Positions 1 to 64,000 of a stretch of DNA of 64,000 nt are shown here, piece after piece. The position numbers and the translations under genes were made by a program. The notes beneath the pieces were generated by a model. That model was not told where the DNA came from. It saw only the letters and a list, made by a program, of their open reading frames with translations, and did not search any database. The DNA is from Lepidodermella squamata (taxonomy: Eukaryota; Animalia; Gastrotricha). How positions within the stretch are numbered: the first letter of the stretch is position 1; each line of letters begins with the position of its first letter. The stretch is from positions 620,001 through 684,000 of the forward strand of contig JBLDXI010000003.1 of the NCBI GenBank assembly GCA_047495785.1. Reading direction: 5' to 3'.

Positions 1-3000
1 GCGATTTCCATCACTTTAGTGGCCGGCATCGATGATGCAATGCTGTTGATGCGCTGAGCAATAGCGCCAAGGTCTGAAACCATTTCGGCTTGTTTCTACA
101 AAGAAAAAATTATGTCTAATCCTCAATTCAAGTCGTCTACAAAGCTAAAAAAGCATGTTGAAAAACACGCAAGGCCACATACCAGAACTGATGTTAACGT
201 TGGAATCGGGGCTTCTGTCACAATAGAACCAGCGGCCACAGATTGGGTTGTGGTTTCAATCGCACTCGACTGGGCAGCTTTTACACTCGATGCTGAAATC
301 AAAGCTGCAGTGGCAACATCTCCCACTTTGTTTAGGAAATCTGTATCAGACATTGCCGCAGCGTTTTTAACCGCCAAAGTCTCAGCCGATGCCGTAGCTT
401 TGGACGCCGTGGATGTCAAACAAGTGGAGCCTTCGAAACCAGCCACACAGCTGCATTTATTCGGACCAGTGCAAGAGCCTCCATTCGCGCATGGAAACTC
501 GCACGTTGGTGTTTGGCAATCATTCCCACTCCAACCTGATAAACATTGGCAGGTATTCGGACCAACACAACGGCCGTTTGAGTTGCAGTTGTTGCAAACC
601 GCAGACGAACATTGGCTACCTGACCAGCCACTAGCGCAAACGCATTGGCCTGGTGATGAGCACGTGCCGCCATTTTGACACGATGGGTCGCAAATGGGAG
701 TGCTGCAAGTCGCCCCGCCCCAACCTGTTTTACAGGTGCAAGTGTTAGGCGATGTACAGTTGCCGTTGACGCAGGCATTGCTGCAGGTCGGAATGGTGCA
801 GTTAGATCCTGACCAACCAGTTGAACATGAGCAGCTTCCCGGCGAGATGCAAGTTCCCTGGGAACAGCCAACACAAACGGCTACATAAAGTTAAGGGATT
901 TTACCATAATTATACTGTCAGGTTTAGTTTTGAAGTCTATACTTACGAGTAGAGCAAGTCGATCCGCTCCAGCCAGTGGTGCAACTGCAGCTATTTGTCC
1001 CAATACAAGTTCCTCCGTTGGCGCACGGAGTAGAACAAGTCGCTGTTGGTATAATTTAAGTAAAACTAATATCTTCAAAAGGAAACTCTTGCTTCTTACT
1101 CGTTGCAGAAGAACCGGAGGAGGAAGCAGAAGAAGAACTGTATGAGGAGCCCGATGAGGACCCAGAAGAAGAGCCCGATGAGGAGCCCGATGAGGACCCA
1201 GAAGAAGAACCGGATGAGGAACCTGATGAGGAACCAGAAGAAGAGCCGGATGAGGAGCCCGATGAGGAACCCGATGAGGAGCCGGATGAGGAGCCAGAAG
1301 AAGAACCCGAGGAGGAGCCCGATGAGGAACCAGAAGAAGAACCCGACGAGGAGCCCGATGAGGAACCAGAAGAAGAACCGGATGAGGAACCGGCATCGGC
1401 TTCGGCACATGTTGCTCCTTTGAAGCCCGCCTTACAGGTACAAGTATTTGGCGCAGTGCAGTTGCCATTCACACACGCAGGATTGCAAACAGCTGCAATT
1501 AATTCAAAACATTAGAAGTTTAATAATAAACCAAGCATTAAGCATTCTGACACTCGGAAGAACACACAGCTAACAAGAAAGCAAAGCCGGTAAGAGGCTA
1601 GAAGCTAGCCAATGTAACATACGTGTTGAACAGTCAGTCCCAGACCAGCCCGTAGCGCACTGGCACGTACCCGGCGCCGTACAGTTACCGCTGTGTTTGC
1701 AGGATGGATAGCAAACAGCTAAGAAAATTCGGAATAACACCTTTGGCCCCGAAAAATATCAGATAAATCTTACGAGTTGAACAGTCAGATCCTGACCATC
1801 CCGTAGCGCACTGGCAAGTTCCGGGTGCCGTGCAGTTGCCCCCATTTTTGCAGACGGTCGAGCATATAGGGGTCGAACATGTAGTCCCGCTCCATCCAGT
1901 CGAGCATGTGCAGGTATTTGGGCTAGAACAATTCCCATTCACGCAGGCGTTCGTGCAAACAGGAATTGCACAAGTGGTCCCGCTCCATCCAGTTGAACAT
2001 GTGCATGTATTCGGACTAGAACAATTCCCATTCACGCAGGCATTCGAACAAATAGGAGTCGCACAAGTCCATCCAGTCCATCCAGAAGGACAGGAGCAAG
2101 AATTTACGTCGAGATTGCTCACGCAGTTTCCACCATTCAAACAGCTCGGGTTGCAAACAACAGTCGAAGCTATGTAACCGTTGATAATTTCCTATAGGCA
2201 TCTATGTTCAAGCCAACACATACCCGTCGAACAAGTCGACCCAGTCCATCCTGTCGGACAAGAGCAGAAATTAGGGCCACTGCATGTTCCCCCGTTGGCG
2301 CAAGCGCTGGAGCAAGTCGCTGTGCGGCAATATTCATTTTAAGAAGCTTTTAGAAGTCGAAATTTCAAATTTCAATCAAACCCGTTGAACAATTCGTTCC
2401 ACTCCATCCGGTCGTGCATTGGCAAGTGTTGGGCGCTGTGCAGTTGCCGTTGACACAACCATTCGTGCAAATTGCTGTATAAACTTTATTACAAAGAAAT
2501 TGATTGATTCAAATGACTCGGCTTACGGGTTTGACACGTTGTGCCAGTCCACTGACTCGTACAAGTGCATGTGTTAGGATTGGAACATGTGCCACCATTG
2601 TTGCATGGATTTACACAAGCAGCTGATAAAGCGAAAGTTACAGAGTTAAAAAAAATCGCGAAAATCGAAGTTCAAATTATTTTTGAAACTCGCAGGAAAA
2701 CTGTAACTCTGCCAAAATTTATCAACTCACGGGTATCACATAGAGTTCCAGTCCAGCCGGTCGGACATTCGCATGTCAGTGATGACGTCGTGCATCTACC
2801 GCCATTTGCGCAGGAAACTAGGCATGTTGCTGAATTATGATCAGAATTAACGTGCCGCTTCACAGAATGTTAAGTCAACTTACGCAGTTGGTAGGTAATA
2901 AAGTCGCTAACAGAGATTTCCTGGGCATCTCTGCCGTTCACTTTAGCAGAGATGCCAACGAAGAGGTCTCGTGATACGTTGAATAGGCGAGACGTAGTTG

Positions 3001-6000
3001 GGTCATCAAATCTAACCGCATCAAACGGCCGCTGACAGCTGTCGACGGTGCAAATTTCCACAGTCAATGTAGCTCCATTGTTTGTCGAGAGCCCTATCTT
3101 CAATTTTTGTTTAGGGCTCATGACCAATGACGATTGAGCCGCGTCGCATCGCGGCTCATATTGGCCGTTTGGCGGAGATCGAATGTATCCAATGCAGAGA
3201 TTTCCGTCGGAATCGACGTTGAAAACGAGGCCAGATATATCGTTGAAGCTCAACTGGTTAGTTAGAGTATTTGTTACGTCGGGTCTCACGATGGTTCTGT
3301 CAGTAACGATTGCGATTAGAAACGAGCAGTCATCGCATTCTTGAGTCATAGATACTGATGTGGTGATGGCGATATCGGTCCAGGATGGGATGGGTTGTTT
3401 GGACCACATTGAGCCGATCAAGTTGTCCTTAGAAGCAAGCCTGAGGCTTCGCCTACGCCTGGATTCGCTCGGATAGACGGCGAAGTTAGCTATATGAAAG
3501 ATCTCGCATTGATGTCTTTCCATTCAAGGTAGTACTTACAGTAATCATCTATACTTGTGAAGGTATGTGATCGCAATATCAATGATTCGTTATACATTGG
3601 CGAAGGAGCTGGATCTGTTTCAAGTCACATGATGTGTATTAATACGGGTAGAAACCACAAATAAATTACTTCTATCACATTCAGGCGCAGTCTCCCATCC
3701 AGAAATGCAGGCGCATCTTTCGGGTTCGACGCAGGCGGCGGAACTCGCACAATCATCAACGCATTGAGCTGCAATTAGCAGGAATAAAAAAAGACGTAAG
3801 GGGACACATCTCTCGGATCTTTGCCATTCGCTATACTTCAATGAGAGCACTAACGAAGGAACCTCAACAACCCTAGCCCAAACTAAGCCTTAGCTTTAGC
3901 CTTAGACTTACGAGTTGCGCAGTGGGGACCGGCCCATCCAGTTGGGCAGGTCGTTTGACTTGTATTTGTCTGTGCAGTCGATCCAATCTGGTAGAACTCC
4001 GTACGAAGAACTGTAACTGAATCGTATTTCGAAACGCCGGTTTCGGCTCCGACTCCAAGGTAAATAGATTCCGTAGAATTTGGCATGAACTTCGCCCCAA
4101 TTTCATTGATTAGCGATGCTTCATAAATCATGTAAGACTCAAAAGCGTTATCGATCCTAGCCTGAATTTTGAATTAACTATTGCAGCTGAATTATTAATC
4201 GTTATTCTTCGAAAACGTACACCAAATTTTTCTCCATTTCGTATGTAAAGCCAAATTCGCATTTTTTGCCGCAGAATCGTGTTATTACGAATACCCTTCG
4301 ATTTAGACGGTGAACAGGCAGGACCGAAAACACCGGCTACAGGCGACAGGACTACGCATGTTTGTTCAATGGCTGGATTGAAGAGGACTGCGACGCCTTG
4401 AAAATTATTCCAATCAACCATGTAAGCCTTCTGTGTATCGTTGGTCTGATTGTCGCGAACAATCACGCTTGCTGGAACTAGAAAAATGCCGAAGCCATAT
4501 CCTTTCGTACCATTACGGCCTACTTCAATCGTCAGCAGAAGATCTAAATCGGATTGTTTGACAGGCTGGAAAAAGAAATATTACTGATCGCTTTCTCCGT
4601 GAAAATAGGAAACTCACAGCTTTCGTCCACATTGAAGATCGCTGTTTAGCAGCCTGATATTGGACGAGCGTGACGTTTTCGTTAGGAGGCTGTGAAGCGT
4701 ATATATCCCAATAACCCTTGCTCGCCTCAGATGTGTAAGAAGCCCTATCACTAAGAGTGCCTTCTGACAGAAAGTTTGAAGTTGTGCATGTATCAGCTGG
4801 CGACCAGCCGGTTAAACACTGACATTTATCCGGAGATACACAATAGGCATTAAGACTGCATGGAGTGCTACAACTCGGCACAGCTACAGGAAGGTTAAAA
4901 TAAACGATAGAGTGATAACATAGAGCAAAAACTCACCACAAGTGTCGCCAAGCCAACCTGATGGGCAGCTGCATTTATTTGTCACAGTATTACAAGTTCC
5001 GCCGTTTAGACAGTTGCAAGGATCTTGAAGTTCTGACGTTTGAGAGCACGTAATAGGGAAACAAACAAGTTACCTTGCGTTGCGCAGGTTGGCCCAGTCC
5101 AACCCTGAGAGCAGAGGCAAGTTCCGAATTCGGAGCAACGGCCTCCATTCGCGCAACCGGTTGGGGGGTTGCACATGGCTACCAATTTCATGTTAGAAAG
5201 CAAGACAGACGACGGTGATCCGTCGGGAACTACGCCTCCTAATCCTAAGAGAAGTGGGCGAAACTTGTCAGCCATCAAACTTTCCCCTCCTAGAGTGACC
5301 AATGAAGGATTGGCAGTGCAAGTGCCCGAGCTGGAACATATAGAAACTGAGATGCTTGTGCCATTATTTCGAACAGTGAATGCAACGATAACGGCGTCGC
5401 TGAAGTAGGTGGATGGGACCGCTAAAGAGAACAACTGTTTGCTCGCATCGCAAACCATCTCATAAGAAGTGAAAGTTGGATCTGGCGTCGCTACCAAACG
5501 AGCGCAGGTGACGTTTAACGAAGGCCGTATCAAAACAAATAGCCCCGTTGCTGTGGGAAAATCAAGGCCGAGAGTTTTTGTTGGTTGGAAAACTCGTTCT
5601 ATAGCCGTTGAATTCTGAACGAACATCAGCATTATGTCCTGACGTTTGCCTGAGCTCAAGCTGGTTTGCTCGACCGTAAATCTCGTATACCAGTCGAAAC
5701 TTCCGATGGCCAAAGTCTAGGATTGATTTTACATTTCCGGTTATAAGAGCCCTGTTTACTGGAAATTGTGAACTACCTTCTTGCTCCACATTGAGTTTTT
5801 CTCATACATTGGCGACCCCCCACTTCCGCATCGAATGTTGCCAGCATTTACGCGCGCTGAGCTCGTATAGAAATCCCATCTCGAATTCAATACGTCTGGC
5901 TGACTAGCAGCCGCGATAATCTCAGCCCATGTTGCTTGAAACGCGACAACAGCCGTCATATTGCCTGATGGGGTCTGGCAAGTTGACCCCAGCCAACCTA

Positions 6001-7168
6001 ACGGGCATTTACACGTTCCATCCAATTTGCATTCCCCGTCGTTGCTGCAAGGCGTAGCACAACCTAAGCAAATAACATTTTATAAGAATAATAAGAGAAA
6101 TTTAGATTGGACATGAAATTTACTAGATCCGACAGAAATATTTGAAATTTTGACGTAGCCAGACGGCGTAGCGTAACCAGCAAAGCCGAGAACGAGGTTA
6201 GCTGCTGTAGTGAATTGGGATGTTGCAGCGAATGGAGTAGCAGAGTTTCCCTCGCTGCACCGGTTGTCCTGATTGCAGACCTTGACGTAAACACTTCGAC
6301 CGTCAGTAATCGTCATATTGACTGTAGCCTGAGAATACGCTGCGCCGGTTACGCTCATAACAAGGTTAGCTGCTGGAACTGAACATGTATCTGTTGCTGA
6401 TGAGTAGGAGAGTAACAGCGGCGTTGCGGTGTAGATCACGCACCATTGTCCGCTAGGCTTCAGGTAGAAAACGAGGCCGGTTAAGCTGGATGTCGTGACT
6501 CCGAACGGGGATAAGAACGCTGTTCCTGGAACGCGCAGAATGGAAGTGCCGTCTGTTATCATGAATACCATCAGGTCCTGGTATGCACTTGCAGAGGCGA
6601 CCTCATTCGTCGCTTGCCGCTTTCGCCGTCGCTTGTCAAGAGAATTATTGTTATCCGTGTGAGATTGCGACATGTCCGGGCTGTTACTATGATTTGCCGT
6701 GTTATTGGCAGATGCTTGGCTTGGCGATAAAGTGGTTTGACTTGCACTCGAGCTGGCACCATCAACCATCACTTTGAACGTTAAGGTGAAAGAGCCTGCT
6801 GCAAGTTTCTGAAGGGCGCAAAGTCAACATACAAAATCCTTCATAACTTTGACTTACAGCGACGCTCCACATAGATTTAGATTCGTAGCCTGAACCTGCC
6901 GTTCCGAGGCTGACATAGTTATCTGATTGAACGAAAGCTGAACTGGAACTCGGATAGAAATTCCAGCGTAGAGCAGCTGCAGATCCAGCCCCTAATAGAA
7001 TTTCCGAATTCGAAAAGGATAGATCAGTGAAAAAAGCCGTCGCATTGTCTAACAAAAAGGATCCTTATACTATATCGCCCAACATGCGAGAAACTTCATA
7101 CCGCTGTTCACAACTTGAAATCGGGAGATGACGCAAAAACCAAGTAGTATTATTCCGCGAAGATACAT
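1..7168 (-). CDS. Multi-exon secreted/membrane protein: signal peptide, four L-type (legume/ConA-like) lectin-like domains interleaved with EGF repeats, an EGF array, a Ser/Gly tract and an Ala/Ser-rich helical region; 3' end beyond the window
   Basis: ATG at 7168 gives [22 protein letters not shown] (signal-peptide-like). Exon 1 is 7168-7102 with a GT donor, exon 2 is 7048-6858. Many EGF repeats (C.NG.C..P..C.C..GW.G..C). Four related domains carry SMWS/SMWT motifs (about 6870, 5790, 4630, 3405), one followed by [15 protein letters not shown]. The last exon (95-1) is open in frame ([18 protein letters not shown]...). Confidence 0.85.
1107..1392 (-). repeat. Coding 12-nt tandem repeat, (Ser-Ser-Ser-Gly)n, inside the EGF/lectin gene
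   Basis: Units such as gatgaggagccc/gaagaagaaccc on +; ORF 1056..1472 (-) translates CAEADAG(SSSG)n directly after an EGF repeat. Confidence 0.95.
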
Positions 7169-8067
7169 TTTACTCGAAAATGTTACATTCACGCAATTAA
7201 GTCGAACACACCCGATAGAACACCGGATAAAAAACCGCTTCGATTTCCGCTATTTTAGGGCACAATGTTGATCCTTGTTTCTTGGCGTTGCGACCCCGAG
7301 TTGTTAAGGTTCGTTTCATTGTTTTTGGATCAATACCAAACGCACGCTATTTATATGTGTTATGCTTTATGAATTTGGGTGGTTTTAATGAAAGTTTAAT
7401 GGCGGCAAATCGAGTGGCGCAAAATCTTTTGTACCTTAGTTTTCGATGGAAAAAACACTCCCTCTCGTGCCTTCTAATCGTGAATAATTCATGGAGAAGA
7501 TCTTCGAAGTGATGTTTGAGCATAACCTTTATCTTCATCAAAGGCCCAAGCAGATAATAATAAAACAGCTACGTTTCGCTTATTATTTCGTTATACTTTT
7601 TTCGAAAACAATTGAACAGACAGATGTGTGTATACAAGCGGTGTAACGATCCAGTAGAATTGAATTGAATTACATATGAGAATAGCAGCGTTCCCAAGTG
7701 ATGGCTATTATTAATAAATCATCTACTTTCGAACGTCTATGTCTCGAAATGGGATTTTCACTGCGGATAATGTAATTTTCTATTCAGGGAGTGTCTGGGA
7801 TTTTCGGCTCACCGAGGGATGCCTCGGTGAGGCCGTTGTAATTGCTTCTCAAAGCTTTAACCTAGCTTCAGGTAGGATCGCTGCTGCTGCTGCTACTGGA
7901 TCCATCAAAATCGCGAATGATCGAAACTGGGTCGCAGCTATCGTCAATCTAATGAAGAGTTTCTAGAAACAAACATACAGATGTAACTCTTCAATATCTT
8001 GAAACTCCACATTAAATTGATGACTCCAATACGCGTGTGTGTAAAACGGTCAAGTGCTTTGTGTATG

Positions 8068-8537
8068 TCGTAGTCTAATAAGCAATTTAGTTGGATTCAG
8101 AATCCAACTAGTTTAATAGGCAAACTTTTCAAAAACTAGTTTATAAGGCAATCAAACACATTTATTGCGCAAAACATTACCTCCCTGTAGAGGGGCTGAG
8201 GTTTTGAACAACCAACTCGATTGATAGCGTCAAACAGTGTTAGAAATGCATTTTTGGGAATTTTTGAGCCATATTTCAATTAAGAAAATTAAATTTTGTT
8301 AGGTGGAGTCATTGCACTCGCAGCAAAATAAAAGAGACAGAACAGCCAAGAAAACCACTCCAGACCTTCTTCTGGGCTGAGTTCTCTAAATTTTCGCCGA
8401 ATTGCCTAATAGTTTGACATTTGATCCAATGCTTGGTATAAGATCGATTATTACAAGATATTAAACTAGTTTTTTGAGCAAATTGGCAAAAAACTAGTTG
8501 GATTCCCAATCCAACTAAATTGCTTATTAGACTACGA
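8068..8537. mobile_element. MITE (non-autonomous DNA transposon)
   Basis: tcgtagtctaataagcaatttagttgga at 8068 is the reverse complement of tccaactaaattgcttattagactacga ending at 8537; AT-rich non-coding interior. Confidence 0.8.
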
Positions 8538-8940
8538 AATGTATAAACATGGTATAAATGTTGGGCCCGAGTCCGATTTCTCGGAAACAGCACTTTACCA
8601 CTCCGGGTTTAGCCTGGAAATTGATACAGTTACGGGTAGTACGTTATTTGTAGAAGGACCCAAGCCCGGCGGCCTGATTCCAGACGCCCGAGCCTATTGT
8701 TCTCCGCCGTGCTCGGGCCGATACCTAGATCGGCCCATGTGCGGTGACGCGCGATTCTTTCGAATTTTTTCAATTTACAGTAAACGTCGCATACGTGCAC
8801 TTATAGACCGGCCCGAGCGCGGAGTAGTAAAGTGCTACGGCCCAGCCGCATACGGGCTGCTTATTTTTATTTCGTGTTGAAACACCCAAAACAAAAAAAT
8901 CGACCGTCCAAGATTTTATTCAGAAAAAATTTAATATGCA

Positions 8941-11633
8941 TTACAGTGCCAGCATTTTTGAAAGTAAAGCTTCAGCAATGGTTTTCTTTTCCAGTTCAAT
9001 AGCAATATCTATTGCACATTTTCCGTCCAAATTTCTCGCCGAAAACAAAGTCGCATCTCGTTCAGCAACGAAGTCAATATATCGCCGCACCTGTTCAACG
9101 CCCAAATCAAACGCGACGCATCGATGCAACACCGTATTACCGGCTTCGTCTCGCTCGCCGAGATTAGCACCATGATCGACAAGGATCGCCGCACATTCGC
9201 TGCAGACAAAACAATCCAGTATGGGCGAGTGAAAATTCGGGTCCGCCCCGAATTCTTCTATCAGGCATCGGACAACTTCCGGCTGCTCCAGCTGGCAGGC
9301 AGTGTGGAGGGCTGTCTGGCCAAATTTATTCACCTCATTCAGCATATCTGGGTGGCGGCTCAATATAAACCGAACGCCTTCGATCGAGCCAAGCTCAGCA
9401 CAAGCATTATGCAGCACATTAGGGTACATTGCCTTGAAAGTTGCGCGAAGATTCGCCCCTTTCTCGACCAGATACTCGACTATTTCCATCGAATGAGAGA
9501 AGGCTAGAAGAACCGGGGTAGAGTCGCATTTGGTTCTAGCTTCGATGTCGGCGCCACACTCTTCAACTAGAAATTTGATCATTTTCATAGCGACTTCGAT
9601 GCCCGCCTCGCCTTCGTCGGCATGCCACATAGCCCTGGCAAGAGGCACATATCCTGAGGAGCATTCCACTTTGACATTGAGATGGTCAGGGCAGTGCTTG
9701 AAGATATATCTGAACGAATTTGTATATGCCATCCATAGAGAAAAAAATGACCAGAGTAAGCTAAAATTTTGATCTGCATTATTAAATCGAGTGCTTTCTC
9801 AAAACGGATATCTCCGTTTTTCACCAAATTTGCATGCATATAGAACACGAGCTGCTCTTTCGCGTGGTATATGATTTGAGGTGGGCAATTTCTGCTCATC
9901 AAAATAAATGAAACCATAGTGAAAAAGAGGTTTTTGTATCGTAACAGCGGTTGCGTTGCCCACCTCAAATCTTACACCACGCGAAAGAGCAGCTCGCGTT
10001 CTATATGCAGGCAAAATTTGGTGAAAAAGTTACTTTTGAGAAATTCAACTTTGACTAAAAATGAAGGCTTAGCTTGAGTGCTTATTCTGGTCATTTTTCT
10101 CTATGATGCCATCTTAATAAACTATGATTCATCTTCTTTACCTCACAGTTTCAATGTCGCCACTCCCAACAGCTGCGTAGAAAAGGGTTTCGTTGGCGTG
10201 CCATTCGTTCAGTTTAGCCCCTTTCTCATGCAGAAACTTGACAACGCCAACCCTGCCGCTTCTAGCCGCCGAAAACATAGCTAGAGTCAAAACTTTCGGA
10301 CCCGAAATTGACATGACATTCTTCTCCTCGACTAAGAACTTTACAAGGTCCAGGTGGCCTCGTTTCGCAGCCTGAGTGAAAATCGATTGTCCCTTCTCAT
10401 TTTCAGCCTTTAGGAGATCACTATCGACCTCATCGAGGAAAAACTTCGCCGTATCAACGCTAGATACGAAATGAATTGCCGCGGATTTATTCTTGAAGCG
10501 ATCAGTCGCGTAGACATCCGCTCCATTTTTGACAAGAAATCTGGCCAGGTTGGCAGCCGAATCTTCTTGGCTAGCAGCAACCTGCATCAAGGCAGTTTTA
10601 CGCCAATTATCCAGGACATCGCGGTGGTTCGCCAAGAAGATTTTGGCACTGCGCGATAGCTGCTTTCGAGCGAACAAGCGCCGCACAAAATCAAAATCGC
10701 CTGTTTTACAGGCGTCGTGAAACTGAATTAGATCAGTCGGGATCTAAGAGCCATTTTGAAGTCATTTCACCAATTAAATTTCGCAAAATGTCACCTTCAT
10801 TTTCGGAGTTTCTAGGCTAGCGTCTTGCTCATCTAACATTTGAATCTGCAATCAGGCAATTGAACTAATCAGGAATGCAAAAACTTCTAAAAAGAACCTT
10901 TCGATCTATTTCCAATGCCAGGTCATAGATTTCGATGAATTCGCCTACAGGGCTGTAAATTGGCGATATTGAGTCCATGGCCTTCAGCTTCATATTTAAA
11001 GCTTGAATCATCACTGGCAATTCATCGGAGATCTGCCGAAGATCTTCCAGAGCTTTGGTTTCCATAGCAACGGGTTCACTCTCCAAAATGCTTGCGAATT
11101 TCGCCTTCGCGTTGACACTGCGCTCTTCAACCTGTTAAAACTTGATAATGCTGCCAAGAACCAGTTCTGTCACTCACCCCTGACCAAATAATGTTAACTT
11201 CGAGCTTCAGCATCTCAATATGAGAAACAATGCAGACAGCGCACAGCTTTTGGTCGCAGTGCGAGCATAAAATAGCCGAATCTGGAGCCGTGAATGTAGG
11301 GACGTGCTGGCAATGCTCGCCGAAATTTTTCTCGTCCCACAAATACGTCAGTTCTTCCGGCGGGGATTTGAACATTTTGTACGATTTTCGGCCTAAAAAT
11401 GCTGGCCCGTCAATGGCTCGAACAACCTTAGCCAGCGTCTTGTTAGAGCTCAACTGGTCGTCGGCTTTGCGTTTCTTTAGTTGCGGTTGTGGAAAACGGC
11501 ACACAGGGCAGGTGAAAACGCCCTCATTTTTAAAGAGGATTCCAGCCACGCAGCCTCTACATAACGAATGATTGCATTTCGGCAAGATGACTGGCTCGTA
11601 AAAGTTCTTCCAGCAAACAGGACAATCCAAGGC
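8941..11633 (-). CDS. RING + B-box-like + coiled-coil + ankyrin-repeat protein (TRIM-like putative E3 ligase); first coding exon not located
   Basis: Exons 11633-11178 (C3HC4 RING CPVC..CNHSLCRGC..CPVC; CQH..CSHCDQKLCAVCIVSH), 11131-10898, 10845-10795, 10743-10142 and 9709-8941. GT-AG junctions are phase-compatible. Ankyrin motifs include GQTALHTAC, GNTVLHRC and AAKRGHLDLVKFLVE. Stop at 8941-8943. Confidence 0.85.
9730..10110. mobile_element. Palindromic MITE in an intron of the RING-ankyrin gene
   Basis: Long inverted arms: ttttcaccaaattt...gagctgctctttcgcgtggt...tttgaggtgggcaa versus its reverse complement at about 9956-10028. Outer arms are catagagaaaaaaatgaccag / ctggtcatttttctctatg. Related fragments occur at about 11800 and 35490. 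Confidence 0.8.
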
Positions 11634-11894
11634 CTGACATAAAGTACAATGAAGAGGGGTTATTTCAGGGAGGTTTATTTTGAAATGCTAAGTTTTAGTG
11701 ATTCTGCCATATATGTCGATTAGGGAACCATATGATAACCCAGGAAAATACCTGAGTGTGTTTAATGCACAACAATTACCCAAAAATAGTAGGAAAATCA
11801 TAGATAACAATGAACAGATGACCAGAGCTATCACTCAAGCTCAAACTTTGAAGCTGAAATTAAAGTGCGAAGCGTTTATTAAGCGAAGGGGCAC

Positions 11895-12190
11895 ACAGTA
11901 TTTCAGTGGATACCTGTCTACTGTGCATTGAGCGTCAAGATCGATGGGCATGAGTTCGATCCCCACCCAGTTCGACAATGGTTAAGCAATGACGCTCTAC
12001 CCCGACGGTGGCTGACCACTCCATCGTGTTACAAAAGTGAAAAGTGGTAGATTAGAAGTGCAAAAGCGAGACTGCGCTAATCGCTACCTAGCTGTCCTGA
12101 AACCCAAACAAGCGACACTAAGAGCGCTCATTCGGGACCCATGGCCTCGGCCCATCCATTCAAGGACGTCTCAAAAATAAAAAATAACAA
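11895..12190 (+). mobile_element. Putative tRNA-derived SINE
   Basis: B-box-like gagttcgatcccc at about 11952, body of about 300 bp, A-rich tail aaaaataaaaaataa. Confidence 0.45.
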
Positions 12191-12231
12191 GGAATTTCCA
12201 TTTTTAAGCAAAAGTTGAGCCATCAACCTAC

Positions 12232-12906
12232 CTAAAGTTTTCCGCTAGTTGAATTTCAGCTCCTTCTTCAGCACGGGTGTTTCATTCAGGTCTTCTTTTC
12301 CTAGACCTCTTGTATTGGGGAAACAATACCCCTCAGTCTCTCTACAGTCTGTCGAACTTAGTAAAAGCACGTTTCCCAGGATTTTCGGTAATAGCACATG
12401 TCACAGGTCAACCACATTCAAATTCAGCCCGAATTTCCGTAAAAAATAAATGTAATAGGTCGCTGAACTTACAGATAATAGACTGCCGTTGAAATCGAGC
12501 GACTGATAAGCAGGCGGCAAATCACAATTGTTCTGCATTTTTATGCAGCAAACCCGATCAAACGACAGAGATGAATGCTGCAACTCCAAAGTAGCACATA
12601 TAGTCTAAATTACAAGATACTTTAAGAAAACAGCAATATAGACCATGTTTATGCCAAGGTGAAATCAAACGTTCACCCGACGTTCTCCTTCCATTTTCCC
12701 AACTAAGAATCATGTGCAATTGCTTGAAGTAACAGTCATAAACAGCGATTCTTTTGGTTTTCAAAGGGAGACTTTCCAATTGTCGGCGAATTGGCGAACT
12801 GTATAGACGAGATATGGTTATCATTCCATATCTCGTCTTTCTCGTCACAATTGTCTTTCCATCGATTGAACGAAAATCGCGATATTATAGCGATATCAGA
12901 TATCAT
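12232..12906 (-). pseudogene. Decayed exon of an unidentified gene family (paralog at 39.3-39.7 kb)
   Basis: Acceptor ttttag at 12907. Fragments KRIAVYDCYFKQLHMILSW..GLYCCFLKV and MQNNCDLPPAYQSLDFNGSLLSVSS lie in different frames with stops; they align with ORF 39267..39707. Confidence 0.6.
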
Positions 12907-13085
12907 CTAAAAAGAGAAAATATGATTAGAATAAATTATACCGAGAATAAAAAGGAATACAATTTACATCTCCAATGATAAAACATTAGTCCTCGTAATT
13001 TCTTTGTAGTTCACTTCAGTTTACTCTCCAAACCTTAATTTTATTACTCCCGACGCAGCCTCAAATTGTTTTAATCAGTCAATGT

Positions 13086-13172
13086 AATATCGAACCCAAG
13101 TTAGGTTCAACACCGAGGCTCTCTATCTACGCTCGAACCGCTGCCTTTAACCCATGACACAGATCAGGTCTC
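13086..13172 (-). mobile_element. tRNA-like/SINE head fragment (second copy at 40096-40183)
   Basis: Two similar copies of about 87 bp; the - strand of the second reads ...gggggttcaacctaacttggg (B-box-like). Confidence 0.35.
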
Positions 13173-13672
13173 TATAGTGTGATTCTATAAGGCCGAAAGC
13201 AGAAAGGAAAATCCCCGCGACACGGCAGTTCCTATCAAATACCAAAGTGCTAGATAGTCTGGTGCCTGAACAGGTCGATTACAGCTATTACACAAAAATG
13301 TGTACGCCTCTAAAAGACGCCGGTTGCCGAGGCAAAATCGAGAGCTGCTACTATGACGTTCGCATCAATCGAAATCCCAAAATCGCAAAGGGGCGAGGAC
13401 GATTTTCTCAACAGGCCTTCGTAATGCATTCTTCTGTAGCTCGCTTCACGAGTTAACTAAGTAAAACTAACGACTGTGAACTATTTGCTCTCCTGTTTAG
13501 ATTCTCTCTGCGGATTCTTCAGTTGTTTAGAACAGCGCATTCTTTTTGGCTGCATTACGGGCAATTGGTGCCGTTGCTTTCTTTGCGTTGTTGTTTGGAG
13601 GTGCTGGAGGCGTGCCATTCGTCGTTGGCTGGTGGCCACTTCGGTCATCGTAAGACTTAGGGACGAAGACGG

Positions 13673-14104
13673 GACGGGAAACGGTTTGTGCGAGCGTTTT
13701 AACCGCGCGTTAGGTGTCATGCTTTCCATCCATGCGAAGAAGAATCGCTCGAGTTGGGATCGCCATCTTGGTCTGGTTATGGGCGCGCATCGCAGTGCCG
13801 AGCACGAATCTACGCAGGTGTCTCTTTGCCAGGCTAACTTTGGCTAACGTCATCTCGCGTTTTCGCTTGCTCCCCCTTCGTCTGATGAATCTGTTATTGC
13901 TGATCCGACACCTGAGGCGGTCGAGAAGCGTACCGAGAAATTCTGGGTTTCTGCTACTACCCGCTGCCTACAAAAAACGTCGGAAGTAGCTGTTTGACCT
14001 GACAGCGCGTATTCGGTTGTTGAACGTTGGTGACAAGGTTCGTTTGGCAACGTTTGTGCGGCAGGGCTAGTTTTCGCCGCGTTATCGTGGACCTTTTGAT
14101 ATCG
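13673..14104 (+). mobile_element. Gypsy-type LTR retrotransposon integrase fragment, interrupted by a gag-like scrap
   Basis: GNGLCERFNRALGVML..WDRHLGLVMGAHRSAEHEST..FG, then VGDKVRL...PRYRGPF (GPY/F module). The insert at 13860-13990 is paralogous to 50755-50890. Confidence 0.8.
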
Positions 14105-15989
14105 CTGCCTAGTGGTAGTGATTCAACTGGCCTCTGGGAGTCCTCCTCAGTCGGTGTCAGTCACCGAAATTTGACCGCGGTTCGATGTTCAGGAAAAACC
14201 AGGTCGTTACACTGAACCTTGGAATTGTTCATCATCCACTCTGGACGAAATCCTGGAAAAGCATTGGGCTCGATGGCGAAATGAAGCAAGGCCTAAACCA
14301 AAAAAATTTGGTTTTACAGTAATGCGGAAATCGACGCACACTGAGTTCGCTGAGATTGAGTTGCATGACTACGACAGCGGCGATTTCCGTAGACACGTCG
14401 AGAAACATTGCATCAAGACGTACGAGTTGGACAAGAGCACGGAGGAGCTGAAAAAAGCTGTCGATGATTATTATGCAAATTTGAAGGTATTTCTTCAGTT
14501 GGAGCTGCTTTCATTTTATATTTCGTTTGCTTTTATTTATGTGAAGACTTCTGGTCGATCTGATACGGATCTGATACTGAGTCGATCATGAGTGATACGT
14601 CGACAATTTCGGTGTCAGTAGTCTCGGTTGTTTCCGTGTCGTCGGCAACGACCTCGACAACGTCCGTCGCCTCTTCCATTACCATCAACTTTCTGGCTCG
14701 GTTAATCCGGAGATACTCAAGTTTTTCAGATTCATTTCGATTTATTTCGCCCACTAAGCGGTAGCAAAGAAGGCTAAGCATTCTGTCTTGGAAAGGTTGA
14801 TATCTTCCGCCACTGCGATTGAGACAGACTGGTTGTTGCTAAACGCGGTCTAAGCTTTGCTAATCGTAAATTGCATTTAACAAAAACGAGCACCTCCGAC
14901 TCAGAACATTCCGAAAACAGGTAGACGGCAAAGCGTCCGAGGAGGGCACTCATCGTCGATTGCTAGAATAGTTGTCCCGCTTTACTTCCCAAATGAAGCA
15001 TGCTAGACCACTTGATTGCTGATTATCAAATCATCTGCCATTTTCGAAAGTTAGTTAATTTCTTCTTAATGAGCTTTAATAGTGAAACAGAGTGAAACAG
15101 ACCGTTTTCCAATAATTTCATGGCTGATTCATCAAATTTACGTTATTTAGGCGAGTAGCACGGAATTTCGAGCGGCATTTCTCATCGGCTGGCCATGAAG
15201 TTTCTGATGATCGCAGCAGCTTAGCGGCCGATTCCGCTGGAGCCTGCGTCGTTCTCAGGGAGGCGTTTGTGAACAAACTGTGGCCAGCGCCACTCGCTAC
15301 AGAGGTGATAACTGGCTAATTATGAAATTGACCGATTTTGATTGATGAAGAGTTTCATGAGAAGAGGACATTGTGACCGATAAAGATGCCATTGCTTGAT
15401 TAATGTTGTTTCTTTTCATTGGGATTTAAACCGGTAAAACAACGGTAAACCGGCGTCGATTCACCGGTTTCCTACCGGCTTGGGTTGCTGGTGGGTGACC
15501 AAGGCTTGGTTTTGGGTCGCGATTTTCCGACCTTTTTCCACCTCTGAGGTTATGGACACACCGGTGCTGGATAGTTCTGGAGCAAAATTCAATTCTCAAG
15601 TTTCTAAAGAAGGCCAAAATGGAATCAAGGACTCTCAGGGTTCAAGAAGTGGACTCGACTAAATTGAATTACTCGACCTGCTCATACGTGTAGAAACCAG
15701 AGAACGATGTGCAGAGACCTCGATGAAGCATGGTGTAATTGAGACTAAAACCGTGCGATGCGTTACCGAGCCTCATCGAATGTTTCGAGGATGCTGAGTG
15801 GGTGTTTTGTTCTAGAGCCCTGCACAGAGCCCGAAATTCGAGTCGAGTACGTAAGAATTTTTGGCTACCGTGTCGAGACGAGTCAGCCTTATGGCGATAC
15901 TTGGCCGTACTCGGCCGTCTCGAATCACGTGTTTTTTCTTGTGAGACGCTATTAAGCTTTGCAAAGAAGTGGTAGCACACGTTAAACAC

Positions 15990-16262
15990 ACTGACACGCA
16001 ACACCAGCTGAAAACAACTTTCAAGCAGGAAGTACCAATTAGGTGGTGGTCTCTTATAGCGCTTTTGCGGTCGATTGCGGCGAATAAAGAGGAATTACAG
16101 GAATGAGCGAGCGAGTATGTGGAAGATTTGGATTTCGACTCCATTACCAGCGTAATCCCGATTCTGGAGGTGCTTGAACGAGCGGGCACACTCCTGTCAT
16201 CTGTTAAGTGGACCACAATACCCCTCGTTGCAGCGCAAATTGAAATCATCAAGGAGTTGCTC
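15990..16262 (+). mobile_element. hAT transposase fragment
   Basis: LKTTFKQEVPIRWWSLIALLRSI...LEVLERAGTLLSSVKWTTIP resembles the hAT LKQ.V.TRWNS...E.AT..LS....T motif; internal stop. Confidence 0.7.
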
Positions 16263-18170
16263 TCGCCTGTACTTATCTGTTTACTTTTCAGATCGAAGAC
16301 ACAACGGTGCTGAAATGATGTTATCTAATTGAACCGCTCGCTAGCTATTTGCAGCTCTGTTGTTAATTGGTTGAACATGCCAAGCGGACGGACGTGAACA
16401 AAATACTTGAAGATGATCCGGTGCCCGGTGCTGCAACATCGCTTCAAAGTGTGAAAACATGGCTCTACAACAAAACATGCTTGATCCCCTTTCCTATTCT
16501 CGGAAGGCGGCGTGATTACTGCACTGCCGAAAGTGCCCCGTTTGTGCCAAGTATAAAGCATTGAACGTACCTTTAGTATCCATCCGCCCGGTGGATGAGC
16601 CTTTCGCCCTCGTCGATGGATATGGTCAGCACCGTCGAAACGCTTTCAGACAGCTTTTGCCCCACCGGTTGCTGAAAGCACTCTAAAATTGCATTTCATG
16701 TCGACCGTTTAGAGCTGCATACGGATCCCTATGATATCAGGTGCTATCTAAAACGAGAAAAATTTAAATTGAGTAAATCATCAGAAATGAAAAAGGAATC
16801 AATTTTGGATTTTTAAATAGCAAAATGAGTCCTCGGCAAAGCTACTCATTTTTCGCCTCCCGAGACATTCGCCCGTTGTGGACACGCCTCAGCAAACCTC
16901 AGTACCGCCTGCTGCACTGGTAAAACAGGAGTGAACTCAAACCTGAACAAGATGACTCTGATGACTCTGACATGAACACTATTTTGATACTTATATTTGA
17001 GATGATATTGCTCATACTTGCTCATACAAATATGAAATATGTACTTTCTCAAAACCAGCTCATATTTTGCTTCTACCAATTTCATCTTCCTTCGTCCTTA
17101 GATTTCGTCTGGTTATTCCGACGACGACGAATTAAATTCGACGCCGCGCGCCACTTCTTCCGGCGAAGCCACACCGCGCGGAACGCTGAACATTGGCGGC
17201 ATTACTCGTTACGCCATCGGCGAGGCGGAAATGTCAGATAATTTCAAACTGAAGCAAGGAAGTGTTAAGAATTTTTGCGCCTCCGCTCTTCAAGACTACG
17301 CGAAATCCAAGATTTTGGCAATCGTTAACATGAACTCCGAATAATTCAAAAGTTTAAGGGTGCTCCGACAGAAATCGTACAGGAGACAGAATTCACGATC
17401 ATTTGTCGGTAAGATACAATTTCTAATTATTTTATGATCAGGCAGAACGTTTGCAATTTAGCCTTGACCGTTCGAACGAAAGCTCAACCATCGCCATCAT
17501 TGTCTTGAAGGATTCAACGAGTGCTAGCATCATGTACTTTTGGCAGGAAATGACACCTGGGTCACTTATCAACCTGGCCCATCCGATCCCAAACGGCTTT
17601 TGAAAGAATACCAGGTCCTTCCGCGTTGACATGCTTGTCCCGAAGGTGGGTGGCCCGATGAAACGCAACGCTTTCCTGATTGACGGAGTCATTCCTTTGG
17701 ACGCCTGGCAAGGATTCCACCTTCACGTGGAGAAGTTAAACGTCGTTCGTGTGATGTATGCAGCCGAATCCTGTAGCAAACCCGCCTTCGACGGTCGCTG
17801 GGGAATTTCGTGTCACTGCTACCAGAAACGGCCCCCGGAGGTGATCAAGAATCTTATTGCTATCGACTTTTCGTCGAAGGAATTCGGAGGGCTGGCGACC
17901 GAGACGTTCGCCTCAAAGTCGTTGGCCCTGCAACTGCTACCTGCTGCTGTTGTTCACGATTACGAAGAAAAAAATGTCGAAAAAAATCGGCGCCCACTGC
18001 AAGGAGCCACGCAGCCATCGAGGAGGACGTATCGGCTTCGTCCTATTGTTTACAAAATATCTGCTGAAGTGTCGTCTATTTCGTCACCTAGAGATGCTTA
18101 TCAGCTCTGCCTACTTCGTTTCCTATTTCGGTAGCTGATGTGAGAAAATTTTCAGCGGTAACAATAAAAA

Positions 18171-18758
18171 ATGTTCAAGTATGAGATGTTCAGCCCGATT
18201 ATCAACCATTTTCACGGGGAGAGGGGGTTAATCATCCCCTCCAATGACGTGAAGGGGACTACAAGGGTGGTTCGATTCCCACGCGAGGCAGTCAGGCAAG
18301 ACACTACATCAATCAGCAGCTTACCCCCGGCGCCAGTGGATGATCAAGATGCAGGCACCAGCGATTCAGTGAACGACCTGCTACAAAGCTATACCGCTGC
18401 CTCGGGATCCCTTCAGGTTGGCAATCCGTCGGTAGTCACCGGTGGTTGGAAGATCATCATTGGGAAATCGAATGCAGCCACCACCAGCAGGGCGACCACG
18501 CCACCCGCAGAACCTGCTGCTGCACGCAAGTCAACCGAACGCAAGTCCTCCACAAAAAAGGCGCCACGCTCTTCTGCGCCCAGCTCATCTGCACCCGGCT
18601 CCTCCGCTGGTTCTGGCCCAAAAAGAAAGCCCGGCCGCCCAAAGGGTGCGAAAGATACAGTGAAAAGGAAACCGCGCACTAAAACTGCAAAGAAAGTAAG
18701 CAAAGACGATGATGAGGGTGTTGGTGATGATGATATTATAGGAGATACTGATAATTGA
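18171..18758 (+). other. Low-complexity ORF with an AT-hook (RKPGRPK) and acidic tail; probable transposon-protein C-terminus
   Basis: 195-aa ORF; paralogous segment at 27550-27976. Confidence 0.45.
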
Positions 18759-20354
18759 TGCTTTGAATAATTTTTAATTTAATTTAATTTTTAAGCTCAG
18801 CTGAAATCAGGTACTTGGGCATGTATGTATTTTTGATACTTGATTTACCCCATGCTTCAATATCAGTGTGCCATACTATTTCAAACCAAATCTATATTAA
18901 TATGTCGCTACACCAAAAGAGCAATTTCTTTCAATCACTAGTACGTATTGTTCAGGCTCTTAATTGCCAGATATCATCTACCTGCGAGCTTCCCCGAACA
19001 CTATGATATAAGTCGTTGATCGTAGTCGTTATCCATTAAATCTACCTCGGTGATCATTATTATTATTAATTTTGTCAGTGCTTTCTACATATGCATGATT
19101 GCTCAATTGAACACTTTCTTTCTTTTTTCTACATATTCTCGGGAGTTTTGCTATATCTTTCATAACTGATTTACATGTTAAGGGGTGCTCGAATTCGAAG
19201 CTTTCCTACATATCTATGTGTCCCTAGTTTGCTCTATTGAGCCATTATTGAGCCACTGGTAATAAATGATTGCATATTCATCTGATTCTTCACGATTTTG
19301 GAAAACGAGCGACTGGCTGATTCAGTTGAAAGCTCATATTAACTATCCTTGCGTTTTTACAGCCAATTTGTCAACCTGTCCGGTTCCATCAGGTAACACA
19401 AATATTATTTTTCATGATAGATAATTTATTCTTATTTCAGAGAAAGGTGAGTTATCACGCGTCACAGGTGGTGGTGAATAATTCAAGTGTTCCATAACAT
19501 AACAGCAACTTTCCTATCATTAATTCTTACCTAACAATAACCCAGTACAAACATATTAAACTCAACTAACTTCGCTTTTTCACATTTCCTCTAGCACTCA
19601 ATACTCAACCAACCCGGCGCGTCTGAATGAGTCACACACAGAGACTTATCTGCGAGTTGCGAGAATTGGGCAAGCAACTTCTGCTATAAGGTATAAGCTC
19701 CTGCTACTGATAAGTTGCGATGGCCTCTTTGGAAATTTGAATTATTTGAATTCAGTAGAGCATCGGAAATTTCCGTTAAGGACACCTTGAATCTGATTTT
19801 TAGCTCAGTTAACTTGTTCCCTCGATTTAGACCGGAATTTGCTGTACGCTTGTACGTATAAGCTAGGCAAATTCAGATTCAGTGCGCGAATGTGATAACG
19901 AAGCAAAAAGAAACATCCGTAAAATTTACAACAGTTTTGTACATTTATCGCCGGTCCAGATGAAATTACAAACCTGAATCACATCATTGATATTATCGAG
20001 CGACGAAGACAAATCGAAGTCGCCGAGCTTGATTCGCTGAAGGTTGGCGCGGTCGTCGTAACGCGAACGCGTCCGGCTCAGGCATTTCCATTCGGCCGAC
20101 TAGAGCTACGTTATACGCTTCTCCCGATAACACAGCGTCTTATCTAAAATGAGGAAATGTACAGAAAATAACTGGAAATGAAGCGGGAATATATTTGAAT
20201 CCTCGAATATTGGCAAATCAATCCCCTTAATGAAATTGTTTCAAAATGGAATCCACTGTCACCGGGCATATCGGCTTTCGTCTTTGGAATTCGAAATTAC
20301 GAGGCGGCCAATGTATTTTCTGCAGGCGAGACCTGCATTTGGCTCGACTCGGGG

Positions 20355-20452
20355 TGACCACGGTCGAGGGGAATGGGAAAAGGGAAGCTGGCATAGCCAC
20401 TACCGGTCACGATAAGCAACGCATCACGGTCATGTTGACGACCGCGGCCGAT
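20355..20452 (+). mobile_element. pogo-family DDE transposase fragment (paralog at about 47890-47980)
   Basis: TTVEGNGKREAGIATTGHDKQRITVMLTTAAD matches the pogo DDE_1 TTG.EK.R.TV.L...ADG motif. Confidence 0.8.
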
Positions 20453-20604
20453 AGAAGTTGTTTTGTTTCGATACCGCGCATGAAGGAAATCATAGCTCTC
20501 CGCCGAATTTTCAGCAAACACATTTTAAGAAGGTTAATTTTATAAATTTTTACAAAAATTAATGTATTAAAATTAAAATGCCGCGTGCGGGCTATATTTC
20601 AACT

Positions 20605-20840
20605 TCGAGACTTGAAGCTATAACTTGCGATATCGAAACTGACGTTCTCCCGGTTCTGCGAAGGTTGTTTCCTGGCGTGGAAATTAAGGGCTGTCTTCTT
20701 CATTACTGCCAATCCCAATCCATACTTAGTTGGCTGAAGGCGAATGGCTCCCAGGTCGAATACGGCGGAAAAGGTGGTTTGCTGAAATTGATTCGCAGGT
20801 TTATGGCATTGGCGCTGCTTCCACTTCGTCATGTTATACC
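20605..20840 (+). mobile_element. MULE/Mutator transposase fragment
   Basis: ITCDIETDVLPVLRRLFPGVEIKGCLLHYCQS...RRFMALALLP matches D.E...FP......C.FH..Q...ALA.LP. Confidence 0.85.
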
Positions 20841-20968
20841 AACAGCCCCGAAGCTCCGACGTTACAATGCGTTAACCAGTGGGTAATTCTAATCCACGTC
20901 AGTACTTCAACTCGTTCATTTTCTCTAATATTTTCCTTTTCCTAGCTAACTTAATTTGAAAGAAACAA

Positions 20969-21430
20969 TGTCCCAAGAGGCAATCATCAATGCTGATGTC
21001 CCCATGTCCCATGAGGAGCATGGGGAGGGCGCTCAAGAGCCATCAGCTCAGCAGCATAACTTGTTGTGGCCTCACCTTCACCGCAATCCCGTCGGCCAAA
21101 GCCACGGTCAAGCCCAGCCGCGGGACCACAGTCAGGCGCAAGGCCAAGCGATCTTGGAATTGCAGGCGCGATTGAAGCAGCTGCGCACCGATGAGCTCCA
21201 GCTGCAACTGCTTCAGCAGCAGCAGCCGCCCCAGCAAAACACTGCCGCGGGCAACGTGGAGACCACGCTTGCCAGTATCAGCGAAGCGTTGAAGTACCTG
21301 GTCCAGGGTCAAGCGGCAGCCCATCAGGCACCGCCCCCACCAGCGCCGAACATCGCAGTCGCCCTTGGAGCTGCAATTCAAGGTAACGACGTTTATTTGG
21401 CAGGGAATCCTTTCCCACCATTTGATCGCC
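20969..21430 (+). mobile_element. Gln/Pro-rich gag-like N-terminal fragment
   Basis: Start MSQEAIINADVPMSHEEHG is shared with 26774 (MSNNENTNVDIPMFDEEHG), which leads into a gag motif. Confidence 0.45.
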
Positions 21431-21639
21431 GTTTTAAGACTAACGTCCAGTTACTACAAGTAGCAGACAAAAGCATTGAGGATTATTTAATCCTACGCAG
21501 CAACACAATGATCACAGTAACGGTTACTGTTATGAAAGTCAAATTCGCGTAAGATATCGACTCGGCGCTCACGCAAGCCGATTGCCTGCCCAGGTCTTCC
21601 CAACCACTTGCTCATGCCCTCTGATGAGAAGGTTGGCGA

Positions 21640-21765
21640 TCGATATCGCAGGTTCAAATGTGGCATATGTTACAAGCACACATTCTTTTATTGCTCCGCA
21701 TGTCCTTCCCGAGCCGGTCTATGCCACCCAAGAAAGAGGAATTGTGCTGTAAGATATCATCGCAA
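21640..21765 (+). mobile_element. piggyBac-like C-terminal cysteine-rich domain fragment
   Basis: RRFKCGICYKHTFFYCSACPSRAGLCHPRKRNCAVRYH (C..C....T...C..C.....LC......C...YH). Confidence 0.7.
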
Positions 21766-21964
21766 GAATCTAGTTGTGAGCTTGAATATGTCAATAATAT
21801 TTCATACGCTAAATTAAGATGACTTGTGAAATTGTTTTTCTGTGGGAAGTTGTTCAAGAATAGAAAGAGTATAACCGGGCCAAGAGTTGAAAGAGCTGTA
21901 ATGTCCATGTAATGCTGCTGGGGGGTTAAAGTGTTTGATAGTTTTTGAGACTGAATAAAGTAAA

Positions 21965-22300
21965 ATGGAGACGGTGCTAAAATTCAAATTTCTGGGCTGC
22001 CGGCTACTTTACAAAACGGCAGTGAAGGAGGCGCGAATCAGGCTCAAACGCATGGTTGGGGCGATACCGACACTCTTTGCCGACATTGGCTCCTTTCCAG
22101 TGCAGGCAGTCAAGAAGCTGTTTAACGCCTGCGTCCTTGGAGCGTACACCCAAGGCGCGGAGCTGAGGGGCCTGTTCGCTGGCAAACTGGACCTGGCTGA
22201 GCATATGCGCTTTATTAAGAGGTGCTACCACCTTCCCAGAGCCATCAGCCATGACCTGCTTGAGAAGGAGATACACACGAAACAGCGGATTTGCGGTTCT
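21965..22300 (+). mobile_element. Non-LTR (LINE) ORF2 post-RT fragment
   Basis: FKFLGC...KKLFNACVLGAYTQGAELRG...HMRFIKRCYHLP (F.YLG / LF.A.V.....YG.E.WG pattern). Confidence 0.65.
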
Positions 22301-24759
22301 ATTTGCGGATGCAGGAAGCTCAGCCCTGCTCGCTGCTAGCAATGCTTCCCTTCGACGGGCAATGCGCCCAGCAACCTACTCAAACGAGCCGAATCTATCA
22401 TTTCGGATCTAGATCTAGAATTTATATGTGGAAGCTCGCTACCTGAATTCAGCGCGAGCTAGTCCAGCGGCAGCTATTGGTGAAGCGGTGGGAGCTAGTC
22501 GACTGTAGGCTAAAAAGCGAGTATGCCAACCACGAATTCTTCGCGAAGCCGTGCGTGCAAGACGCGGCATATGGGTACTCGCTCGCACTATTCCCTTTTA
22601 CATTTCCACTATGCGAATGATAAACGATGGTAATTACTCGATTGTTAGTAATTACCAGCACAGTTACCAGCTCGTCCTGTATGAATGCTCCATTAATGCG
22701 TGCGAGTCAAGAATGAAAAAAGTCAAGATTGAAGCTACCGAGTGAAAAAGTGCTCAATGATAGCAAAAATCTATTGCGCCGCCAAAATAGCACTGCATTC
22801 GCAACAAGCTCACAGCCTCACAGTCGCCCTTGCTACATTGATGTCTCAGTATGCCATGAAATGATGCACCGCACGTGAATATAGACCGCAAACATCTCTA
22901 AATGATATTATTGTGAAAATCGCGGTCTAATAAGCGTTTTTCAGATGCGGTCAATGCTACACACTGCATTCAACAAGGCCGAAAATTTCACGCTTATTTG
23001 GAACAATAAAAATTTCAATAGGTTCAATAAGTAATTTGCACATGGTGGTCCAAATGAAATTAAAAAATTCACTAACCTGAATCACATGACTGACATAATC
23101 GGAGAGGGACAACACCGAATTCGTTGTCTCAGGCTTCGTTACGCGAGCGCATCCGACTCAGGCAATTCTATTCGGCCGATTGGAGCTGGATGAATTCCCG
23201 ATATCATAGTGATATGGCGTCTCATCTAAAATGAGAAAATGAGAGTAAATAAGCGGAAAAAGCGGGAATTATTTTGAATCTCGAATAGCAGCAAAATTAA
23301 TCGCCTTATGACTTTTTTCAAAATAAAATACGCTCTAATCATGAAATCCATTGTCACAGGACATGCCGGGTTTAATTTTTCGGAAGCTACGGTAGTTAAC
23401 ATAAGTGAGGTTTGATCGACAAATGCGGTTTCTCAGCTGTTCAATTTGTTTGCCATTTCACTGCGAGAATGAAAATGAAGCGGCGTTCAAAATTCTGCGA
23501 AAATATGCTCGTCAAATAATAATTGCTTCCTCTACATTTACCTTTGTTAAACGTTTTCAAATGAGAACAAGGTTCCCTCTCCAGCTGATCTGGGCTGTTG
23601 AATGTGTGGAAAGTTCATCGGTCAGGACAAGGCCGAAGATCGTTGTTATCCCCTGATGGCGGCGATGGCGATGCCACCGATTGCGACGATTACAACCTCA
23701 CTAATGCGAACGACTGGTCGCAAGTCGCGGTGGCTGTTGCCTGTTGCCCGTATTTTTTTCGCTGAAGACCTCGGAAATAATTTCCTATTTCAATTACAAT
23801 GCGCGGACGACCGTCCACCGTTCCCGAAATAGTACCGATCCACAAACATGTTTCGTTGAAATAGGCTGAACATTCCGCTGATGCTTATCGAAGGCGCTGA
23901 GGCTACTCTCTAACCGCCGGAGACGAGATGGCATCATGCGTCAGACGAATGCGAACGATAAACTTGGAACCACCTTTAATCTCTCGCAAAACCGGAGCTG
24001 GATAAATAAGTGAACACGAACTACTCCGATCTGGATAAGGTAGATGCCGAATATGATTTCTTCAGCGAATCAAACGAACTATTAGCCTTAGAGGTCGATG
24101 ACGACGTCTTTGACATTTCATTTCATTGATTCAAATCAATAACTCAAATCTGAAATGGTCTGGCCATTGAAATTTCGCGTCGCAATGTTTATACATACTT
24201 GTTACCTCTCTGTTCTAGAAAACTGCCTGATCCTTTTAGTTAGCTATCCATCTCATCATCTTAATTGCTGTCATCCTTTACGTCAGACATGGTACAACAG
24301 TGATACGGTCACATCTGCATCAGATACGGTCAAATTCTTTGTCTAATCGGCACCTGGAGGCAATCTTACTGGCCCGCCTCAGATCTCGGCACCGGCATCT
24401 GTAGGCGATCAGAACCAGGCACCTGAATCTGAAGACAACATCAATGTCGTTCTGACAACATTCTCAACGACGTTGAGAATGTTATTCCGCTAATAGCTGC
24501 TCCTCCCCAGGTTAGTCCAAAAATTATTCAACTACGACGTCGACGACATTGCTAATTATTTCATATTTTGCAGGCAGTTCCCGACCTGATTGCCGGCGCT
24601 GTTGATCTACCACTGGATATCGACCAGGACATGGAATTAATATTACACATGGATTAATCTTGTTAAGTCTTTTGTTCGCTCGTGCTCTTTCACTGAAGCT
24701 ATACTGTTTTCACTTTCAAGTTGTACCATAATTTTGTCGATGCTAAATTTTCAGATCTA

Positions 24760-24875
24760 CAGGGTGTTCGCGTAATAATACTTTTCTAAAAATAGCTTTG
24801 CTACTTTTTGCATTCATTTGAGCTTTTTTGTAGCTATTTTTAGCTCACCCAGAGTATTATTACGCGAACGCCCTG
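24760..24875. mobile_element. Tc1/mariner-type MITE with TA target-site duplication
   Basis: ta|cagggtgttcgcgtaataatac ... gtattattacgcgaacgccctg|ta. Confidence 0.85.
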
Positions 24876-25519
24876 TATTTACACCATCTGATAATAACTA
24901 TGCTCCTTTTCATCGTATTCGCCCATCTAAAAGTCGTTTAGATTGCCGATTGAAAGCCTGCGAGAAAGTGTCTCAACATCACAGAAATTTCTGGAAGCGC
25001 CTTCAGCCCTCGTCCCGCTTTCCCTGGCCGTCACGACCAAGTGTCAAGTTCCTCAAGTTCGGCGAATTCGAAGTCAAAACAACGGCGATCAGACCGTCGC
25101 CTGTTCATCGCTTAAAACAAACCAGATGTCTTCGCGATTGAAAAAAATCTCTTTTAATAGAAGACTTGTACATTTCTGGAATAAACTGAATCATAGGGCG
25201 TGTCAGTGCCGTGCCGACAAGCTCAAGATGGTCTGGCACTCGGTTCGCTTGGCGTGAATTTGATTATCGTTACGCAAAGTGATTTACCGTTCTCCGCAAC
25301 AAGTCACGCGTTATATTCGGATATTAAAGAGAACTAGATTCGAAACAAACTCAAAGTTCACGCTGGCGGAATTCGAATCCAAAATGAAGGCTGCAAGCTA
25401 TGGACCTGGTAAAGGATTCAGCCGGATTCAACGAACATTTTGTTTATGCCATCAAACACGAAGTGGCTGATTTAGAGGTGGAAGGCAACGACGAAGACAA
25501 AGAACTTGATGGCGAGCCT

Positions 25520-25570
25520 GCCTATCTGGGTGGTCCCTTTGGTTGGATATTAGCCGGCGATATTTTTAAG
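25520..25570 (+). mobile_element. BEL/Pao-like pol scrap
   Basis: PAYLGGPFGWILAGDI resembles the BEL T.FGWI..G motif; short match only. Confidence 0.4.
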
Positions 25571-26959
25571 AACGCCGAAAAATCCACATGTGCGACGACA
25601 AACGAAGCATATAATGAACGTTATATTTAACATTGAATAATCGAATCCGCGCGCGATTTCGCTACAACGCAAGACCACGTGTGTGCTACGTTCACAACTA
25701 CTTTCATTTACACGATTTTTGATCTGTTTGTTCGAGGTGTTGCTGAACGTGGCCGAGTATCGTTTTTCTGAGATTTGTCAACTTTTCAAGAAATGACATG
25801 CCAAGATGCTGGAAAATCTTACCAATCGCATCCTTCCACAAATTATATTCCAGCCAATAGCGATTTTGTGGATTCTTTGGTTCCACTAAGAAAACAAATT
25901 TAAGCAACATTTAAAAATCAAATATAAATATAAATATACAAGTTACCCTTATGGACTGGTGCCATCAACTGGTCCCACTGCCATCGGCCATCATCAATTC
26001 ATCCCTCGGCTACAGCTTGCTAGTGTTATACGGATCCTCCAGATATTGAAGCGCTATCAGTGCAATCTAACATGAGAAAATGTAGAGAGTATTAAATCAA
26101 CGGGAATGAAATGTGAATAAATTTTGGATTAACAAATAGCAAACTGAATCCTTGGAAATTCTTTTGTATTTCACACTTCGTGCTGTTGACGCTCAAACAA
26201 CAGATCGGAACTACATTAACAGACGCTCATTTCAAGTACTGAATGGCCTATGCGCTGAGCAGGCATTGAGCCGAGCACTGGATATTGTCGAAATGTCGAA
26301 AGGCAGATAAGTAGTTTGAATAAATGCAGCAGGAGAGGGCACAGTCTAGGCGACCAAATATGAATATGTGATGCATGTTTTTGGTTCCGATCTAAAATCT
26401 AAATTGCTTCGCTACTGGCCCTTGTGTTCGACGCCTTATCAGGTTGAGGTTTGAATGGTCATGTTGTGGGACGAGCATTCTTGGATTCCAGAGCGAAATG
26501 TGCGTACTGAAGAAATTTACGGCTATCCATTCAATCCCAAATCACTCAAGACAGGTGGCTCAATGCGGCTTCTCCACTGTTCTTCCACTGTCGACTGTCA
26601 ATTATGCGACTATTTTACCGCAGATATGGCACAGAAGTCTGTTTATATGCGGCGTGACGTTTTCTCAAGTCTCAACTGATGCTTTGCCGTATACTGATGC
26701 TCGTACCGTTTACTTTCCTTATAATTCATTTTCTCATTTCTAGTTAAATTAAAAACCCTACCTCTTACCAACCATGTCTAACAATGAAAATACCAATGTT
26801 GATATTCCCATGTTCGATGAGGAGCATGGGGCGGGCATCGAAGAGCCAACGGCTCAGCCCACCGGCCAAAGCCAACAACAGCAACAACTTTCTTGCAAAC
26901 AATTGTCAAATTCAATAAAATCTTCCCCGAACCAAGAAGTTCCTCCTCATCCATGAAGG

Positions 26960-27490
26960 ATTTTTACACTAGGACGCAGCAAGCAGGCGAATCGATCGAA
27001 GCATACGCTTCGGCCCTTCGTTTGCTTGCGGCGCGCCTCGGGGTAGAAGTCGACACCCTAATAAACACCTTTTACGAAGGCCTGACGATAAAGTCCGCCT
27101 GGCGCTCAAAACAGCCACAAAGCCCACGTTTGACTGTACAGTAGCCCTGTATTGTCAGCCTATAGGGAATGAAGCAAAATGAAAAATATCATTTGCCCTA
27201 TATTTCAGATATCAAGGACTCAAAGACGGCTTCAGAAAAAGCTTTCGACGGCGTAATTGCCCGCCTCGTCAATCTCGAGCGAGCAGACAAGGCCGCATCC
27301 AGCGCTATTGGCAACCTTGGCGCAACTGTCAGTGGCAATGCTAACAGCGGGCAAGCGGCTCCGGCCAGAAGCGGCGACGCTTCGGCTCAACCTAGCAGGC
27401 CATGTGTATCTGGTGCCACTGCACCGACCACAAATCAATCGCCTGTCGGCACGCCAAGGAGTGCGACTGCTGCGGCCGCAAAAACCACAG
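26960..27490 (+). mobile_element. LTR retrotransposon gag fragment with two zinc knuckles
   Basis: RTQQAGESIEAYASALRLLAARL...FYEGL (gag Q..GES...Y motif) and CIWCHCTDHKSIAC..CDCCGRKNH; frameshifted. Confidence 0.8.
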
Positions 27491-27549
27491 TCCGCGACGG
27501 GTTCGACATCTCTCCGTTTTCACCTCGACATTCGACCTCGACACCGGCG

Positions 27550-27976
27550 ACTCATTGAACGATCTGTTCCAAGGCTTCACGCTACCTCAATGATTTCGGG
27601 ATTCCTTCCGGCTAGCAATCCGTCGATAATAACTGTCTCTGGTGGTTGGAAACTCACAAACAAACACCGAACGAAGCCACCACTAGAAGGGCGACCACGC
27701 TACCCGCGGAACCAGCTGTCAGTAGCAAAAGCACACGCGTCAAGCAAACGCAAGACCGCTAAAAAACGTTCAACGGCGCCCCAATCCTCAGCACCAAGGT
27801 CACCTGCACCCGGCTCCTCCGCTTGTTCTGGACCGAGAAAGCCCGGACAACCAAGGGGTGCGAAAGACACAGTGAAACGGAAACCACGCAGTAAAACTGG
27901 ATCGGCAAAGAAACCAAACAAAGACAATTATGATGATGGAGGTGGTGATATTATTATCGAAAATGATGATAATTGA
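27550..27976 (+). other. Second copy of the AT-hook-like ORF segment
   Basis: GPRKPGQPRGAKDTVKRKPRSK...DDIIIENDDN versus GPKRKPGRPKGAKDTVKRKPRTK...DDIIGDTDN at 18.6 kb. Confidence 0.6.
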
Positions 27977-30012
27977 TGCTTTTATGAATCTGCAAATTAG
28001 TTGAATGTTTTGTATTTGCGAGCCATACATCAAGGTGATCTCGTGATCTCGTTGGAAAGCTAACATTGATGGGGATACGCCCGCATCCCGCATGATTAGA
28101 TGCAGGTCTCACAACCGCGAATATCCGAATAATATTCTGTTAGCAAATTAATTCGTTTTGTGGTAAAATTGGGGCATAAGCGAGCAGATCAAAGAGGATT
28201 AATTTCAAACACAACTTATCAACATGGCTGTTACATGGCTGCAACAATTCTTCAACGAGAAGCCAAATGATGAGTCTGAGGCGACATCTACGCGACTTGC
28301 AAAAATGGTCACTTGAGAGAATAAACCCTCGACTCCACCCCAGTAACAACAAGCTATGATCTGCGAAGCGAAGCGCTTTTTGAGTCCTAATCCTTGAGGA
28401 TAGGCATGCCCCCCACATTGGCGCTATTGCAAACGCTTTTTAGGAGGTTCTGCCACCAGGTCGTCTGATTCCAGGTGAGCGCCGGCCTGACGAGACATAG
28501 ATGACAACGATCAGCGCAATGTTGACATTCAGGACGCGCTGATTCTTAACGATCGTTTTCGATACGCTTACGGACGACTTTTAGGAGGAATGTTTTTGGA
28601 AACGTTTCTACTTTGGTCATTTGCCTGGAAGTGTTGGGAGACAAGGAGCTGTGGGTTGGTTGTCACTATTCTTTGCGGAGGGTGCTGTGTTAAGCTGGTT
28701 GACTCGAGCATATAATGGGACGAATGGGCAAGGTGGAAAAATTATTCGAAGGTTCGCTTTCTATCAATTAATGAACCACCCGATGCTTGAAAATTGCGCC
28801 GGAACGATGACTAACGAAATAGAGGTAGACTAACGAAATAGACTAACGAACTATTCTCGAATTCCTCGGTGAGGAGGAGCTGCCGCTTAACTTTCGATTC
28901 TACAACACGGCTGTGATTAATCATGAAAGCTACGATGGCAGACTGCTTCGACGTGGTGCTAGGAGACGCTTGCCACGCTCATTCGGCGTTGTTTTTCAAG
29001 AAAATTCACAGTCTTACATGATACATATGTATATCGTATATCGGTTGTAGAGGCTAATTATATTTACAACAGGGGGCTGGCGATCGAGGAAAATATCCCT
29101 AACGTTGGCCAACGAATTATGAATTTTCTGGATGTGCTCGCGCGAAACTCTAAACGCCCGCAGAGCTGCCGTAGCTTCGGTAGAGGTTCTAGCCCAGCGT
29201 CTATTTTTCATCCCATTTTTGAGCGAGCTTTTTTTTACGTCATTCCATGGCAGTTGGGCGAAGAAAGTTGTGCCACTTAGAGTGTTATAACTTCGTGTTT
29301 ATAAATTTTGATTACTCTCGTGAAAGAAGGCAAATCTGATCCACGATATTCTGCCGATTTTACCGGTGGTCCAATGAAATTACAAATTCACAAACCATAA
29401 TCGCAGCACTGAAATTATCCAGCGAGGAGTAAATTTCGAAGTCGTCGGGTGGATTCGCTGAAGGTCGGTGCGGTCGTCGTCACCCGAGCGCGTCAGCTCA
29501 AGGCATTTCCATTCGGCCGTTCAGAGAACGTCTCCCGATACCATTGCGTCTTATCTAAAATAAAAGTAAAGTAAATCACCGGAAATGAAGCGGGAATCTA
29601 TTTTGAATCTTCGAATATCAGCGAATTAATCCACCTGATGAAATTCTTTTCAAAATTGAATCGGAATCACCCCTGTCAGCAGGCAAGCAGGCTCCCGTCT
29701 TTTGAATTGGTGTGCAACAAAATGTCTTCATTGTCCTAGCGATCGATACGTGGCTAATTTTAAGCTTTTTAACCGATCTAGGATGAAACCGTCCTATGAA
29801 TTATTCTCCTATAATTCCCAAAATCTGTGCCCTTCTCCGTCGCAACTCTTTGCGCTCGGTAATGCCGAATACAGATCCGAGGATGGGCGAACTTTGAGGA
29901 CTAAAAAGGCATGCCACTCTAGGTCTTATAGTAAGTGGATAAGATGAACATTTCCGTATGACGAAGTTAGATTAATTCAGTCAAGCCGACACTCCCAATT
30001 ATTCATTTTGCA

Positions 30013-30453
30013 ATGCGTTGCTATCTGCGTCCAGGCAATGTTGATGCGCAGGCGACGGCATTTTTTCTGTTATTGATGGACGTCTGGTTCGATTGCCTCC
30101 ACGGCAACAAGGAGTTAGTTCATGGGGACCTTCTTAATTTGAAGCCTAACATTGGTCCGTACCACGTGTCTGATGATAAACGTCTCGTCTGGTTGGAGGA
30201 AACCTTTGTTCCGCTGATCAAGAAGATAAATCTGCAAAACAAGAAGGACGAAACGTCGCTCTGGTGGCAAGCTAATCGCGGTCTCCAAGAGACCTCGCTT
30301 AATTCTGTTAGTCTTGTTCGCCACGCTCTGGGTAAACCCGTCCAAACTTTCGTACCAGCTCGTGCTAACCACGACCATAATGAAGCCCTATTCAGCCAAT
30401 TTCGGCGTGACAGTGGCTCTTCAAAATCAAATCCTAACATGGCGGAAATCTAA
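30013..30453 (+). mobile_element. P-element/THAP9-like transposase fragment
   Basis: ATAFFLLLMDVWFDCL...ARANHDHNEALFSQFRRDSGSSKSNP matches TA.F....D..FD.L and R..QD..E..F...R..GG...NP. Confidence 0.75.
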
Positions 30454-31759
30454 AGAAGGGCCGGTATTTTGCGTCACGGCGGTGGTTTTTTTGGGGCGTG
30501 CTATCATTTCAAAACCCTAGCCTTTGACGATATACCACCTTTTCCATGTGAACCGTCCCGCCTGCTGCACTGGTAAAACAGAAGTGAACTCGAACCTGAA
30601 CAAGATGATTCTGGCATGAAAACTTTTTTGATACTTATATTTGAGATTATATAGCTCATACTTGCTCATAGAAATAAGCAATTGTTCAAATCCTCACTCT
30701 TATTTTGCTACGACCAATTTTATCTTCCAATATTTGATTCTATGAATTATTTTTTCTATCGTTTTTTCTTAGTGATTAAATTGACGAAGATTTTGATAAT
30801 GCACTTCTGTGCTAGCAATTCTGAAGCTGACTGAGGCCACGTCGACCGATTCTGACCAATCCCAAAAATTGCGGGGAAAAGATTCAAGAACCCGATGCTC
30901 CTACAACCGGCTTCAAAATGCGGCAACTAGATATGCAGCCAGTGCAGCAAATCAGCTTATAGCAGCCACAGCTTTGAACAATTAGGTCGGTATCAAGCAT
31001 CGAGCGACAGAGAGCACCGTCGGATACGTAAACGTCTGCAGACGATTTCAATATCGGCATAACTTCGACAGCTTACTATTTACCATGTTTTTTTACATTG
31101 AAGTTCACAGGCGGCAAGTCGGGAGATGGAGGTGAGTACGAACAGGACGACGGGGCCGAGTTCGCTGCCAAGCTAAAACCTAGCTTGCCGAAAAATACTG
31201 CGACACGTATATCGGAATGACTATCCACATTCATTTTCTTTTTGAAGATTGATTACTCATTTGCGAATAATACATGGTGGACGTCCCTTTCGGCAACGAT
31301 GAAGGGATACTTTTTGCGGCTGCAGTAGCTTCTGAAGTTGACCCCAGCACTGATTAAAGCTCAGCCCCAAAGAAACCGACATCCTGGAACAGTGTTAGAA
31401 TTTTCGTATGTATGGCTGTAACGATTGCACTCTGATTGCGAAGACTAGCATGCCTGATATGAGTGAACCATGAACCTGATATTTCGCCATTGCTTTTCTG
31501 CGTATACATTGACGGCTTGGAAGCGTTCGCTGTCTCCCGCTTCCAGACGATGTGTTGTTACTTTCTGCTCACAACCGCGAGATGGACGCCTCGCCAAATA
31601 TGGACGTGAAAACCATCTAACGGTCCTACCATCTAAAATCTAAGATTTCAGAATAACATGTATGAAAGCATGTAAAATCATGTCAAAGGAAAATCTAGCT
31701 CAAAATCGCGACGAAAAGCGTTGTATAATGCTGTTTTAAATTGTAGAAGCAAGTGAACA

Positions 31760-31898
31760 TTTGTTGGGAGCAAAAGCTTTGGGGCAAGTGACCCGTAGCA
31801 AGAGAACTTCGGAGCGAGTGAACTCGGGAGCAAGTGACCGGGAGCAAGTGAAGGAGCAACTGACCATACCACAGCTGCAAGAGTGGTATGGTCAGTTG
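31760..31898. repeat. Degenerate ggagcaagtga-type direct repeats ending in a perfect 16-bp hairpin
   Basis: Repeated ggagcaa/ggggcaagtgacc units; caactgaccataccac-N10-gtggtatggtcagttg at 31857-31898. Confidence 0.6.
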
Positions 31899-34800
31899 GC
31901 GGCCCACTTGTCAGCGACCCACCCTGCCAATACACCATTCGATTTGCCAAGTCGAGTAAATTTGAAGAATATATAGACATGTGATGTCCAGTGGCCATTA
32001 AGGCATACTGACCACGAACAATATGTGAAAATCTGCGATTTAAAATTTGACTTAAAGCTGTCCAGATGACACTATTTCCAGTCGTATTGACATCAAGGTA
32101 GCATATGGATAAGATTTGGCGCGCGAATTTCAGTGCTCATTTCGACTAAACCAACTCTGCTATCATTTCTAAATTCCTCATTTCTCTGCTATCTTGGAAA
32201 TGACATCAGCTGAAGAAGTTTTGTCAAAACTTGCCAACTGGAGAGAACTTAATTTATCGTCGAAGTCAAGAGTTGGGCTATGCAGATTTGTTTTATTTTT
32301 CCCTTTATCCCTACAGGGCGAGATGAAGACTCGGTATGGGCCTATGTCAGCAAGAAGCTGCATAAGGACGAAGATTGGGATCACAGGAAGTATGCTTACG
32401 AACAGTATCGCGAAGAGATGCGTAAGAAAGGAGGCGGAGGTACTTCGAAACACCTCGAAGAACTCGAACAACGCAACCAATTGCCACCTGCTGAGCAGTT
32501 CGTCGTCAAAGTACCATTTACGGAGACGTTCAACCCGGTTGCAAAGAAAAGCGGAACACTCCGAAACGGTAAACCCCGCATGAAATTCAAATTTGACACA
32601 GGTTGGGCACTCTGCGCGACACTTCCAAGCCAGTCACGGGTTGTCGCATCTTCTTCGATACTCATGGCATTTCCCAGGGCACACGAATAGCAACTGGGAA
32701 CGGCGAATGCCAATATTCTAAGTGCCGAAAGTTCGAATTCCACTGTGATTTGGACGGGCATGCTTCTGGCTTTCGAGCCTAAAGTTGTTTCAGGTAGTAA
32801 TTACAGAGTTTTTGAAGACCCATTTATCTATTTAAACTGGCAGGAACCTTCAATCATGACGGAGAGCCTCGAGTCGAAATGATTTCCGGCGCAAAACGCG
32901 ATGAAATGGCCGAAGAGCTCAAGAAGACGACAGCGAAAAAGTTGCATGGCGAAATTATGGGGGAAATTCCTAGAAAAGACTTCCCTGATCTTATTCTGAA
33001 TAATTCTGCCTTGAAAGGGTTAATATACCGAAAACTTGAATGAATGACATGTTTTTGAAAATCGCGGTCTAATAAGCGTTTATTAGCTGCGCTCCATGCT
33101 ACAGACTGCTTTCCATGACATTCAACATGGCCGAAAATTTCATCTCAAAATCAGCAACCACATCGCTCGCGCGATAGGTGTCCGCAAATTTCACGCTAAT
33201 TTGAAACAATAAAACTTTCCTTAAAGTTTCGATAGGTAGTATGCACATTTCCCGGTGGTCCAAAGTCCAAATGAAATTACTAATTCACAAACCTGGATCA
33301 CATCACTGACATTATCGGCGTAGGGACATCGCCGAATTCGCCGAATTTCGCGGTCTTCGTTACGTGAGCGCATCCGGCTCAGGCATTTCGATATGGCCGG
33401 TTGGAGCTGGGTTGTACGGACGGATCTCCCGATATCATAGTGCTATGGCGCATCCTCTAAAATGAGAAAATAAATCTGGAGTAAGTCATCAAAAATAAAG
33501 CGGGACTCTATTTTGAATCTCGAACAGAAGCATAATTGAACTTCTTCATGAATTGTTTTTTTCAAAAAAAATTCGCTCAACTCATTGATCAATTGTCACC
33601 GGGCATGCCGGCTTTACACATTCGGGAGCTACTGTGGTTAACATTAGCGAGATTTGATTTACAAATGCGGCATCTCCGCTGCTCTTCCATTATCAGCTGT
33701 TTGCCATTGCGCTGTTGACTAACTGTTTGCCACTGCGGATACGGCCCACTGTTGCAATTATGGCGGTGGGCATATCGCAAGCTCGAAGGACTGTCCTTCG
33801 CACCGGCCCTCGGCTGGCTGAAGCGAAAGTTTCATGAGTCGGGTGGTAACGGGTCGGGGGGGTGCCATCACTCAAAATTAGGATAGTTAATTAAGATGAT
33901 GGGATAATTAAGAAATGGGATAGTTGGGTTCCCACTGTGGATGGGAGAAGGAGATCCCGCCGGTCCGTCCGCGATCTTCCGTCACGCGTGACGCCGTAGG
34001 GGCATAATTTGATCTGCCCGATCGGCGTCCATTTCGGAGCTATCTCTGCGGCCTTCGCCATTCGACCCTGTTCAGGCGCAGTTCCAGGTCGATGCGACCC
34101 GTTATCACAACCAGTATCAACATAGTCCGGCTGATGGGCCGACGCTAAGTAAGGAGCTGATCTGCCCATTTTGCTCTAAAGCGAAGCCCAAGAAGAATTT
34201 CCGGCGACATTGCCTTGCTTGCGCCAACAATGGTAGAGCGAGCGAAGGAAATGCTGAAGCTGAAATAGCCGCTGCGATTTCCGCCGCTGAAAGCTGAAAC
34301 ACCCGAGGAGCACAACACCAGGCTGATCAGAGAAAAAGTGACTACAACCCTAAAAAGTCGCTGAAATCGTAAGCAAACCATGCGGAACGTCGTCGCAATT
34401 TCCATGTCGCCATCAAAACTGTTTACTAATTTTAGGCAGGAAAATATGAAGTCTTCATCGAGGCGCAAAGCTAAAATGTATGATATTCTTGAGCGCGGCA
34501 GGCGCCTTTACAATGCACATTCTGTCTTTCTCAACATGACATGGCAGCGGACCCAGCGTCACCTCATCGAGCTATTGAAGCGTATCAACCTTGTCGGTAA
34601 CATCTCAACCATATTGCCATCCAATTCCAAAGCGAGGACGCAATCAAGAACAAGAGCCATCTATCTTTATATGGACATTCACGTCACGGATGCCCCCGAT
34701 ACTATCACCAGAAAGATTTGTTGCGATCCGCGTGAGTTTTTCTCTGAGCACTATGGCACCGACTATGAGTCGCTCGGGCGCTTCGGTTTTGTGAAGAATT

Positions 34801-35267
34801 TCGACCACTTTATTTTAGAGCCTTTTTCCCGGCAAAAACCAAACAGAACGTTTCTCAACAACTTGGAACGTTTGACGTGTTTGTGGATTGCAGTTTGACG
34901 ATCAAGATGGCAAACCTATTTCTGGAGCAAGTAGTATTTACCTGATAGTAGTCGTCATGTTTTCCTTGGCTCGCCTATGGCCATTCGGGCTCAACTTTAG
35001 CAATTCAACGTGCTGTTGAAAATGTCCCACAAAAGGTCACCATGGCTGCCGAACCGGGCTTGATGGCCAAACGGGCAAAGAAATATCAAAAGATTAATGA
35101 AAAAATTTCTAAAATTGTTGATGTTTTCGTTGCCAAACCCAGCAAAGACAAACAGCTCGTTTACGCGACGCTGGACAAACCGTCGGTTAACATGCTCTCT
35201 TTATCAAAACTATATAAATCAGACTTGTTGATTTCTCACATATCAAATTTTTGCGTCATTAAATTCG

Positions 35268-35562
35268 GCATTTCGGCAAAATGACTGGCTCGTAAAAGGT
35301 CTTCCAGCAAACAGGACAATCCAAGGCCTGATATAAATTACAACGAACAGGGACTATTTGAGTGGGTGTTTTCGAAATGCAGAATTTTAGCGATTCTGCC
35401 AAATATCAGTTAGGGAACCATATGTTACCCTAGGAAAAGAACAGAGTGTGACTAATGTACAACATTTACCTAAAAATTGTAGGAAATTCATAGAGAAAAA
35501 AATGACCAGATGACCAGAGCTATAACTCAAGCTCAAGCTTTGAAGCTAAAATTTGAGTCCGA
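35268..35562 (-). pseudogene. Duplicated 5' piece of the RING-ankyrin gene (start of RING exon plus upstream sequence)
   Basis: catttcggcaaaatgactggctcgtaaaaggtcttccagcaaacaggacaatccaaggcctga aligns with 11575-11637; similarity continues to about 11870. Confidence 0.85.
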
Positions 35563-35699
35563 AGTATACCAGCTGTATACTTTACATTTCTACGTCGGAT
35601 GTTTTCAAGTATCACAAGGATCACAAGGTCAAGCTATCTTGCGAAGGGTAAATACTGGAATTTCAGTAAATTAATCAATTAAGCTTCATCCAACTTATC

Positions 35700-36010
35700 G
35701 GTTAGGTCTCCGGTACGACTATTTGCGCAATGCCGACATTCAAACCGCCGTTCGTCTTCTGGCCGCTTTGGCTTTCCTGCCCTCATCAGGCTTGGTACTG
35801 AGGATGTTCCGCCACCTTCCTATAAAATTACTGCACTACGGGCTACTTATCCACCACGAAAAGCTGAAAGATTTGCACATATATTTTAGAAATACATCTG
35901 GGCCATGCCGGTGAGTTTGGCCAGCAAATAGTCCCGCGCTTCCCCATTGATCAGTGGAGCCAGTACGACCGCTCGGCTCCCGCGGTCGGACGCCTCGTTG
36001 GGGGGATTCC
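35700..36010 (+). mobile_element. MULE-like transposase fragment
   Basis: IQTAVRLLAALAFLP...LHIYFRNT...FPIDQWSQY (ALAF.P...YF..T...FP...W..Y). Confidence 0.65.
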
Positions 36011-37276
36011 ACTACGGGTGCAGTGGGACTCTGGGTGACAAGCAGCCACTTCCCAAGTTCTTTGATCGTCTTTTGGTAAGCTTACAATCGTTTGGGCTCG
36101 AAATTCCATGCTAACTTATTTTCTGTGTAGATCGAACAAAACCATTACGAAGATACCCTTCACCACTTGGAAAGTGGCCGGCAAGTTTAATCAGCCGAGA
36201 CATGCTGATTACGTTCAGCTAGACACTGAACTTTCGAACATCGTACGCGCAGCTCGTCAAAAAACACATTCCATGGTACTAATGAACAACTAATGCAATA
36301 ATTGCGTGATGTCGTCGCCGCATTTGAACGCCATGCCATCAATTGGCATGTCGACGACTTGGGTGATCCCGGTGGTCGGATGGAAACCGACGACGAAGAC
36401 GAGGCAACAGCAACAAACAACTAATTATGAACAATCGATACGAATAACGCCATTAATTATGATCAGTTTACATTAATTTGGCTTCAAAATTATGACTAAA
36501 AATGTGTAAGTATCTATCCCATATAGATACCAAGGGGCAGTTGATCGAAGGTCATTTACTGTCATCTCCTCATTTTTTAATTATCTTGCACCGCCGAATA
36601 TTTATCAAAGTTCCCACGGAAATATGATAAAAAAACACCATTTATCGTACTTTTAGCATAATTTACACACCTTTATTACGAAAACCCTATATATTATTGC
36701 ACAAATTATATGTTACGACGGATTGTTGAGTCGATATCCCATGGCGTAACACGTTTTTAGTACCGAGAAGAAGGGTATATATACCAACGCCGTGAATTGA
36801 TTTTCATCCACTTCATCATCATTATTTGAATTACTATCCGATTTTCGATCAATCAATGGCGAGAACATTGGCTTTGGCCCGAAAAGCCGCCGGGCGGCGT
36901 CGAACAGCAAAGCGCGCTCGAAAACCACGGGCGAGTTTTTCCTTGGCCGACAAGGAGCGGCTGGTAAGCCTGGCGAAAATAATACTTTGATTCTCTTAAA
37001 GACAAGAACTCCTCTAACGAGACTGCATTGGCAAAGCAAAGTGTTTGGAAGACAATTGCTCGCGAATATGCGAAGAAGCCATAGCGACTGGATCAACCTC
37101 CACTCTGCTTGCTTCTTCACTCAACTCTTCTGAACAGAACCCGTTCCAAAAGTACGATTGAACATGGCTGAATCAGATTGACATTATATAACGAACAATG
37201 ACTTTCTTATTTTTCACTTTTCATGATACATTAGTTGTGATAGAAGATAGAGCTAGAAGGTCGACCATTTTTAGTA

Positions 37277-38947
37277 GCGGTAGTGCCGCCTTTCCTCAAC
37301 CGCCTTTCCTCAACATACAGTTTCCTCAACGTATTGTTTACACAACATGTGCACAACTCAACCGTGCGCGCGAGTGGGGCTCGGGTACGGGCGCGCGACG
37401 CGTGCGCGACGTGATGTTTGAAAACAGGTGACATCTATTATTATCACGACCGTAGCCAGTCCACCTTAATTGAAGGCCACTTACCTAATTGCCACGGTTG
37501 TTGAGACTATTGTTAAGATTTTCGCTGTTGATTTTATTACGAATTACCGAGGATTTCCTTGAATTGCCCCAGCAGTATTGTTCAGTGTGCCGCTCATGGA
37601 CGGTATGCTAAAAAAGGCTCTCTAGCAGTGTGCGACTTTCAGGAGGGGATGGGGGGATCATTCCCCCCCCCCAGCTCGGCCGGGCCAGACAACAAAATGA
37701 AAATGTATCCCACTGTTTTGTTAATTTTGGAAGGTTCTGGAGCGTGTTTTAGTGGAAAATCACCAAAATTTTATCGCTTCGCTCGGTTATTAGCCGAAAT
37801 GACTCGTCATTTTGGCATATACAGCAAAAAATTTTTTTTCCATCCCTGGGAGCTCGGAGATCGAAGATCGCACCCTGCTCTCTAGGCAAGCTACCGAAGC
37901 CGGGTGTTCCTCACTTGCGCATGTATTTCGAAATTATTCGAACTTAAACTTCATACTTTAATACCGGAATCAAAAAAGGTGCAATGACTAGTTCATTTAT
38001 CGCGCGCCGCCCGCCGAAATTGACCGAGAACTTCACCCGAGCATCGATGCTTGCAAACCACCATAGAGCATAGAGCAGCCACTTTTTTAATCGCATATTA
38101 GATCAGAAAAGTAGCAGAAGACGCGCATGAGCCAATTCATTAATAATTAATTAAAATATTCGCCCAAAAATCTCAAAAATGTCGAATACGTGATCAAAAT
38201 TTAACATTTAAAAGTTGACCCGTATTAGCCGAAACACACGCCTATGTGTATCAATTTCGAAAAATTCCTGTGTGTTAACGGTGTCGAGCCTGTCCGATTA
38301 TGATATATATTTTGAAAGGCCATGATGTCATCTATCTACCATGATTTGTTCGATTTTTTCCCGAATTGCCATTAGGTAAAAAACATCAATATAACGTAAC
38401 ACAGTCAGCTGATTACGTAAAAAACAGAGGTAGCGTGATTTCTTTGACTTGCACTTTGACTTTAGCAGCCGTGTGTCCCTCGAAAAGTTTTATCCAATTC
38501 AACAAATCAGACCTATCGCTATCATTTAAAAAAATAACCATCCCAAGATATATAATTGCCTTGATGCTATTAATTTCCAAAAAATACTACACGCCGGTGT
38601 GTGCTCAGGCAGTAAGTGGAAAATCCAAGCAATAAAAGTTACGCAGTTGTGGTTACGCTCTTGAGAGTGAGGCAGGATGCGTGCCCCCATGAATCCTTAG
38701 CTTAGAATGAATACTTAGCAAGTCATCACTCCACGTCTCCCCCAGGAAGGAATTTTATAGCGTGACTTGAAGTCTTTGAGCGGCGCTGAGCGAACTCAAC
38801 GCGCCTTATCAATTTCATCGACTCGCTAATCCTACTTAATCCCACTTATGCTAGAAAGATGTTGAGCTAAGTACAGGTTGAGTAAATGCGTGTTGTGAAG
38901 CAAATATATGGTTGAGGAAAGGCGGTTGAGGAAAGGATGGCGAACCT
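37277..38947. mobile_element. Non-autonomous TIR element of about 1.7 kb with a nested insertion
   Basis: cctttcctcaaccgcctttcctcaac at about 37289 is the reverse complement of gttgaggaaaggcggttgaggaaagg at about 38911; weaker similarity extends about 80 bp. Confidence 0.65.
37626..37877. mobile_element. hAT-type MITE with 8-bp target-site duplication
   Basis: ctctctag|cagtgtgcga ... tcgcaccctg|ctctctag; a lone similar end lies at about 52324-52343. Confidence 0.85.
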
Positions 38948-39329
38948 TAGTAGCTAGGCAAGCCGAATTTGAAATAAACCATTATTGCATGCTTATTTTC
39001 GATTCAAAAAAGCATTAACAGGGTTTAGTCACGTGAATTATCGATCAATAATACTGCGTTCGATATCGTTCAATAATTTGATTCATTTCGATTTATTTAA
39101 AATTTGCGGAGTTGTCGCTGTTTCAAAATTGTATTAAATGTGTAAAGATAATTAGTTGTCGAGTTGTCGGTAATGAAATTAATTTAAAATTATTTTTTAT
39201 CGGTGTTTCCGGAGTTGCCTGGACTGAGTTGTCACTATCTGTACTGACTCGGCAGTTCACAATTAATTAATAAAATAAATTAAAAAAAATAATTACCGTC
39301 GAAAAAGAGCGAAAATTGAATTTTTCGTC

Positions 39330-39734
39330 GTTTTTCGCTGTCACTTTTCTAGAGGGGCCTGGTAATAAGTTAAAATAAAATGTGAAAGAACTTACTGATA
39401 ATAGGTTGCCGTTGAAATCGAGCGACTGATGGGCCGGTGGCAAATCACAATTCATCTGCATTTCTAACGATGCACACCGATCATCGATAGTGACAAATGC
39501 AGATATTTCACAATCGCACGTATAGTAGTCTAAATCCCAATAAACTTTGACAAAACAGCAATGTAGACCTTGATTTTTGCCAAGGTAAAACCTGCAAAGT
39601 TCACCCGACTTTCTCCGGCAATTTTTCCAACTAATATTCATGTGCAGTGGCTTGAAGTAACTGCCATAAACAGCGATTCTTTTGTTCTTCGAAGAAAGAC
39701 TAGCCAATTTTCAGCGAATAGGCGAGTCGAGATG
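39330..39734 (-). pseudogene. Exon of an unidentified gene family, paralog of 12232-12906
   Basis: ORF 39267..39707 KRIAVYGSYFKPLHMNISW...CDLPPAHQSLDFNGNLLSVSS; acceptor tttttatag at about 39735. Confidence 0.6.
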
Positions 39735-40274
39735 CTATAAAAATTGAAAAAAAATTGTCTCCCCGTCAGCTGTTGGCGCTGGCCAATATCTCTAATGATA
39801 TTGGCCAGACTCTAGAATCGGCGGTAAATGCTGGTTCTCCTCCCACACTTGGCATTGCGAAGATCGCCCATCTGATCCTAGCGTGACAGGTACACGGGAG
39901 TGAAGTTTATTCCCTTTCGTCTCTTTCTATTCCTGTATAAAATTTGTTATTTTTCTTTACTTTTCTCGAAGACGAAGGAATAAAGATAACGTTATGTTAT
40001 GTTATGTTAATGATGAAAAATATGTCCTTGGAATCATCTCCATCCCTCAATTTATTCCTATTGGCATAGCCTGATATTACTTCAATTAGTTATATAATAT
40101 CGGACCCAAGTTAGGTTGAACCCCCAGGTTCTCTATCTCCGCTCGCACCGCCGCCTTTACTCCATGGCACAGATCAGGTCTCTGCTACAAGCGTTTCACT
40201 AGTAAAATTGCCGTCGAACTGTTGTCCTTATTTCGCCGTTATTCTCCACATGGCGGTATTACATCGAAAAGCAT

Positions 40275-40350
40275 AAACCCACACCTAATTCAGCATCTGC
40301 CCTTTAATGCATTTTATCACGGGCATTCGGATGAATTTTGGCTAATGGTC
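40275..40350 (+). mobile_element. CACTA/CMC-like transposase scrap
   Basis: PHLIQHLPFNAFYHGHSDEFWLM resembles H...HLP......GP....W.F; short match only. Confidence 0.45.
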
Positions 40351-43300
40351 AGGGCAATCGTAACATCCGCCCGCAAGTCGTTATATATTATTCAGCCGAA
40401 ACGTCATGGATTCTTAGTTAAAATGGATCAAATTGAAAATGAAAAGCTTCTCCGCTTAGTGGAAATAGGAGTAAGATTCCGAACATTCCGAAAACAGGCA
40501 GACGTCAATGCGTCCGAGGACGGAGGAGGTTGAAGAAGCAGTTTAAAAGTCTAAGCTGGATCAAAATTCGGCCAAATACTTGAACTCGTGCGTGTAGCCT
40601 CCATATATCACTGTTTAAATCTGTTACTCAACTTGCTGTTCGAACGACTACTAAAACATTAAATCACTATGAACTAGGTTGCTCTTGTTACGGTTTCAAG
40701 CAATAACCCAGTATTAAACCAATCAGTTGTCTATCACCTTTTGACACGCACTACAGATATAAATATAATTCTTCTGCAGTGGAACAGTAGTGGGAGTAGT
40801 GCGGAATCCGAGCGGCATTTCGCATCGGCTGGCAATTTATCGTACGGATTTTAATCAGCACTACATTAGAGGGCAACATGAGCTTTATAATGATGAGAAG
40901 GAAGGGAAAAATTCTCATTTTCGCAAGTCATCTCACGTTTTCTCAAGTCTTAGCAAAAATTTTCAATATGACCTGGAATATTCCGACCATGGCGTGGTGC
41001 CACCAAGTACTCAAAAACGATCCGGGGCTACAACAGTGCTAAAATGTATGTTCAGATCTAGCATTTAACATTTTACCAATCAGGGAAGATGTAGGAAAAC
41101 AGCCCCAACCCTCCCACTCAGTCCCCGTCGCAGTCATAAATTCTCTTCCGGTCCATTGCGACCTCCTGTCTAGACGCGAAAAGAACAGCGTTGAAAGACA
41201 ATCCCGAACCGATAGTTGCTTATTTGTATTTCCGTTTCAGGGAAGAATTTAGCAAGGACGCCGCGCACATTTCAGTTTATGAGAAATTCCAGGGTTCCGC
41301 CAAACGATCTTTCATGTTTACTGTAAGAGCAGCTTTTCAATTGTCATTTTTTGTTGCATAATTTCTAATTGGTCAGCAGTTCGTTAAAATGCGGGGCCAG
41401 AACCAGTACCTGAACCCCTTGAGCCGGAGCTGGCAGCACTACTCTCTGCACTACACTCCCGCTCTGGTTTATTCTAAATTTTTCCCGCATGATGGTTTTA
41501 TTTAGATTTTTCCGTACTCTTGATTTCTGGTTGGTAGCGGGGTGTTCCTGCGTAGGGCATTTTCGTTGTTCATTGCGTTGTCATCTCCAATTGTCCTATC
41601 CCTTTGTAACTGTCCTGCAATTATCTGTTTCCTTTCAAACTTAACTTTGTCGAGCTGCCCAAATATCGTTAACGACGCGCCAAAACAACCACTTAGATGA
41701 CTCATTCGATCGTACTTTTAGTCGCCTAACGTAATAATGAAGTACGTTAGGCCTTTTTAAGCGCCGATTTTTTCATCTATCGAACGTACTTTCCTCATAA
41801 AATCTATAAATAGTAAAGTGATTGTTTTGGCGCGTCGCTAACGATATGAACTGGCTAACTGACTAGCAACCTCACAGCCTCACAGTCGTTCTCGCTACAT
41901 TGTTGTCTCAGAAGTGCGTGAATATAGAAAACATGAATAGACCGCAAACTTCTCCAAATGACATTATTGTGAGAAGCACGATTTAGTAAGCGTTTTTAAG
42001 ATGCGGTCCATTCTACAGACTGCTTCCCATGGACATTCATCATAGCGACTAATTTCACGCTAAAAACAAAACTTTCCCCCAAAGTTTCAATGGGTGATTT
42101 GCTCCTTTCCCGGTGGTTCAAATTTCAAATTTCAAATTTCAAATTTCAAATTCACAAACCTGAATCACATTACTGACATTATCGGGAGAGGGACATCACC
42201 GAATTTGTTGTCACGGTCTTCGTTGCGCGAGCGCATCCGGCTCAGGCATTTCCTGTCGGCCGATTATAGCTGGGTTGTATAGATGGATCTCCCGAAACCA
42301 TAGTGCTATGACGCCTCATCTAAAATGACAAAAAGAATATATAGTAAATCAGCGGAAATAAAGCGGGCATCTATTTTGAATCTCGAAAAGAAGCACAAAA
42401 TAAAATTCGTTCTACTCATTAATCCATTGTCACCTGGCATTCCGGCTTTGCACATTCAGGGGCTACTGTGGTTAACATCCGCGAGGTTTGATTGGCAAAT
42501 GCGGCTTCTCTGCTGCTCTCTCATTATCAGCCGTTTGCCATTTCGCGAGTTAGCGACGCCCTGGTTATTTTCTGTATTGAAAATTATGGAATTTCCTAAT
42601 CCGGGCGGGAGCGAGATGTAAGAGGTTATTATTGATATTTGCCTCTTATTATTAATTCCACTTGTTTAAGTCAGATGGGGCGGCTTTTGCCGAGCTGATA
42701 GCGATTGGCCGGCAATACGTTCGTGATATTATCGTAAGGATTTGATATATGCTGCACGGCTTCATTCTATCAGAATTTAGTTTAGGATACATTCAGTGTC
42801 CATCTTTATTACGATATTTCATTGGATCTCTTCTTCGAGGCTGTCGAACTGGGCTACGTCATCCTAAACTTCGATGCTACTTCGGGTATTTGGAAAATTG
42901 ACATTTCAACCGGACAACGAATACGCCTGTGGCCGGCGTGGCAAAATATACGCCCGTTGAGTAAAATTACTAAGCAGGCACTATACTATAATTACCTCTG
43001 CTCTAAGAAACTGTCTCATCGTTAGCTATTTATCTTTACAAATGAGTAAATTCGGTCGCTGATCATTACCGTAAATTGATGGCTATTAAGCTGGAAAACG
43101 CCGTTAAAAATCGCTTCATGTTTCATGTTCTACGGCGCGGGACATTCATGGTGGCATTCATTGTGGCGAGCTAAGGACAATCGGCAACGCGGGCAGCTCG
43201 GCTCGAAGCGCGTGAAAAACGAAGTTGCATGCGACTTATATCCAAAATTATGACAGAACGCTTGATTGCTTTCCAAAAGAAATGGTTTCCAAAAATGTAT

Positions 43301-45729
43301 ACACACAGTTGCGCTTGGCATGCTGCAAACTGAAGCCGCAAACACGTTCAAGGCGCTAGCTCAAGCAAATATCGGTCTTCGAGAGGCCACCGTCGTCGAA
43401 AACGCAGTTCAAGCCGCTTCCGACGCGAACGCCGATCAGAACTTAATAGATCAGTTTGCGCAGCTACTAATAACGCGGTGATTGCTGCCCGAGCGACCTA
43501 CCTTGCCCTCGCCGCAACGGCCTAGGCCGACTTTAGCCGCACAATGCAACAAACAGCCAGTCTACTTGTCGAACACATCGACCTCGAGTACATCCATCAG
43601 CCGGCTGGCTGGCAACGATCCCGAGAGATCTGGCTGTAGCCATCATAAGGCACTTCGGAAGGAATTCAAATTTCCACCGAAATCCAATTACTCTAACGCT
43701 TTCATTCAGTGACCCTCAACCGCCTATTAACGACATTGTCGCTCCGCTGTTAGCAGAAAATGATCGACTTGCGATCGACCGTCAACCCGCTGCTCCACCT
43801 TGGCTGGGACTCTTGTCTCATAAATCGATGGCCGAAAGCGTAGCCACCTACATCTCGCCAGCATGGGCATGTCAACCCAAGTCATCCAGGTCGCGTGCAC
43901 TCTTCGCATGACATGTTTCCCTTCCATCCGGAAAAGACAAGTAACTGTTCTCTCCACCCTTCTTACCCACCTGGAAGAGCTGAAAAACACCTCGAAAAAA
44001 AAGAATATAGTCGACGAACGCGTGACAAATGTAGAGCAGATGTGCCACAAAATGATGAACGTTTTGAAGGAAATTCAAGAAAAAGCTGCCCCCAGCGAAT
44101 ACAATTACCCGGGAAAGGATGAGACTTTTGTAAGGAGTCTCTTGCTGGACTAGTCGGCTGGGTCGCCGAGCCAGACAATGACGCAGGACAGGCGTTTTGG
44201 CGATTATTACCACTTCTCCGCCCAAGAAATTTTTTATCACTAGTGTAGCACCGGATATTGCTATTGAATACCGCGTCGTTCCCCTTCGTTGTTCCGCATC
44301 ATTTGCCTCATATCGCTAGTCAATGGCTCCGATCTGTCGAAACTAGCATCCATTAATATCTCACCTGATCAAACGCCGTTACCTACATGCGGTGCCAATC
44401 AGCCTGAAAATGCGCGCTAGACACGCTGAGGAGCTTGACGAGAACATCCAATACCCTGTAATTGGATGCCAAGATCCTCAGCCGCGCCCTGTTAAAATCC
44501 CTCACCTAGTGATACCATCACTACGCTGGCAGGTTCTTGTCATTCTGAGGTTCAATTTTATAAAACTGCGAGAAAAAATGAACGAGAACGAAGAATATCG
44601 CCGATTAGCCGATAGCTAGGTGCATAATGCTGCCGTGAAGAGGCACGGGTTTAATCCCCAGAGCCACACAATGTCTGTTTTCTTCTACGGTTCTGGGACC
44701 GTAAAACAAGCTGCCATGAAGAGTCATGCGGCCAACTGGAGCCAGGGATTTAATCCTCGGTAGTCTAAAATGTTGGTGATTCCCGCCAAGCAGCATAGAT
44801 CAGCAATAATCGGTTCATATATAGATGACTCTTAGGCCTCATATATGGGATGACATGTGATCCATGGGCTAATTGTCCAAAAGCCAATTGCGCAATAGAG
44901 TATGAGTATGCGTATGATTGAACGCAGACGGAGTCAGTAATGTAAATTAAAAACCAACCTGAATCGACCACCTCAGATTTTCGGGCTAGTTAGCATAGAG
45001 CTAGAGCATCGAAGTCGTCGAGCTTGATTCGGCTGCAAGCGCCTGGTCATGTTCCTTTAGATGGCAGACGGTATTTTCGACCACAGCTAGTATGACTGCT
45101 CCTTGGCGACGACCGGTGATATAAGGAAACGGCGTATCATCTAAAATCAGAAAATGTGTATAAAGCAAATTACCGGATATAAAAGGGATTCTATTTTGAA
45201 ATTTGATTATATAAAAATTAGTCCTCGAAAATGAAATTTCTCCAGAATGAAATTCGCGATGGACATCAATTAGGCGTCCACAATCACCTGACCTTCCAGC
45301 ACTGGTTATTCGGAAAATTCAGATAGCTTTAAAAGAGCGAACTACTTAAACGCAAAACTTCATGTTTTTGCGTTTTGCAACTTCTAAATTTTCAAAATGT
45401 TGTTGATAAAATTTGCTTTGGCCTAAGAGCGACCGGATGAAAAAAGCATATTTCCGAATTTCAGCGGACTGAATTGACCTTTCCGATTTAAATTTTATTT
45501 AAAGCTGGATTTAGAGTTTAATTTATACTATACAACAGAACCAAAATTTTCGAGGTCCTGGTTTCATTTTGCCGTTCTTTGCTTTTGTTACGCTTTTATA
45601 AAAGCGCAAGGGTCTGAATGTGGTTGAAGTGACCGAGAACCTGGTTAGCAGGAATCAGACCTTCTCAGCTGTGGTTGTACTTGAACCGCTATTTAACTTT
45701 TCTTTCCCATGTAGGTGCGTCCCGTCCAG

Positions 45730-45920
45730 TTAAAGCGCAGTGATAGTTTCCATACCGAGACCAAGCAGAGATCTGAGCACGCTTAACGGCTATAGACCGG
45801 TGTCACTGTTACCCACAATTCAAAACTGATAGAGTTGTGCTTGGCGATCAAGCTATGCAATCCATTCGAAGATAAGCTACTCCTGTCGTTTGGCTAAAAT
45901 GGTTTCCGAAGACTTCGATC
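45730..45920 (+). mobile_element. LINE reverse transcriptase N-terminal fragment
   Basis: AVIVSIPRPSRDLSTLNGYRPVSLLPT (YRPISL motif). Confidence 0.8.
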
Positions 45921-48900
45921 TACCAAGCATCACACGTCCATAGCAAGGCTGAAAAGGGAAGTCCTTTTAGTAGAGCTGTTGGCTGTTGGACTTCGAAGGC
46001 GCAGAGCCTATCAGTAATCTGATGTGAAAGACAAACGCGAAGAAGCCTTTTTTTATTCAGGTAGACCAACATCATGAGAGACCAGTTCGTATTCCGACCA
46101 ATGATGAAGATGGGCCATTTTACGCACATGGACGACGAGAGCCACTTTAGCCTTTGCTTTAGCCACGAGTCACCCGCGCCGACGATCGTCCGGCTCTCGA
46201 GAAAGAGCGTGGAGGAATTTCTAGTCTATGGATGTAGCTCTTTTAACCAGCTTTCCTGCAGACATTCACAAAACCCAAGTCAATGGCGGTCAGGAAATGA
46301 CGAATGACAAGTACTGGGATTGTCTAGCGTCGGTTAACGAGTTGGGACGCGACTTGAAAGCCCAAGATTCGCGTTTTCATTCATCGGATTGTTCCCCAAA
46401 CAATGTCTGAGACTTTAATTCACCGTCCAAAATCTATTGCCGATCAGGGGACTTGCGCAGGCTTTCGCGACATCGCTGAGTGATATCAGCTCTGATATCA
46501 AGACATTTTCTGAAGCTCGAGGATCATCCATCAATTAGCAAATTTTCGTCGTTGAAGTCGCGAGGCGATGAGGAATACCTCCACGTTGAGTCAGCACACT
46601 TTTGGTTACCTGTCTTTTTTAACATTTTGCTTGTTATAGGATGTTCCGCTGATGAAGAATGCACAGCTTACATATTGTTCCAGACGTATAAAGTCGCCAC
46701 GGGCCATGGCGCTATTGTCATTCAGTCAAATTTAGTTAACTGCCGCGATTCGGACGTGGACTATCTGCCGAAAGGTAGAGTTTGTCCAAAACTACGACAT
46801 TATTTGAAATACCTCGAACAGTGTGGTATTAGTGCCTTGATGATGATGACCAATTAAAGATGGGCGGAAGGTCATAATCATTTTGATGAAAAACATCGGC
46901 GCTACTACCCTCTGAAGGACGACAATACTACATTCGACGAGAAGTTCGTGCTAAAATGCTTAGGTATGGATTATTTGAAATATGGCTTCCCGAGTATTTT
47001 ATAATTTCGTAGGTTATCAGTTGCAATCGCAGTTATCATTTGCAAGTAAAAGAGCAAGTTAATAAGTAAGGCGTTTCCGTGCCTCTGTTGTTCGGTTTGT
47101 TTGCTAAAAACGACAAAGATAGCGTGTTCTTGCTGAAACCTCTTGCTGATTAAGGGTTTATTCCAAAGCAAATTTTTCCTCTAATTAAATTGTTATCCCT
47201 TGACGATGGTTCCCTTTTTAGTGCTGTCATGATTGACAAAGATATCAATCAAGCACTCCTTCTCTTGCGCGGATAAAAAATTACCTGATCAAGCAATATA
47301 CTGGAACAGTCAAATTGGCGGAATAAAACGTTTACGGCCTCGATACCCGCACGAACAAGTCCTAACACATCAACGTGTGGTGGTTGATCTAGTTGTTGCG
47401 GGAGGAAGAGTAGGGGACGGCGGCCAGGTGGAGAAATTCTGTCTGTACTAGGGGGCAATGAATGTAGTTTTACGAAATCTACTCCTCGAACAATGCTTGT
47501 AAGTTGAGCTAGGCAAACCCAAATCCGGTCCACGAATGTGATTACGGAGAAAAAACTTCCGTACGATTTGCAACAGTTTCGTACGTTTACCGGTGGTCCA
47601 ATAAAATGGTTAATTCACAAACCTGAATCCCGTCACTGAAATAATCGAGCGTCGAAGACGTGAATTCGCCTCGCCGAAGGTTGGTGCAGTCGTCGTTAAG
47701 CCTACGCGTCCGTCTTAGGGATTCCATTCAGCCGTATAGAGCTACGTTATACGGTTCTCCAGATGTCACAGCGTCTCGACTAAAATGAGGAAATTAACAG
47801 AAATGAATTTTCGAATATTTAGCAATCGATCAATCCCCTTAAGGAAATATTTCAAAATTGAATTCACTGTCGCTGGCTCGACTCGGTCGGGATGACAACG
47901 GTTGAGGGGACTGGGAAAAGGCAAGTTGGCTAGCCACTATCGGTCAAGATAAGCAACGCATCACGGTCATGTTGGCGGCATGACAAGTTGAAAACATGTA
48001 TTTTGATACCGCCCCTGAAGGAAATCCAAGCTCTCCGCCGATTTTACAAATGCGCCCGCTTCATCGGCCGCGATCGCGAAATTCGCAAAATTCGACCCCA
48101 TTCCTCACTGCCGAGCATGGCTTGCATCGGGGCGAAACAGCGCTCGATCTCAAAAGCGGCTGAACCTCGGCGCACAGATTATTGAAACTACCAAAGACAA
48201 GGCAAAAGATTTAATCTCTGGGAAACGGAATAAGTTTTTGTTGTTGAACTAGGAGCTAAGTGCTATTGAAAATAAAATTTTTACAATGACATTGACATTG
48301 TGAGTGTACCCCCTAGATCACGGAGGAAGTTGTAACACTGGCGTTTCTTATGCTGAAAGTTACTACCGAGAATTGGGAGAGTCTCTCGGAAAATGTCTGT
48401 TGTTAATAAGGTGCGATTCCGTCTTCGGCAAGTCTACGTTAATTCGGCATGCCAAGCCAAGTTCTACGAAGGTCAGTGCAAACCCGTTACAGCCTGCGAA
48501 ACAGATCTGAACCATCTCCTGTAGATTGCGTTCCAAGCTGAGACATATTTGTATATTTTGCCGCAAAGAACGAAGACTCGTGCTCGTGCTCAAAAAATCA
48601 TACACCCAGCAATTGTCCGCAGATAGAAACTAGGCAAATGGAATCTTGGGTAAGCTTCAGTTTCAACACCAAAAATTGGCGCTAACGCTTTATTCAGCAT
48701 GTTTCCGGGTTATAATGGGGCTAAAAAAGGGGAAGGTCAAGTGTTCCACGATGGAACCGAATGTTATCAATAGCTTTCGTCAACTTGGTCAAGACCAGAA
48801 GGATGGCAAGCGCACGACCAACATTGTACACTCTGTCTGATATTGAGCGCATTTTCGCAGAACAAGCTCAAGTACATCCAAGCTATTAGACAGGTGTATG

Positions 48901-49199
48901 ATTCGGAGTCTGAACTAGAAACTGTTGATGAACTTGCCATCTGAATTTCGATTTGAAAATAACGCGCGTGCCTTGGTCCAAATGTGCCTGTTATTTGAAA
49001 TACTTGCTTGATTACTACTCTATACACCGATTGCTCAAATACTATTGCTAAATAATGATGTCATACTCAAGTTTCAAGCAATTTAAATGAAAAAACTTGA
49101 TTTTGCGATAATATAGCGACTGAAGCCTGAAAAATCAAGCGGCCGGTGTAACCTAAACTAAATTTAATATTTAGTAAAGATGAAAACAGCCACACGGTG

Positions 49200-49570
49200 A
49201 TGGTAACGAACGATCTTCAGAAAGCTGAACTACTCGCACAGCACTTCGAGTCTAAAAGGGACACACTCAACCTACTGGCGAACGGACAGAAGACGGCCGG
49301 CCGAACAACATCATCTCCACCATAGCCATCACCAGGAAAGAAATGATAGCCAAGCTGAAAACGCGAAAGCTTGGAAAATCCCCAGGCCCGAGCGGCATAG
49401 CTCCAACGCCCTTGCGGAAACTAGCCGATTTGATCGCAGACCCGCTGTTAGTCCTCTGGGAAAAATTAAGCGAGAAGGTACCTGGCCTCAAATCTCCAAA
49501 ACTGTGAATATTTGCCCAATCCGCAAAAAGAAGGCAACATCAGATAAGTCCACTTACAGACCGGTAGAAT
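49200..49570 (+). mobile_element. LINE ORF2 fragment (pre-RT linker)
   Basis: DLQKAELLAQHF...LGKSPGPSGIAPTPLRKLADLIADPL...PIRKK...STYRPV, frameshifted. Confidence 0.85.
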
Positions 49571-50779
49571 AGGGGAAATTCTCGGCAATTTGGAGCGGAG
49601 GCAGTTCTAAAAACAGCTAAAAACATTTCCTTTTCCCCTCTCAGGAGACTGCACTGCCGAAACTGCCTAGTTTAAGGTCTTTTTTAGTAGTTTGTAGCAT
49701 TGAATGTACCTCTTGTACCCATCCTCCCGGTGGATGAACCTTTTGCCATCGTCGATAAATAGGGTCAGCACCATCGAACTGCTCAGCTCGGAAGACTTTC
49801 AAAGGACAGCTTTCAAAACAACTGGTTGCGTTCGCGGTCTGCGCGTCGACGCTGCTGCCCCGTCGTTTGCTGAAAGAACAATCTAAAATGAGAAAAATTT
49901 AAATTAAGTAAATCATCATGAATGGAAAAGGGATAAATGTTGATTTTCAAATAGAAAAATGAGAAATGAGTCCTCGGCAAAGCTAGACGTTTTTAAGCGA
50001 CCCCGTGCAACCAACATAAGCCCAGTTTCCTCCAACCAACATACTACTATGGATCCGAACGTTCTGGATTTTTTACGATATATTTAGGCATAGGTAATGG
50101 TTTTATTTACATTTTCCCGTACTCTCGATTTCTGGTTGATAGTGACGCGTTCGAGCGGAGGGCATTTTAGTTGTTTCCTCTTGTTGCTTTCGTTGGCGAT
50201 ATTTTTCCTCTGAATGCGCCAACGTCGCCTGACAGATGTGGAATCAGCTTGAACGATACCACCTTTTCCATGGCAACCGTCCCGCCAGCTGCACTGGATG
50301 ATGTTGCTCATCCATGCCCATAAAAATATGTGCTTGCTCAAATCATCGCTCTTATTTTGCTACAACCAACTTTATCTTCCAGTATTTGATTCTATTCATT
50401 GACACACGCGGCGAACATGTGCGATATTTTGAAAGACGACGATCCAACCAGTCAATATTCAACTGGAGATTCCGAATTCGACAGTGACAAATCGATGAGA
50501 CGAAAGACAAAAGCTAAGCGCAAGGCTGAATCGGATACCTTACAACGCCGTTGTGAATGGCGCAACAATGTCAACAGTCATCCCACGCTAAGCTGCGACT
50601 TTGTTCCCAACAGACTGAGAAAGTGTTCTCAGGGTTTTCAAGAAATAATAGGTAGTTATAAATATAATTAGCTAAACACGCGCTTTAGCTAAACAACTAC
50701 CTATTATTTCTATTACCTATTTTTCCATTTCCTGTGTTCATCGCCATTCTGTGCTTTTGCTTGCTTCCTCTACGTCCGT

Positions 50780-50910
50780 TAAACCTGTTATTGCTGATCC
50801 GACACCTGAGGCGGTCAAGAAGCGTGTCGAGGAGTTCTCCGAAGCGAAAAATCTGGGCTTCTGCTTTCGCTGCCTACAAAAAAGCGGTCGATCGTCGGAA
50901 GATGCGTGTC
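50780..50910 (+). mobile_element. BEL/Pao-like gag Cys-motif scrap
   Basis: KKRVEEFSEAKNLGFCFRCLQKSGRSSEDAC (CF.CL motif). Confidence 0.45.
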
Positions 50911-52848
50911 GCCCTTATACATCACTGTTTGAATCTTTTACTAACTTTCAATTCAAACCTCTACTAAAACATTCTATCACTATGAACTGAGTTGTTTCAT
51001 GTTACGTTGTCAAGCAATAAACCAGTATTGAGCCAATCAGTTGTCTTTTACTTTTTCGACACGTACTACAAATAGTTAAGCATATATAATTCTTCCGCAG
51101 TGAAACAGAGACCGTTTTCCAATAACTTCACGGCTGATTTGAAATGCGTTATTCAGGCGATTGTTGCGGGTTCCGAGCAGCATTTCTCATCGGCTAGCCA
51201 TGTATTTTCCGCTGATCACAGCAGCTAATCGGCGGTTCCGTTGACGCTTGCATCGTTCTCAGGGAGGGGTTTGTGAAGAGTTTCATGAGAAGAGGACATT
51301 TTGACCGATAAAGATTGCTAAGGATTTTGTACTTGGGAAGCCGGTCGGGATGGGTCGCGATTTTTCGACCTGTTCCCACCTCTGAGGTGCTGCATTAGTG
51401 CGCTTATCGCTAATGGATATTCTTGGCAACTTCATGCAGCGCAGAATGACGCAAACGCACACATCAAATGGAACCGTATGATGGAAGATTTACGCCCGTG
51501 GACCAAAGCATAGTAAATGACTTTTTACATCACGGCGAGCCGGTGGCATCGGGTGTCTACAAACAGTTTATGGCGCCAATGTGAGATTTCAAATGCACTA
51601 CCTATTTTGTTTGAAAAGAGAAGGGCGTAGAAAAGATAGTTCAACTGCTTTCCGCTAACTTGCCAGCAACCAGCAACATCTTAAATCCAGGGGGTAGCTG
51701 TGTGATATGTTTCGAGGCGCTTTAGCGCATTGCGCTACATGACTCGCTATTCAGACTAACATGCGCATTCATATAGCGCATCAATACACACCGCCGTTGT
51801 TATCATCAGCTCGGCCAGTGTTATAGGATGACAATACTCGAAATTTGTCGAGCAGCTGTACTCAAGGTTGGTCACAAAGTGCCTCGAAATTCAATCATGC
51901 CCCTCAGCACCAGGTCTCGACTCTAAACACAAGCTTCTTCGCTCCCTGATGGACGAGACACGAGACTGTAGAGTGAGCTATGTGACAGTTGCTCATGGCG
52001 ATAATGCTTCTTTGACTGTACCGACAAACGGCGAAACGGACGACGGGCCTACGCCATAAAAAATCCGAGAGATGAATCTTCCCCCCACTGATTTAGTATC
52101 TGATTCAGAATCCGGATCACTCAACTCCTTGGCTCAAAACGCACCTCAAGGCGCCAGGAAGAAAAATCGGAAGAGTAATGGCGCTAGTAAAACGGACGAA
52201 GAGATGGCCAAAGTGGCAGTTTTCGGCTGATAATGCCAACTCCTTTGATTGTCTGATGTGTGACTTTAATGAATTGTTCTGCATGCTAACCGCCTGTCAT
52301 CGGAATAGCATCGGCAGCTCCGGGATCGAAGATCGCACACTGTCAGCATGCCTACTTATTTTCTAATATTTATGTTATGCATCTGAAATTTTTGCTACGT
52401 ATCAAAAGACTGCTATTATGCGCAATAAATGAATGCATGAGTATCATTTAAAATGTTAGGCTTGGGAAATAATTGAAATTATCGATTGAAAACAACTGAA
52501 AAATGCATTTAAATAATTGAAAAAACTCCCGGAAACTATCGTTTCTTGAGCACGAACCCAGGCTCATTCAAAACCTCCAGGCCAATGTTCTAGACCTTTG
52601 ACGATTTGATAACATCCGGTAAGGTTCGATAACTAGTTGTATTAAAAAATAACCTGAATCACACCACAGATCTCCGAGCTAAAGCTGGAGGCAACATCGA
52701 AGTCTTCGAGCTGGAACCGTTAGGTGGGCGCGTCCCCTTTCAACCTTGTTAGCCTTGGCAGAGGCCACCTGCGACCAAAACCGGTTTGCTCATCGTCGCG
52801 TCGTTCCCAGAGAACATTGGAATATGACGATTACGACTCATCTCAAAA

Positions 52849-53245
52849 AATGAAGGAGCTGGCGGCTTCAATGAAACATGCCCATTTTTCTCTATTCTAC
52901 ACTTTTACGGCTAACGAAAGTGGATCCCCTGGGCTAAGACCATTTGTTAACCGACTCAAAATAGCCGGCCAATTACGAGTACCCCCGATCCTCCGCCGCC
53001 ACTTTACTATACTTTGAACCAGCGCCAAGTAAACGCACTCACTCTGGATCCTGTTCTGTATCCGAAAATTTACGAGGCCAATTTTTACATTATAAATATG
53101 GTCTGGCAGCGAACGGTCCACCATGTCGTCAGATTTGTTGAGAAAAGCCCTTCTGAGATATTAGGAAAGGTCTATACTCACTTCGCGAGAATTGAGTTCC
53201 AAAGTCAGGGGAGTCTTGGAAATAAGGCACATTGCCACGGTGGCG
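52849..53245 (+). mobile_element. Helitron Rep (HUH) domain fragment
   Basis: SLFYTFTAN (motif 1) ... DPVL ... FARIEFQSQGSLGNKAHCH (EFQ.RG..H.H motif 2). Confidence 0.75.
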
Positions 53246-54327
53246 TGTCAATCTCTCACAATGAAGGCGTTAACAACATATATTTTTGAAATCGGGGGAT
53301 CGAAATCCGAGGCATGCCAGTATTCTTTATTCGGAAAATCCAGAGATTCCATCATCAAAAGAGTGAACTAGCGAAAAGAAAAGTTCATGCTATTTCGTTT
53401 TGACACTTTGGTATATTGGGCATACAATGATGCAAATTTTGCCATCGCCTGAACTCGGTGACTAGTCAACCGAAGACGATCGGCCAGAACTGCAGCGGGA
53501 CTAACTACTAACTCGTTTATTATCAATCATCAAGAATACAGAGTACATGGGAAAATGAAACCCGAAAACAATGGTCTCCGAATTTTCCGACTTAAAGGAC
53601 GCGGTTATGGCTATTGGCCGTAGGAAGAAGTGTGAAAAGTCTAGGCAAGAAGCGAATCCCCTAGTGGGAGCAAAAACGCTACAAAGAAGTGTGAGAAGTC
53701 AATCGCCATCAATTTTAAAAGCCGAAACAAAAGATGACGCAAGACTGACTGTGCAGACTCAGCTGACGATTTTCCATTCATTTAAATTCGAGATTTATTG
53801 TGTTTCTTGTTGTTGATGCTTTCAATCAATCAGATCGTCAATTTCTGGAGCTGCCTGCCTGCGAGGCAATTGCCGCACAAAAAGTTGTACCAGGTGACAT
53901 CTGCCTTGGATTTAGCAAATTCATCATTGAAAGTATCCTTAATACGGTTCACCAGCCTGGTATTGTCTCACCAAGTCGTCCGAGCTACATCTGTTCGGCT
54001 TCCAGGCCCATGGCTTGAAAGCCTTCGGTCCTCGGATGCTGAAGAAGAACTTCCCAGCATGGCACTCACGAGACTGCATTAGTGCCCCGGCTAAGCCCTG
54101 CCGCTACATCCCTGATTTTTCCCTAAAAACTAACATATGAGCTTGAGGCTTTCTGTATTCCTTTAAGTGTCCTTGCGATCCTCGCCCTCCTGAGCCCCTC
54201 CCCAGTCACCCAGTAAGCCGATCGTATATTAATTGAGACCTTCCTCTGTCCTGGAAGTCCTCTGTGTATGAGTATGCACAATTCAATGAAATTTAATCCT
54301 TACTCAGATTCGATTACGTCAATCAAA

Positions 54328-54828
54328 CACCTTCACTGCCAAAACTAGATTGCGAGATCCGATATTTGGGTCCAAATCCTGGGTCTATAAACAAGTCTTT
54401 TTTCGGGTCAACGATGCGTCATAGAGGAGAATGCCTGACAGCAAAACGTAGGCAATGAACCGGCGGTTCTTTTGACACCTAATTCTGGGCGACAAGGTCT
54501 GAGCAGGTCATTGAAAATGACAGTGAAATAACGTCGAAATGTTTGATTACAGCAAAAAATCAGACCCAAGAATTTGACCTAATTATTAGACCCAGATTAT
54601 GGCGCAACATACGAAATTTCACCGTTTATAAAAGTTGCTTTCTGTGCGTTCCTTGAAGTCTTTTGCCCAAAATTTCGTCTCAAAAGAACCGCCGGCTCAT
54701 GGCCTACGTTTTGCTGTCAGGCATTCTCCTCTATGGCGCATCGTTGACCCGAAAAAAGGACTATTTGATAGACCCAGGATTTGGACACAAATATTGGATC
54801 TCGCAGTTTATTCTTGCCAGTTAAAGTG
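54328..54828. mobile_element. MITE with inverted arms of about 160 bp, possibly piggyBac-type
   Basis: 54352-54490 is the near reverse complement of 54665-54804. Ends are cac...gtg, followed by TTAA on the right; the left site is degenerate. Confidence 0.8.
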
Positions 54829-55639
54829 TTAACTATGTATGAATGAATGTCAAAGTATACCTGCGACAGAAGGGCAGTATTCTCCCGGTCATAAAAATCG
54901 ATCCACTACCAGCTTGAGTAATGTTTGCCTGGCTAGAGGTCATTTCGATCACTGAAAGATGGTCGAACGACTGCTGATTCGCAACCTGCTGGTTCCCCAG
55001 CCATACAGCACCGTCAGGCAGCACTCAGCACTCGGTTGGTGATATATTACCACATTTTTTGAAGCTGCTGGTTGCGCACCATCTGGCCTCGGCGAAGGCG
55101 TCGCTGCCCCAATCCATCTAAAATATGAAAATGTAAATATAATAAATCAACGAAAATTTAAAGATAATCAATTTTGGAATTTCAAATAGATAAATGAGTC
55201 CTAAGATTGGAATTCCTTTTGAATCCTGTAATTTCAATCCCCGACAACTTCAGTCTTGGTCGAAATATGTAAGAAGTCGCCGATTTCTCGAACCATAAGT
55301 TCTCGAGGCGACCGACTATATGATTAGTTGCAAAAATCCACAACTCATCGCTTAATTCATTTCTGGTTTGAATAACTTCAGCTAACAGTGCGTTTACAAG
55401 TTGCTTTTCATCATCTACGACCTTTTCGACAGCCAGCACATCGCATTGCCGTGAGATTTTCCGATATGCTATCGAGTCTGTCCACAGATGAGTCACTTGA
55501 AAAGGCCACACATTTTAATGTGTTTTTCTAGCAAGAAAGCAAAATCCTGTCAGAGAACCTGAAGGCTGACTGAACTTCGCGAGGCGCAAGCGCAGCTCAA
55601 CACCGTTTATGTTTCGTCCTATAGATAACCCAAGTTACA

Positions 55640-55726
55640 AGCCGACGACAGGATATGACGGCATTCCCGAATGCATCGTCAAGATGGCTAAGCTCTCGAT
55701 CGCTCGACACCTCATAGCTCTTCAAC
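55640..55726 (+). mobile_element. LINE ORF2 scrap
   Basis: KPTTGYDGIPECIVKMAKLSIARHLIALFN (G.DGI....K......L..LFN). Confidence 0.65.
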
Positions 55727-58348
55727 TTGTCTATTAATTTTGTAGATGTAGACACTGAGACGAACGCCTTTGCATTTTTACCGCTCGTTAAGTTTAGAAA
55801 GAAGTCAATTTTAATCCCTAGCCCTGAAAACCTTTCTGTTCATTTAGGTGTCTATTGGACTCCCTCGGCCAAGTACCATCAGGTATCCTTTTCAATTCGA
55901 CTTTGTTTAGAAGAATTTTCTATTAATCTCTTAAAAGAGCGATCTTTTTTGATAGTCGAACCAAATCAATTCGACCAATAAAACAACGGAAGGTCAAGAA
56001 AGTAACGTTACTTGTGGTCAACAGCCCAAGCGAGGTGGCACGCAAGGCAATGTTCGTCCACTACGCGACATTCCTCCAAGTTCTCAAACATCTATCATCT
56101 CAAGCGAGGGTCTGGCACATATAGAGCTACAATGAACAAATATGCTCCGTTTCGCTCTTGTAGGATTTATGTCATCATTTGAGCTCAGCGAGCTTGTTGT
56201 CACACCACCTTCGACCGCCGACAAAACCTGCTTGTCCTGCACAAGGCATGCCGGTTGACCCAAGTATCTGCTGCTGCTGTTGCCGCTCGGTTCGGGGAAT
56301 GTTACGGATGATCGGGCTGTGGCTGGCGACGGTGATCGTCGGCTCGGTGTTGTCATCACTGATGATGAGCTTATTGCGGAGATTTTCCTCGGGATCCAGT
56401 CGTCCATGTTGGACAGGCGGAAAGTACGCTGAGATATTGATACGGTGAACAACTGCTGCGAAATTCGATTGATCAGTTCGAAGATTTAATTATCGCTGGG
56501 AACTATTTGAAAGATGTACAATTATTCTGCACTACACGTCATCCGATTACGAAAGAGGGTTTTCGGAAACCAATCGACATCAAACATCAAACGGATGACC
56601 GCAATCGGCTTAAAGTTCATCCTTGTATTTGTATGTTTTCGTAGATTTCTATGACCTAGTTTTGTGTAGCTTCGTCTTGTCCCTTGTCCAATGACAGGAC
56701 GCAACTTGGTGCGATTCCAATGGGAAACATTACAATGGGAATGCTTTGCGCCTTCAAATTCTCACTTTCTACGCTGGTTCTTTGTCGAGCGCGAGAAAAT
56801 TATTGTCAATCAAGAGTGACAATAGAGGTTGTAAGCTTATTATCTGTACACTTGGACCGCTCGTGACGACTAGGACCTCGCCCAGCTCGACGATTGTCAA
56901 ATATATTATCACGATCAAGCCTTCGCATCGGGCTCCCGTTCGCGGCAAAATGGCCGTGCTGATCAACGCTGCTCCAGCTATTAGCCTCGTCGGCACCTCT
57001 ACCTCAAGGTTAGCTTAAACAAATTTGGCATAATATTCGAAATATTTTTCGATGTTACAGCGATATCAGTGCAAACTAAAATAAGAAAACGTAAAGAGTA
57101 TTAAATCAACGTCTGTGAAAATAAAATAACTCAAGGTGATTTCTGAGTCCCTTGTGAGTAAACAGAGTGGCCATTTGTCTGGCATTCTGATTTCTAGGTA
57201 AGACGAACGCCATCAACGATCGACGAACAGCTTCGACGCTAAACACAGATGCGCCAATACTATTCATAACTGACGGCCTCATTTCGGTCGGAGCCGGCCA
57301 GAAAATAACCTACAGAACTGACGCGACATCGCAAATACATTTGAACCCCGCCACGCCCTCGTTAACCTACCTGCGCACCCGCACCACCTAACGAACTACT
57401 TATCGAACTTTTGTATTACAGTGTTTGGTCGTGCTCATCTGCCGGCTATTCCACGTCAATGCCTGGAAGGTTTGCCAGCTCTCGCCGCAACATTCCCGAG
57501 AAACCTGAAAATCAGGCTGAACAGCCCAAGCCGTTTTCCGAGATGAAAGCCACCAAACACAAAAATCGAAAGAAAGGTATGTCTTTCGAAATTCCTTTCG
57601 AAATTCGGAATAGCTAATTCCAATTTATTCAATTTTCCATATGAACTTATCATAAATATGAACTTATTATATGAACTTTCATGAACTTTTTTCGAAATCG
57701 AAAGGCTCCAATCGTAAAACAAGTCGCGTCAACTTCCAACAACACAATCCTGACTCATCAGTCGATTTATCAGCCAATATCTCGGGAATTGAACCCATTG
57801 CCAGGTCCTCTCCCAACCCGATTACAGGTTTGAATATCATAGTTTTTATTGAAATCGTATTCTTCAACTATCCACTTGCCATGCAGACCTATTCGATAAT
57901 TCGGTCTTGGCAATGCGAAGATCCAAGAAAAGGAAAGTGTTCATCGATTCGTCGCTCATCCCGATGACCCCGCGCACGCCGCCGCTGCTACCGCTGCTAC
58001 AGCCGAACTCGAGACTGCCCGCGCTGCCTCAATCGCTGCTCGAGATGCCCTGGGCATTGCGATCGACGCCGCCTTTCGCTCTAGGCGAACACGCCGAAAA
58101 CGTCGGTTAGCCGATTTGATTCTAGTCCGATCAACGCGATCAACGCGACCGCTGGGATTGGGCCAGCTCGAGGCTATCCGCGCCAGTTCCAAGCACGCCA
58201 GCAACCGCGACATCCCGGTCGTCAAGACTCAGGAAATCGGCCTGCGTCCGCTCAAGGCGGCGCTCACAACGACCCACCGTGTCCTCTTCCCCAGCGCCAG
58301 AATCACACTGCTTCGCAGTGCAACTAGGCGAAAGCTGAGAGCAGATCG

Positions 58349-58396
58349 AAGTGTTATGACTGCGGACAGTTTGGCCGTCGTCAACGCGATTGTCCT
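58349..58396 (+). mobile_element. Degenerate gag CCHC zinc knuckle
   Basis: KCYDCGQFGRRQRDCP (His replaced by Arg). Confidence 0.55.
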
Positions 58397-58599
58397 ACCA
58401 GTCACCGATGGTCAAGGCGAGGAACGGGTGCTCCAGGCACGTAATGCCAGAAACGACTGCGCGGACGAAGAGGGGCGACGAACGGAACAAACTAGAATTG
58501 TTGGAATGTGGTCTTGGTTGGGCTCTTTGAAGTACTGCGCTATACCGACTTCAAAGGTAAGCACTTCACACCAAACTACCAGTCTTTAAAATGTAAAAT

Positions 58600-58820
58600 T
58601 TGCAGGTTCTCGTAGTTACAAATAGATTGACCAAACGTATGGGAGTGCTATCGAAAGTCCAACAAGGCGAGGCAAACGCAGCCCCTGATGAAATCATTCA
58701 AACTTTGCTCGAAGACTTGCCGAAACTGGTTGAAAAATACCGCCCGCGGCGTCGTGTAAACATGGACGAAATGGCGCTGTTTTACGAACAAATGCCGCGT
58801 CGCTCGTATGTTCTAGGCGA
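58600..58820 (+). mobile_element. Tigger/pogo transposase fragment
   Basis: QGEANAA...LPKLVEKYRPRRRVNMDEMALFYEQMPRRS (Y....I.N.DETGLF....P..T). Confidence 0.85.
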
Positions 58821-59139
58821 CGGCTCAATATTTCGCTTACCCTCCGGTAAATCAATTGACCTCGATGCTGGCTTCACTAATACTGTGCTGCACAATCTAT
58901 ACAAACGTTTTCTGACTGTTTATGATCTGGATTTTACCTCTGTAACAGAGAGACCAGAGTGACACTACGCCCCCAATTGTAAAACTGTTTATGATAGGTT
59001 GACTAATAAAGTGTGAGAGATAGGCGTTCTCTTCTTTACATGTGAAGGCTTTCGTCTCTGTACCGATCAACATCCTAATTAATAAGCTAGAAGAAATTAA
59101 TGTGTGCGGTAACCTTTTAAATTGACTCAGAAGCTATCT

Positions 59140-59400
59140 TTGTGGTAGGAGCTTCAAGGTTCTTGTCAACAATGCTGTCTCAAGCGAATTTAAAATTCCG
59201 TCCGGAGTCCCTCAAGGCTCAGTCCTTGGGCCACTACTTTTTGTTATTTTCATGTTATTCGTCGACGAGTGCATTGTTAATTCTGTGACGAAGTACTTCG
59301 CTGATGACACCAAAATATTCAAGCGAGTCCGTTGTGTGCAAGACTGTGTTCAACTTCAAACCGATCTCGACAACATTGTTAAATGGTTTCCTGACAATCA
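59140..59400 (+). mobile_element. CR1/L2-like LINE reverse transcriptase core fragment
   Basis: SGVPQGSVLGPLLFVIF...KYFADDTKIF...LQTDLDNIVKW. Confidence 0.9.
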
Positions 59401-59913
59401 ATAGTAATAAATGTTTTACGTCTTAATGGAAGAAAATCTACGGACGTTGCAAATTTCACACAAATTAATCGCCGATTTATTAATTTGTGGAATAGCCTAC
59501 CATATGATGTTGTAGCTGGTTCAATTAATAATTGCGAGACATAAAATCGAATTCCGGAACTTTACCAGCTTTTAGAGTTATTCGCTTTAACGCAATTTTC
59601 GCCTACGCGCAACTTTTCCTTGTAGCCACTGAAATTGCGCTATAGCGGGGGCTGACTGTATATGGTATACGGAGTTGGCTCTCACAACCAAACCATGTCG
59701 ACTGAGAAATTCCCGCCGTACTTAGATGCCATTATTATTCTGACTTCTCGCGTGTATCTCAAAATGTCTGTAGTCAAGCGCGAGAAAATTATGATCAATC
59801 ACGTCTGTAATAACGCTCTTCTACGTGCAACTCTCGCCGTTTTCACCACTTAAAATCGTGCTCTCATCTTTGGGATTTATGCACTTAATCAATTAATAAA
59901 TAAAATAGGATGT

Positions 59914-60074
59914 GGATATGTGAACACAGGAAAAGTGTATCGCGCATTGGCTATGCGCAATGTGCGTGACACACAGCCAAATTTAAGCGCGCACTGTGTT
60001 CAAGTAGCCAATCACGCACACACAATGTGTACGCATAGCCATTGGGCGATACACACTCCTGTGTTCACATAGCC
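59914..60074. mobile_element. Small palindromic MITE
   Basis: ggatatgtgaacacagga..gtgtatcgc..attggctatgcg ... cgcatagccattgggcgatacac..tcctgtgttcacatagcc. Confidence 0.75.
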
Positions 60075-60456
60075 ATGACCGATAAAATACTCACCCATAC
60101 GGCCATCAACTGGAGGCAGTGCCGTCCTCAATTGATTTCGAGGCTACAACTTGCTATCCATCCGTGCCATGAGTAGCTTGGTGTCGGCGAATTTGGAAAC
60201 GCTTGACGACCCGTCAATTAAGACATATAGATTCAACGCGTTGTGTGTATTCCTTCCTTCAGCTGTAATAACACTCTATGTAAGATGAAATATAAAAAAT
60301 ATTATTCTAGTAGCAAATTCATTCGCTTTGAGGTAAAATTGGGGCATAAGCGAGCAGATGGAACATAATAAATTCTGAATTGAAAGTATTCATCAAGTTA
60401 ATTTCAATATCCAATAAATCGATAGCATTTCGCTTCGTACATTCCGGCACCGGCAA

Positions 60457-61843
60457 TTACGTCATTTTGTCCCACAAATAGTCTGCCATTTCCAGTTTAC
60501 CCTCCATAGCAGCATAATCCACCGCCGTTAGGCCAGAATGGTTCCGCATTCTCAGAAGACTAGGCTTTTTGCCTACGAAAAAATCCAACGTTTCTCGGAT
60601 TTCCTCCGACCAATCAAAAAGATCAGGCGCAATGAGATGCAGTATGTTGTCGCCAGATTTGCTCATAACAGACACGTCAGCACCATGTTTCACCAAAATC
60701 TTCGCACAATCAACAGATTCGAGGCAGTACAAAATAGGATGTTCGAGTTTAACATCTGCCTTGAACTCCTCAATCAGCACCCTGGCAGCCTTAGCTTGAT
60801 TCCGGATACATGCGCTACATAAAGGAGTCAGCAAACTTTTTTGACCGGGTTTATTCAACAAATCTGGGCAGTGCTTCAACACAAGCCGCAATGCTTCTAT
60901 ATGATCATCATAGCACAACTTGTGCACGATTGTGTCTTCAGTTTCGCCGTATAGATTCGTCAATTTTGCGCCTTTTCCGCAAAGCGAACTTTGGGTCGAG
61001 CGAATGGCCTTCCGCGCCTTTTCAGATATTCAGCAATTTTCAACCGATTTTTCAGTAAAGCATACACAACAGGACTTCTATAGTTGCCACATCCCAGTTC
61101 GATATCAGCACCACATCGTTCCACGAGACATTTAACGAGTTCGAGGGCTTCCTCTTCCGTTTTCGCATGATGATCCGGGTCAATCAGTGAAAACAGAGGC
61201 GTTTCGGCATAGTCATCAAGGTTGACGTATTGCGGGCGCAGTTTCGCGATGGTTTCCAGAAGCTCCGGGGTACCTTCAGTGAGGGCCGCATAAAGAATAC
61301 TTTCATTTTTATGTCAATATCACCACCAGCTGCGCGGAGATACTCGAAAACAGCTTGGTGCCCTTCAAGCGCAGCAAGCAAAACGGCATTATTATCAGCA
61401 TCGTTCACGTAATTGACACCCATTTTCACGGTCAATCAGATGTTTTATAACCTCCAGGTTGCCCTTTGATGCAATGAGGCTGGGTAAATTGTTGCCGAGA
61501 GAATGACATTTTTCATTCACAAGGTTAGGGTCAATTTCCAGGAAAAACTTGACCATTTCAACTGAGTGGCTGTGATGTATAGCCATAGCGTTATTTTCGT
61601 CGCGGTGGTAAATGTTGGCGCCTTGCTCTTCGACTACATAGCGAGCAACTTCGACGGCTGATGGCGATCGGCTCGTAGCAACTGTCATCAGCAGACATTC
61701 GTGAGGTTCGTTGTAAGGATGATCGTAATTGGCTAGGTATCGCCGACAAGCTTTGGTGAGCATAGGGCGCTCGAAAATTTGCTTGATCTTTTCCAGTCGG
61801 CCGTACAAGCTGCGTTGCCGAGGACAGCAATATCGCGAATCAT
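60457..61843 (-). pseudogene. Ankyrin-repeat gene with frameshifts, paralog of the ankyrin part of 8941-10743
   Basis: Ankyrin motifs are split over ORFs 61395..61808, 61184..61435 and 60457..60963 in different frames. KQIFERPMLTKACRRYLANY aligns with RRLFARKQLSRSAKIFLANH, and RVLIEEFKADVKLEHPILYC with RCLIEEFGADPNFHSPILDC. Confidence 0.75.
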
Positions 61844-62637
61844 CTAAATTTTGGGAAATTAATCATATTAATGATAGAAATTAAAGATAGAAATATTCAA
61901 AATGTCATTAAATACGCATTTTTTTGATAAATAATAATATTGTTATTTTCGTATGAAATTATTGTTCTTCCTTATGGACGTTGAACATTGATCAAGTTTG
62001 CGTATTCCACCGACACAGCGTAAATTTTGACCGTGCGGGGGATTTTGGCGAAGGATCAAATCACGCTGAAAGATCTGGATGAATCGGAATGAGGCGAACG
62101 GAAGAAAGGCGACCTATAATGAGCAGGTGGAACGTTGGGTCGAGCGAATGGAGGAGATTCTTCGTCTTTATTGTCGTGATATCAATATCTCAGTCAGCAA
62201 CAGCGCAGATATGCGGCAATTTTTTACCGGCGTTCAACTCCAAACGGTAGCAAACTTGGAACTTGGCCGAAGGACACCTACCACGTCCTTATGTGCATCA
62301 GCGTCGGCGTGTTTGTTTGATAAGCCGGCGCTGATGCACGTAAGAGTTGGTGTTTACATCGATTATGTACAACAGCCGATTTAGCGGCGAACTGTACGGT
62401 CATAAAGATACAACCAAGAAGCGAAAGGTTGCAACTTTGCAGAAATTGGGTAGAGAAGCTCGGATTGAACAAATCGAGCAGCTTTTGGATAACAACGAAA
62501 TGGATCGAATAATGCAAATCAATGACCGATTTCCCGTGATGGAGTGCACTCGATATCACAGCATTATTAGCATTCTTTCGTTTCTCCGGTATTATTCAAC
62601 GGAAGAAGGGAGAATTTAATTTCATCTGTGACTATGA

Positions 62638-62760
62638 AATTCCCGTCGTCCTCCTAACAGATCGTGGGACCAATGTGGACTCGGTCCTAATTCGAGATTT
62701 CTGTGCTTATCTGGGTATCCAGAAAATCCGCACTGGGCGTTTTTCGCCAACCGGCAACCG
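62638..62760 (+). mobile_element. Gypsy-type integrase core fragment
   Basis: IPVVLLTDRGTNVDSVLIRDFCAYLGIQKIRTGRFSPTGN. Confidence 0.85.
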
Positions 62761-63224
62761 CAGCGACATGCTCAAATCTTCCCCAACGTCGCCAAAGGAA
62801 ATAAAAGTCGAAGAAAACAGGAGCGCTGAAGCTGAATACACTCTCGTTTTTCGGTATTGTGATGCTTCCGAAATTGAAGTGGATTTGAACATGGAATGGG
62901 AACAGAGCGTTTTATAGTGACGTGATCTTACCTACCTACACCACTTTTCCCCGTACGTTTCGACATTCTACCTGTGAACGGGACCCTTAGCCTTGAGTCT
63001 TGGGCAATGTTCCATGTCAGTTACATCAGTTGCTTCCGTTTCGCGCCCCCGGATCACCCCACTGCCGGTCTGGCGCCGAAAAAATTAGTTGTGAAATGAA
63101 CACCCTTTTCTAAGGGCATACTGTTGCTTTGTATTGAAACTATTGACCCGAGGATATAGAAATAACATACTTCAGGCCGAGGTTCCGTCTCGGACTTCAA
63201 TTCAACTGTGACAAGCGACTTGAG

Positions 63225-63406
63225 AAGCGACTTGGGCGAGCCTTGAACCTTTGAGCTTTGAGCCAGAACCCTGAGGCCTGAAATTCAAGTAACGTTTGTT
63301 GATTATGGCTAATTATTGTGCTTTATACACGACAGACATTTTGGCGAGCCTTGAACCTTTGAGCCTTTAAGCCTTTGAGCCCTTGAGTATTCAGCCTTGA
63401 GCCTTG
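63225..63406. repeat. Short degenerate tandem repeat (gagccttt/gagccttg)
   Basis: ttggcgagccttgaacctttgagc-like block twice plus 7-8-nt sub-repeats. Confidence 0.6.
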
Positions 63407-63883
63407 GTCATCCTATGAAGCCCTGGTGGCCTTCACCCTTCACGCCATGTAAGCCTTTTGCAAAATCCTCTGTTATTAATCCTTTGTCCCCTTCGAACCT
63501 CACACGTCGAGCTGCGCCTTGGCACCTTCCACTACCGTCATTCAGCCGAATGTCTACCGAGAAACGTATGGCAACTCGCGAAATCCCGCCGGTGAGCTGC
63601 GTTCGAATTTGGCATATTGGTTCGGTCTGTTGGACGGGTCGCATGGCAAGATAGGGAAGCTTTCTATTTCAATGATGACAGTAATGACAGTTTGACGAGG
63701 ATTATTTCCAATTAAAACCAATTTTATGTGAAAAACTCCTTTTTTCATTTATTCTCGCGAGGAGTGGGTTAAATTGTCACAGAAATGACGAATTTGATGT
63801 CTAAAATTTTGTCCGAAGACATTTACCATGTCTCATCGACACTGCTTCTTCTTATTCGCTAAGGCGCGCTGCTCAAAACTTGA

Positions 63884-64000
63884 CGAATTTAAAAGCTATG
63901 ACAGCGTCGATGACCCGGCCAAATCGACTATTTTCCCGCCGGAATTTCTAAACGCGTAAAGCCCGTCATTGCTGCCACCTCATCTTCTCCGACTCAAGTG
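63884..64000 (+). mobile_element. Helitron PIF1-like helicase fragment
   Basis: FKSYDSVDDPAKSTIFPPEFLNA*SPSLLPPHLLRLK (P.EFLN....G.PPH.L.LK). Confidence 0.85.

Follow-up and report, generated by a model that had tools for sequence, protein, structure and literature searches.

Genes and the cassette array

The window (the whole stretch of 64,000 nucleotides that was analysed) contains a 45-kb noncoding stretch between two ubiquitin-ligase genes, with approximately 13 duplicated non-coding exons on the − strand. Paralogous TRIM-ankyrin genes lie on the same strand on both sides of the region. In the downstream gene, the RING exon starts at 11633 and the ankyrin exons occupy 10138–10686 and 8941–9732; the RING exon had no match in a protein database, the collection apparently lacking this organism. 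The predicted start-codon exon of this gene lies within an exon-like block that opens at a cassette-type acceptor (12905), and a paralogue of it (78%) is present at 39395–39461. A pseudo-5′ gene copy within the array consists of an upstream piece (40037–40183), a start-exon paralogue (39362–39725) and the first 28 codons of the RING exon (35267–35350), and is broken by a younger composite insertion (36534–39071) with dispersed copies at 91–96%. No RING or ankyrin relic other than the start exon and this fragment was detected by tblastn between 12.2 and 60.4 kb. The original prediction of approximately 48 kb without an intact gene was thereby borne out, as only the 66-nt start exon and the pseudo-5′ fragment were found and none of the 211 open-frame pieces contained a non-TE Pfam domain.

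The array is built on a cassette of approximately 400 bp, present between 12.9 and 57.1 kb in six full and seven to eight partial copies, all on the − strand. A search with an nhmmer profile of six copies gave 11 matches at E<1e-4 and 14 at E<1, every one on the − strand. Acceptors are located at 12905, 16747, 20143, 23225, 26066, 29554, 33456, 42319, 45140, 47779, ~49882, ~55117 and ~57075. The cassettes are spaced 2.0–3.9 kb apart, in agreement with the predicted units of about 2–4 kb, the one exception being an 8.9-kb gap occupied by a young insertion and a gene fragment. A search of the 121-Mb genome found no cassette outside the array (all five matches fall inside the window), and blastn found none in the 10-kb flanks.

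Homology between units stops sharply beyond blocks of approximately 400–700 bp. The donor, acceptor and proximal intron are the most conserved parts. Upstream of each cassette exon, ~130 nt of the intron are conserved, and the proximal intron is conserved to the same degree as the exon. The exon interiors have diverged to 62–82%, with indels. Moreover, traces of a three-cassette higher-order repeat of ~9.5–10 kb were observed. The spacers had been described as unrelated scraps; their content is indeed variable, but some pieces are common to several spacers in identical order, the higher-order repeat exists, and young whole insertions are present (36.5–39.1 kb, and a 507-bp foldback at 54.3–54.8 kb).

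Table 1. Features of the window, with position, strand and evidence
Feature	Position	Strand	Evidence
TRIM-like RING/ankyrin gene body	8941..11633	-	Pfam RING, Ank; in-frame junction
Predicted start-codon exon, 22 codons (66 nt), donor GTAAGT	12473..12538	-	Sequence; in-frame join to RING exon
Partial cassette c12k	12864..12999	-	Acceptor 12905; nhmmer E=0.018; blastn to other cassettes
LTR-retrotransposon integrase relic, zinc-binding part	13457..13657	+	Pfam Integrase_H2C2 E=9e-4, below curated cut-off
Cassette exon c16k	16571..16747	-	5′ end RNA-confirmed; donor 16571 predicted
Cassette exon c20k, 170 nt	19974..20143	-	Both ends in RNA contigs
Ty3-like gag relic, in verified intron 20144-23076	20986..21507	+	tblastn 54% to L013 gag-region ORF
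LINE ORF2 C-terminal relic, in intron 20144-23076	21959..22590	+	tblastn 57-69% to L010
Cassette exon c23k, 149 nt	23077..23225	-	Both ends in RNA contigs; loose end at 23226
Non-cassette mini-exon, joined to c23k	25823..25885	-	10-nt X1 loose end, weak
Partial cassette c26k	26007..26163	-	Acceptor 26066; nhmmer E=6.5e-10
Ty3-like gag relic	26780..27488	+	Pfam Retrotrans_gag E=1.3e-5; tblastn to L013
Predicted cassette exon c29k	29396..29554	-	nhmmer E=6e-108; AG/GT intact
P-element/THAP9-like transposase relic	30025..30501	+	85% protein to L011
Unclassified element relic	31894..32992	+ probable, ORFs on both strands	91% DNA to L008
Predicted cassette exon c33k	33293..33456	-	nhmmer E=1.6e-106
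Helitron-like relic	34500..34817	+	tblastn 69% to L015 ORF, family of 53-kb relic
Pseudo-5′ copy of TRIM-ankyrin gene	35267..40183	-	blastn 77-84%; tblastn
Predicted cassette exon c42k	42160..42319	-	nhmmer E=9e-95
Predicted cassette exon c45k, divergent middle	44959..45140	-	Two nhmmer matches, E=2.6e-16, 8e-06
Predicted cassette exon c47k	47623..47779	-	nhmmer E=2e-87
Partial cassette c49k, acceptor side	49882..49954	-	blastn to c16k 69%/340 bp; nhmmer E=0.32
Partial cassette c52k, donor side	52645..52732	-	Donor 52654; nhmmer E=3e-05
Helitron-like relic	52814..53286	+	Pfam Helitron_like_N E=8.7e-4, below curated cut-off; tblastn to L015
Partial cassette c55k, acceptor side	55115..55189	-	blastn; nhmmer E=0.15
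Weakest, most upstream cassette-like piece	57051..57129	-	blastn 78% to c26k; nhmmer E=4.9
LINE reverse-transcriptase relic	59048..59401	+	Pfam RVT_1 E=1.7e-7; tblastn to L010

Transposon relics between the cassettes

Transposon relics were accepted on the basis of Pfam, or where they were homologous to a long TE ORF at another genomic location. A Pfam search of the 10 longest + strand and 6 longest − strand ORFs of the region returned nothing at E<=0.01; the relics surfaced through a scan of the 211 open-frame pieces together with fuller TE copies from the genome. The copies used for comparison were a gag-RT-RNaseH element (L013), a 1170-aa endonuclease and RT ORF (L010), a 444-aa ORF with TNP-like_GBD (L011), the L015 ORF, and L008, which contains a 628-aa ORF collinear with the unclassified relic. 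Identity to the best genomic copies was 74–91% for DNA and 54–85% for protein. The relics comprise Ty3 gag, integrase, LINE, P-like and Helitron-like types, representing at least four superfamilies, and the LINE reverse-transcriptase relic lies upstream of the last recognisable cassette.

All nine orientable relics are on the + strand and none is on the − strand, with one further relic ambiguous. The claim that every scrap codes on the + strand was therefore upheld for the orientable relics, but one remained ambiguous and two others named by eye, a pogo-like relic (58597–58959) and a LINE N-terminal relic (49256–49504), had no Pfam support at E<=5 and were not counted. An integrase-core relic (13461–13844), likewise identified by eye, was left uncounted for the same reason. 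Intronic transposons typically show an antisense bias of 60–75%. The nine of nine found here exceeds this range, with p about 0.01–0.08 under such a bias, although several of the relics could stem from the same insertion.

Splicing on the − strand

A polypyrimidine tract with an AG acceptor was found in 9/9 alignable cassettes and a GT donor in 8/8, so none of the 17 alignable splice sites is disrupted. The cassette exons are 149–182 nt long, with mixed phases and no common frame. Joined cassette exons contain stops in every frame, and no ORF is conserved across the exons.

The RNA evidence consists of assembled contigs of a single public run (X1), whose RNA nature is a guess. Over 19.85–25.85 kb, X1 covered 11 of 30 bins, centred on cassette exons, at a low depth of 4–15. 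One joint, 23077 to 20143, skips 2933 nt with CT..AC ends, equivalent to GT..AG on the − strand, and its shorter side is just 28 letters. A DNA run (X2) covered 29 of the 30 bins and lacked this joint. In addition, the X1 loose end before 19974 is an exact and unique match to 16718–16747 (30 nt), leading to an exon at 16747. The 10-nt loose end that points to the mini-exon is unique in the window at 25824–25833 and is followed by GTAAG, with 0.2 chance matches expected. The joint, together with the continuations to 16747 and 25823, established that cassette-to-cassette splicing on the − strand is real, and the conserved − strand cassette with splice signals put forward in the original prediction was thus confirmed by profile search, splice-site survey and RNA contigs alike.

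Since the transcript is on the − strand, every orientable relic is antisense to it, as had been proposed. The idea that the spliced product is itself a TE-antisense library was not supported, as the contigs instead show a chain of cassette exons. Two relics lie within the RNA-verified intron 20144–23076, and in the three introns covered by X1 contigs the relics are missing from the contigs, which drop rare unspliced RNA. At its downstream end, the chain is probably continuous with the RING-ankyrin gene through that gene's start-codon exon; the ATG exon of the 12905 block is in frame with the RING exon, and the link from 16.7k to 12.9k is predicted from the sequence.

A probable non-coding leader or lncRNA and its alternatives

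We consider it somewhat better than an even bet (probability about 0.55) that the region is a single − strand Pol II transcription unit of paralogous non-coding cassette exons, a leader or lncRNA that arose by local duplication, with no small-RNA role needed. This reading is supported by canonical introns in RNA and the lack of a conserved ORF, by cassettes that are confined to the array, all on the − strand, with AG/GT kept and frames that differ, and by the pseudo-5′ gene copy within the array. Two points count against it: the exon centre of ~50 nt is conserved in a way that this reading does not explain, and the antisense bias of nine of nine is stronger than is typical of introns.

In such a transcription unit, one non-coding exon segment would have been duplicated locally many times through unequal crossing-over, with the three-cassette repeat and the partial 5′ end of the downstream gene as likely traces. 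The cassette exons would be spliced serially, as observed for 25.8k to 23.2k to 20.1k to 16.7k, and the chain would probably join the start-codon exon of the RING-ankyrin gene, as a long uAUG-rich leader or else as a separate lncRNA isoform. The 2–4 kb of DNA between cassettes would represent introns into which transposons inserted and then decayed. Antisense copies alone may have survived because sense copies would disrupt the transcript with their polyadenylation and splice signals, and the ~400–700 bp round each exon may still be recognisable because indels there would harm splicing. Mammalian introns are known to carry TEs with an antisense bias and to be poor in TEs close to exons (PMC3517506, PMC1794541, PMC3088655), and the GT-AG introns of 2.5–3.9 kb here resemble such ordinary long introns in their antisense relics and TE-free conserved flanks. 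They differ in the completeness of the bias (9/9) and in their exons, which are non-coding and mutually paralogous. The seemingly unfamiliar repeat/spacer layout can be understood as exons whose proximal introns are protected, with TE turnover in the distal introns. Antisense bias is usual in ordinary introns as well, and the term "new system" is not warranted. Arrays of alternative first exons, as in protocadherin and UGT1A, likewise place paralogous 5′ exons upstream of shared exons, whereas the cassette exons have acceptors, join each other and are non-coding, and a promoter for each unit would be conjecture.

A uni-strand piRNA cluster of the flamenco type is possible, if unlikely. An unspliced or partly spliced − strand precursor would then yield piRNAs antisense to the relics, and the cassettes would serve in promoter-proximal or splicing-linked licensing. 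flamenco undergoes splicing and contains many antisense TEs (PMC10643416, PMC10495008), and the locus shares with such clusters transcription and splicing from one strand, fragments of many TE families nearly all in antisense orientation (here all orientable relics, from at least four superfamilies) and an animal with PIWI. The PIWI-clade protein encoded in this genome (L004) has Ephydatia Piwi-A, MILI and Siwi as its best solved relatives, with E=9e-60 versus 1e-31 for AGO. However, the relics in the verified part are intronic, flanked by short repeated exons, and do not appear in the assembled RNA; their age, apparent from the identities given above, leaves few long perfect matches as guides; and the locus, known from sequence and RNA contigs, is small (~45 kb), periodic and probably continuous with the protein-coding gene in which it would end. 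A variant in which the nascent − strand transcript or the excised introns give rise to piRNA- or siRNA-type guides, with the cassette (exon plus ~130 nt of intron) as a processing or licensing module tied to splicing, would place the source in the introns, and we regard it as quite improbable. Overall, a long non-coding leader of the ordinary kind seems a better match for the locus than a small-RNA defence locus.

It is also unlikely, though less far-fetched than that variant, that the transcript is a functionless by-product, arising from read-through or conjoined transcription between the same-strand TRIM-ankyrin genes over a graveyard of partial duplications in which old exon copies still splice. 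The flanking paralogous genes, the truncated gene 5′ end within the array, the low RNA depth and a proximal intron conserved like the exon are all compatible with this explanation, but the intactness of 17/17 alignable splice sites despite diverged, indel-bearing exon interiors speaks against it, as do the abrupt ends of homology outside the blocks, which suggest protection.

It is very improbable that the array is a host gene for small RNAs in which every tandemly repeated unit has one snoRNA or miRNA in its intron. Known examples of such genes, SNHG14 (SNORD116/115) and C19MC, resemble the array in having a non-coding exon and intron unit that is repeated in tandem and spliced serially, and the conserved intron upstream of each exon would fit. 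In contrast to them, no conserved structured small RNA was found in the introns, and intron content varies by unit. An Rfam scan of the 64 kb gave no match and a tRNA scan found none; the cassette consensus fold was weak (-11.4 kcal/mol over 400 columns) and no better than shuffles, with folding z of -0.4 to +1.3 for nine cassette segments. The host-gene explanation was thus largely refuted. Hardly credible, finally, is that the cassette is a piece of a dispersed mobile element or that the units are decayed whole gene copies, in spite of the same-orientation repeats and a spacing near the length of the neighbouring gene (~4 kb). At the sensitivity of blastn, tblastn and nhmmer, a mobile-element terminus was rejected because neither the 10-kb flanks nor any other part of the genome contains the cassette, and decayed whole genes were rejected because the sole RING/ankyrin relic is the 28-codon piece.

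If the locus is a leader or lncRNA only, it would provide a clean natural case of exon duplication building a long multi-exon non-coding transcript, and would show selection on intron content in the form of complete antisense bias and protected zones near exons. Should the locus instead give rise to small RNAs, it would demonstrate in a non-model animal that a spliced host transcript can carry TE-antisense guide libraries within its introns, and an intron-distributed source, if true, would be a genome-defence layout not described in classical clusters. Either way, the array bears on the expansion and decay of this genome's large arrays of TRIM-like RING-ankyrin genes.

Structure and growth of the cassette array

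Self-comparison showed that the repeats within 12-60 kb of the window (G000:C3:620001-684000; genome of 121 Mb in 151 contigs) are all direct. A profile built from six copies identified six full cassettes (E from 1e-119 to 2e-87), as well as five partial cassettes at E<1e-4 and three further at E<1, all on the - strand. The start-to-start spacing is 2.0-3.9 kb, with the single exception of an 8.9-kb gap, which holds a younger composite insertion (91-96% identity to dispersed copies) and a truncated copy of the 5' end of the neighbouring gene. The splice sites are intact in the alignable cassettes, with a polypyrimidine tract and AG in 9/9 acceptors, GT in 8/8 donors, and an AG to GT distance of 149-182 nt. 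Cassette interiors are 62-82% identical, with indels whose lengths are not divisible by three and with stops in all frames. Conservation is highest at the donor, the acceptor, an exon core of ~50 nt and an intron block ~50-65 nt upstream, and in the ~130 nt of upstream intron it equals that of the exon. The anatomy described in the original prediction, recurrent - strand cassettes with splice signals accompanied by + strand transposon (TE) relics, was borne out. A search of the whole genome and of the 10-kb flanks found no cassette DNA outside the array, and the cassette was therefore rejected as a mobile-element terminus.

The cassettes fall into types A, B and C, and the order B-A-C is present twice, offset by 9.2-10.2 kb, indicating that part of the array grew via duplication of a three-cassette block. 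Moreover, certain spacer pieces are common to different units with their order kept. The spacers are therefore not wholly unrelated, and the earlier description of them as unrelated fails for these pieces. Two open ORFs of 195 and 239 codons (72% DNA identity), with serine/proline-rich middles and basic tails resembling AT-hooks, occupy equivalent spots in the two blocks; neither matched Pfam, and their openness is surprising for neutral relics at this identity. Type-B cassettes share an extra block in the downstream intron (80-84% identity), which lies outside the RNA contig coverage.

Coordinates and descriptions of features (window positions unless a contig is named; 16k, 20k etc., cassettes by kb position)
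Feature	Position	Strand	Description
Full cassettes	~19.9-20.3, 23.0-23.4, 29.3-29.7, 33.2-33.6, 42.1-42.5, 47.5-47.9 kb	-	profile search
Type A cassettes	20k, 29k, 47k
Type B cassettes	23k, 33k, 42k
Type C cassettes	16k, 26k, 49k
Type-B extra 90-nt block	22881-22971, 33023-33113, 41937-42027		~100-250 nt past donor
Open ORFs	18171-18758, 27257-27976	+	195 and 239 codons
Composite insertion	36.5-39.1 kb
EGF-like gene	1-7000	-	large gene
Downstream TRIM-like RING/ankyrin gene	8941-12538	-	array flank
Second TRIM-like RING/ankyrin gene	from 60457 upward	-	array flank
Foldback	54326-54832		507 bp
~125-bp repeat	24755-24881		at least 25 copies
~255-bp repeat	37618-37881		at least 30 copies
L010	genome copy		1170-aa endonuclease+RT LINE ORF
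L013	genome copy		Ty3-like gag-RT-RNaseH element
L011	genome copy		444-aa P-element-like transposase
L015	genome copy		Helitron-like family
L008	genome copy		unclassified element, ORFs on both strands
Argonaute/PIWI-domain loci	C9:1.70-1.78 Mb, C9:2.19-2.24 Mb, C25:1.04-1.05 Mb, C41, C55, C56

Spliced RNA and the downstream gene

Two sequencing runs were compared: X2, which is DNA-like (85% of sampled words), and X1, which dates from 2015 and which the run search guessed to be RNA (6%). Both were placed on 19850-25849 only (6 kb, 30 bins), where X2 covered 29/30 bins and X1 11/30. X1 coverage centres on two cassette exons, the high-copy 125-bp repeat and mismatched pieces over a LINE relic, which probably derive from paralogous copies; the exon-only coverage argues strongly that X1 is RNA. 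The predicted - strand spliced RNA was present in X1 as a joint from 20143 to 23077, which skips 2933 nt with ends CT..AC (GT..AG on the - strand) and coincides exactly with the predicted 23k donor and 20k acceptor. In addition, a contig ending at 19974, the predicted 20k donor, continues for 66 letters, and the 30 letters given for it match exactly and uniquely the start of the 16k exon (16718-16747). Another piece ending at 23226 continues for 10 letters whose single occurrence in the window, 25824-25833, falls at the 3' end of a non-cassette exon (63 nt) that has GTAAG after it. This evidence consists of assembled contigs from one run at depth 4-15, the shorter side of the joint being 28 letters. 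X2 lacked these joints within 19850-25849, which indicates that genomic DNA does not carry the joined form. Stops occur in all three frames of the joined exons (559 nt). X2 also carried a second haplotype, in which substitutions are dense in the intron at 23370-24170 and accompanied by small indels; a polymorphic 1-nt insertion lies in the 23k exon after 23195, consistent with a non-coding exon.

The array is flanked on the - strand by two TRIM-like RING/ankyrin genes, and we infer that its transcript is joined to the downstream one. A cassette-type acceptor at 12905 opens the block holding the ATG at 12538, with eight upstream ATGs in between; the 22 codons that start with this ATG end at the donor GTAAGT (12473), and their frame continues into the RING exon, which begins at 11633 after AG. 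A paralogue of the start exon lies at 39395-39461 (78% identity, same donor), and 35267-35350 corresponds to codons 1-28 of a RING exon, beyond which no RING/ankyrin relic was found in the array. From these sequences, the array appears to stem from recurrent partial duplication of the 5' non-coding part of the gene, and a row of decayed whole genes was rejected on the same absence. Beyond the downstream gene lies a gene with many EGF-like cysteine repeats, one exon of which encodes a ~100-residue Ser/Gly run with a 12-nt tandem repeat (1107-1391).

Orientation of the transposon relics

Dispersed copies, 73-98% identical, exist for many of the spacer segments. A Pfam scan covered 124 + and 87 - open-frame pieces, each 66 residues or longer, and + pieces matched Retrotrans_gag (1.3e-5), RVT_1 (1.7e-7), Integrase_H2C2 (9e-4) and Helitron_like_N (9e-4), while the 87 - pieces matched no TE family. 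Furthermore, tblastn with ORFs of fuller genomic copies (L010, L011, L013 and L015) matched only the + strand inside the array, L008 being the exception. The predicted orientation imbalance survived this tally, with a count of nine on +, zero on - and a tenth relic that is ambiguous (one-sided p = 0.002 under 50:50, where relics may include copies of one insertion, as may the two gag pieces and likewise the two Helitron-like pieces). Three repeats were also noted: a MITE-like foldback without readable orientation (arms 93% complementary; at least 40 genome copies, 83-87% identity), and the ~125-bp (94-99% identity, also in X1) and ~255-bp (89-92%) repeats, which appear SINE- or MITE-like and in which no tRNA-like part was found.

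Interpretation of the locus

The proposed spliced library of TE-antisense RNA was not supported, at least in the part examined, where the spliced product in the contigs chains cassettes and drops the TE relics. A piRNA source resembling flamenco, whose transcript is also spliced (PMC10643416, PMC10495008), would agree with the complete TE strand bias and with the PIWI-clade gene in the genome (best solved relative, sponge Piwi-A), but is a less likely reading, since the relics are intronic and old (74-91% DNA identity to their best genomic copies) and the array is probably continuous with a coding gene. About ten Argonaute/PIWI-domain loci, several clustered, occur in the genome, at least one being PIWI-clade (C55) and one very near vertebrate AGO2 (C41); an Argonaute whose PIWI domain aligned with 240 residues of human AGO2 (E=4e-122) and the PIWI-clade gene together mark the organism as an animal. 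A SNORD116-type small-RNA host gene is unlikely, as Rfam had no match in the window, the cassette consensus folds weakly and shuffled sequences fold at least as well as cassette segments.

We rank first, with a probability of roughly 0.55, a non-coding leader or lncRNA made by local exon duplication. Sense intronic TE insertions are selected against and near-exon insertions are hazardous (PMC3517506, PMC1794541, PMC3088655). In the array, sense insertions would bring termination and splice signals and be removed by selection, and the hazard of insertions close to exons would leave TE-free conserved zones around them. The RNA-verified intron contains both a gag and a LINE relic (21-22.6 kb). 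The leader or lncRNA is preferred because antisense intronic relics, TE-free exon zones and loss of homology further out are what would be expected of a long-lived multi-exon transcript.

What the first reader, a model, noticed from the sequence alone, without database searches (positions are those of the whole stretch)
13673..64000. Complete strand bias of recognisable transposon coding fragments
All 22 TE protein motifs I recognised read on +: integrase x2, hAT, pogo, Tigger, MULE x2, piggyBac, P, CACTA-like, Helitron Rep and helicase, LINE x6, gag/BEL x4. The host genes and host-like exons all read on -. Independent insertions should be roughly 50:50, so this implies selection or a directional capture mechanism. 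The bias continues past the ankyrin pseudogene to the window end, so the locus probably extends further. Several of the 22 calls are short, low-confidence matches.
Basis: seen in the sequence. Interest (0 to 1): 0.8.

Follow-up and report, generated by a model that had tools for sequence, protein, structure and literature searches.

The report
Antisense transposon fragments inside spliced array
About 50 kb of this animal genome holds old fragments of at least eight kinds of jumping genes that all point opposite to a long, spliced, apparently non-coding transcript built from repeated small exons; this fits known orientation filtering, possibly a small-RNA defence locus, rather than a new capture mechanism.

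Summary
A symmetric Pfam scan of every ORF of 50 aa or more in 13.7-64 kb found five transposon (TE) domains on + and none on -. Three more + calls are backed by ESM-Atlas neighbours (MULE, P/THAP9, pogo) and one by internal homology (a second Helitron Rep). Nine independent fragments at 9:0 give a two-sided p of 0.004.

The region is not a random graveyard. A repeat occurs 15 times, always in the same orientation, about every 3 kb. On the - strand its conserved core is a 3' splice site (ttttag|), and in eight copies also a donor (AG|gt). The splice signals are better conserved than the exon bodies, which have no open frame. Contigs of public run X1 join a paralogous first exon at 39.4 kb (donor GTAAGT) to the cassette at 33456, and that cassette to the next.

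So the TE pieces are intronic and antisense to a - strand spliced transcript. The best reading is orientation filtering by that transcription. A piRNA or siRNA source remains possible, but no small-RNA data were available. First-reader notes, unchecked, report the same pattern at other loci of this genome.

The parts
8944..12538 (-). Intact host gene (RING finger plus ankyrin repeats). Exon 1 is ATG plus 22 codons at 12538-12473 with donor GTAAGT. RING exon ORF 11130-11687; ankyrin ORFs 10141-10743 and 8944-9798.
   Evidence: ORFs; ankyrin relatives; exon 1 and donor.
12864..12999 (-). Cassette copy U0: conserved intron end plus acceptor ttttag|, exon high end at 12906. Lies upstream of exon 1 of the intact gene.
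   Evidence: nhmmer E 1.6e-18; acceptor.
13461..13844 (+). Integrase C-terminal-like fragment (..ERFNRALG..W..HL..). Read by eye only.
   Evidence: Translation. No Pfam or PDB support.
15128..15316 (+). hAT dimerisation-domain fragment (ERHFSSAG). A direct copy lies at 51099-51277.
   Evidence: Pfam Dimer_Tnp_hAT E 0.034; duplicate.
16691..16837 (-). Cassette copy U1 (type B), acceptor at 16747.
19974..20143 (-). Complete cassette exon U2, 170 nt, ttttag|...CAG|gtttgt, stops in all frames.
20563..20883 (+). MULE transposase fragment. The Cys-rich tail at 21536-21814 is probably part of the same element (read by eye).
   Evidence: Atlas: 31 of 40 neighbours are MULE, score 0.96.
23077..23225 (-). 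Complete cassette exon U3, 149 nt.
25984..26163 (-). Cassette copy U4 (type B), acceptor gttag| at 26066.
26753..28010 (+). LTR-retrotransposon gag region (Retrotrans_gag at 26821-27141). Its flanks recur at the same offset in units U1 (18356-18792) and U2 (20913-21052).
   Evidence: Pfam 1.3e-5; duplicates.
29396..29554 (-). Complete cassette exon U5, 159 nt. Its start (29554..29540) matches, with 2 mismatches, the sequence that X1 joins to the U6 donor.
29971..30450 (+). P-element/THAP9-type transposase fragment.
   Evidence: Atlas TNP-like_GBD / RNaseH_C / THAP9_C, score 0.96, 207 shared features.
33293..33456 (-). Complete cassette exon U6, 164 nt. Both of its borders are junction points in X1 contigs.
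34365..34895 (+). Second Helitron Rep-like fragment.
   Evidence: tblastn to 52951-53286, E 6e-4.
35268..35564 (-). Remnant of a RING exon, paralog of 11574-11872.
   Evidence: blastn 84%; blastp 75% over 32 aa.
39396..40220 (-). Paralog of exon 1 (ATG at 39461, 22 codons, donor A|GTAAGT after 39396) and of the upstream block of the RING-ankyrin gene. In X1 it is spliced to cassette U6. Read through into U6, the frame stops after 25 codons.
42160..42319 (-). Complete cassette exon U9, 160 nt.
44959..45140 (-). Complete cassette exon U10, 182 nt.
47623..47779 (-). Complete cassette exon U11, 157 nt.
49207..49569 (+). LINE reverse-transcriptase N-terminal-like fragment. Read by eye only.
   Evidence: Translation. 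No support from Pfam, the word search or PDB.
49879..49979 (-). Cassette copy U12 (type B), acceptor at 49882.
52641..52853 (-). Cassette copy U13. The donor CAG|gttatt is kept at 52654; no acceptor was found.
52951..53286 (+). Helitron Rep fragment (..ARIEFQSQG..HCHG).
   Evidence: Pfam Helitron_like_N 8.7e-4.
55113..55203 (-). Cassette copy U14 (type B), acceptor at 55117.
57045..57112 (-). Cassette copy U15 (type B), acceptor at 57075.
58597..58959 (+). pogo/Tigger-type DDE transposase fragment (..RVNMDEMALF..).
   Evidence: Atlas DDE_1 / HTH_Tnp_Tc5, score 0.92; motif.
59126..59401 (+). Reverse-transcriptase fragment (GVPQGSVLGPLLF .. FADD).
   Evidence: Pfam RVT_1 1.7e-7.
60460..61862 (-). 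Old ankyrin paralog or pseudogene, 33-36% identical to the intact gene's ankyrin ORFs.
   Evidence: Pfam Ank families; blastp.
62540..62914 (+). Integrase core fragment. Weak call.
   Evidence: Pfam rve E 0.064, plus my own reading of the sequence.

Best explanation
The region from about 13 to 62 kb is an old tandem array with a period of about 3 kb, and it is transcribed on the - strand. Each unit keeps a conserved 3' splice site, and in eight units also a 5' splice site, that bounds a short exon with no reading frame.

At least one transcript starts at a decayed paralog of the neighbouring RING-ankyrin gene (exon 1 at 39.4 kb). It is spliced cassette to cassette and runs into a stop codon at once, so it is effectively non-coding.

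The transposon remnants lie in the 3-6 kb introns, and all are antisense to this transcript. The most likely cause of the one-sided orientation is an orientation filter set by the - strand transcription. Insertions whose own terminators, polyadenylation signals and splice sites faced the same way as the host transcript were removed by selection. Only antisense ones survived long enough to decay in place.

What is shown: the bias, the array, the conserved splice signals and two splice junctions. What is inferred: that transcription covers the whole array, and that selection rather than insertion preference made the bias.
For: Bias: 5:0 by symmetric Pfam scan, and 9:0 with Atlas and internal homology, p=0.004.

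Array: 15 F1 copies, all on +, none on -. Every dispersed repeat pair in the region is direct, 52:0 once the five local palindromes and two closely spaced inverted pairs are set aside. The spacing is far more regular than random: P(minimum spacing as large as observed) is 3e-5.

Splice signals: ttttag| or gttag| in 13 of 13 copies and AG|gt or TG|gt in 8 of 8. Pairwise identity is 0.83 at the donor and 0.67 at the acceptor, against 0.45-0.49 in the exon and 0.32-0.37 in the downstream intron.

Transcription: X1 contigs join 39396, which the genome follows with GTAAGT, to 33456, which is preceded by TTTTAG. They also join 33293 to a cassette start like 29554.

Antisense excess of TEs in introns is an established pattern (PMC3517506, PMC1794541, PMC3088655).
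Against: In the well-studied mammalian cases known to me the intronic antisense excess is moderate, and DNA transposons show little of it. Here six of six DNA-transposon fragments are antisense. At 70% antisense, 9 of 9 has probability 0.04.

Polyadenylation hexamers are not depleted on the - strand: AATAAA occurs 38 times on + and 29 on -.

The host transcript appears non-coding, so it is unclear why its integrity would be under selection.

Only the stretch 29.4-39.5 kb has direct splice evidence, and it comes from one run whose RNA label is a guess and which also holds fold-back chimeras.
Confidence: 0.45

Rival explanations
1. The locus is a dedicated uni-strand small-RNA source, either flamenco-type piRNA or endo-siRNA. 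The - strand transcript is kept because it carries antisense copies of many transposon families. Orientation is positively selected because only antisense fragments yield guides against transposon mRNAs. The conserved splicing of otherwise meaningless exons serves export or licensing of the precursor, or release of the introns.
For: Fragments of eight or more superfamilies are all antisense to one transcript. The bias is complete, as in flamenco, rather than moderate. Splice sites are conserved more than the exons, the logic of a host gene whose payload is not in its exons. Flamenco precursors are spliced, capped and polyadenylated, and mosquito core clusters hold antisense viral fragments and are driven from neighbouring genes (10.1101/2022.08.22.504762). 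The EJC contributes to export of flamenco precursors (PMC5155165, title and abstract only). First-reader notes report the same pattern at six or more other loci of this genome (unchecked).
Against: No small-RNA data could be examined. Every fragment is old: no ORF exceeds 239 aa and repeats are 63-85% identical over stretches of more than 100 nt. Notes from other windows describe young, intact transposons in this genome, yet this 50 kb has caught none of them, which is unlike an active trap. The fragments are intronic, so canonical splicing would remove them from the exported RNA.
Confidence: 0.3
2. The common orientation is mostly inherited. A unit that already held a few transposon pieces was amplified in tandem, so there were few independent insertions and the bias carries little information.
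For: The period of about 3 kb and the all-direct repeats. The gag flanks sit at the same offset in units U1, U2 and U4. The hAT piece and its neighbours are collinear between units U0 and U12.
Against: The supported fragments belong to eight different superfamilies, sit in different units, and show no detectable similarity to one another, apart from the weak Helitron pair. Duplication can therefore account only for the gag and hAT copies, which were already collapsed in the 9:0 count.
Confidence: 0.12
3. The bias is chance or an artefact of detection. Weak calls on + were accepted while equally weak ones on - were never tested.
For: Only three Pfam hits are below E 1e-3. The Atlas was queried only for + candidates, and it can score 0.9 or more for a wrong frame over a real gene. 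ORFs of 100 aa or more are nearly as common on - (30) as on + (38).
Against: The Pfam scan and the motif scan treated both strands identically and gave 5:0 and roughly 6:0. The repeat orientation test needs no annotation and gave 52:0 and 15:0. The largest - ORF has no relatives.
Confidence: 0.05

Closest known systems
flamenco-type uni-strand piRNA clusters (Drosophila) and mosquito core or read-through clusters
   Same: Tens of kb of truncated fragments from many transposon families, nearly all antisense to a single Pol II transcript. That transcript starts at or near a protein-coding-type promoter and is spliced (PMC10495008; 10.1101/2022.08.22.504762).
   Different: No small RNAs have been shown here and there are no young insertions. 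The fragments sit in introns between regularly spaced, repeated non-coding exons. I know of no flamenco-type cluster described with such a tandem exon array.
Antisense orientation bias of transposons inside gene introns (human, mouse)
   Same: Transposons inside a transcription unit survive preferentially when antisense. This is attributed to terminators and splice sites on their sense strand (PMC3517506, PMC1794541, PMC3088655).
   Different: The bias here is complete and includes DNA transposons. The host transcript seems non-coding. There is no depletion of AATAAA on the transcribed strand.
Tandem non-coding host-gene arrays for intronic small RNAs (SNHG14 with SNORD116/115, the C19MC microRNA cluster). 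Recalled from my own knowledge, not tested.
   Same: Repeated units of a short non-coding exon plus an intron. Splice sites are conserved while exon sequence drifts.
   Different: No conserved snoRNA or microRNA-like element was found in the introns: Rfam gave nothing and the cassette alignment has no covarying structure. The intron content differs from unit to unit and is transposon debris.

Membership tests
uni-strand (flamenco-type) piRNA cluster | Fragments of many transposon families in one orientation over tens of kb | tested here: met
   9:0 supported fragments from 8 superfamilies over 15-63 kb.
uni-strand (flamenco-type) piRNA cluster | Transcribed from one strand as a long precursor antisense to the transposons | tested here: inconclusive
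   Splice junctions on the - strand between 39396|33456 and 33293|~29554 in X1 contigs. The rest of the array is inferred from conserved splice sites. The other strand was not excluded.
uni-strand (flamenco-type) piRNA cluster | Dense 24-32 nt small RNAs (1U bias) from that strand, bound by PIWI proteins | not testable with these tools
   No small-RNA or RNA run on record holds the region.
uni-strand (flamenco-type) piRNA cluster | Acts as a trap: contains recent insertions of currently active elements | tested here: not met
   The longest ORF is 239 aa. Repeat copies are 63-85% identical over stretches of more than 100 nt. There is no intact element in 50 kb.
intronic antisense orientation bias | The transposons lie within introns of a transcribed unit | tested here: met
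   The P, Helitron-like and MULE-like fragments lie inside the two introns defined by X1 junctions (29555-33292 and 33457-39395). For the other fragments this is inferred from the flanking cassettes.
intronic antisense orientation bias | Signals that terminate transcripts are depleted on the transcribed strand | tested here: not met
   AATAAA occurs 38 times on + and 29 on -; with ATTAAA, 60 against 54.
small-RNA host-gene tandem array (SNHG14 / C19MC type) | Tandem units of a non-coding exon plus intron, with splice sites conserved more than the exon | tested here: met
   15 copies with a period of about 3 kb. Identity is 0.83 at the donor and 0.67 at the acceptor, against 0.45-0.49 in the exon.
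small-RNA host-gene tandem array (SNHG14 / C19MC type) | A conserved snoRNA or microRNA gene in each intron | tested here: not met
   No Rfam match in the window. Introns share only patchy blocks. The hairpins are not periodic.
dual-strand piRNA cluster / random transposon graveyard | Fragments in both orientations | tested here: not met
   0 fragments on -. 0 inverted dispersed repeats.

The most novel reading that the evidence does not exclude
An intron-distributed antisense transposon archive. In this reading a non-coding host gene made of repeated cassette exons is kept under selection for its splicing alone, and its introns each carry antisense pieces of different transposon families that feed a small-RNA (piRNA or siRNA) silencing pathway. 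If the unchecked first-reader notes on other RING/TRIM, TPR-ARM and similar arrays hold, this would be a recurrent genome-defence architecture of this lineage. It would differ from flamenco-type clusters in using introns and a tandem exon scaffold.
Probability: 0.2. Interest if true: 0.8.

Novelty: new variant of a known kind. Interest (0 to 1): 0.5.

Why it matters
If the bias reflects plain purifying selection, it is an unusually clean example in a compact animal genome of how transcription direction decides which transposon insertions survive, DNA transposons included. If the locus feeds small RNAs, it would show a cluster design not described so far: tandem non-coding exons with conserved splice sites and the payload in the introns. 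Because similar loci were noted elsewhere in the same genome, that question could be tested genome-wide with one small-RNA library. In either case the cassette-exon array is a real, previously unrecognised transcription unit, and any annotation of this region should include it.

Tried and rejected
- Pfam on the ten longest + ORFs found nothing, so ORF length is a poor guide to which ORFs are TE remnants. Pfam at E up to 10 on ten + ORFs I had picked by eye added nothing new.
- PDB sequence searches of four candidates were uninformative.
- Word searches for the RT-like ORF 49207-49569 and for the largest - ORF found no relatives. The host ankyrin ORF has only distant relatives, 35% identity or less, so this lineage is poorly represented and close TE relatives cannot be fetched.
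- Rfam and tRNA scans found nothing, so the repeat is not a known SINE or structured RNA. RNAalifold found no covariation in the cassette.
- I looked at whether the repeat is a solo LTR or a Helitron end. It has no TG..CA ends, no clear terminal hairpin followed by CTRR, and both ends of its copies vary. I dropped that reading in favour of an exon cassette.
- Polyadenylation-signal asymmetry was not significant.
- ORF-count asymmetry between strands is weak.
- Expression evidence is limited to one small run. No run labelled RNA holds the region.
- I did not run the large representative protein search. One query could not settle a claim about two strands.

Full report
**Setting.** The window is animal DNA with about 45% G+C. 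Host genes read on the - strand. An EGF-repeat gene lies at 0.1-7 kb, and a RING-plus-ankyrin gene at 8.9-12.5 kb. An old ankyrin paralog, 33-36% identical, lies on - at 60460-61862. The finding concerns 13673-64000.

**Is the strand bias real?** I translated all six frames into stop-to-stop ORFs. I then scanned every ORF of 50 aa or more in the region against Pfam at E<=0.1, both strands alike: 241 ORFs on + and 203 on -.
- The + strand gave RVT_1 (1.7e-7), Retrotrans_gag (1.3e-5), Helitron_like_N (8.7e-4), Dimer_Tnp_hAT (0.034) and rve (0.064).
- The - strand gave only ankyrin families and scattered noise. The hits were located.

Pfam is not sensitive enough for such decayed pieces. The ten longest + ORFs gave nothing, and neither did several ORFs that carry clear transposase motifs when read by eye. 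For three of those, the ESM-Atlas neighbours belong to the expected families: MULE for 20563-20883, P/THAP9 for 29971-30450, and pogo DDE_1/HTH_Tnp_Tc5 for 58597-58959. The ORF at 34365-34895 matches the Helitron ORF at 52951-53286.

A symmetric six-frame search with 18 TE motif patterns matched the RT, hAT, Helitron and pogo fragments on +. The one hit on - lies inside the ankyrin pseudogene. Reading all - ORFs of 60 aa or more gave me no transposon candidate, and the largest one has no relatives.

This leaves nine independent supported fragments from eight superfamilies, all on +, two-sided p=0.004. Four more + calls rest on my own reading only. Some of its gag and hAT calls are copies of one another.

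**An annotation-free test.** A sensitive self-comparison of the region gave 52 direct repeat pairs and seven inverted ones. Five of the inverted ones are local palindromes. The other two are closely spaced pairs, 122 bp and 1.5 kb apart, that look like the ends of single elements. No sequence family is present in both orientations.

**The region is a tandem array.** One family (F1) first appeared as six copies 65-76% identical. An iterated nhmmer profile finds 15 copies, with E from 1e-176 to 5e-7, all on +. At E up to 50 only two noise hits appear on -. Their anchors lie at 12.9, 16.7, 20.1, 23.2, 26.1, 29.6, 33.5, 42.3, 45.1, 47.8, 49.9, 52.8, 55.1 and 57.1 kb, with a weak one at 61.8 kb. 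The mean spacing is 3.4 kb and no spacing is below 1.96 kb. For randomly placed points that has probability 3e-5. Other blocks are collinear between units: U0 with U12, and the gag flanks in U1, U2 and U4. So an old unit of about 3 kb was amplified, and the units later diverged.

**What the repeat is.** Read on the - strand, the best-conserved block of F1 is a polypyrimidine tract ending in ttttag|. It is present in 13 of 13 copies, one of them as gttag|. In eight copies a block 149-182 nt downstream reads AG|gttt (once TG|gttt). Seven copies hold both signals. The exons they bound have stop codons in all three frames, and their lengths differ modulo 3.

Mean pairwise identity is 0.83 over donor positions +1 to +8 and 0.67 over the last 20 intron bases. 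It is 0.45-0.49 inside the exon and 0.32-0.37 in the downstream intron. Splice signals are therefore conserved more than the sequence they splice. This agrees with another first-reader note on this window (s1-422774). The repeat matches no Rfam family, contains no tRNA, and shows no covarying structure.

**Evidence that it is spliced.** No run labelled RNA holds the region. Run X1 (2015, labelled 'RNA?' as a guess) holds 21% of the sampled words of the host-gene stretch and 5% of 24-34 kb. Laid on 28001-34000, its short contigs break exactly at the predicted borders of cassette U6.
- At 33456 the contig continues with GGCAACCTATTATCA. That is an exact match to the - strand at 39410-39396, and the genome follows it with GTAAGT.
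- At 33293 it continues with a sequence that matches only 29554-29540, the start of cassette U5, with two mismatches.
- A third contig links U6 to 39457-39428.

Both junctions are canonical GT..AG on the - strand, so X1 holds spliced RNA-derived sequence. The same contigs also show strand-switch chimeras, which I take for library artefacts. The two mismatches may mean that a second haplotype or a close paralog is the source.

**Where the transcript starts.** The exon at 39.4 kb and a block at 40.0-40.2 kb are paralogs of exon 1 and of an upstream block of the intact RING-ankyrin gene. Exon 1 is an ATG plus 22 codons, MQxNCDLPPAxQSLDFNGxLLS, followed by donor GTAAGT. A remnant of the RING exon lies at 35268-35564. 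Read from that ATG into cassette U6, the frame stops after 25 codons. The transcript therefore looks like a non-coding RNA driven from a decayed gene copy.

**Interpretation.** The transposon pieces are intronic and antisense to a - strand spliced transcript. This is shown for the pieces between 29.6 and 39.4 kb and inferred for the rest. I consider an orientation filter acting through that transcription the most likely cause (0.45). Antisense excess in introns is well documented (PMC3517506, PMC1794541, PMC3088655). Against it: the bias is complete and includes six DNA-transposon pieces; AATAAA is not depleted on the - strand; and the value of a non-coding host transcript is unexplained.

The main rival (0.30) is a flamenco-like small-RNA source. 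It accounts for the completeness of the bias, the diversity of families, and the conservation of splicing without conservation of exons. Flamenco precursors are themselves spliced, and mosquito clusters are driven from neighbouring genes (10.1101/2022.08.22.504762; PMC10495008; PMC5155165). Against it: no small-RNA data exist for the locus, every fragment is old, and the fragments are in introns.

Inheritance of orientation through unit duplication explains only the gag and hAT copies (0.12). Chance or detection bias is unlikely, given the symmetric scans and the repeat test (0.05).

**Relation to earlier notes.** First-reader notes on other pieces of this genome describe the same picture, large array introns filled with antisense transposon fragments. 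None showed a follow-up and I could not check them. They raise the possibility that this is a genome-wide feature, which the proposed genome-wide count would settle.

Noticed in passing
window 54326-54830: A 505-bp perfect-centre palindrome whose arms are about 75% complementary. It would fold into a long hairpin on either strand. It could be a fold-back element or a hairpin-RNA source. It lies inside the array between cassettes U13 and U14.
   Followed up: no
window 59913-60075, 24758-24877, 50641-50711: Smaller local palindromes (65-73% identity). They are the only other inverted repeats in the region.
   Followed up: no
window 37289-37362 and 38861-38936: An inverted pair 1.5 kb apart, 76% identical. 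Possibly the terminal inverted repeats of a decayed DNA transposon.
   Followed up: no
window 31430-32365: X1 contigs also cover short pieces here, some with 4-5 differences and several strand-switch joints about 100 nt apart. The stretch has long ORFs on both strands (31681-32136 -, 32181-32633 -, 32253-32687 +) with no Pfam match, and a 16-nt tandem repeat at 31784-31852. It may be a further exon, a separate transcript or a repeat.
   Followed up: partly
window 12864-12999 and 61790-61848: Partial cassette copies lie just upstream of exon 1 of the intact RING-ankyrin gene and at the 5' edge of the ankyrin pseudogene. The cassette may therefore have been part of the ancestral gene unit, for example as a 5' leader exon.
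   Followed up: partly
window 16328-16645 and 49644-49898 (- strand): Cassettes U1 and U12 share a different exon body, with 59% amino-acid identity over 46 residues in a - frame (KRFDGADHIHRRGRKAHPPGGW..). The cassettes fall into two subtypes, A and B, that share only the intron end and the acceptor.
   Followed up: partly
window 1107-1391: In-frame 12/36/96-nt tandem repeat inside the EGF-repeat gene. It encodes (GSS)n on the - strand.
   Followed up: no
window 28001-34000 (run X2): The DNA run that holds the window also gives contigs 90-95% alike with small indels over much of the stretch. That suggests a second haplotype or a close paralogous copy of the array.
   Followed up: no

What the first reader, a model, noticed from the sequence alone, without database searches (positions are those of the whole stretch)
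19950..20300. Cassette keeps splice sites but not a reading frame
On the - strand the cassette reads donor (G|gtgaca, at about 20260, 23355, 33597, 42431), an intron of about 110-140 nt, acceptor (cattttag|A), an exon of about 150-185 nt, then donor (CAG|gtttgt/gttagt at about 19972, 23075, 29394, 33291, 42158, 44957, 47621, 52652). The AG and the second GT persist across diverged copies. The exon has indels between copies, and stops in all three frames in the copies I translated fully (20.0, 33.3, 42.2 kb). The intron core is the most widely conserved part. This suggests selection for splicing or an intronic cis-element on a non-coding RNA. Splicing-linked small-RNA licensing is known for flamenco and for Cryptococcus stalled spliceosomes.
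Basis: partly seen in the sequence, partly recalled or inferred. Interest (0 to 1): 0.8.

Follow-up and report, generated by a model that had tools for sequence, protein, structure and literature searches.

The report
Tandem non-coding exons spliced in series
A 45-kb stretch upstream of a RING-ankyrin gene holds at least 14 diverged same-strand copies of a non-coding exon, and RNA contigs show four neighbouring copies spliced head to tail, so this is a spliced non-coding RNA or gene leader of a known general kind rather than the two-exon cassette first described.

Summary
The repeat is real. There are 14 copies, all on the minus strand, spaced 2-4 kb apart (one gap of 8.7 kb).

- **Splice sites:** every copy keeps an AG acceptor, and all 11 copies with a definable exon end keep a GT donor.
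- **No reading frame:** every exon has stops in all three frames, and exon lengths (149-244 nt) are of mixed phase.
- **RNA evidence:** contigs of a probable RNA run (X2) join the exons at exactly these sites, c26 to c23 to c20 to c16. The c23-to-c20 joint skips 2,933 nt with GT..AG ends.
- **What the "intron core" is:** the 3' end of a roughly 3-kb intron. Its unchanged positions are a branch-site-like TnAnTT, the pyrimidine tract and the AG.
not supported. GT is present in only 5 copies, and RNA depth is zero over 20201-20400.
- **Origin:** the last copy, c12, lies 368 nt upstream of the ATG of a RING-ankyrin gene and is homologous to the cassette exon. The array therefore grew by duplication of that gene's non-coding 5' exon.

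I found no snoRNA, miRNA, conserved RNA fold, transposon protein domain or coding parent. The most likely reading is a multi-exon non-coding leader or upstream transcript acting in cis. The small-RNA idea was not tested. Only 4 of the 14 exons could be checked against RNA.

The parts
19974..20143 (-). Cassette exon c20 (170 nt, non-coding), the focus of the finding
   Evidence: X2 contig of 117 nt lies at 20003-20119 with no mismatch. The acceptor at 20143 is joined to 23077, and the donor at 19974 is joined to c16. Stops in all three frames.
20144..20254 (-).
   Evidence: Profile hit 20131-20254. Unchanged columns at -32..-27, -13..-11, -5 and -3..0. No consensus fold.
20257..20263 (-). No evidence that it is used.
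   Evidence: Located. GT is kept in only 5 copies. X2 depth is 0 over 20201-20400.
23077..23225 (-). Cassette exon c23 (149 nt)
   Evidence: X2 contigs at 23077-23154 and 23151-23210 with no mismatch. Joint 23077 to 20143 with GT..AG ends on the minus strand. A loose end at 23226 leads to c26.
25823..26066 (-). Cassette exon c26 (244 nt). The donor is RNA-supported; the acceptor is placed by homology.
   Evidence: The 10-letter loose end upstream of c23 matches 25824-25833 exactly and is followed by G|gtaag. Acceptor from the alignment.
16571..16747 (-). Cassette exon c16. The acceptor at 16747 is RNA-proven; the donor at 16571 is predicted.
   Evidence: The 30-letter loose end after the c20 donor matches 16718-16747 at 30/30 and is preceded by ttttag. 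Donor CTAAAG|gtacgt is homologous to the c49 donor.
29396..29554 (-). Cassette exon c29 (predicted, 159 nt)
   Evidence: Homology; ttttag acceptor and ATG|gtttgt donor.
33293..33456 (-). Cassette exon c33 (predicted, 164 nt)
42160..42319 (-). Cassette exon c42 (predicted, 160 nt)
44959..45140 (-). Cassette exon c45 (predicted, 182 nt)
47623..47779 (-). Cassette exon c47 (predicted, 157 nt)
49710..49882 (-). Cassette exon c49 (predicted, 173 nt; sister of c16)
52654..52841 (-). Cassette exon c52 (predicted, 188 nt; the upstream core is not recognisable and the acceptor reads tttgag)
55113..55220 (-). Acceptor element c55 (first exon base 55117; donor not defined)
57054..57118 (-). Acceptor element c57 (first exon base 57075; donor not defined; sister of c26)
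12682..13008 (-). c12, the last copy: acceptor element plus the RING-ankyrin gene's own non-coding upstream exon (first base 12906). The homologous donor is lost (TTAG|tt). A possible donor GTCGG|gtgaac lies at 12682/12681.
   Evidence: Profile hit 12884-13008, sequence, tree placement with c16 and c49, coordinates.
12473..12577 (-). Start-codon exon of the RING-ankyrin gene (ATG at 12538; ends TCT|gtaagt)
   Evidence: Sequence and coordinates. In frame with the RING exon that starts at 11633.
8941..11633 (-). Coding exons of the RING-ankyrin gene (RING 11127-11633; ankyrin ORFs 10138-10686 and 8941-9732)
   Evidence: Pfam RING and ankyrin hits. X2 holds 63% of the sampled words of 8900-11650, which is about the ORF share of that stretch.
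35265..40183 (-). Partial duplicate of the gene's 5' part inside the array: upstream block and intact ATG exon at 39388-40183, and the start of the RING exon at 35265-35564

Best explanation
**Shown.** The interval of about 12.9-57.1 kb on the minus strand is a tandem array of at least 14 old duplicates of one unit. Each unit is the last 100-130 nt of an intron (branch-site-like motif, pyrimidine tract, AG), a non-coding exon of 149-244 nt, and a GT donor with about 50 nt of the next intron. Four neighbouring exons (c26, c23, c20, c16) are joined head to tail in RNA at exactly these sites, across introns of 2.6-3.2 kb.

**Shown by homology.** The unit derives from the non-coding upstream exon of the adjacent RING-ankyrin gene. 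The last copy, c12, sits 368 nt upstream of that gene's ATG.

**Inferred.**
- One long minus-strand primary transcript runs through the array, and exon definition at each copy yields a multi-exon non-coding RNA.
- This RNA most likely continues into, or ends just before, the RING-ankyrin gene. It would then act as an alternative, upstream-ATG-laden 5' leader or as an upstream transcript working in cis.
- Selection acts on the splice signals, that is on being spliced, and not on the exon content.
For: - **Copies and strand.** All 14 copies lie on the minus strand (binomial p about 1e-4). Of 59 repeat pairs in 11-64 kb, 56 are direct.
- **Splice sites.** AG in 14/14 and GT in 11/11.
- **Signals.** On a tree of 13 copies the mean is 2.9 changes per column. 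The 16 columns with no change cluster at the branch-site-like motif, the pyrimidine tract and the AG.
- **Extent of conservation.** Identity peaks at -60..-1 (0.60) and in the exon (0.55). It falls to the shuffled level (0.22) by -300 and +141.
- **RNA.** X2 covers 12 of 30 bins, whereas the DNA run X1 covers all 30. X2 has a joint 20143/23077 that skips 2,933 nt with GT..AG ends on the minus strand and that is absent from X1. Its loose ends match the c16 exon start 30/30 and the c26 exon end 10/10, the latter followed by gtaag.
- **Non-coding.** Stops in all frames and mixed length phase. The 11-exon concatenate has 50 ATGs and no ATG-started ORF above 52 codons.
- **Link to the gene.** Same strand, no Pfam-recognisable gene in between, c12 homologous along the exon and grouping with c16 and c49, and a partial duplicate of the gene's ATG and RING exons inside the array.
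Against: - Only one 6-kb stretch could be laid with reads, so 10 of the 14 exons and the c16-to-c12-to-ATG-exon junctions are untested.
- X2 is only presumed to be RNA, and its contigs carry no strand information or expression level.
- c12 has lost the homologous donor.
- A lone acceptor lies 39 nt before the ATG. Other notes of this scan say this animal adds spliced leaders. The mature mRNA may therefore carry a spliced leader and discard everything upstream.
- The second haplotype seen in the DNA run differs at 8 sites plus one indel within the 149-nt c23 exon. Exon content is therefore free to drift, which also fits a function-less transcript.
Confidence: 0.55

Rival explanations
1. An independent long non-coding RNA whose repeated exons are the functional modules, for example multiple binding sites for one RNA-binding protein, as the RRD repeat is in Firre. 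It would act as an RNA rather than as the leader of the neighbouring gene.
For: Exons chained in RNA. No ORF. Some short exon motifs recur across the type I copies (GATATCGGGAG; GCC..ATGCCTGAGCCGGA; CGATAATGTCAGTGATGTGATTCAG). Exonic local repeats are a documented lncRNA feature (PMC4820808).
Against: The exon is less widely conserved than its acceptor region. Types II and III share little more than the first 30 nt of the exon with type I. No conserved fold. There are many haplotype differences in exon c23. The last copy is the neighbouring gene's own upstream exon.
Confidence: 0.2
2. Function-less relics. Repeated duplication of the gene's 5' end left pseudo-exons that still happen to be spliced from read-through transcription, with no selection on the array as such.
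For: A partial gene duplicate lies inside the array. Other collinear blocks between closely related units are about as similar as the cassettes (72% against 76% for c20 and c29). The exon sequence drifts freely.
Against: Across the deep splits the rest of each unit is unalignable, yet AG is kept 14/14, GT 11/11, and the branch-site-like and pyrimidine positions have no change on the tree while the mean column has 2.9 changes. The coding parts of any former gene copies have vanished beyond tblastn detection while the non-coding exon units remain.
Confidence: 0.2
3. One reading: a two-exon cassette with a 110-140-nt intron whose splicing, or stalled splicing, licenses small-RNA production, as in flamenco or Cryptococcus.
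For: Single-strand orientation and splicing of a non-coding transcript. A donor-like G|gtgaca exists in 5 copies.
Against: The first donor is GC in 2 copies and absent in the rest. There is no RNA over the proposed first exon or short intron. The acceptor is used with the donor 2.9 kb upstream. No transposon protein domain in the ORFs of at least 128 aa scanned in the array interval. No small-RNA data were available.
Confidence: 0.05
4. A dispersed mobile element (SINE or MITE-like) carrying cryptic splice sites that became exons.
For: Diverged copies of 300-700 nt with unalignable flanks.
Against: 14/14 copies lie on the same strand at 2-4 kb spacing. Other blocks are collinear between units. 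DNA-run depth over the cassette is like that of single-copy sequence. No look-alike turned up in other windows of this scan (the operators warn that a blank there means little).
Confidence: 0.04

Closest known systems
Firre lncRNA with its exonic local repeat RRD (PMC4820808)
   Same: A spliced non-coding RNA in which one locally duplicated unit supplies many of the exons (RRD makes up 7 of 13 human and 11 of 23 mouse exons). The repeats are confined to the locus.
   Different: In Firre the exon repeat itself is the functional RNA module (hnRNPU binding, nuclear retention). Here the acceptor region is better kept than the exon, and no protein partner or localisation is known. The array abuts a protein-coding gene whose own upstream exon is a member, and is probably derived from it.
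Tandem snoRNA host genes (fly Uhg genes and the mammalian SNORD116 host, from my own knowledge; a 14-intron H/ACA host in this same genome is noted by the scan, s1-407467)
   Same: Chains of non-coding, poorly conserved exons spliced in series, with the conserved part lying in the introns.
   Different: No snoRNA is present: no Rfam match even at E up to 1, no conserved C/D boxes and no conserved fold. The conserved intron part abuts the AG and reads as splice signals. Introns are about 3 kb, not 100-300 nt.
lncRNAs whose splice sites outlast their exon sequence (PMC4408788)
   Same: Splice sites conserved while exon sequence and gene structure turn over quickly.
   Different: That work compares orthologues between species. 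Here the comparison is between 14 paralogous exon units within one locus.
Unistrand piRNA cluster flamenco
   Same: A long single-strand, spliced non-coding transcription unit.
   Different: No transposon remnants were detected, small RNAs were not examined, and the exons are duplicates of a gene's leader exon.

Membership tests
Spliced lncRNA or leader with exonic local repeats (Firre-like) | The repeated unit coincides with exons of a spliced transcript | tested here: met
   Three exon-exon junctions among four repeat copies in X2 contigs.
Spliced lncRNA or leader with exonic local repeats (Firre-like) | No protein-coding capacity | tested here: met
   Stops in all frames, mixed length phase, longest ATG-started ORF 52 codons in 1,923 nt. 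No credible protein relative among 1.84 billion representatives: the 3 hits are low-complexity proteins and BLASTP finds no alignment.
Spliced lncRNA or leader with exonic local repeats (Firre-like) | Repeats confined to the locus | tested here: inconclusive
   All 14 copies lie in one 45-kb interval. The rest of the genome could not be searched. DNA depth is like single copy.
Spliced lncRNA or leader with exonic local repeats (Firre-like) | The repeat acts as an RNA module (protein binding or localisation) | not testable with these tools
   Needs CLIP, FISH or reporter assays.
snoRNA or miRNA host gene | A conserved small RNA (boxes or hairpin) inside each intron | tested here: not met
   No Rfam hit at gathering score or at E up to 1. 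RNAalifold predicts 0 pairs on 13 copies. TGATGA is present in only 3 copies, and CTGA precedes the conserved TGAT in only 2.
Unistrand piRNA cluster (flamenco-like) | Dense transposon fragments, mostly antisense to the transcript | tested here: not met
   No Pfam family in the 24 ORFs of 128-239 aa scanned between 12 and 58 kb on both strands. Short or non-coding fragments were not excluded.
Unistrand piRNA cluster (flamenco-like) | Production of piRNAs | not testable with these tools
   No small-RNA run was offered.
Mutually exclusive coding exon array (Dscam-like) | Equal-phase coding exons, of which one per transcript is chosen | tested here: not met
   No frame is kept, and neighbouring copies are joined to each other.
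5' leader of the RING-ankyrin gene | An RNA junction linking array exons to the gene's ATG exon | not tested
A protein search meant to fetch a transcript contig found nothing.
5' leader of the RING-ankyrin gene | Same strand, directly upstream, with the last unit homologous to the gene's own upstream exon | tested here: met

The most novel reading that the evidence does not exclude
The array could be a regulatory device specific to an animal that adds spliced leaders. Each duplicated exon unit supplies a donor that turns the long upstream region from a discarded outron into a chain of cis-spliced exons. Cis-splicing through the array would then compete with spliced-leader addition at the RING-ankyrin gene. 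The spliced chain might also feed a small-RNA pathway. Either way, the amount of translatable mRNA of a possibly immune-type gene would be set by splicing choice.
Probability: 0.07. Interest if true: 0.75.

Novelty: new member of a known kind. Interest (0 to 1): 0.4.

Why it matters
Other notes of this scan describe this genome as compact. In such a genome, a 45-kb interval without a recognisable protein-coding gene stands out. It is filled with duplicated non-coding exons that are still spliced.

The locus gives a within-locus natural experiment. Fourteen paralogous units have lost exon similarity but kept the branch-site-like motif, the pyrimidine tract, the AG and the GT. This argues that being spliced, not the exon content, is what is maintained.

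It also marks a probably unannotated transcript upstream of a RING-ankyrin gene. The locus could serve to study how cis-splicing and spliced-leader addition share one pre-mRNA.

Tried and rejected
- **snoRNA or miRNA host.** Rfam on the whole window at gathering score and on two cassettes at E up to 1 gave nothing. RNAalifold found no pairs in the intron core and no compensatory pairs in the exon. Box motifs are not conserved.
- **tRNA-derived element.** ARAGORN found none.
- **Coding exon or decayed coding parent.**
  - Translation in all frames showed stops throughout.
  - A search of the longest open stretch of c20 (42 aa) against 1.84 billion representatives gave three weak hits. These are low-complexity proteins, and BLASTP gave no alignment.
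  - tblastn of the neighbouring gene's ORFs found only the partial duplicate at 35.3 kb and the ankyrin paralogue at 60-62 kb.
- **Transposon cluster.** I scanned 30 ORFs with Pfam. The only hits lie in the flanking genes.
- **Fetching a transcript contig of the RING-ankyrin gene.** The search for homologous proteins with the RING exon gave no hit. The length filter may have excluded the full protein.
- **Plus-strand ORFs in the introns.** The ORFs at 18171-18758 and 27257-27976 had no Pfam hit and no Atlas hit.
- **Other X2 contig ends.** The boundaries at 18202, 22219, 22451 and 22589 have no splice dinucleotides and match nothing else in the window. I read them as contigs of paralogous repeats from elsewhere, not as exons of this RNA.

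Full report
**1. What is in the sequence**

Read on the minus strand, the stretch 19950-20300 contains the named motifs. These are G|gtgaca (20263|20262), cattttag|ATAAGACG (the exon starts at 20143) and GATTCAG|gtttgt (the exon ends at 19974).

BLAST and profile searches within the window find diverged copies (65-80% identity), all on the minus strand. A profile of the acceptor-proximal part finds 13 copies, at 12.9, 16.8, 20.2, 23.3, 26.1, 29.6, 33.5, 42.35, 45.2, 47.8, 49.9, 55.2 and 57.1 kb. One further copy at 52.7 kb has a recognisable exon and donor only.

All 14 copies share one orientation (p about 1e-4). Of the 59 repeat pairs in 11-64 kb, 56 are direct (p about 1e-13). Several other blocks are collinear between subsets of units. 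Examples are 18356-18792 with 27542-28010, and 16902-17090 with 30555-30728 and 50297-50395. The locus was therefore built by tandem or segmental duplication of units of a few kb, not by insertions of a mobile element.

**2. Splice signals and frame**

- Every copy has an AG acceptor: ttag in 13 copies and tgag in c52. Every one of the 11 copies with a definable exon end has a GT donor.
- Exon lengths are 188, 173, 157, 182, 160, 164, 159, 244, 149, 170 and 177 nt, of mixed phase.
- Each of the nine exons translated has stops in all three frames.
- Indels between copies are not multiples of three.
- The 1,923-nt concatenate of 11 exons has 50 ATGs and no ATG-started ORF longer than 52 codons.
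- The longest open stretch of c20 (42 aa) has no credible relative among 1.84 billion protein representatives. The three weak hits are low-complexity proteins, and BLASTP finds no alignment.

On a tree of the 13 acceptor regions the mean alignment column has 2.9 parsimony changes. The 16 columns without change concentrate at -32..-27 (T.A.TT, a branch-site-like yTrAy position about 30 nt from the AG), in the pyrimidine tract and at the AG itself.

Mean pairwise identity among seven type I copies is as follows:

| Segment | Identity |
|---|---|
| -60..-1 | 0.60 |
| exon | 0.55 |
| +1..+60 | 0.42 |
| -120..-61 | 0.36 |
| -300..-201 | 0.20 |
| beyond +141 | 0.22-0.24 |
| shuffled control | 0.22 |

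**3. RNA evidence changes the anatomy**

Two run searches found one probable RNA data set, X2. The tool calls it RNA "as a guess".

- X2 holds 63% of the sampled words of 8900-11650, and ORFs make up about 67% of that stretch. It holds 18% of 19700-20700, where the c20 exon makes up 17%.
- Laid on 18001-24000, X2 covers only 12 of 30 bins, while the DNA run X1 covers all 30.
- X2 has error-free contigs inside exons c20 (20003-20119) and c23 (23077-23154 and 23151-23210).
- X2 shows a joint from 20143 to 23077 that skips 2,933 nt, with ends CT..AC on the plus strand. That is GT..AG on the minus strand. The joint is absent from X1.
- The contig that runs past the c20 donor continues with 30 letters that match 16718-16747 exactly. 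That is the start of exon c16, directly behind its ttttag.
- The contig that runs upstream of the c23 acceptor carries 10 letters that match 25824-25833 exactly, followed in the genome by G|gtaag. That is the end of exon c26. Ten letters are weak evidence on their own, but strand, order and the GT all fit.

The exons are thus joined c26 to c23 to c20 to c16, across introns of 2,597, 2,933 and 3,226 nt.

The proposed first donor G|gtgaca has GT in only five copies (c20, c23, c33, c42, c45). It has GC in c29 and c47 and no counterpart in the other copies. X2 has zero depth over 20201-20400. I therefore do not accept the 110-140-nt intron, although use in another tissue cannot be excluded.

**4. 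Where the unit comes from**

Directly downstream on the same strand lies a gene with a RING finger and ankyrin repeats (Pfam).

- Its ATG is at 12538, in a small exon (12577-12473, ending TCT|gtaagt). This exon is in frame with the RING exon that starts at 11633.
- The last array member, c12, has its acceptor at 12906, 368 nt upstream of that ATG. It is homologous to the cassette exons along the exon, and it groups with c16 and c49 on the tree.
- At the position of the cassette donor c12 reads TTAG|tt, so its donor is lost there.
- A partial duplicate of the gene's 5' part lies inside the array. The upstream block and an intact ATG exon are at 39.4-40.2 kb, and the first 30 or so codons of the RING exon are at 35.3 kb.
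- An ankyrin paralogue lies at 60.5-61.9 kb.
- Between the two genes, 24 ORFs of 128-239 aa on both strands have no Pfam family.

The parent of the cassette is thus a non-coding leader exon, not a coding exon.

**5. What it is not**

- **No small RNA or fold.** No Rfam family matches, either at gathering score on the whole window or at E up to 1 on two cassettes. There is no tRNA. RNAalifold predicts no pair in the intron core and no compensatory pair in the exon. No C/D box pair is conserved.
- **Not a snoRNA or miRNA host.** This matters because the same genome does have such hosts according to another note (s1-407467).
- **Not a mutually exclusive coding array.** No frame is kept, and neighbouring copies are joined to each other.
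- **Not a dispersed transposon.** This follows from the single orientation, the collinear blocks and the single-copy-like DNA depth.
- **Not a flamenco-like cluster, as far as I could test.** It lacks recognisable transposon remnants. Small RNAs could not be examined.

**6. How it most likely works**

Shown: the exon units are transcribed and cis-spliced in series.

Inferred: a long minus-strand primary transcript crosses the array. Each unit is recognised by exon definition, because it keeps a complete 3' splice-site region and a donor. The product is a multi-exon non-coding RNA.

Three facts make me prefer a cis role as an alternative leader, or as an upstream transcript that runs into the gene (confidence 0.55 for the whole statement):
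- the array ends in the RING-ankyrin gene's own upstream exon;
- it lies on the same strand;
- nothing recognisable lies in between.

With 50 upstream ATGs such a leader would translate poorly.

Other notes of this scan say the animal (probably a rotifer, which I did not test) adds spliced leaders. A lone acceptor lies 39 nt before the ATG. Cis-splicing from the array and leader addition could therefore compete. This is speculation.

Against the relic view stands the retention of all splice signals across splits so old that the remainder of the units, and any former coding parts, can no longer be aligned. In its favour, the second haplotype in the DNA run differs at 8 sites plus one indel inside the 149-nt c23 exon. 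Closely related units also share other blocks at similar identity.

**7. Comparison with what is known, and limits**

The closest described kind is a spliced lncRNA whose exons are local repeats, such as Firre with its RRD repeat (PMC4820808). The pattern of "splice sites outlast exon sequence" is known for lncRNAs between species (PMC4408788). I file the locus as a new member of that kind.

Limits:
- Only one read-laying run of 6 kb was allowed, so 4 of 14 exons were tested.
- The contigs carry no strand information or expression level.
- The identity of X2 as RNA is inferred from its exon-bounded coverage and the GT..AG joint.
- The organism was not identified by me.

Noticed in passing
window 19656-19838 and 20508-20619: Four X2 contigs join opposite strands at a near-constant offset of 105-111 nt (19656/19761, 19681/19788, 19731/19838, 20508/20619). 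No genomic inverted repeat lies at 19.6-19.9 kb. The constant offset with shifting position looks like a library or assembly artefact (for example mates read as one record). It still shows low-level reads from intronic sequence.
   Followed up: partly
window 18171-18758 (+) and 27257-27976 (+): Two plus-strand ORFs (195 and 239 aa) inside array introns share a C-terminal half (35% over 124 aa). It has an AT-hook-like KRKPGRPKGAKD motif and an acidic tail, and both end at the same point. No Pfam or Atlas match. They may be a decayed or orphan gene antisense to the exon chain.
   Followed up: partly
window 35265-35564 and 39388-40183 (-): A partial duplicate of the RING-ankyrin gene's 5' end. 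The ATG exon is intact with its donor, and the first 30 or so RING codons are kept at 75-84% identity. The two pieces are separated by 3.8 kb, against 0.6 kb in the gene. The cassette-type acceptor element is not recognisable in this copy.
   Followed up: partly
window 16902-17090, 30555-30728, 50297-50395 (-): A second block is shared by three units, upstream of c16, c29 and c49. In two of them it ends in a donor-like TTGTTCAG|gtttgag. It may be another, alternative exon type of the same transcript. The X2 c20-to-c16 junction skips it.
   Followed up: no
window 28128-28189 and 60298-60359: A 62-nt piece just downstream of the ankyrin paralogue's last ORF recurs at 90% identity inside the array. 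This hints that whole gene units were once duplicated.
   Followed up: no
window 13025-13173 / 40037-40183 and about 11930-12100 (-): Sequences with tRNA-like box-B motifs (GGTTCGA...) sit upstream of c12 and in the intron between the ATG and RING exons. They are possibly SINE-type remnants. ARAGORN calls no tRNA.
   Followed up: no
window 126-7064 (-) and 1107-1391: Downstream of the RING-ankyrin gene lies a run of EGF-like-repeat ORFs, probably a separate gene. It includes a 12/36/96-nt tandem repeat, listed as period 96 at 1107-1388 and period 12 at 1142-1391.
   Followed up: no
window 22007-22589 and 18076-18400: X2 contigs with 1-6 mismatches each, and with ends that lack splice dinucleotides, lie here. 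They are probably transcripts of paralogous repeats from elsewhere in the genome.
   Followed up: partly
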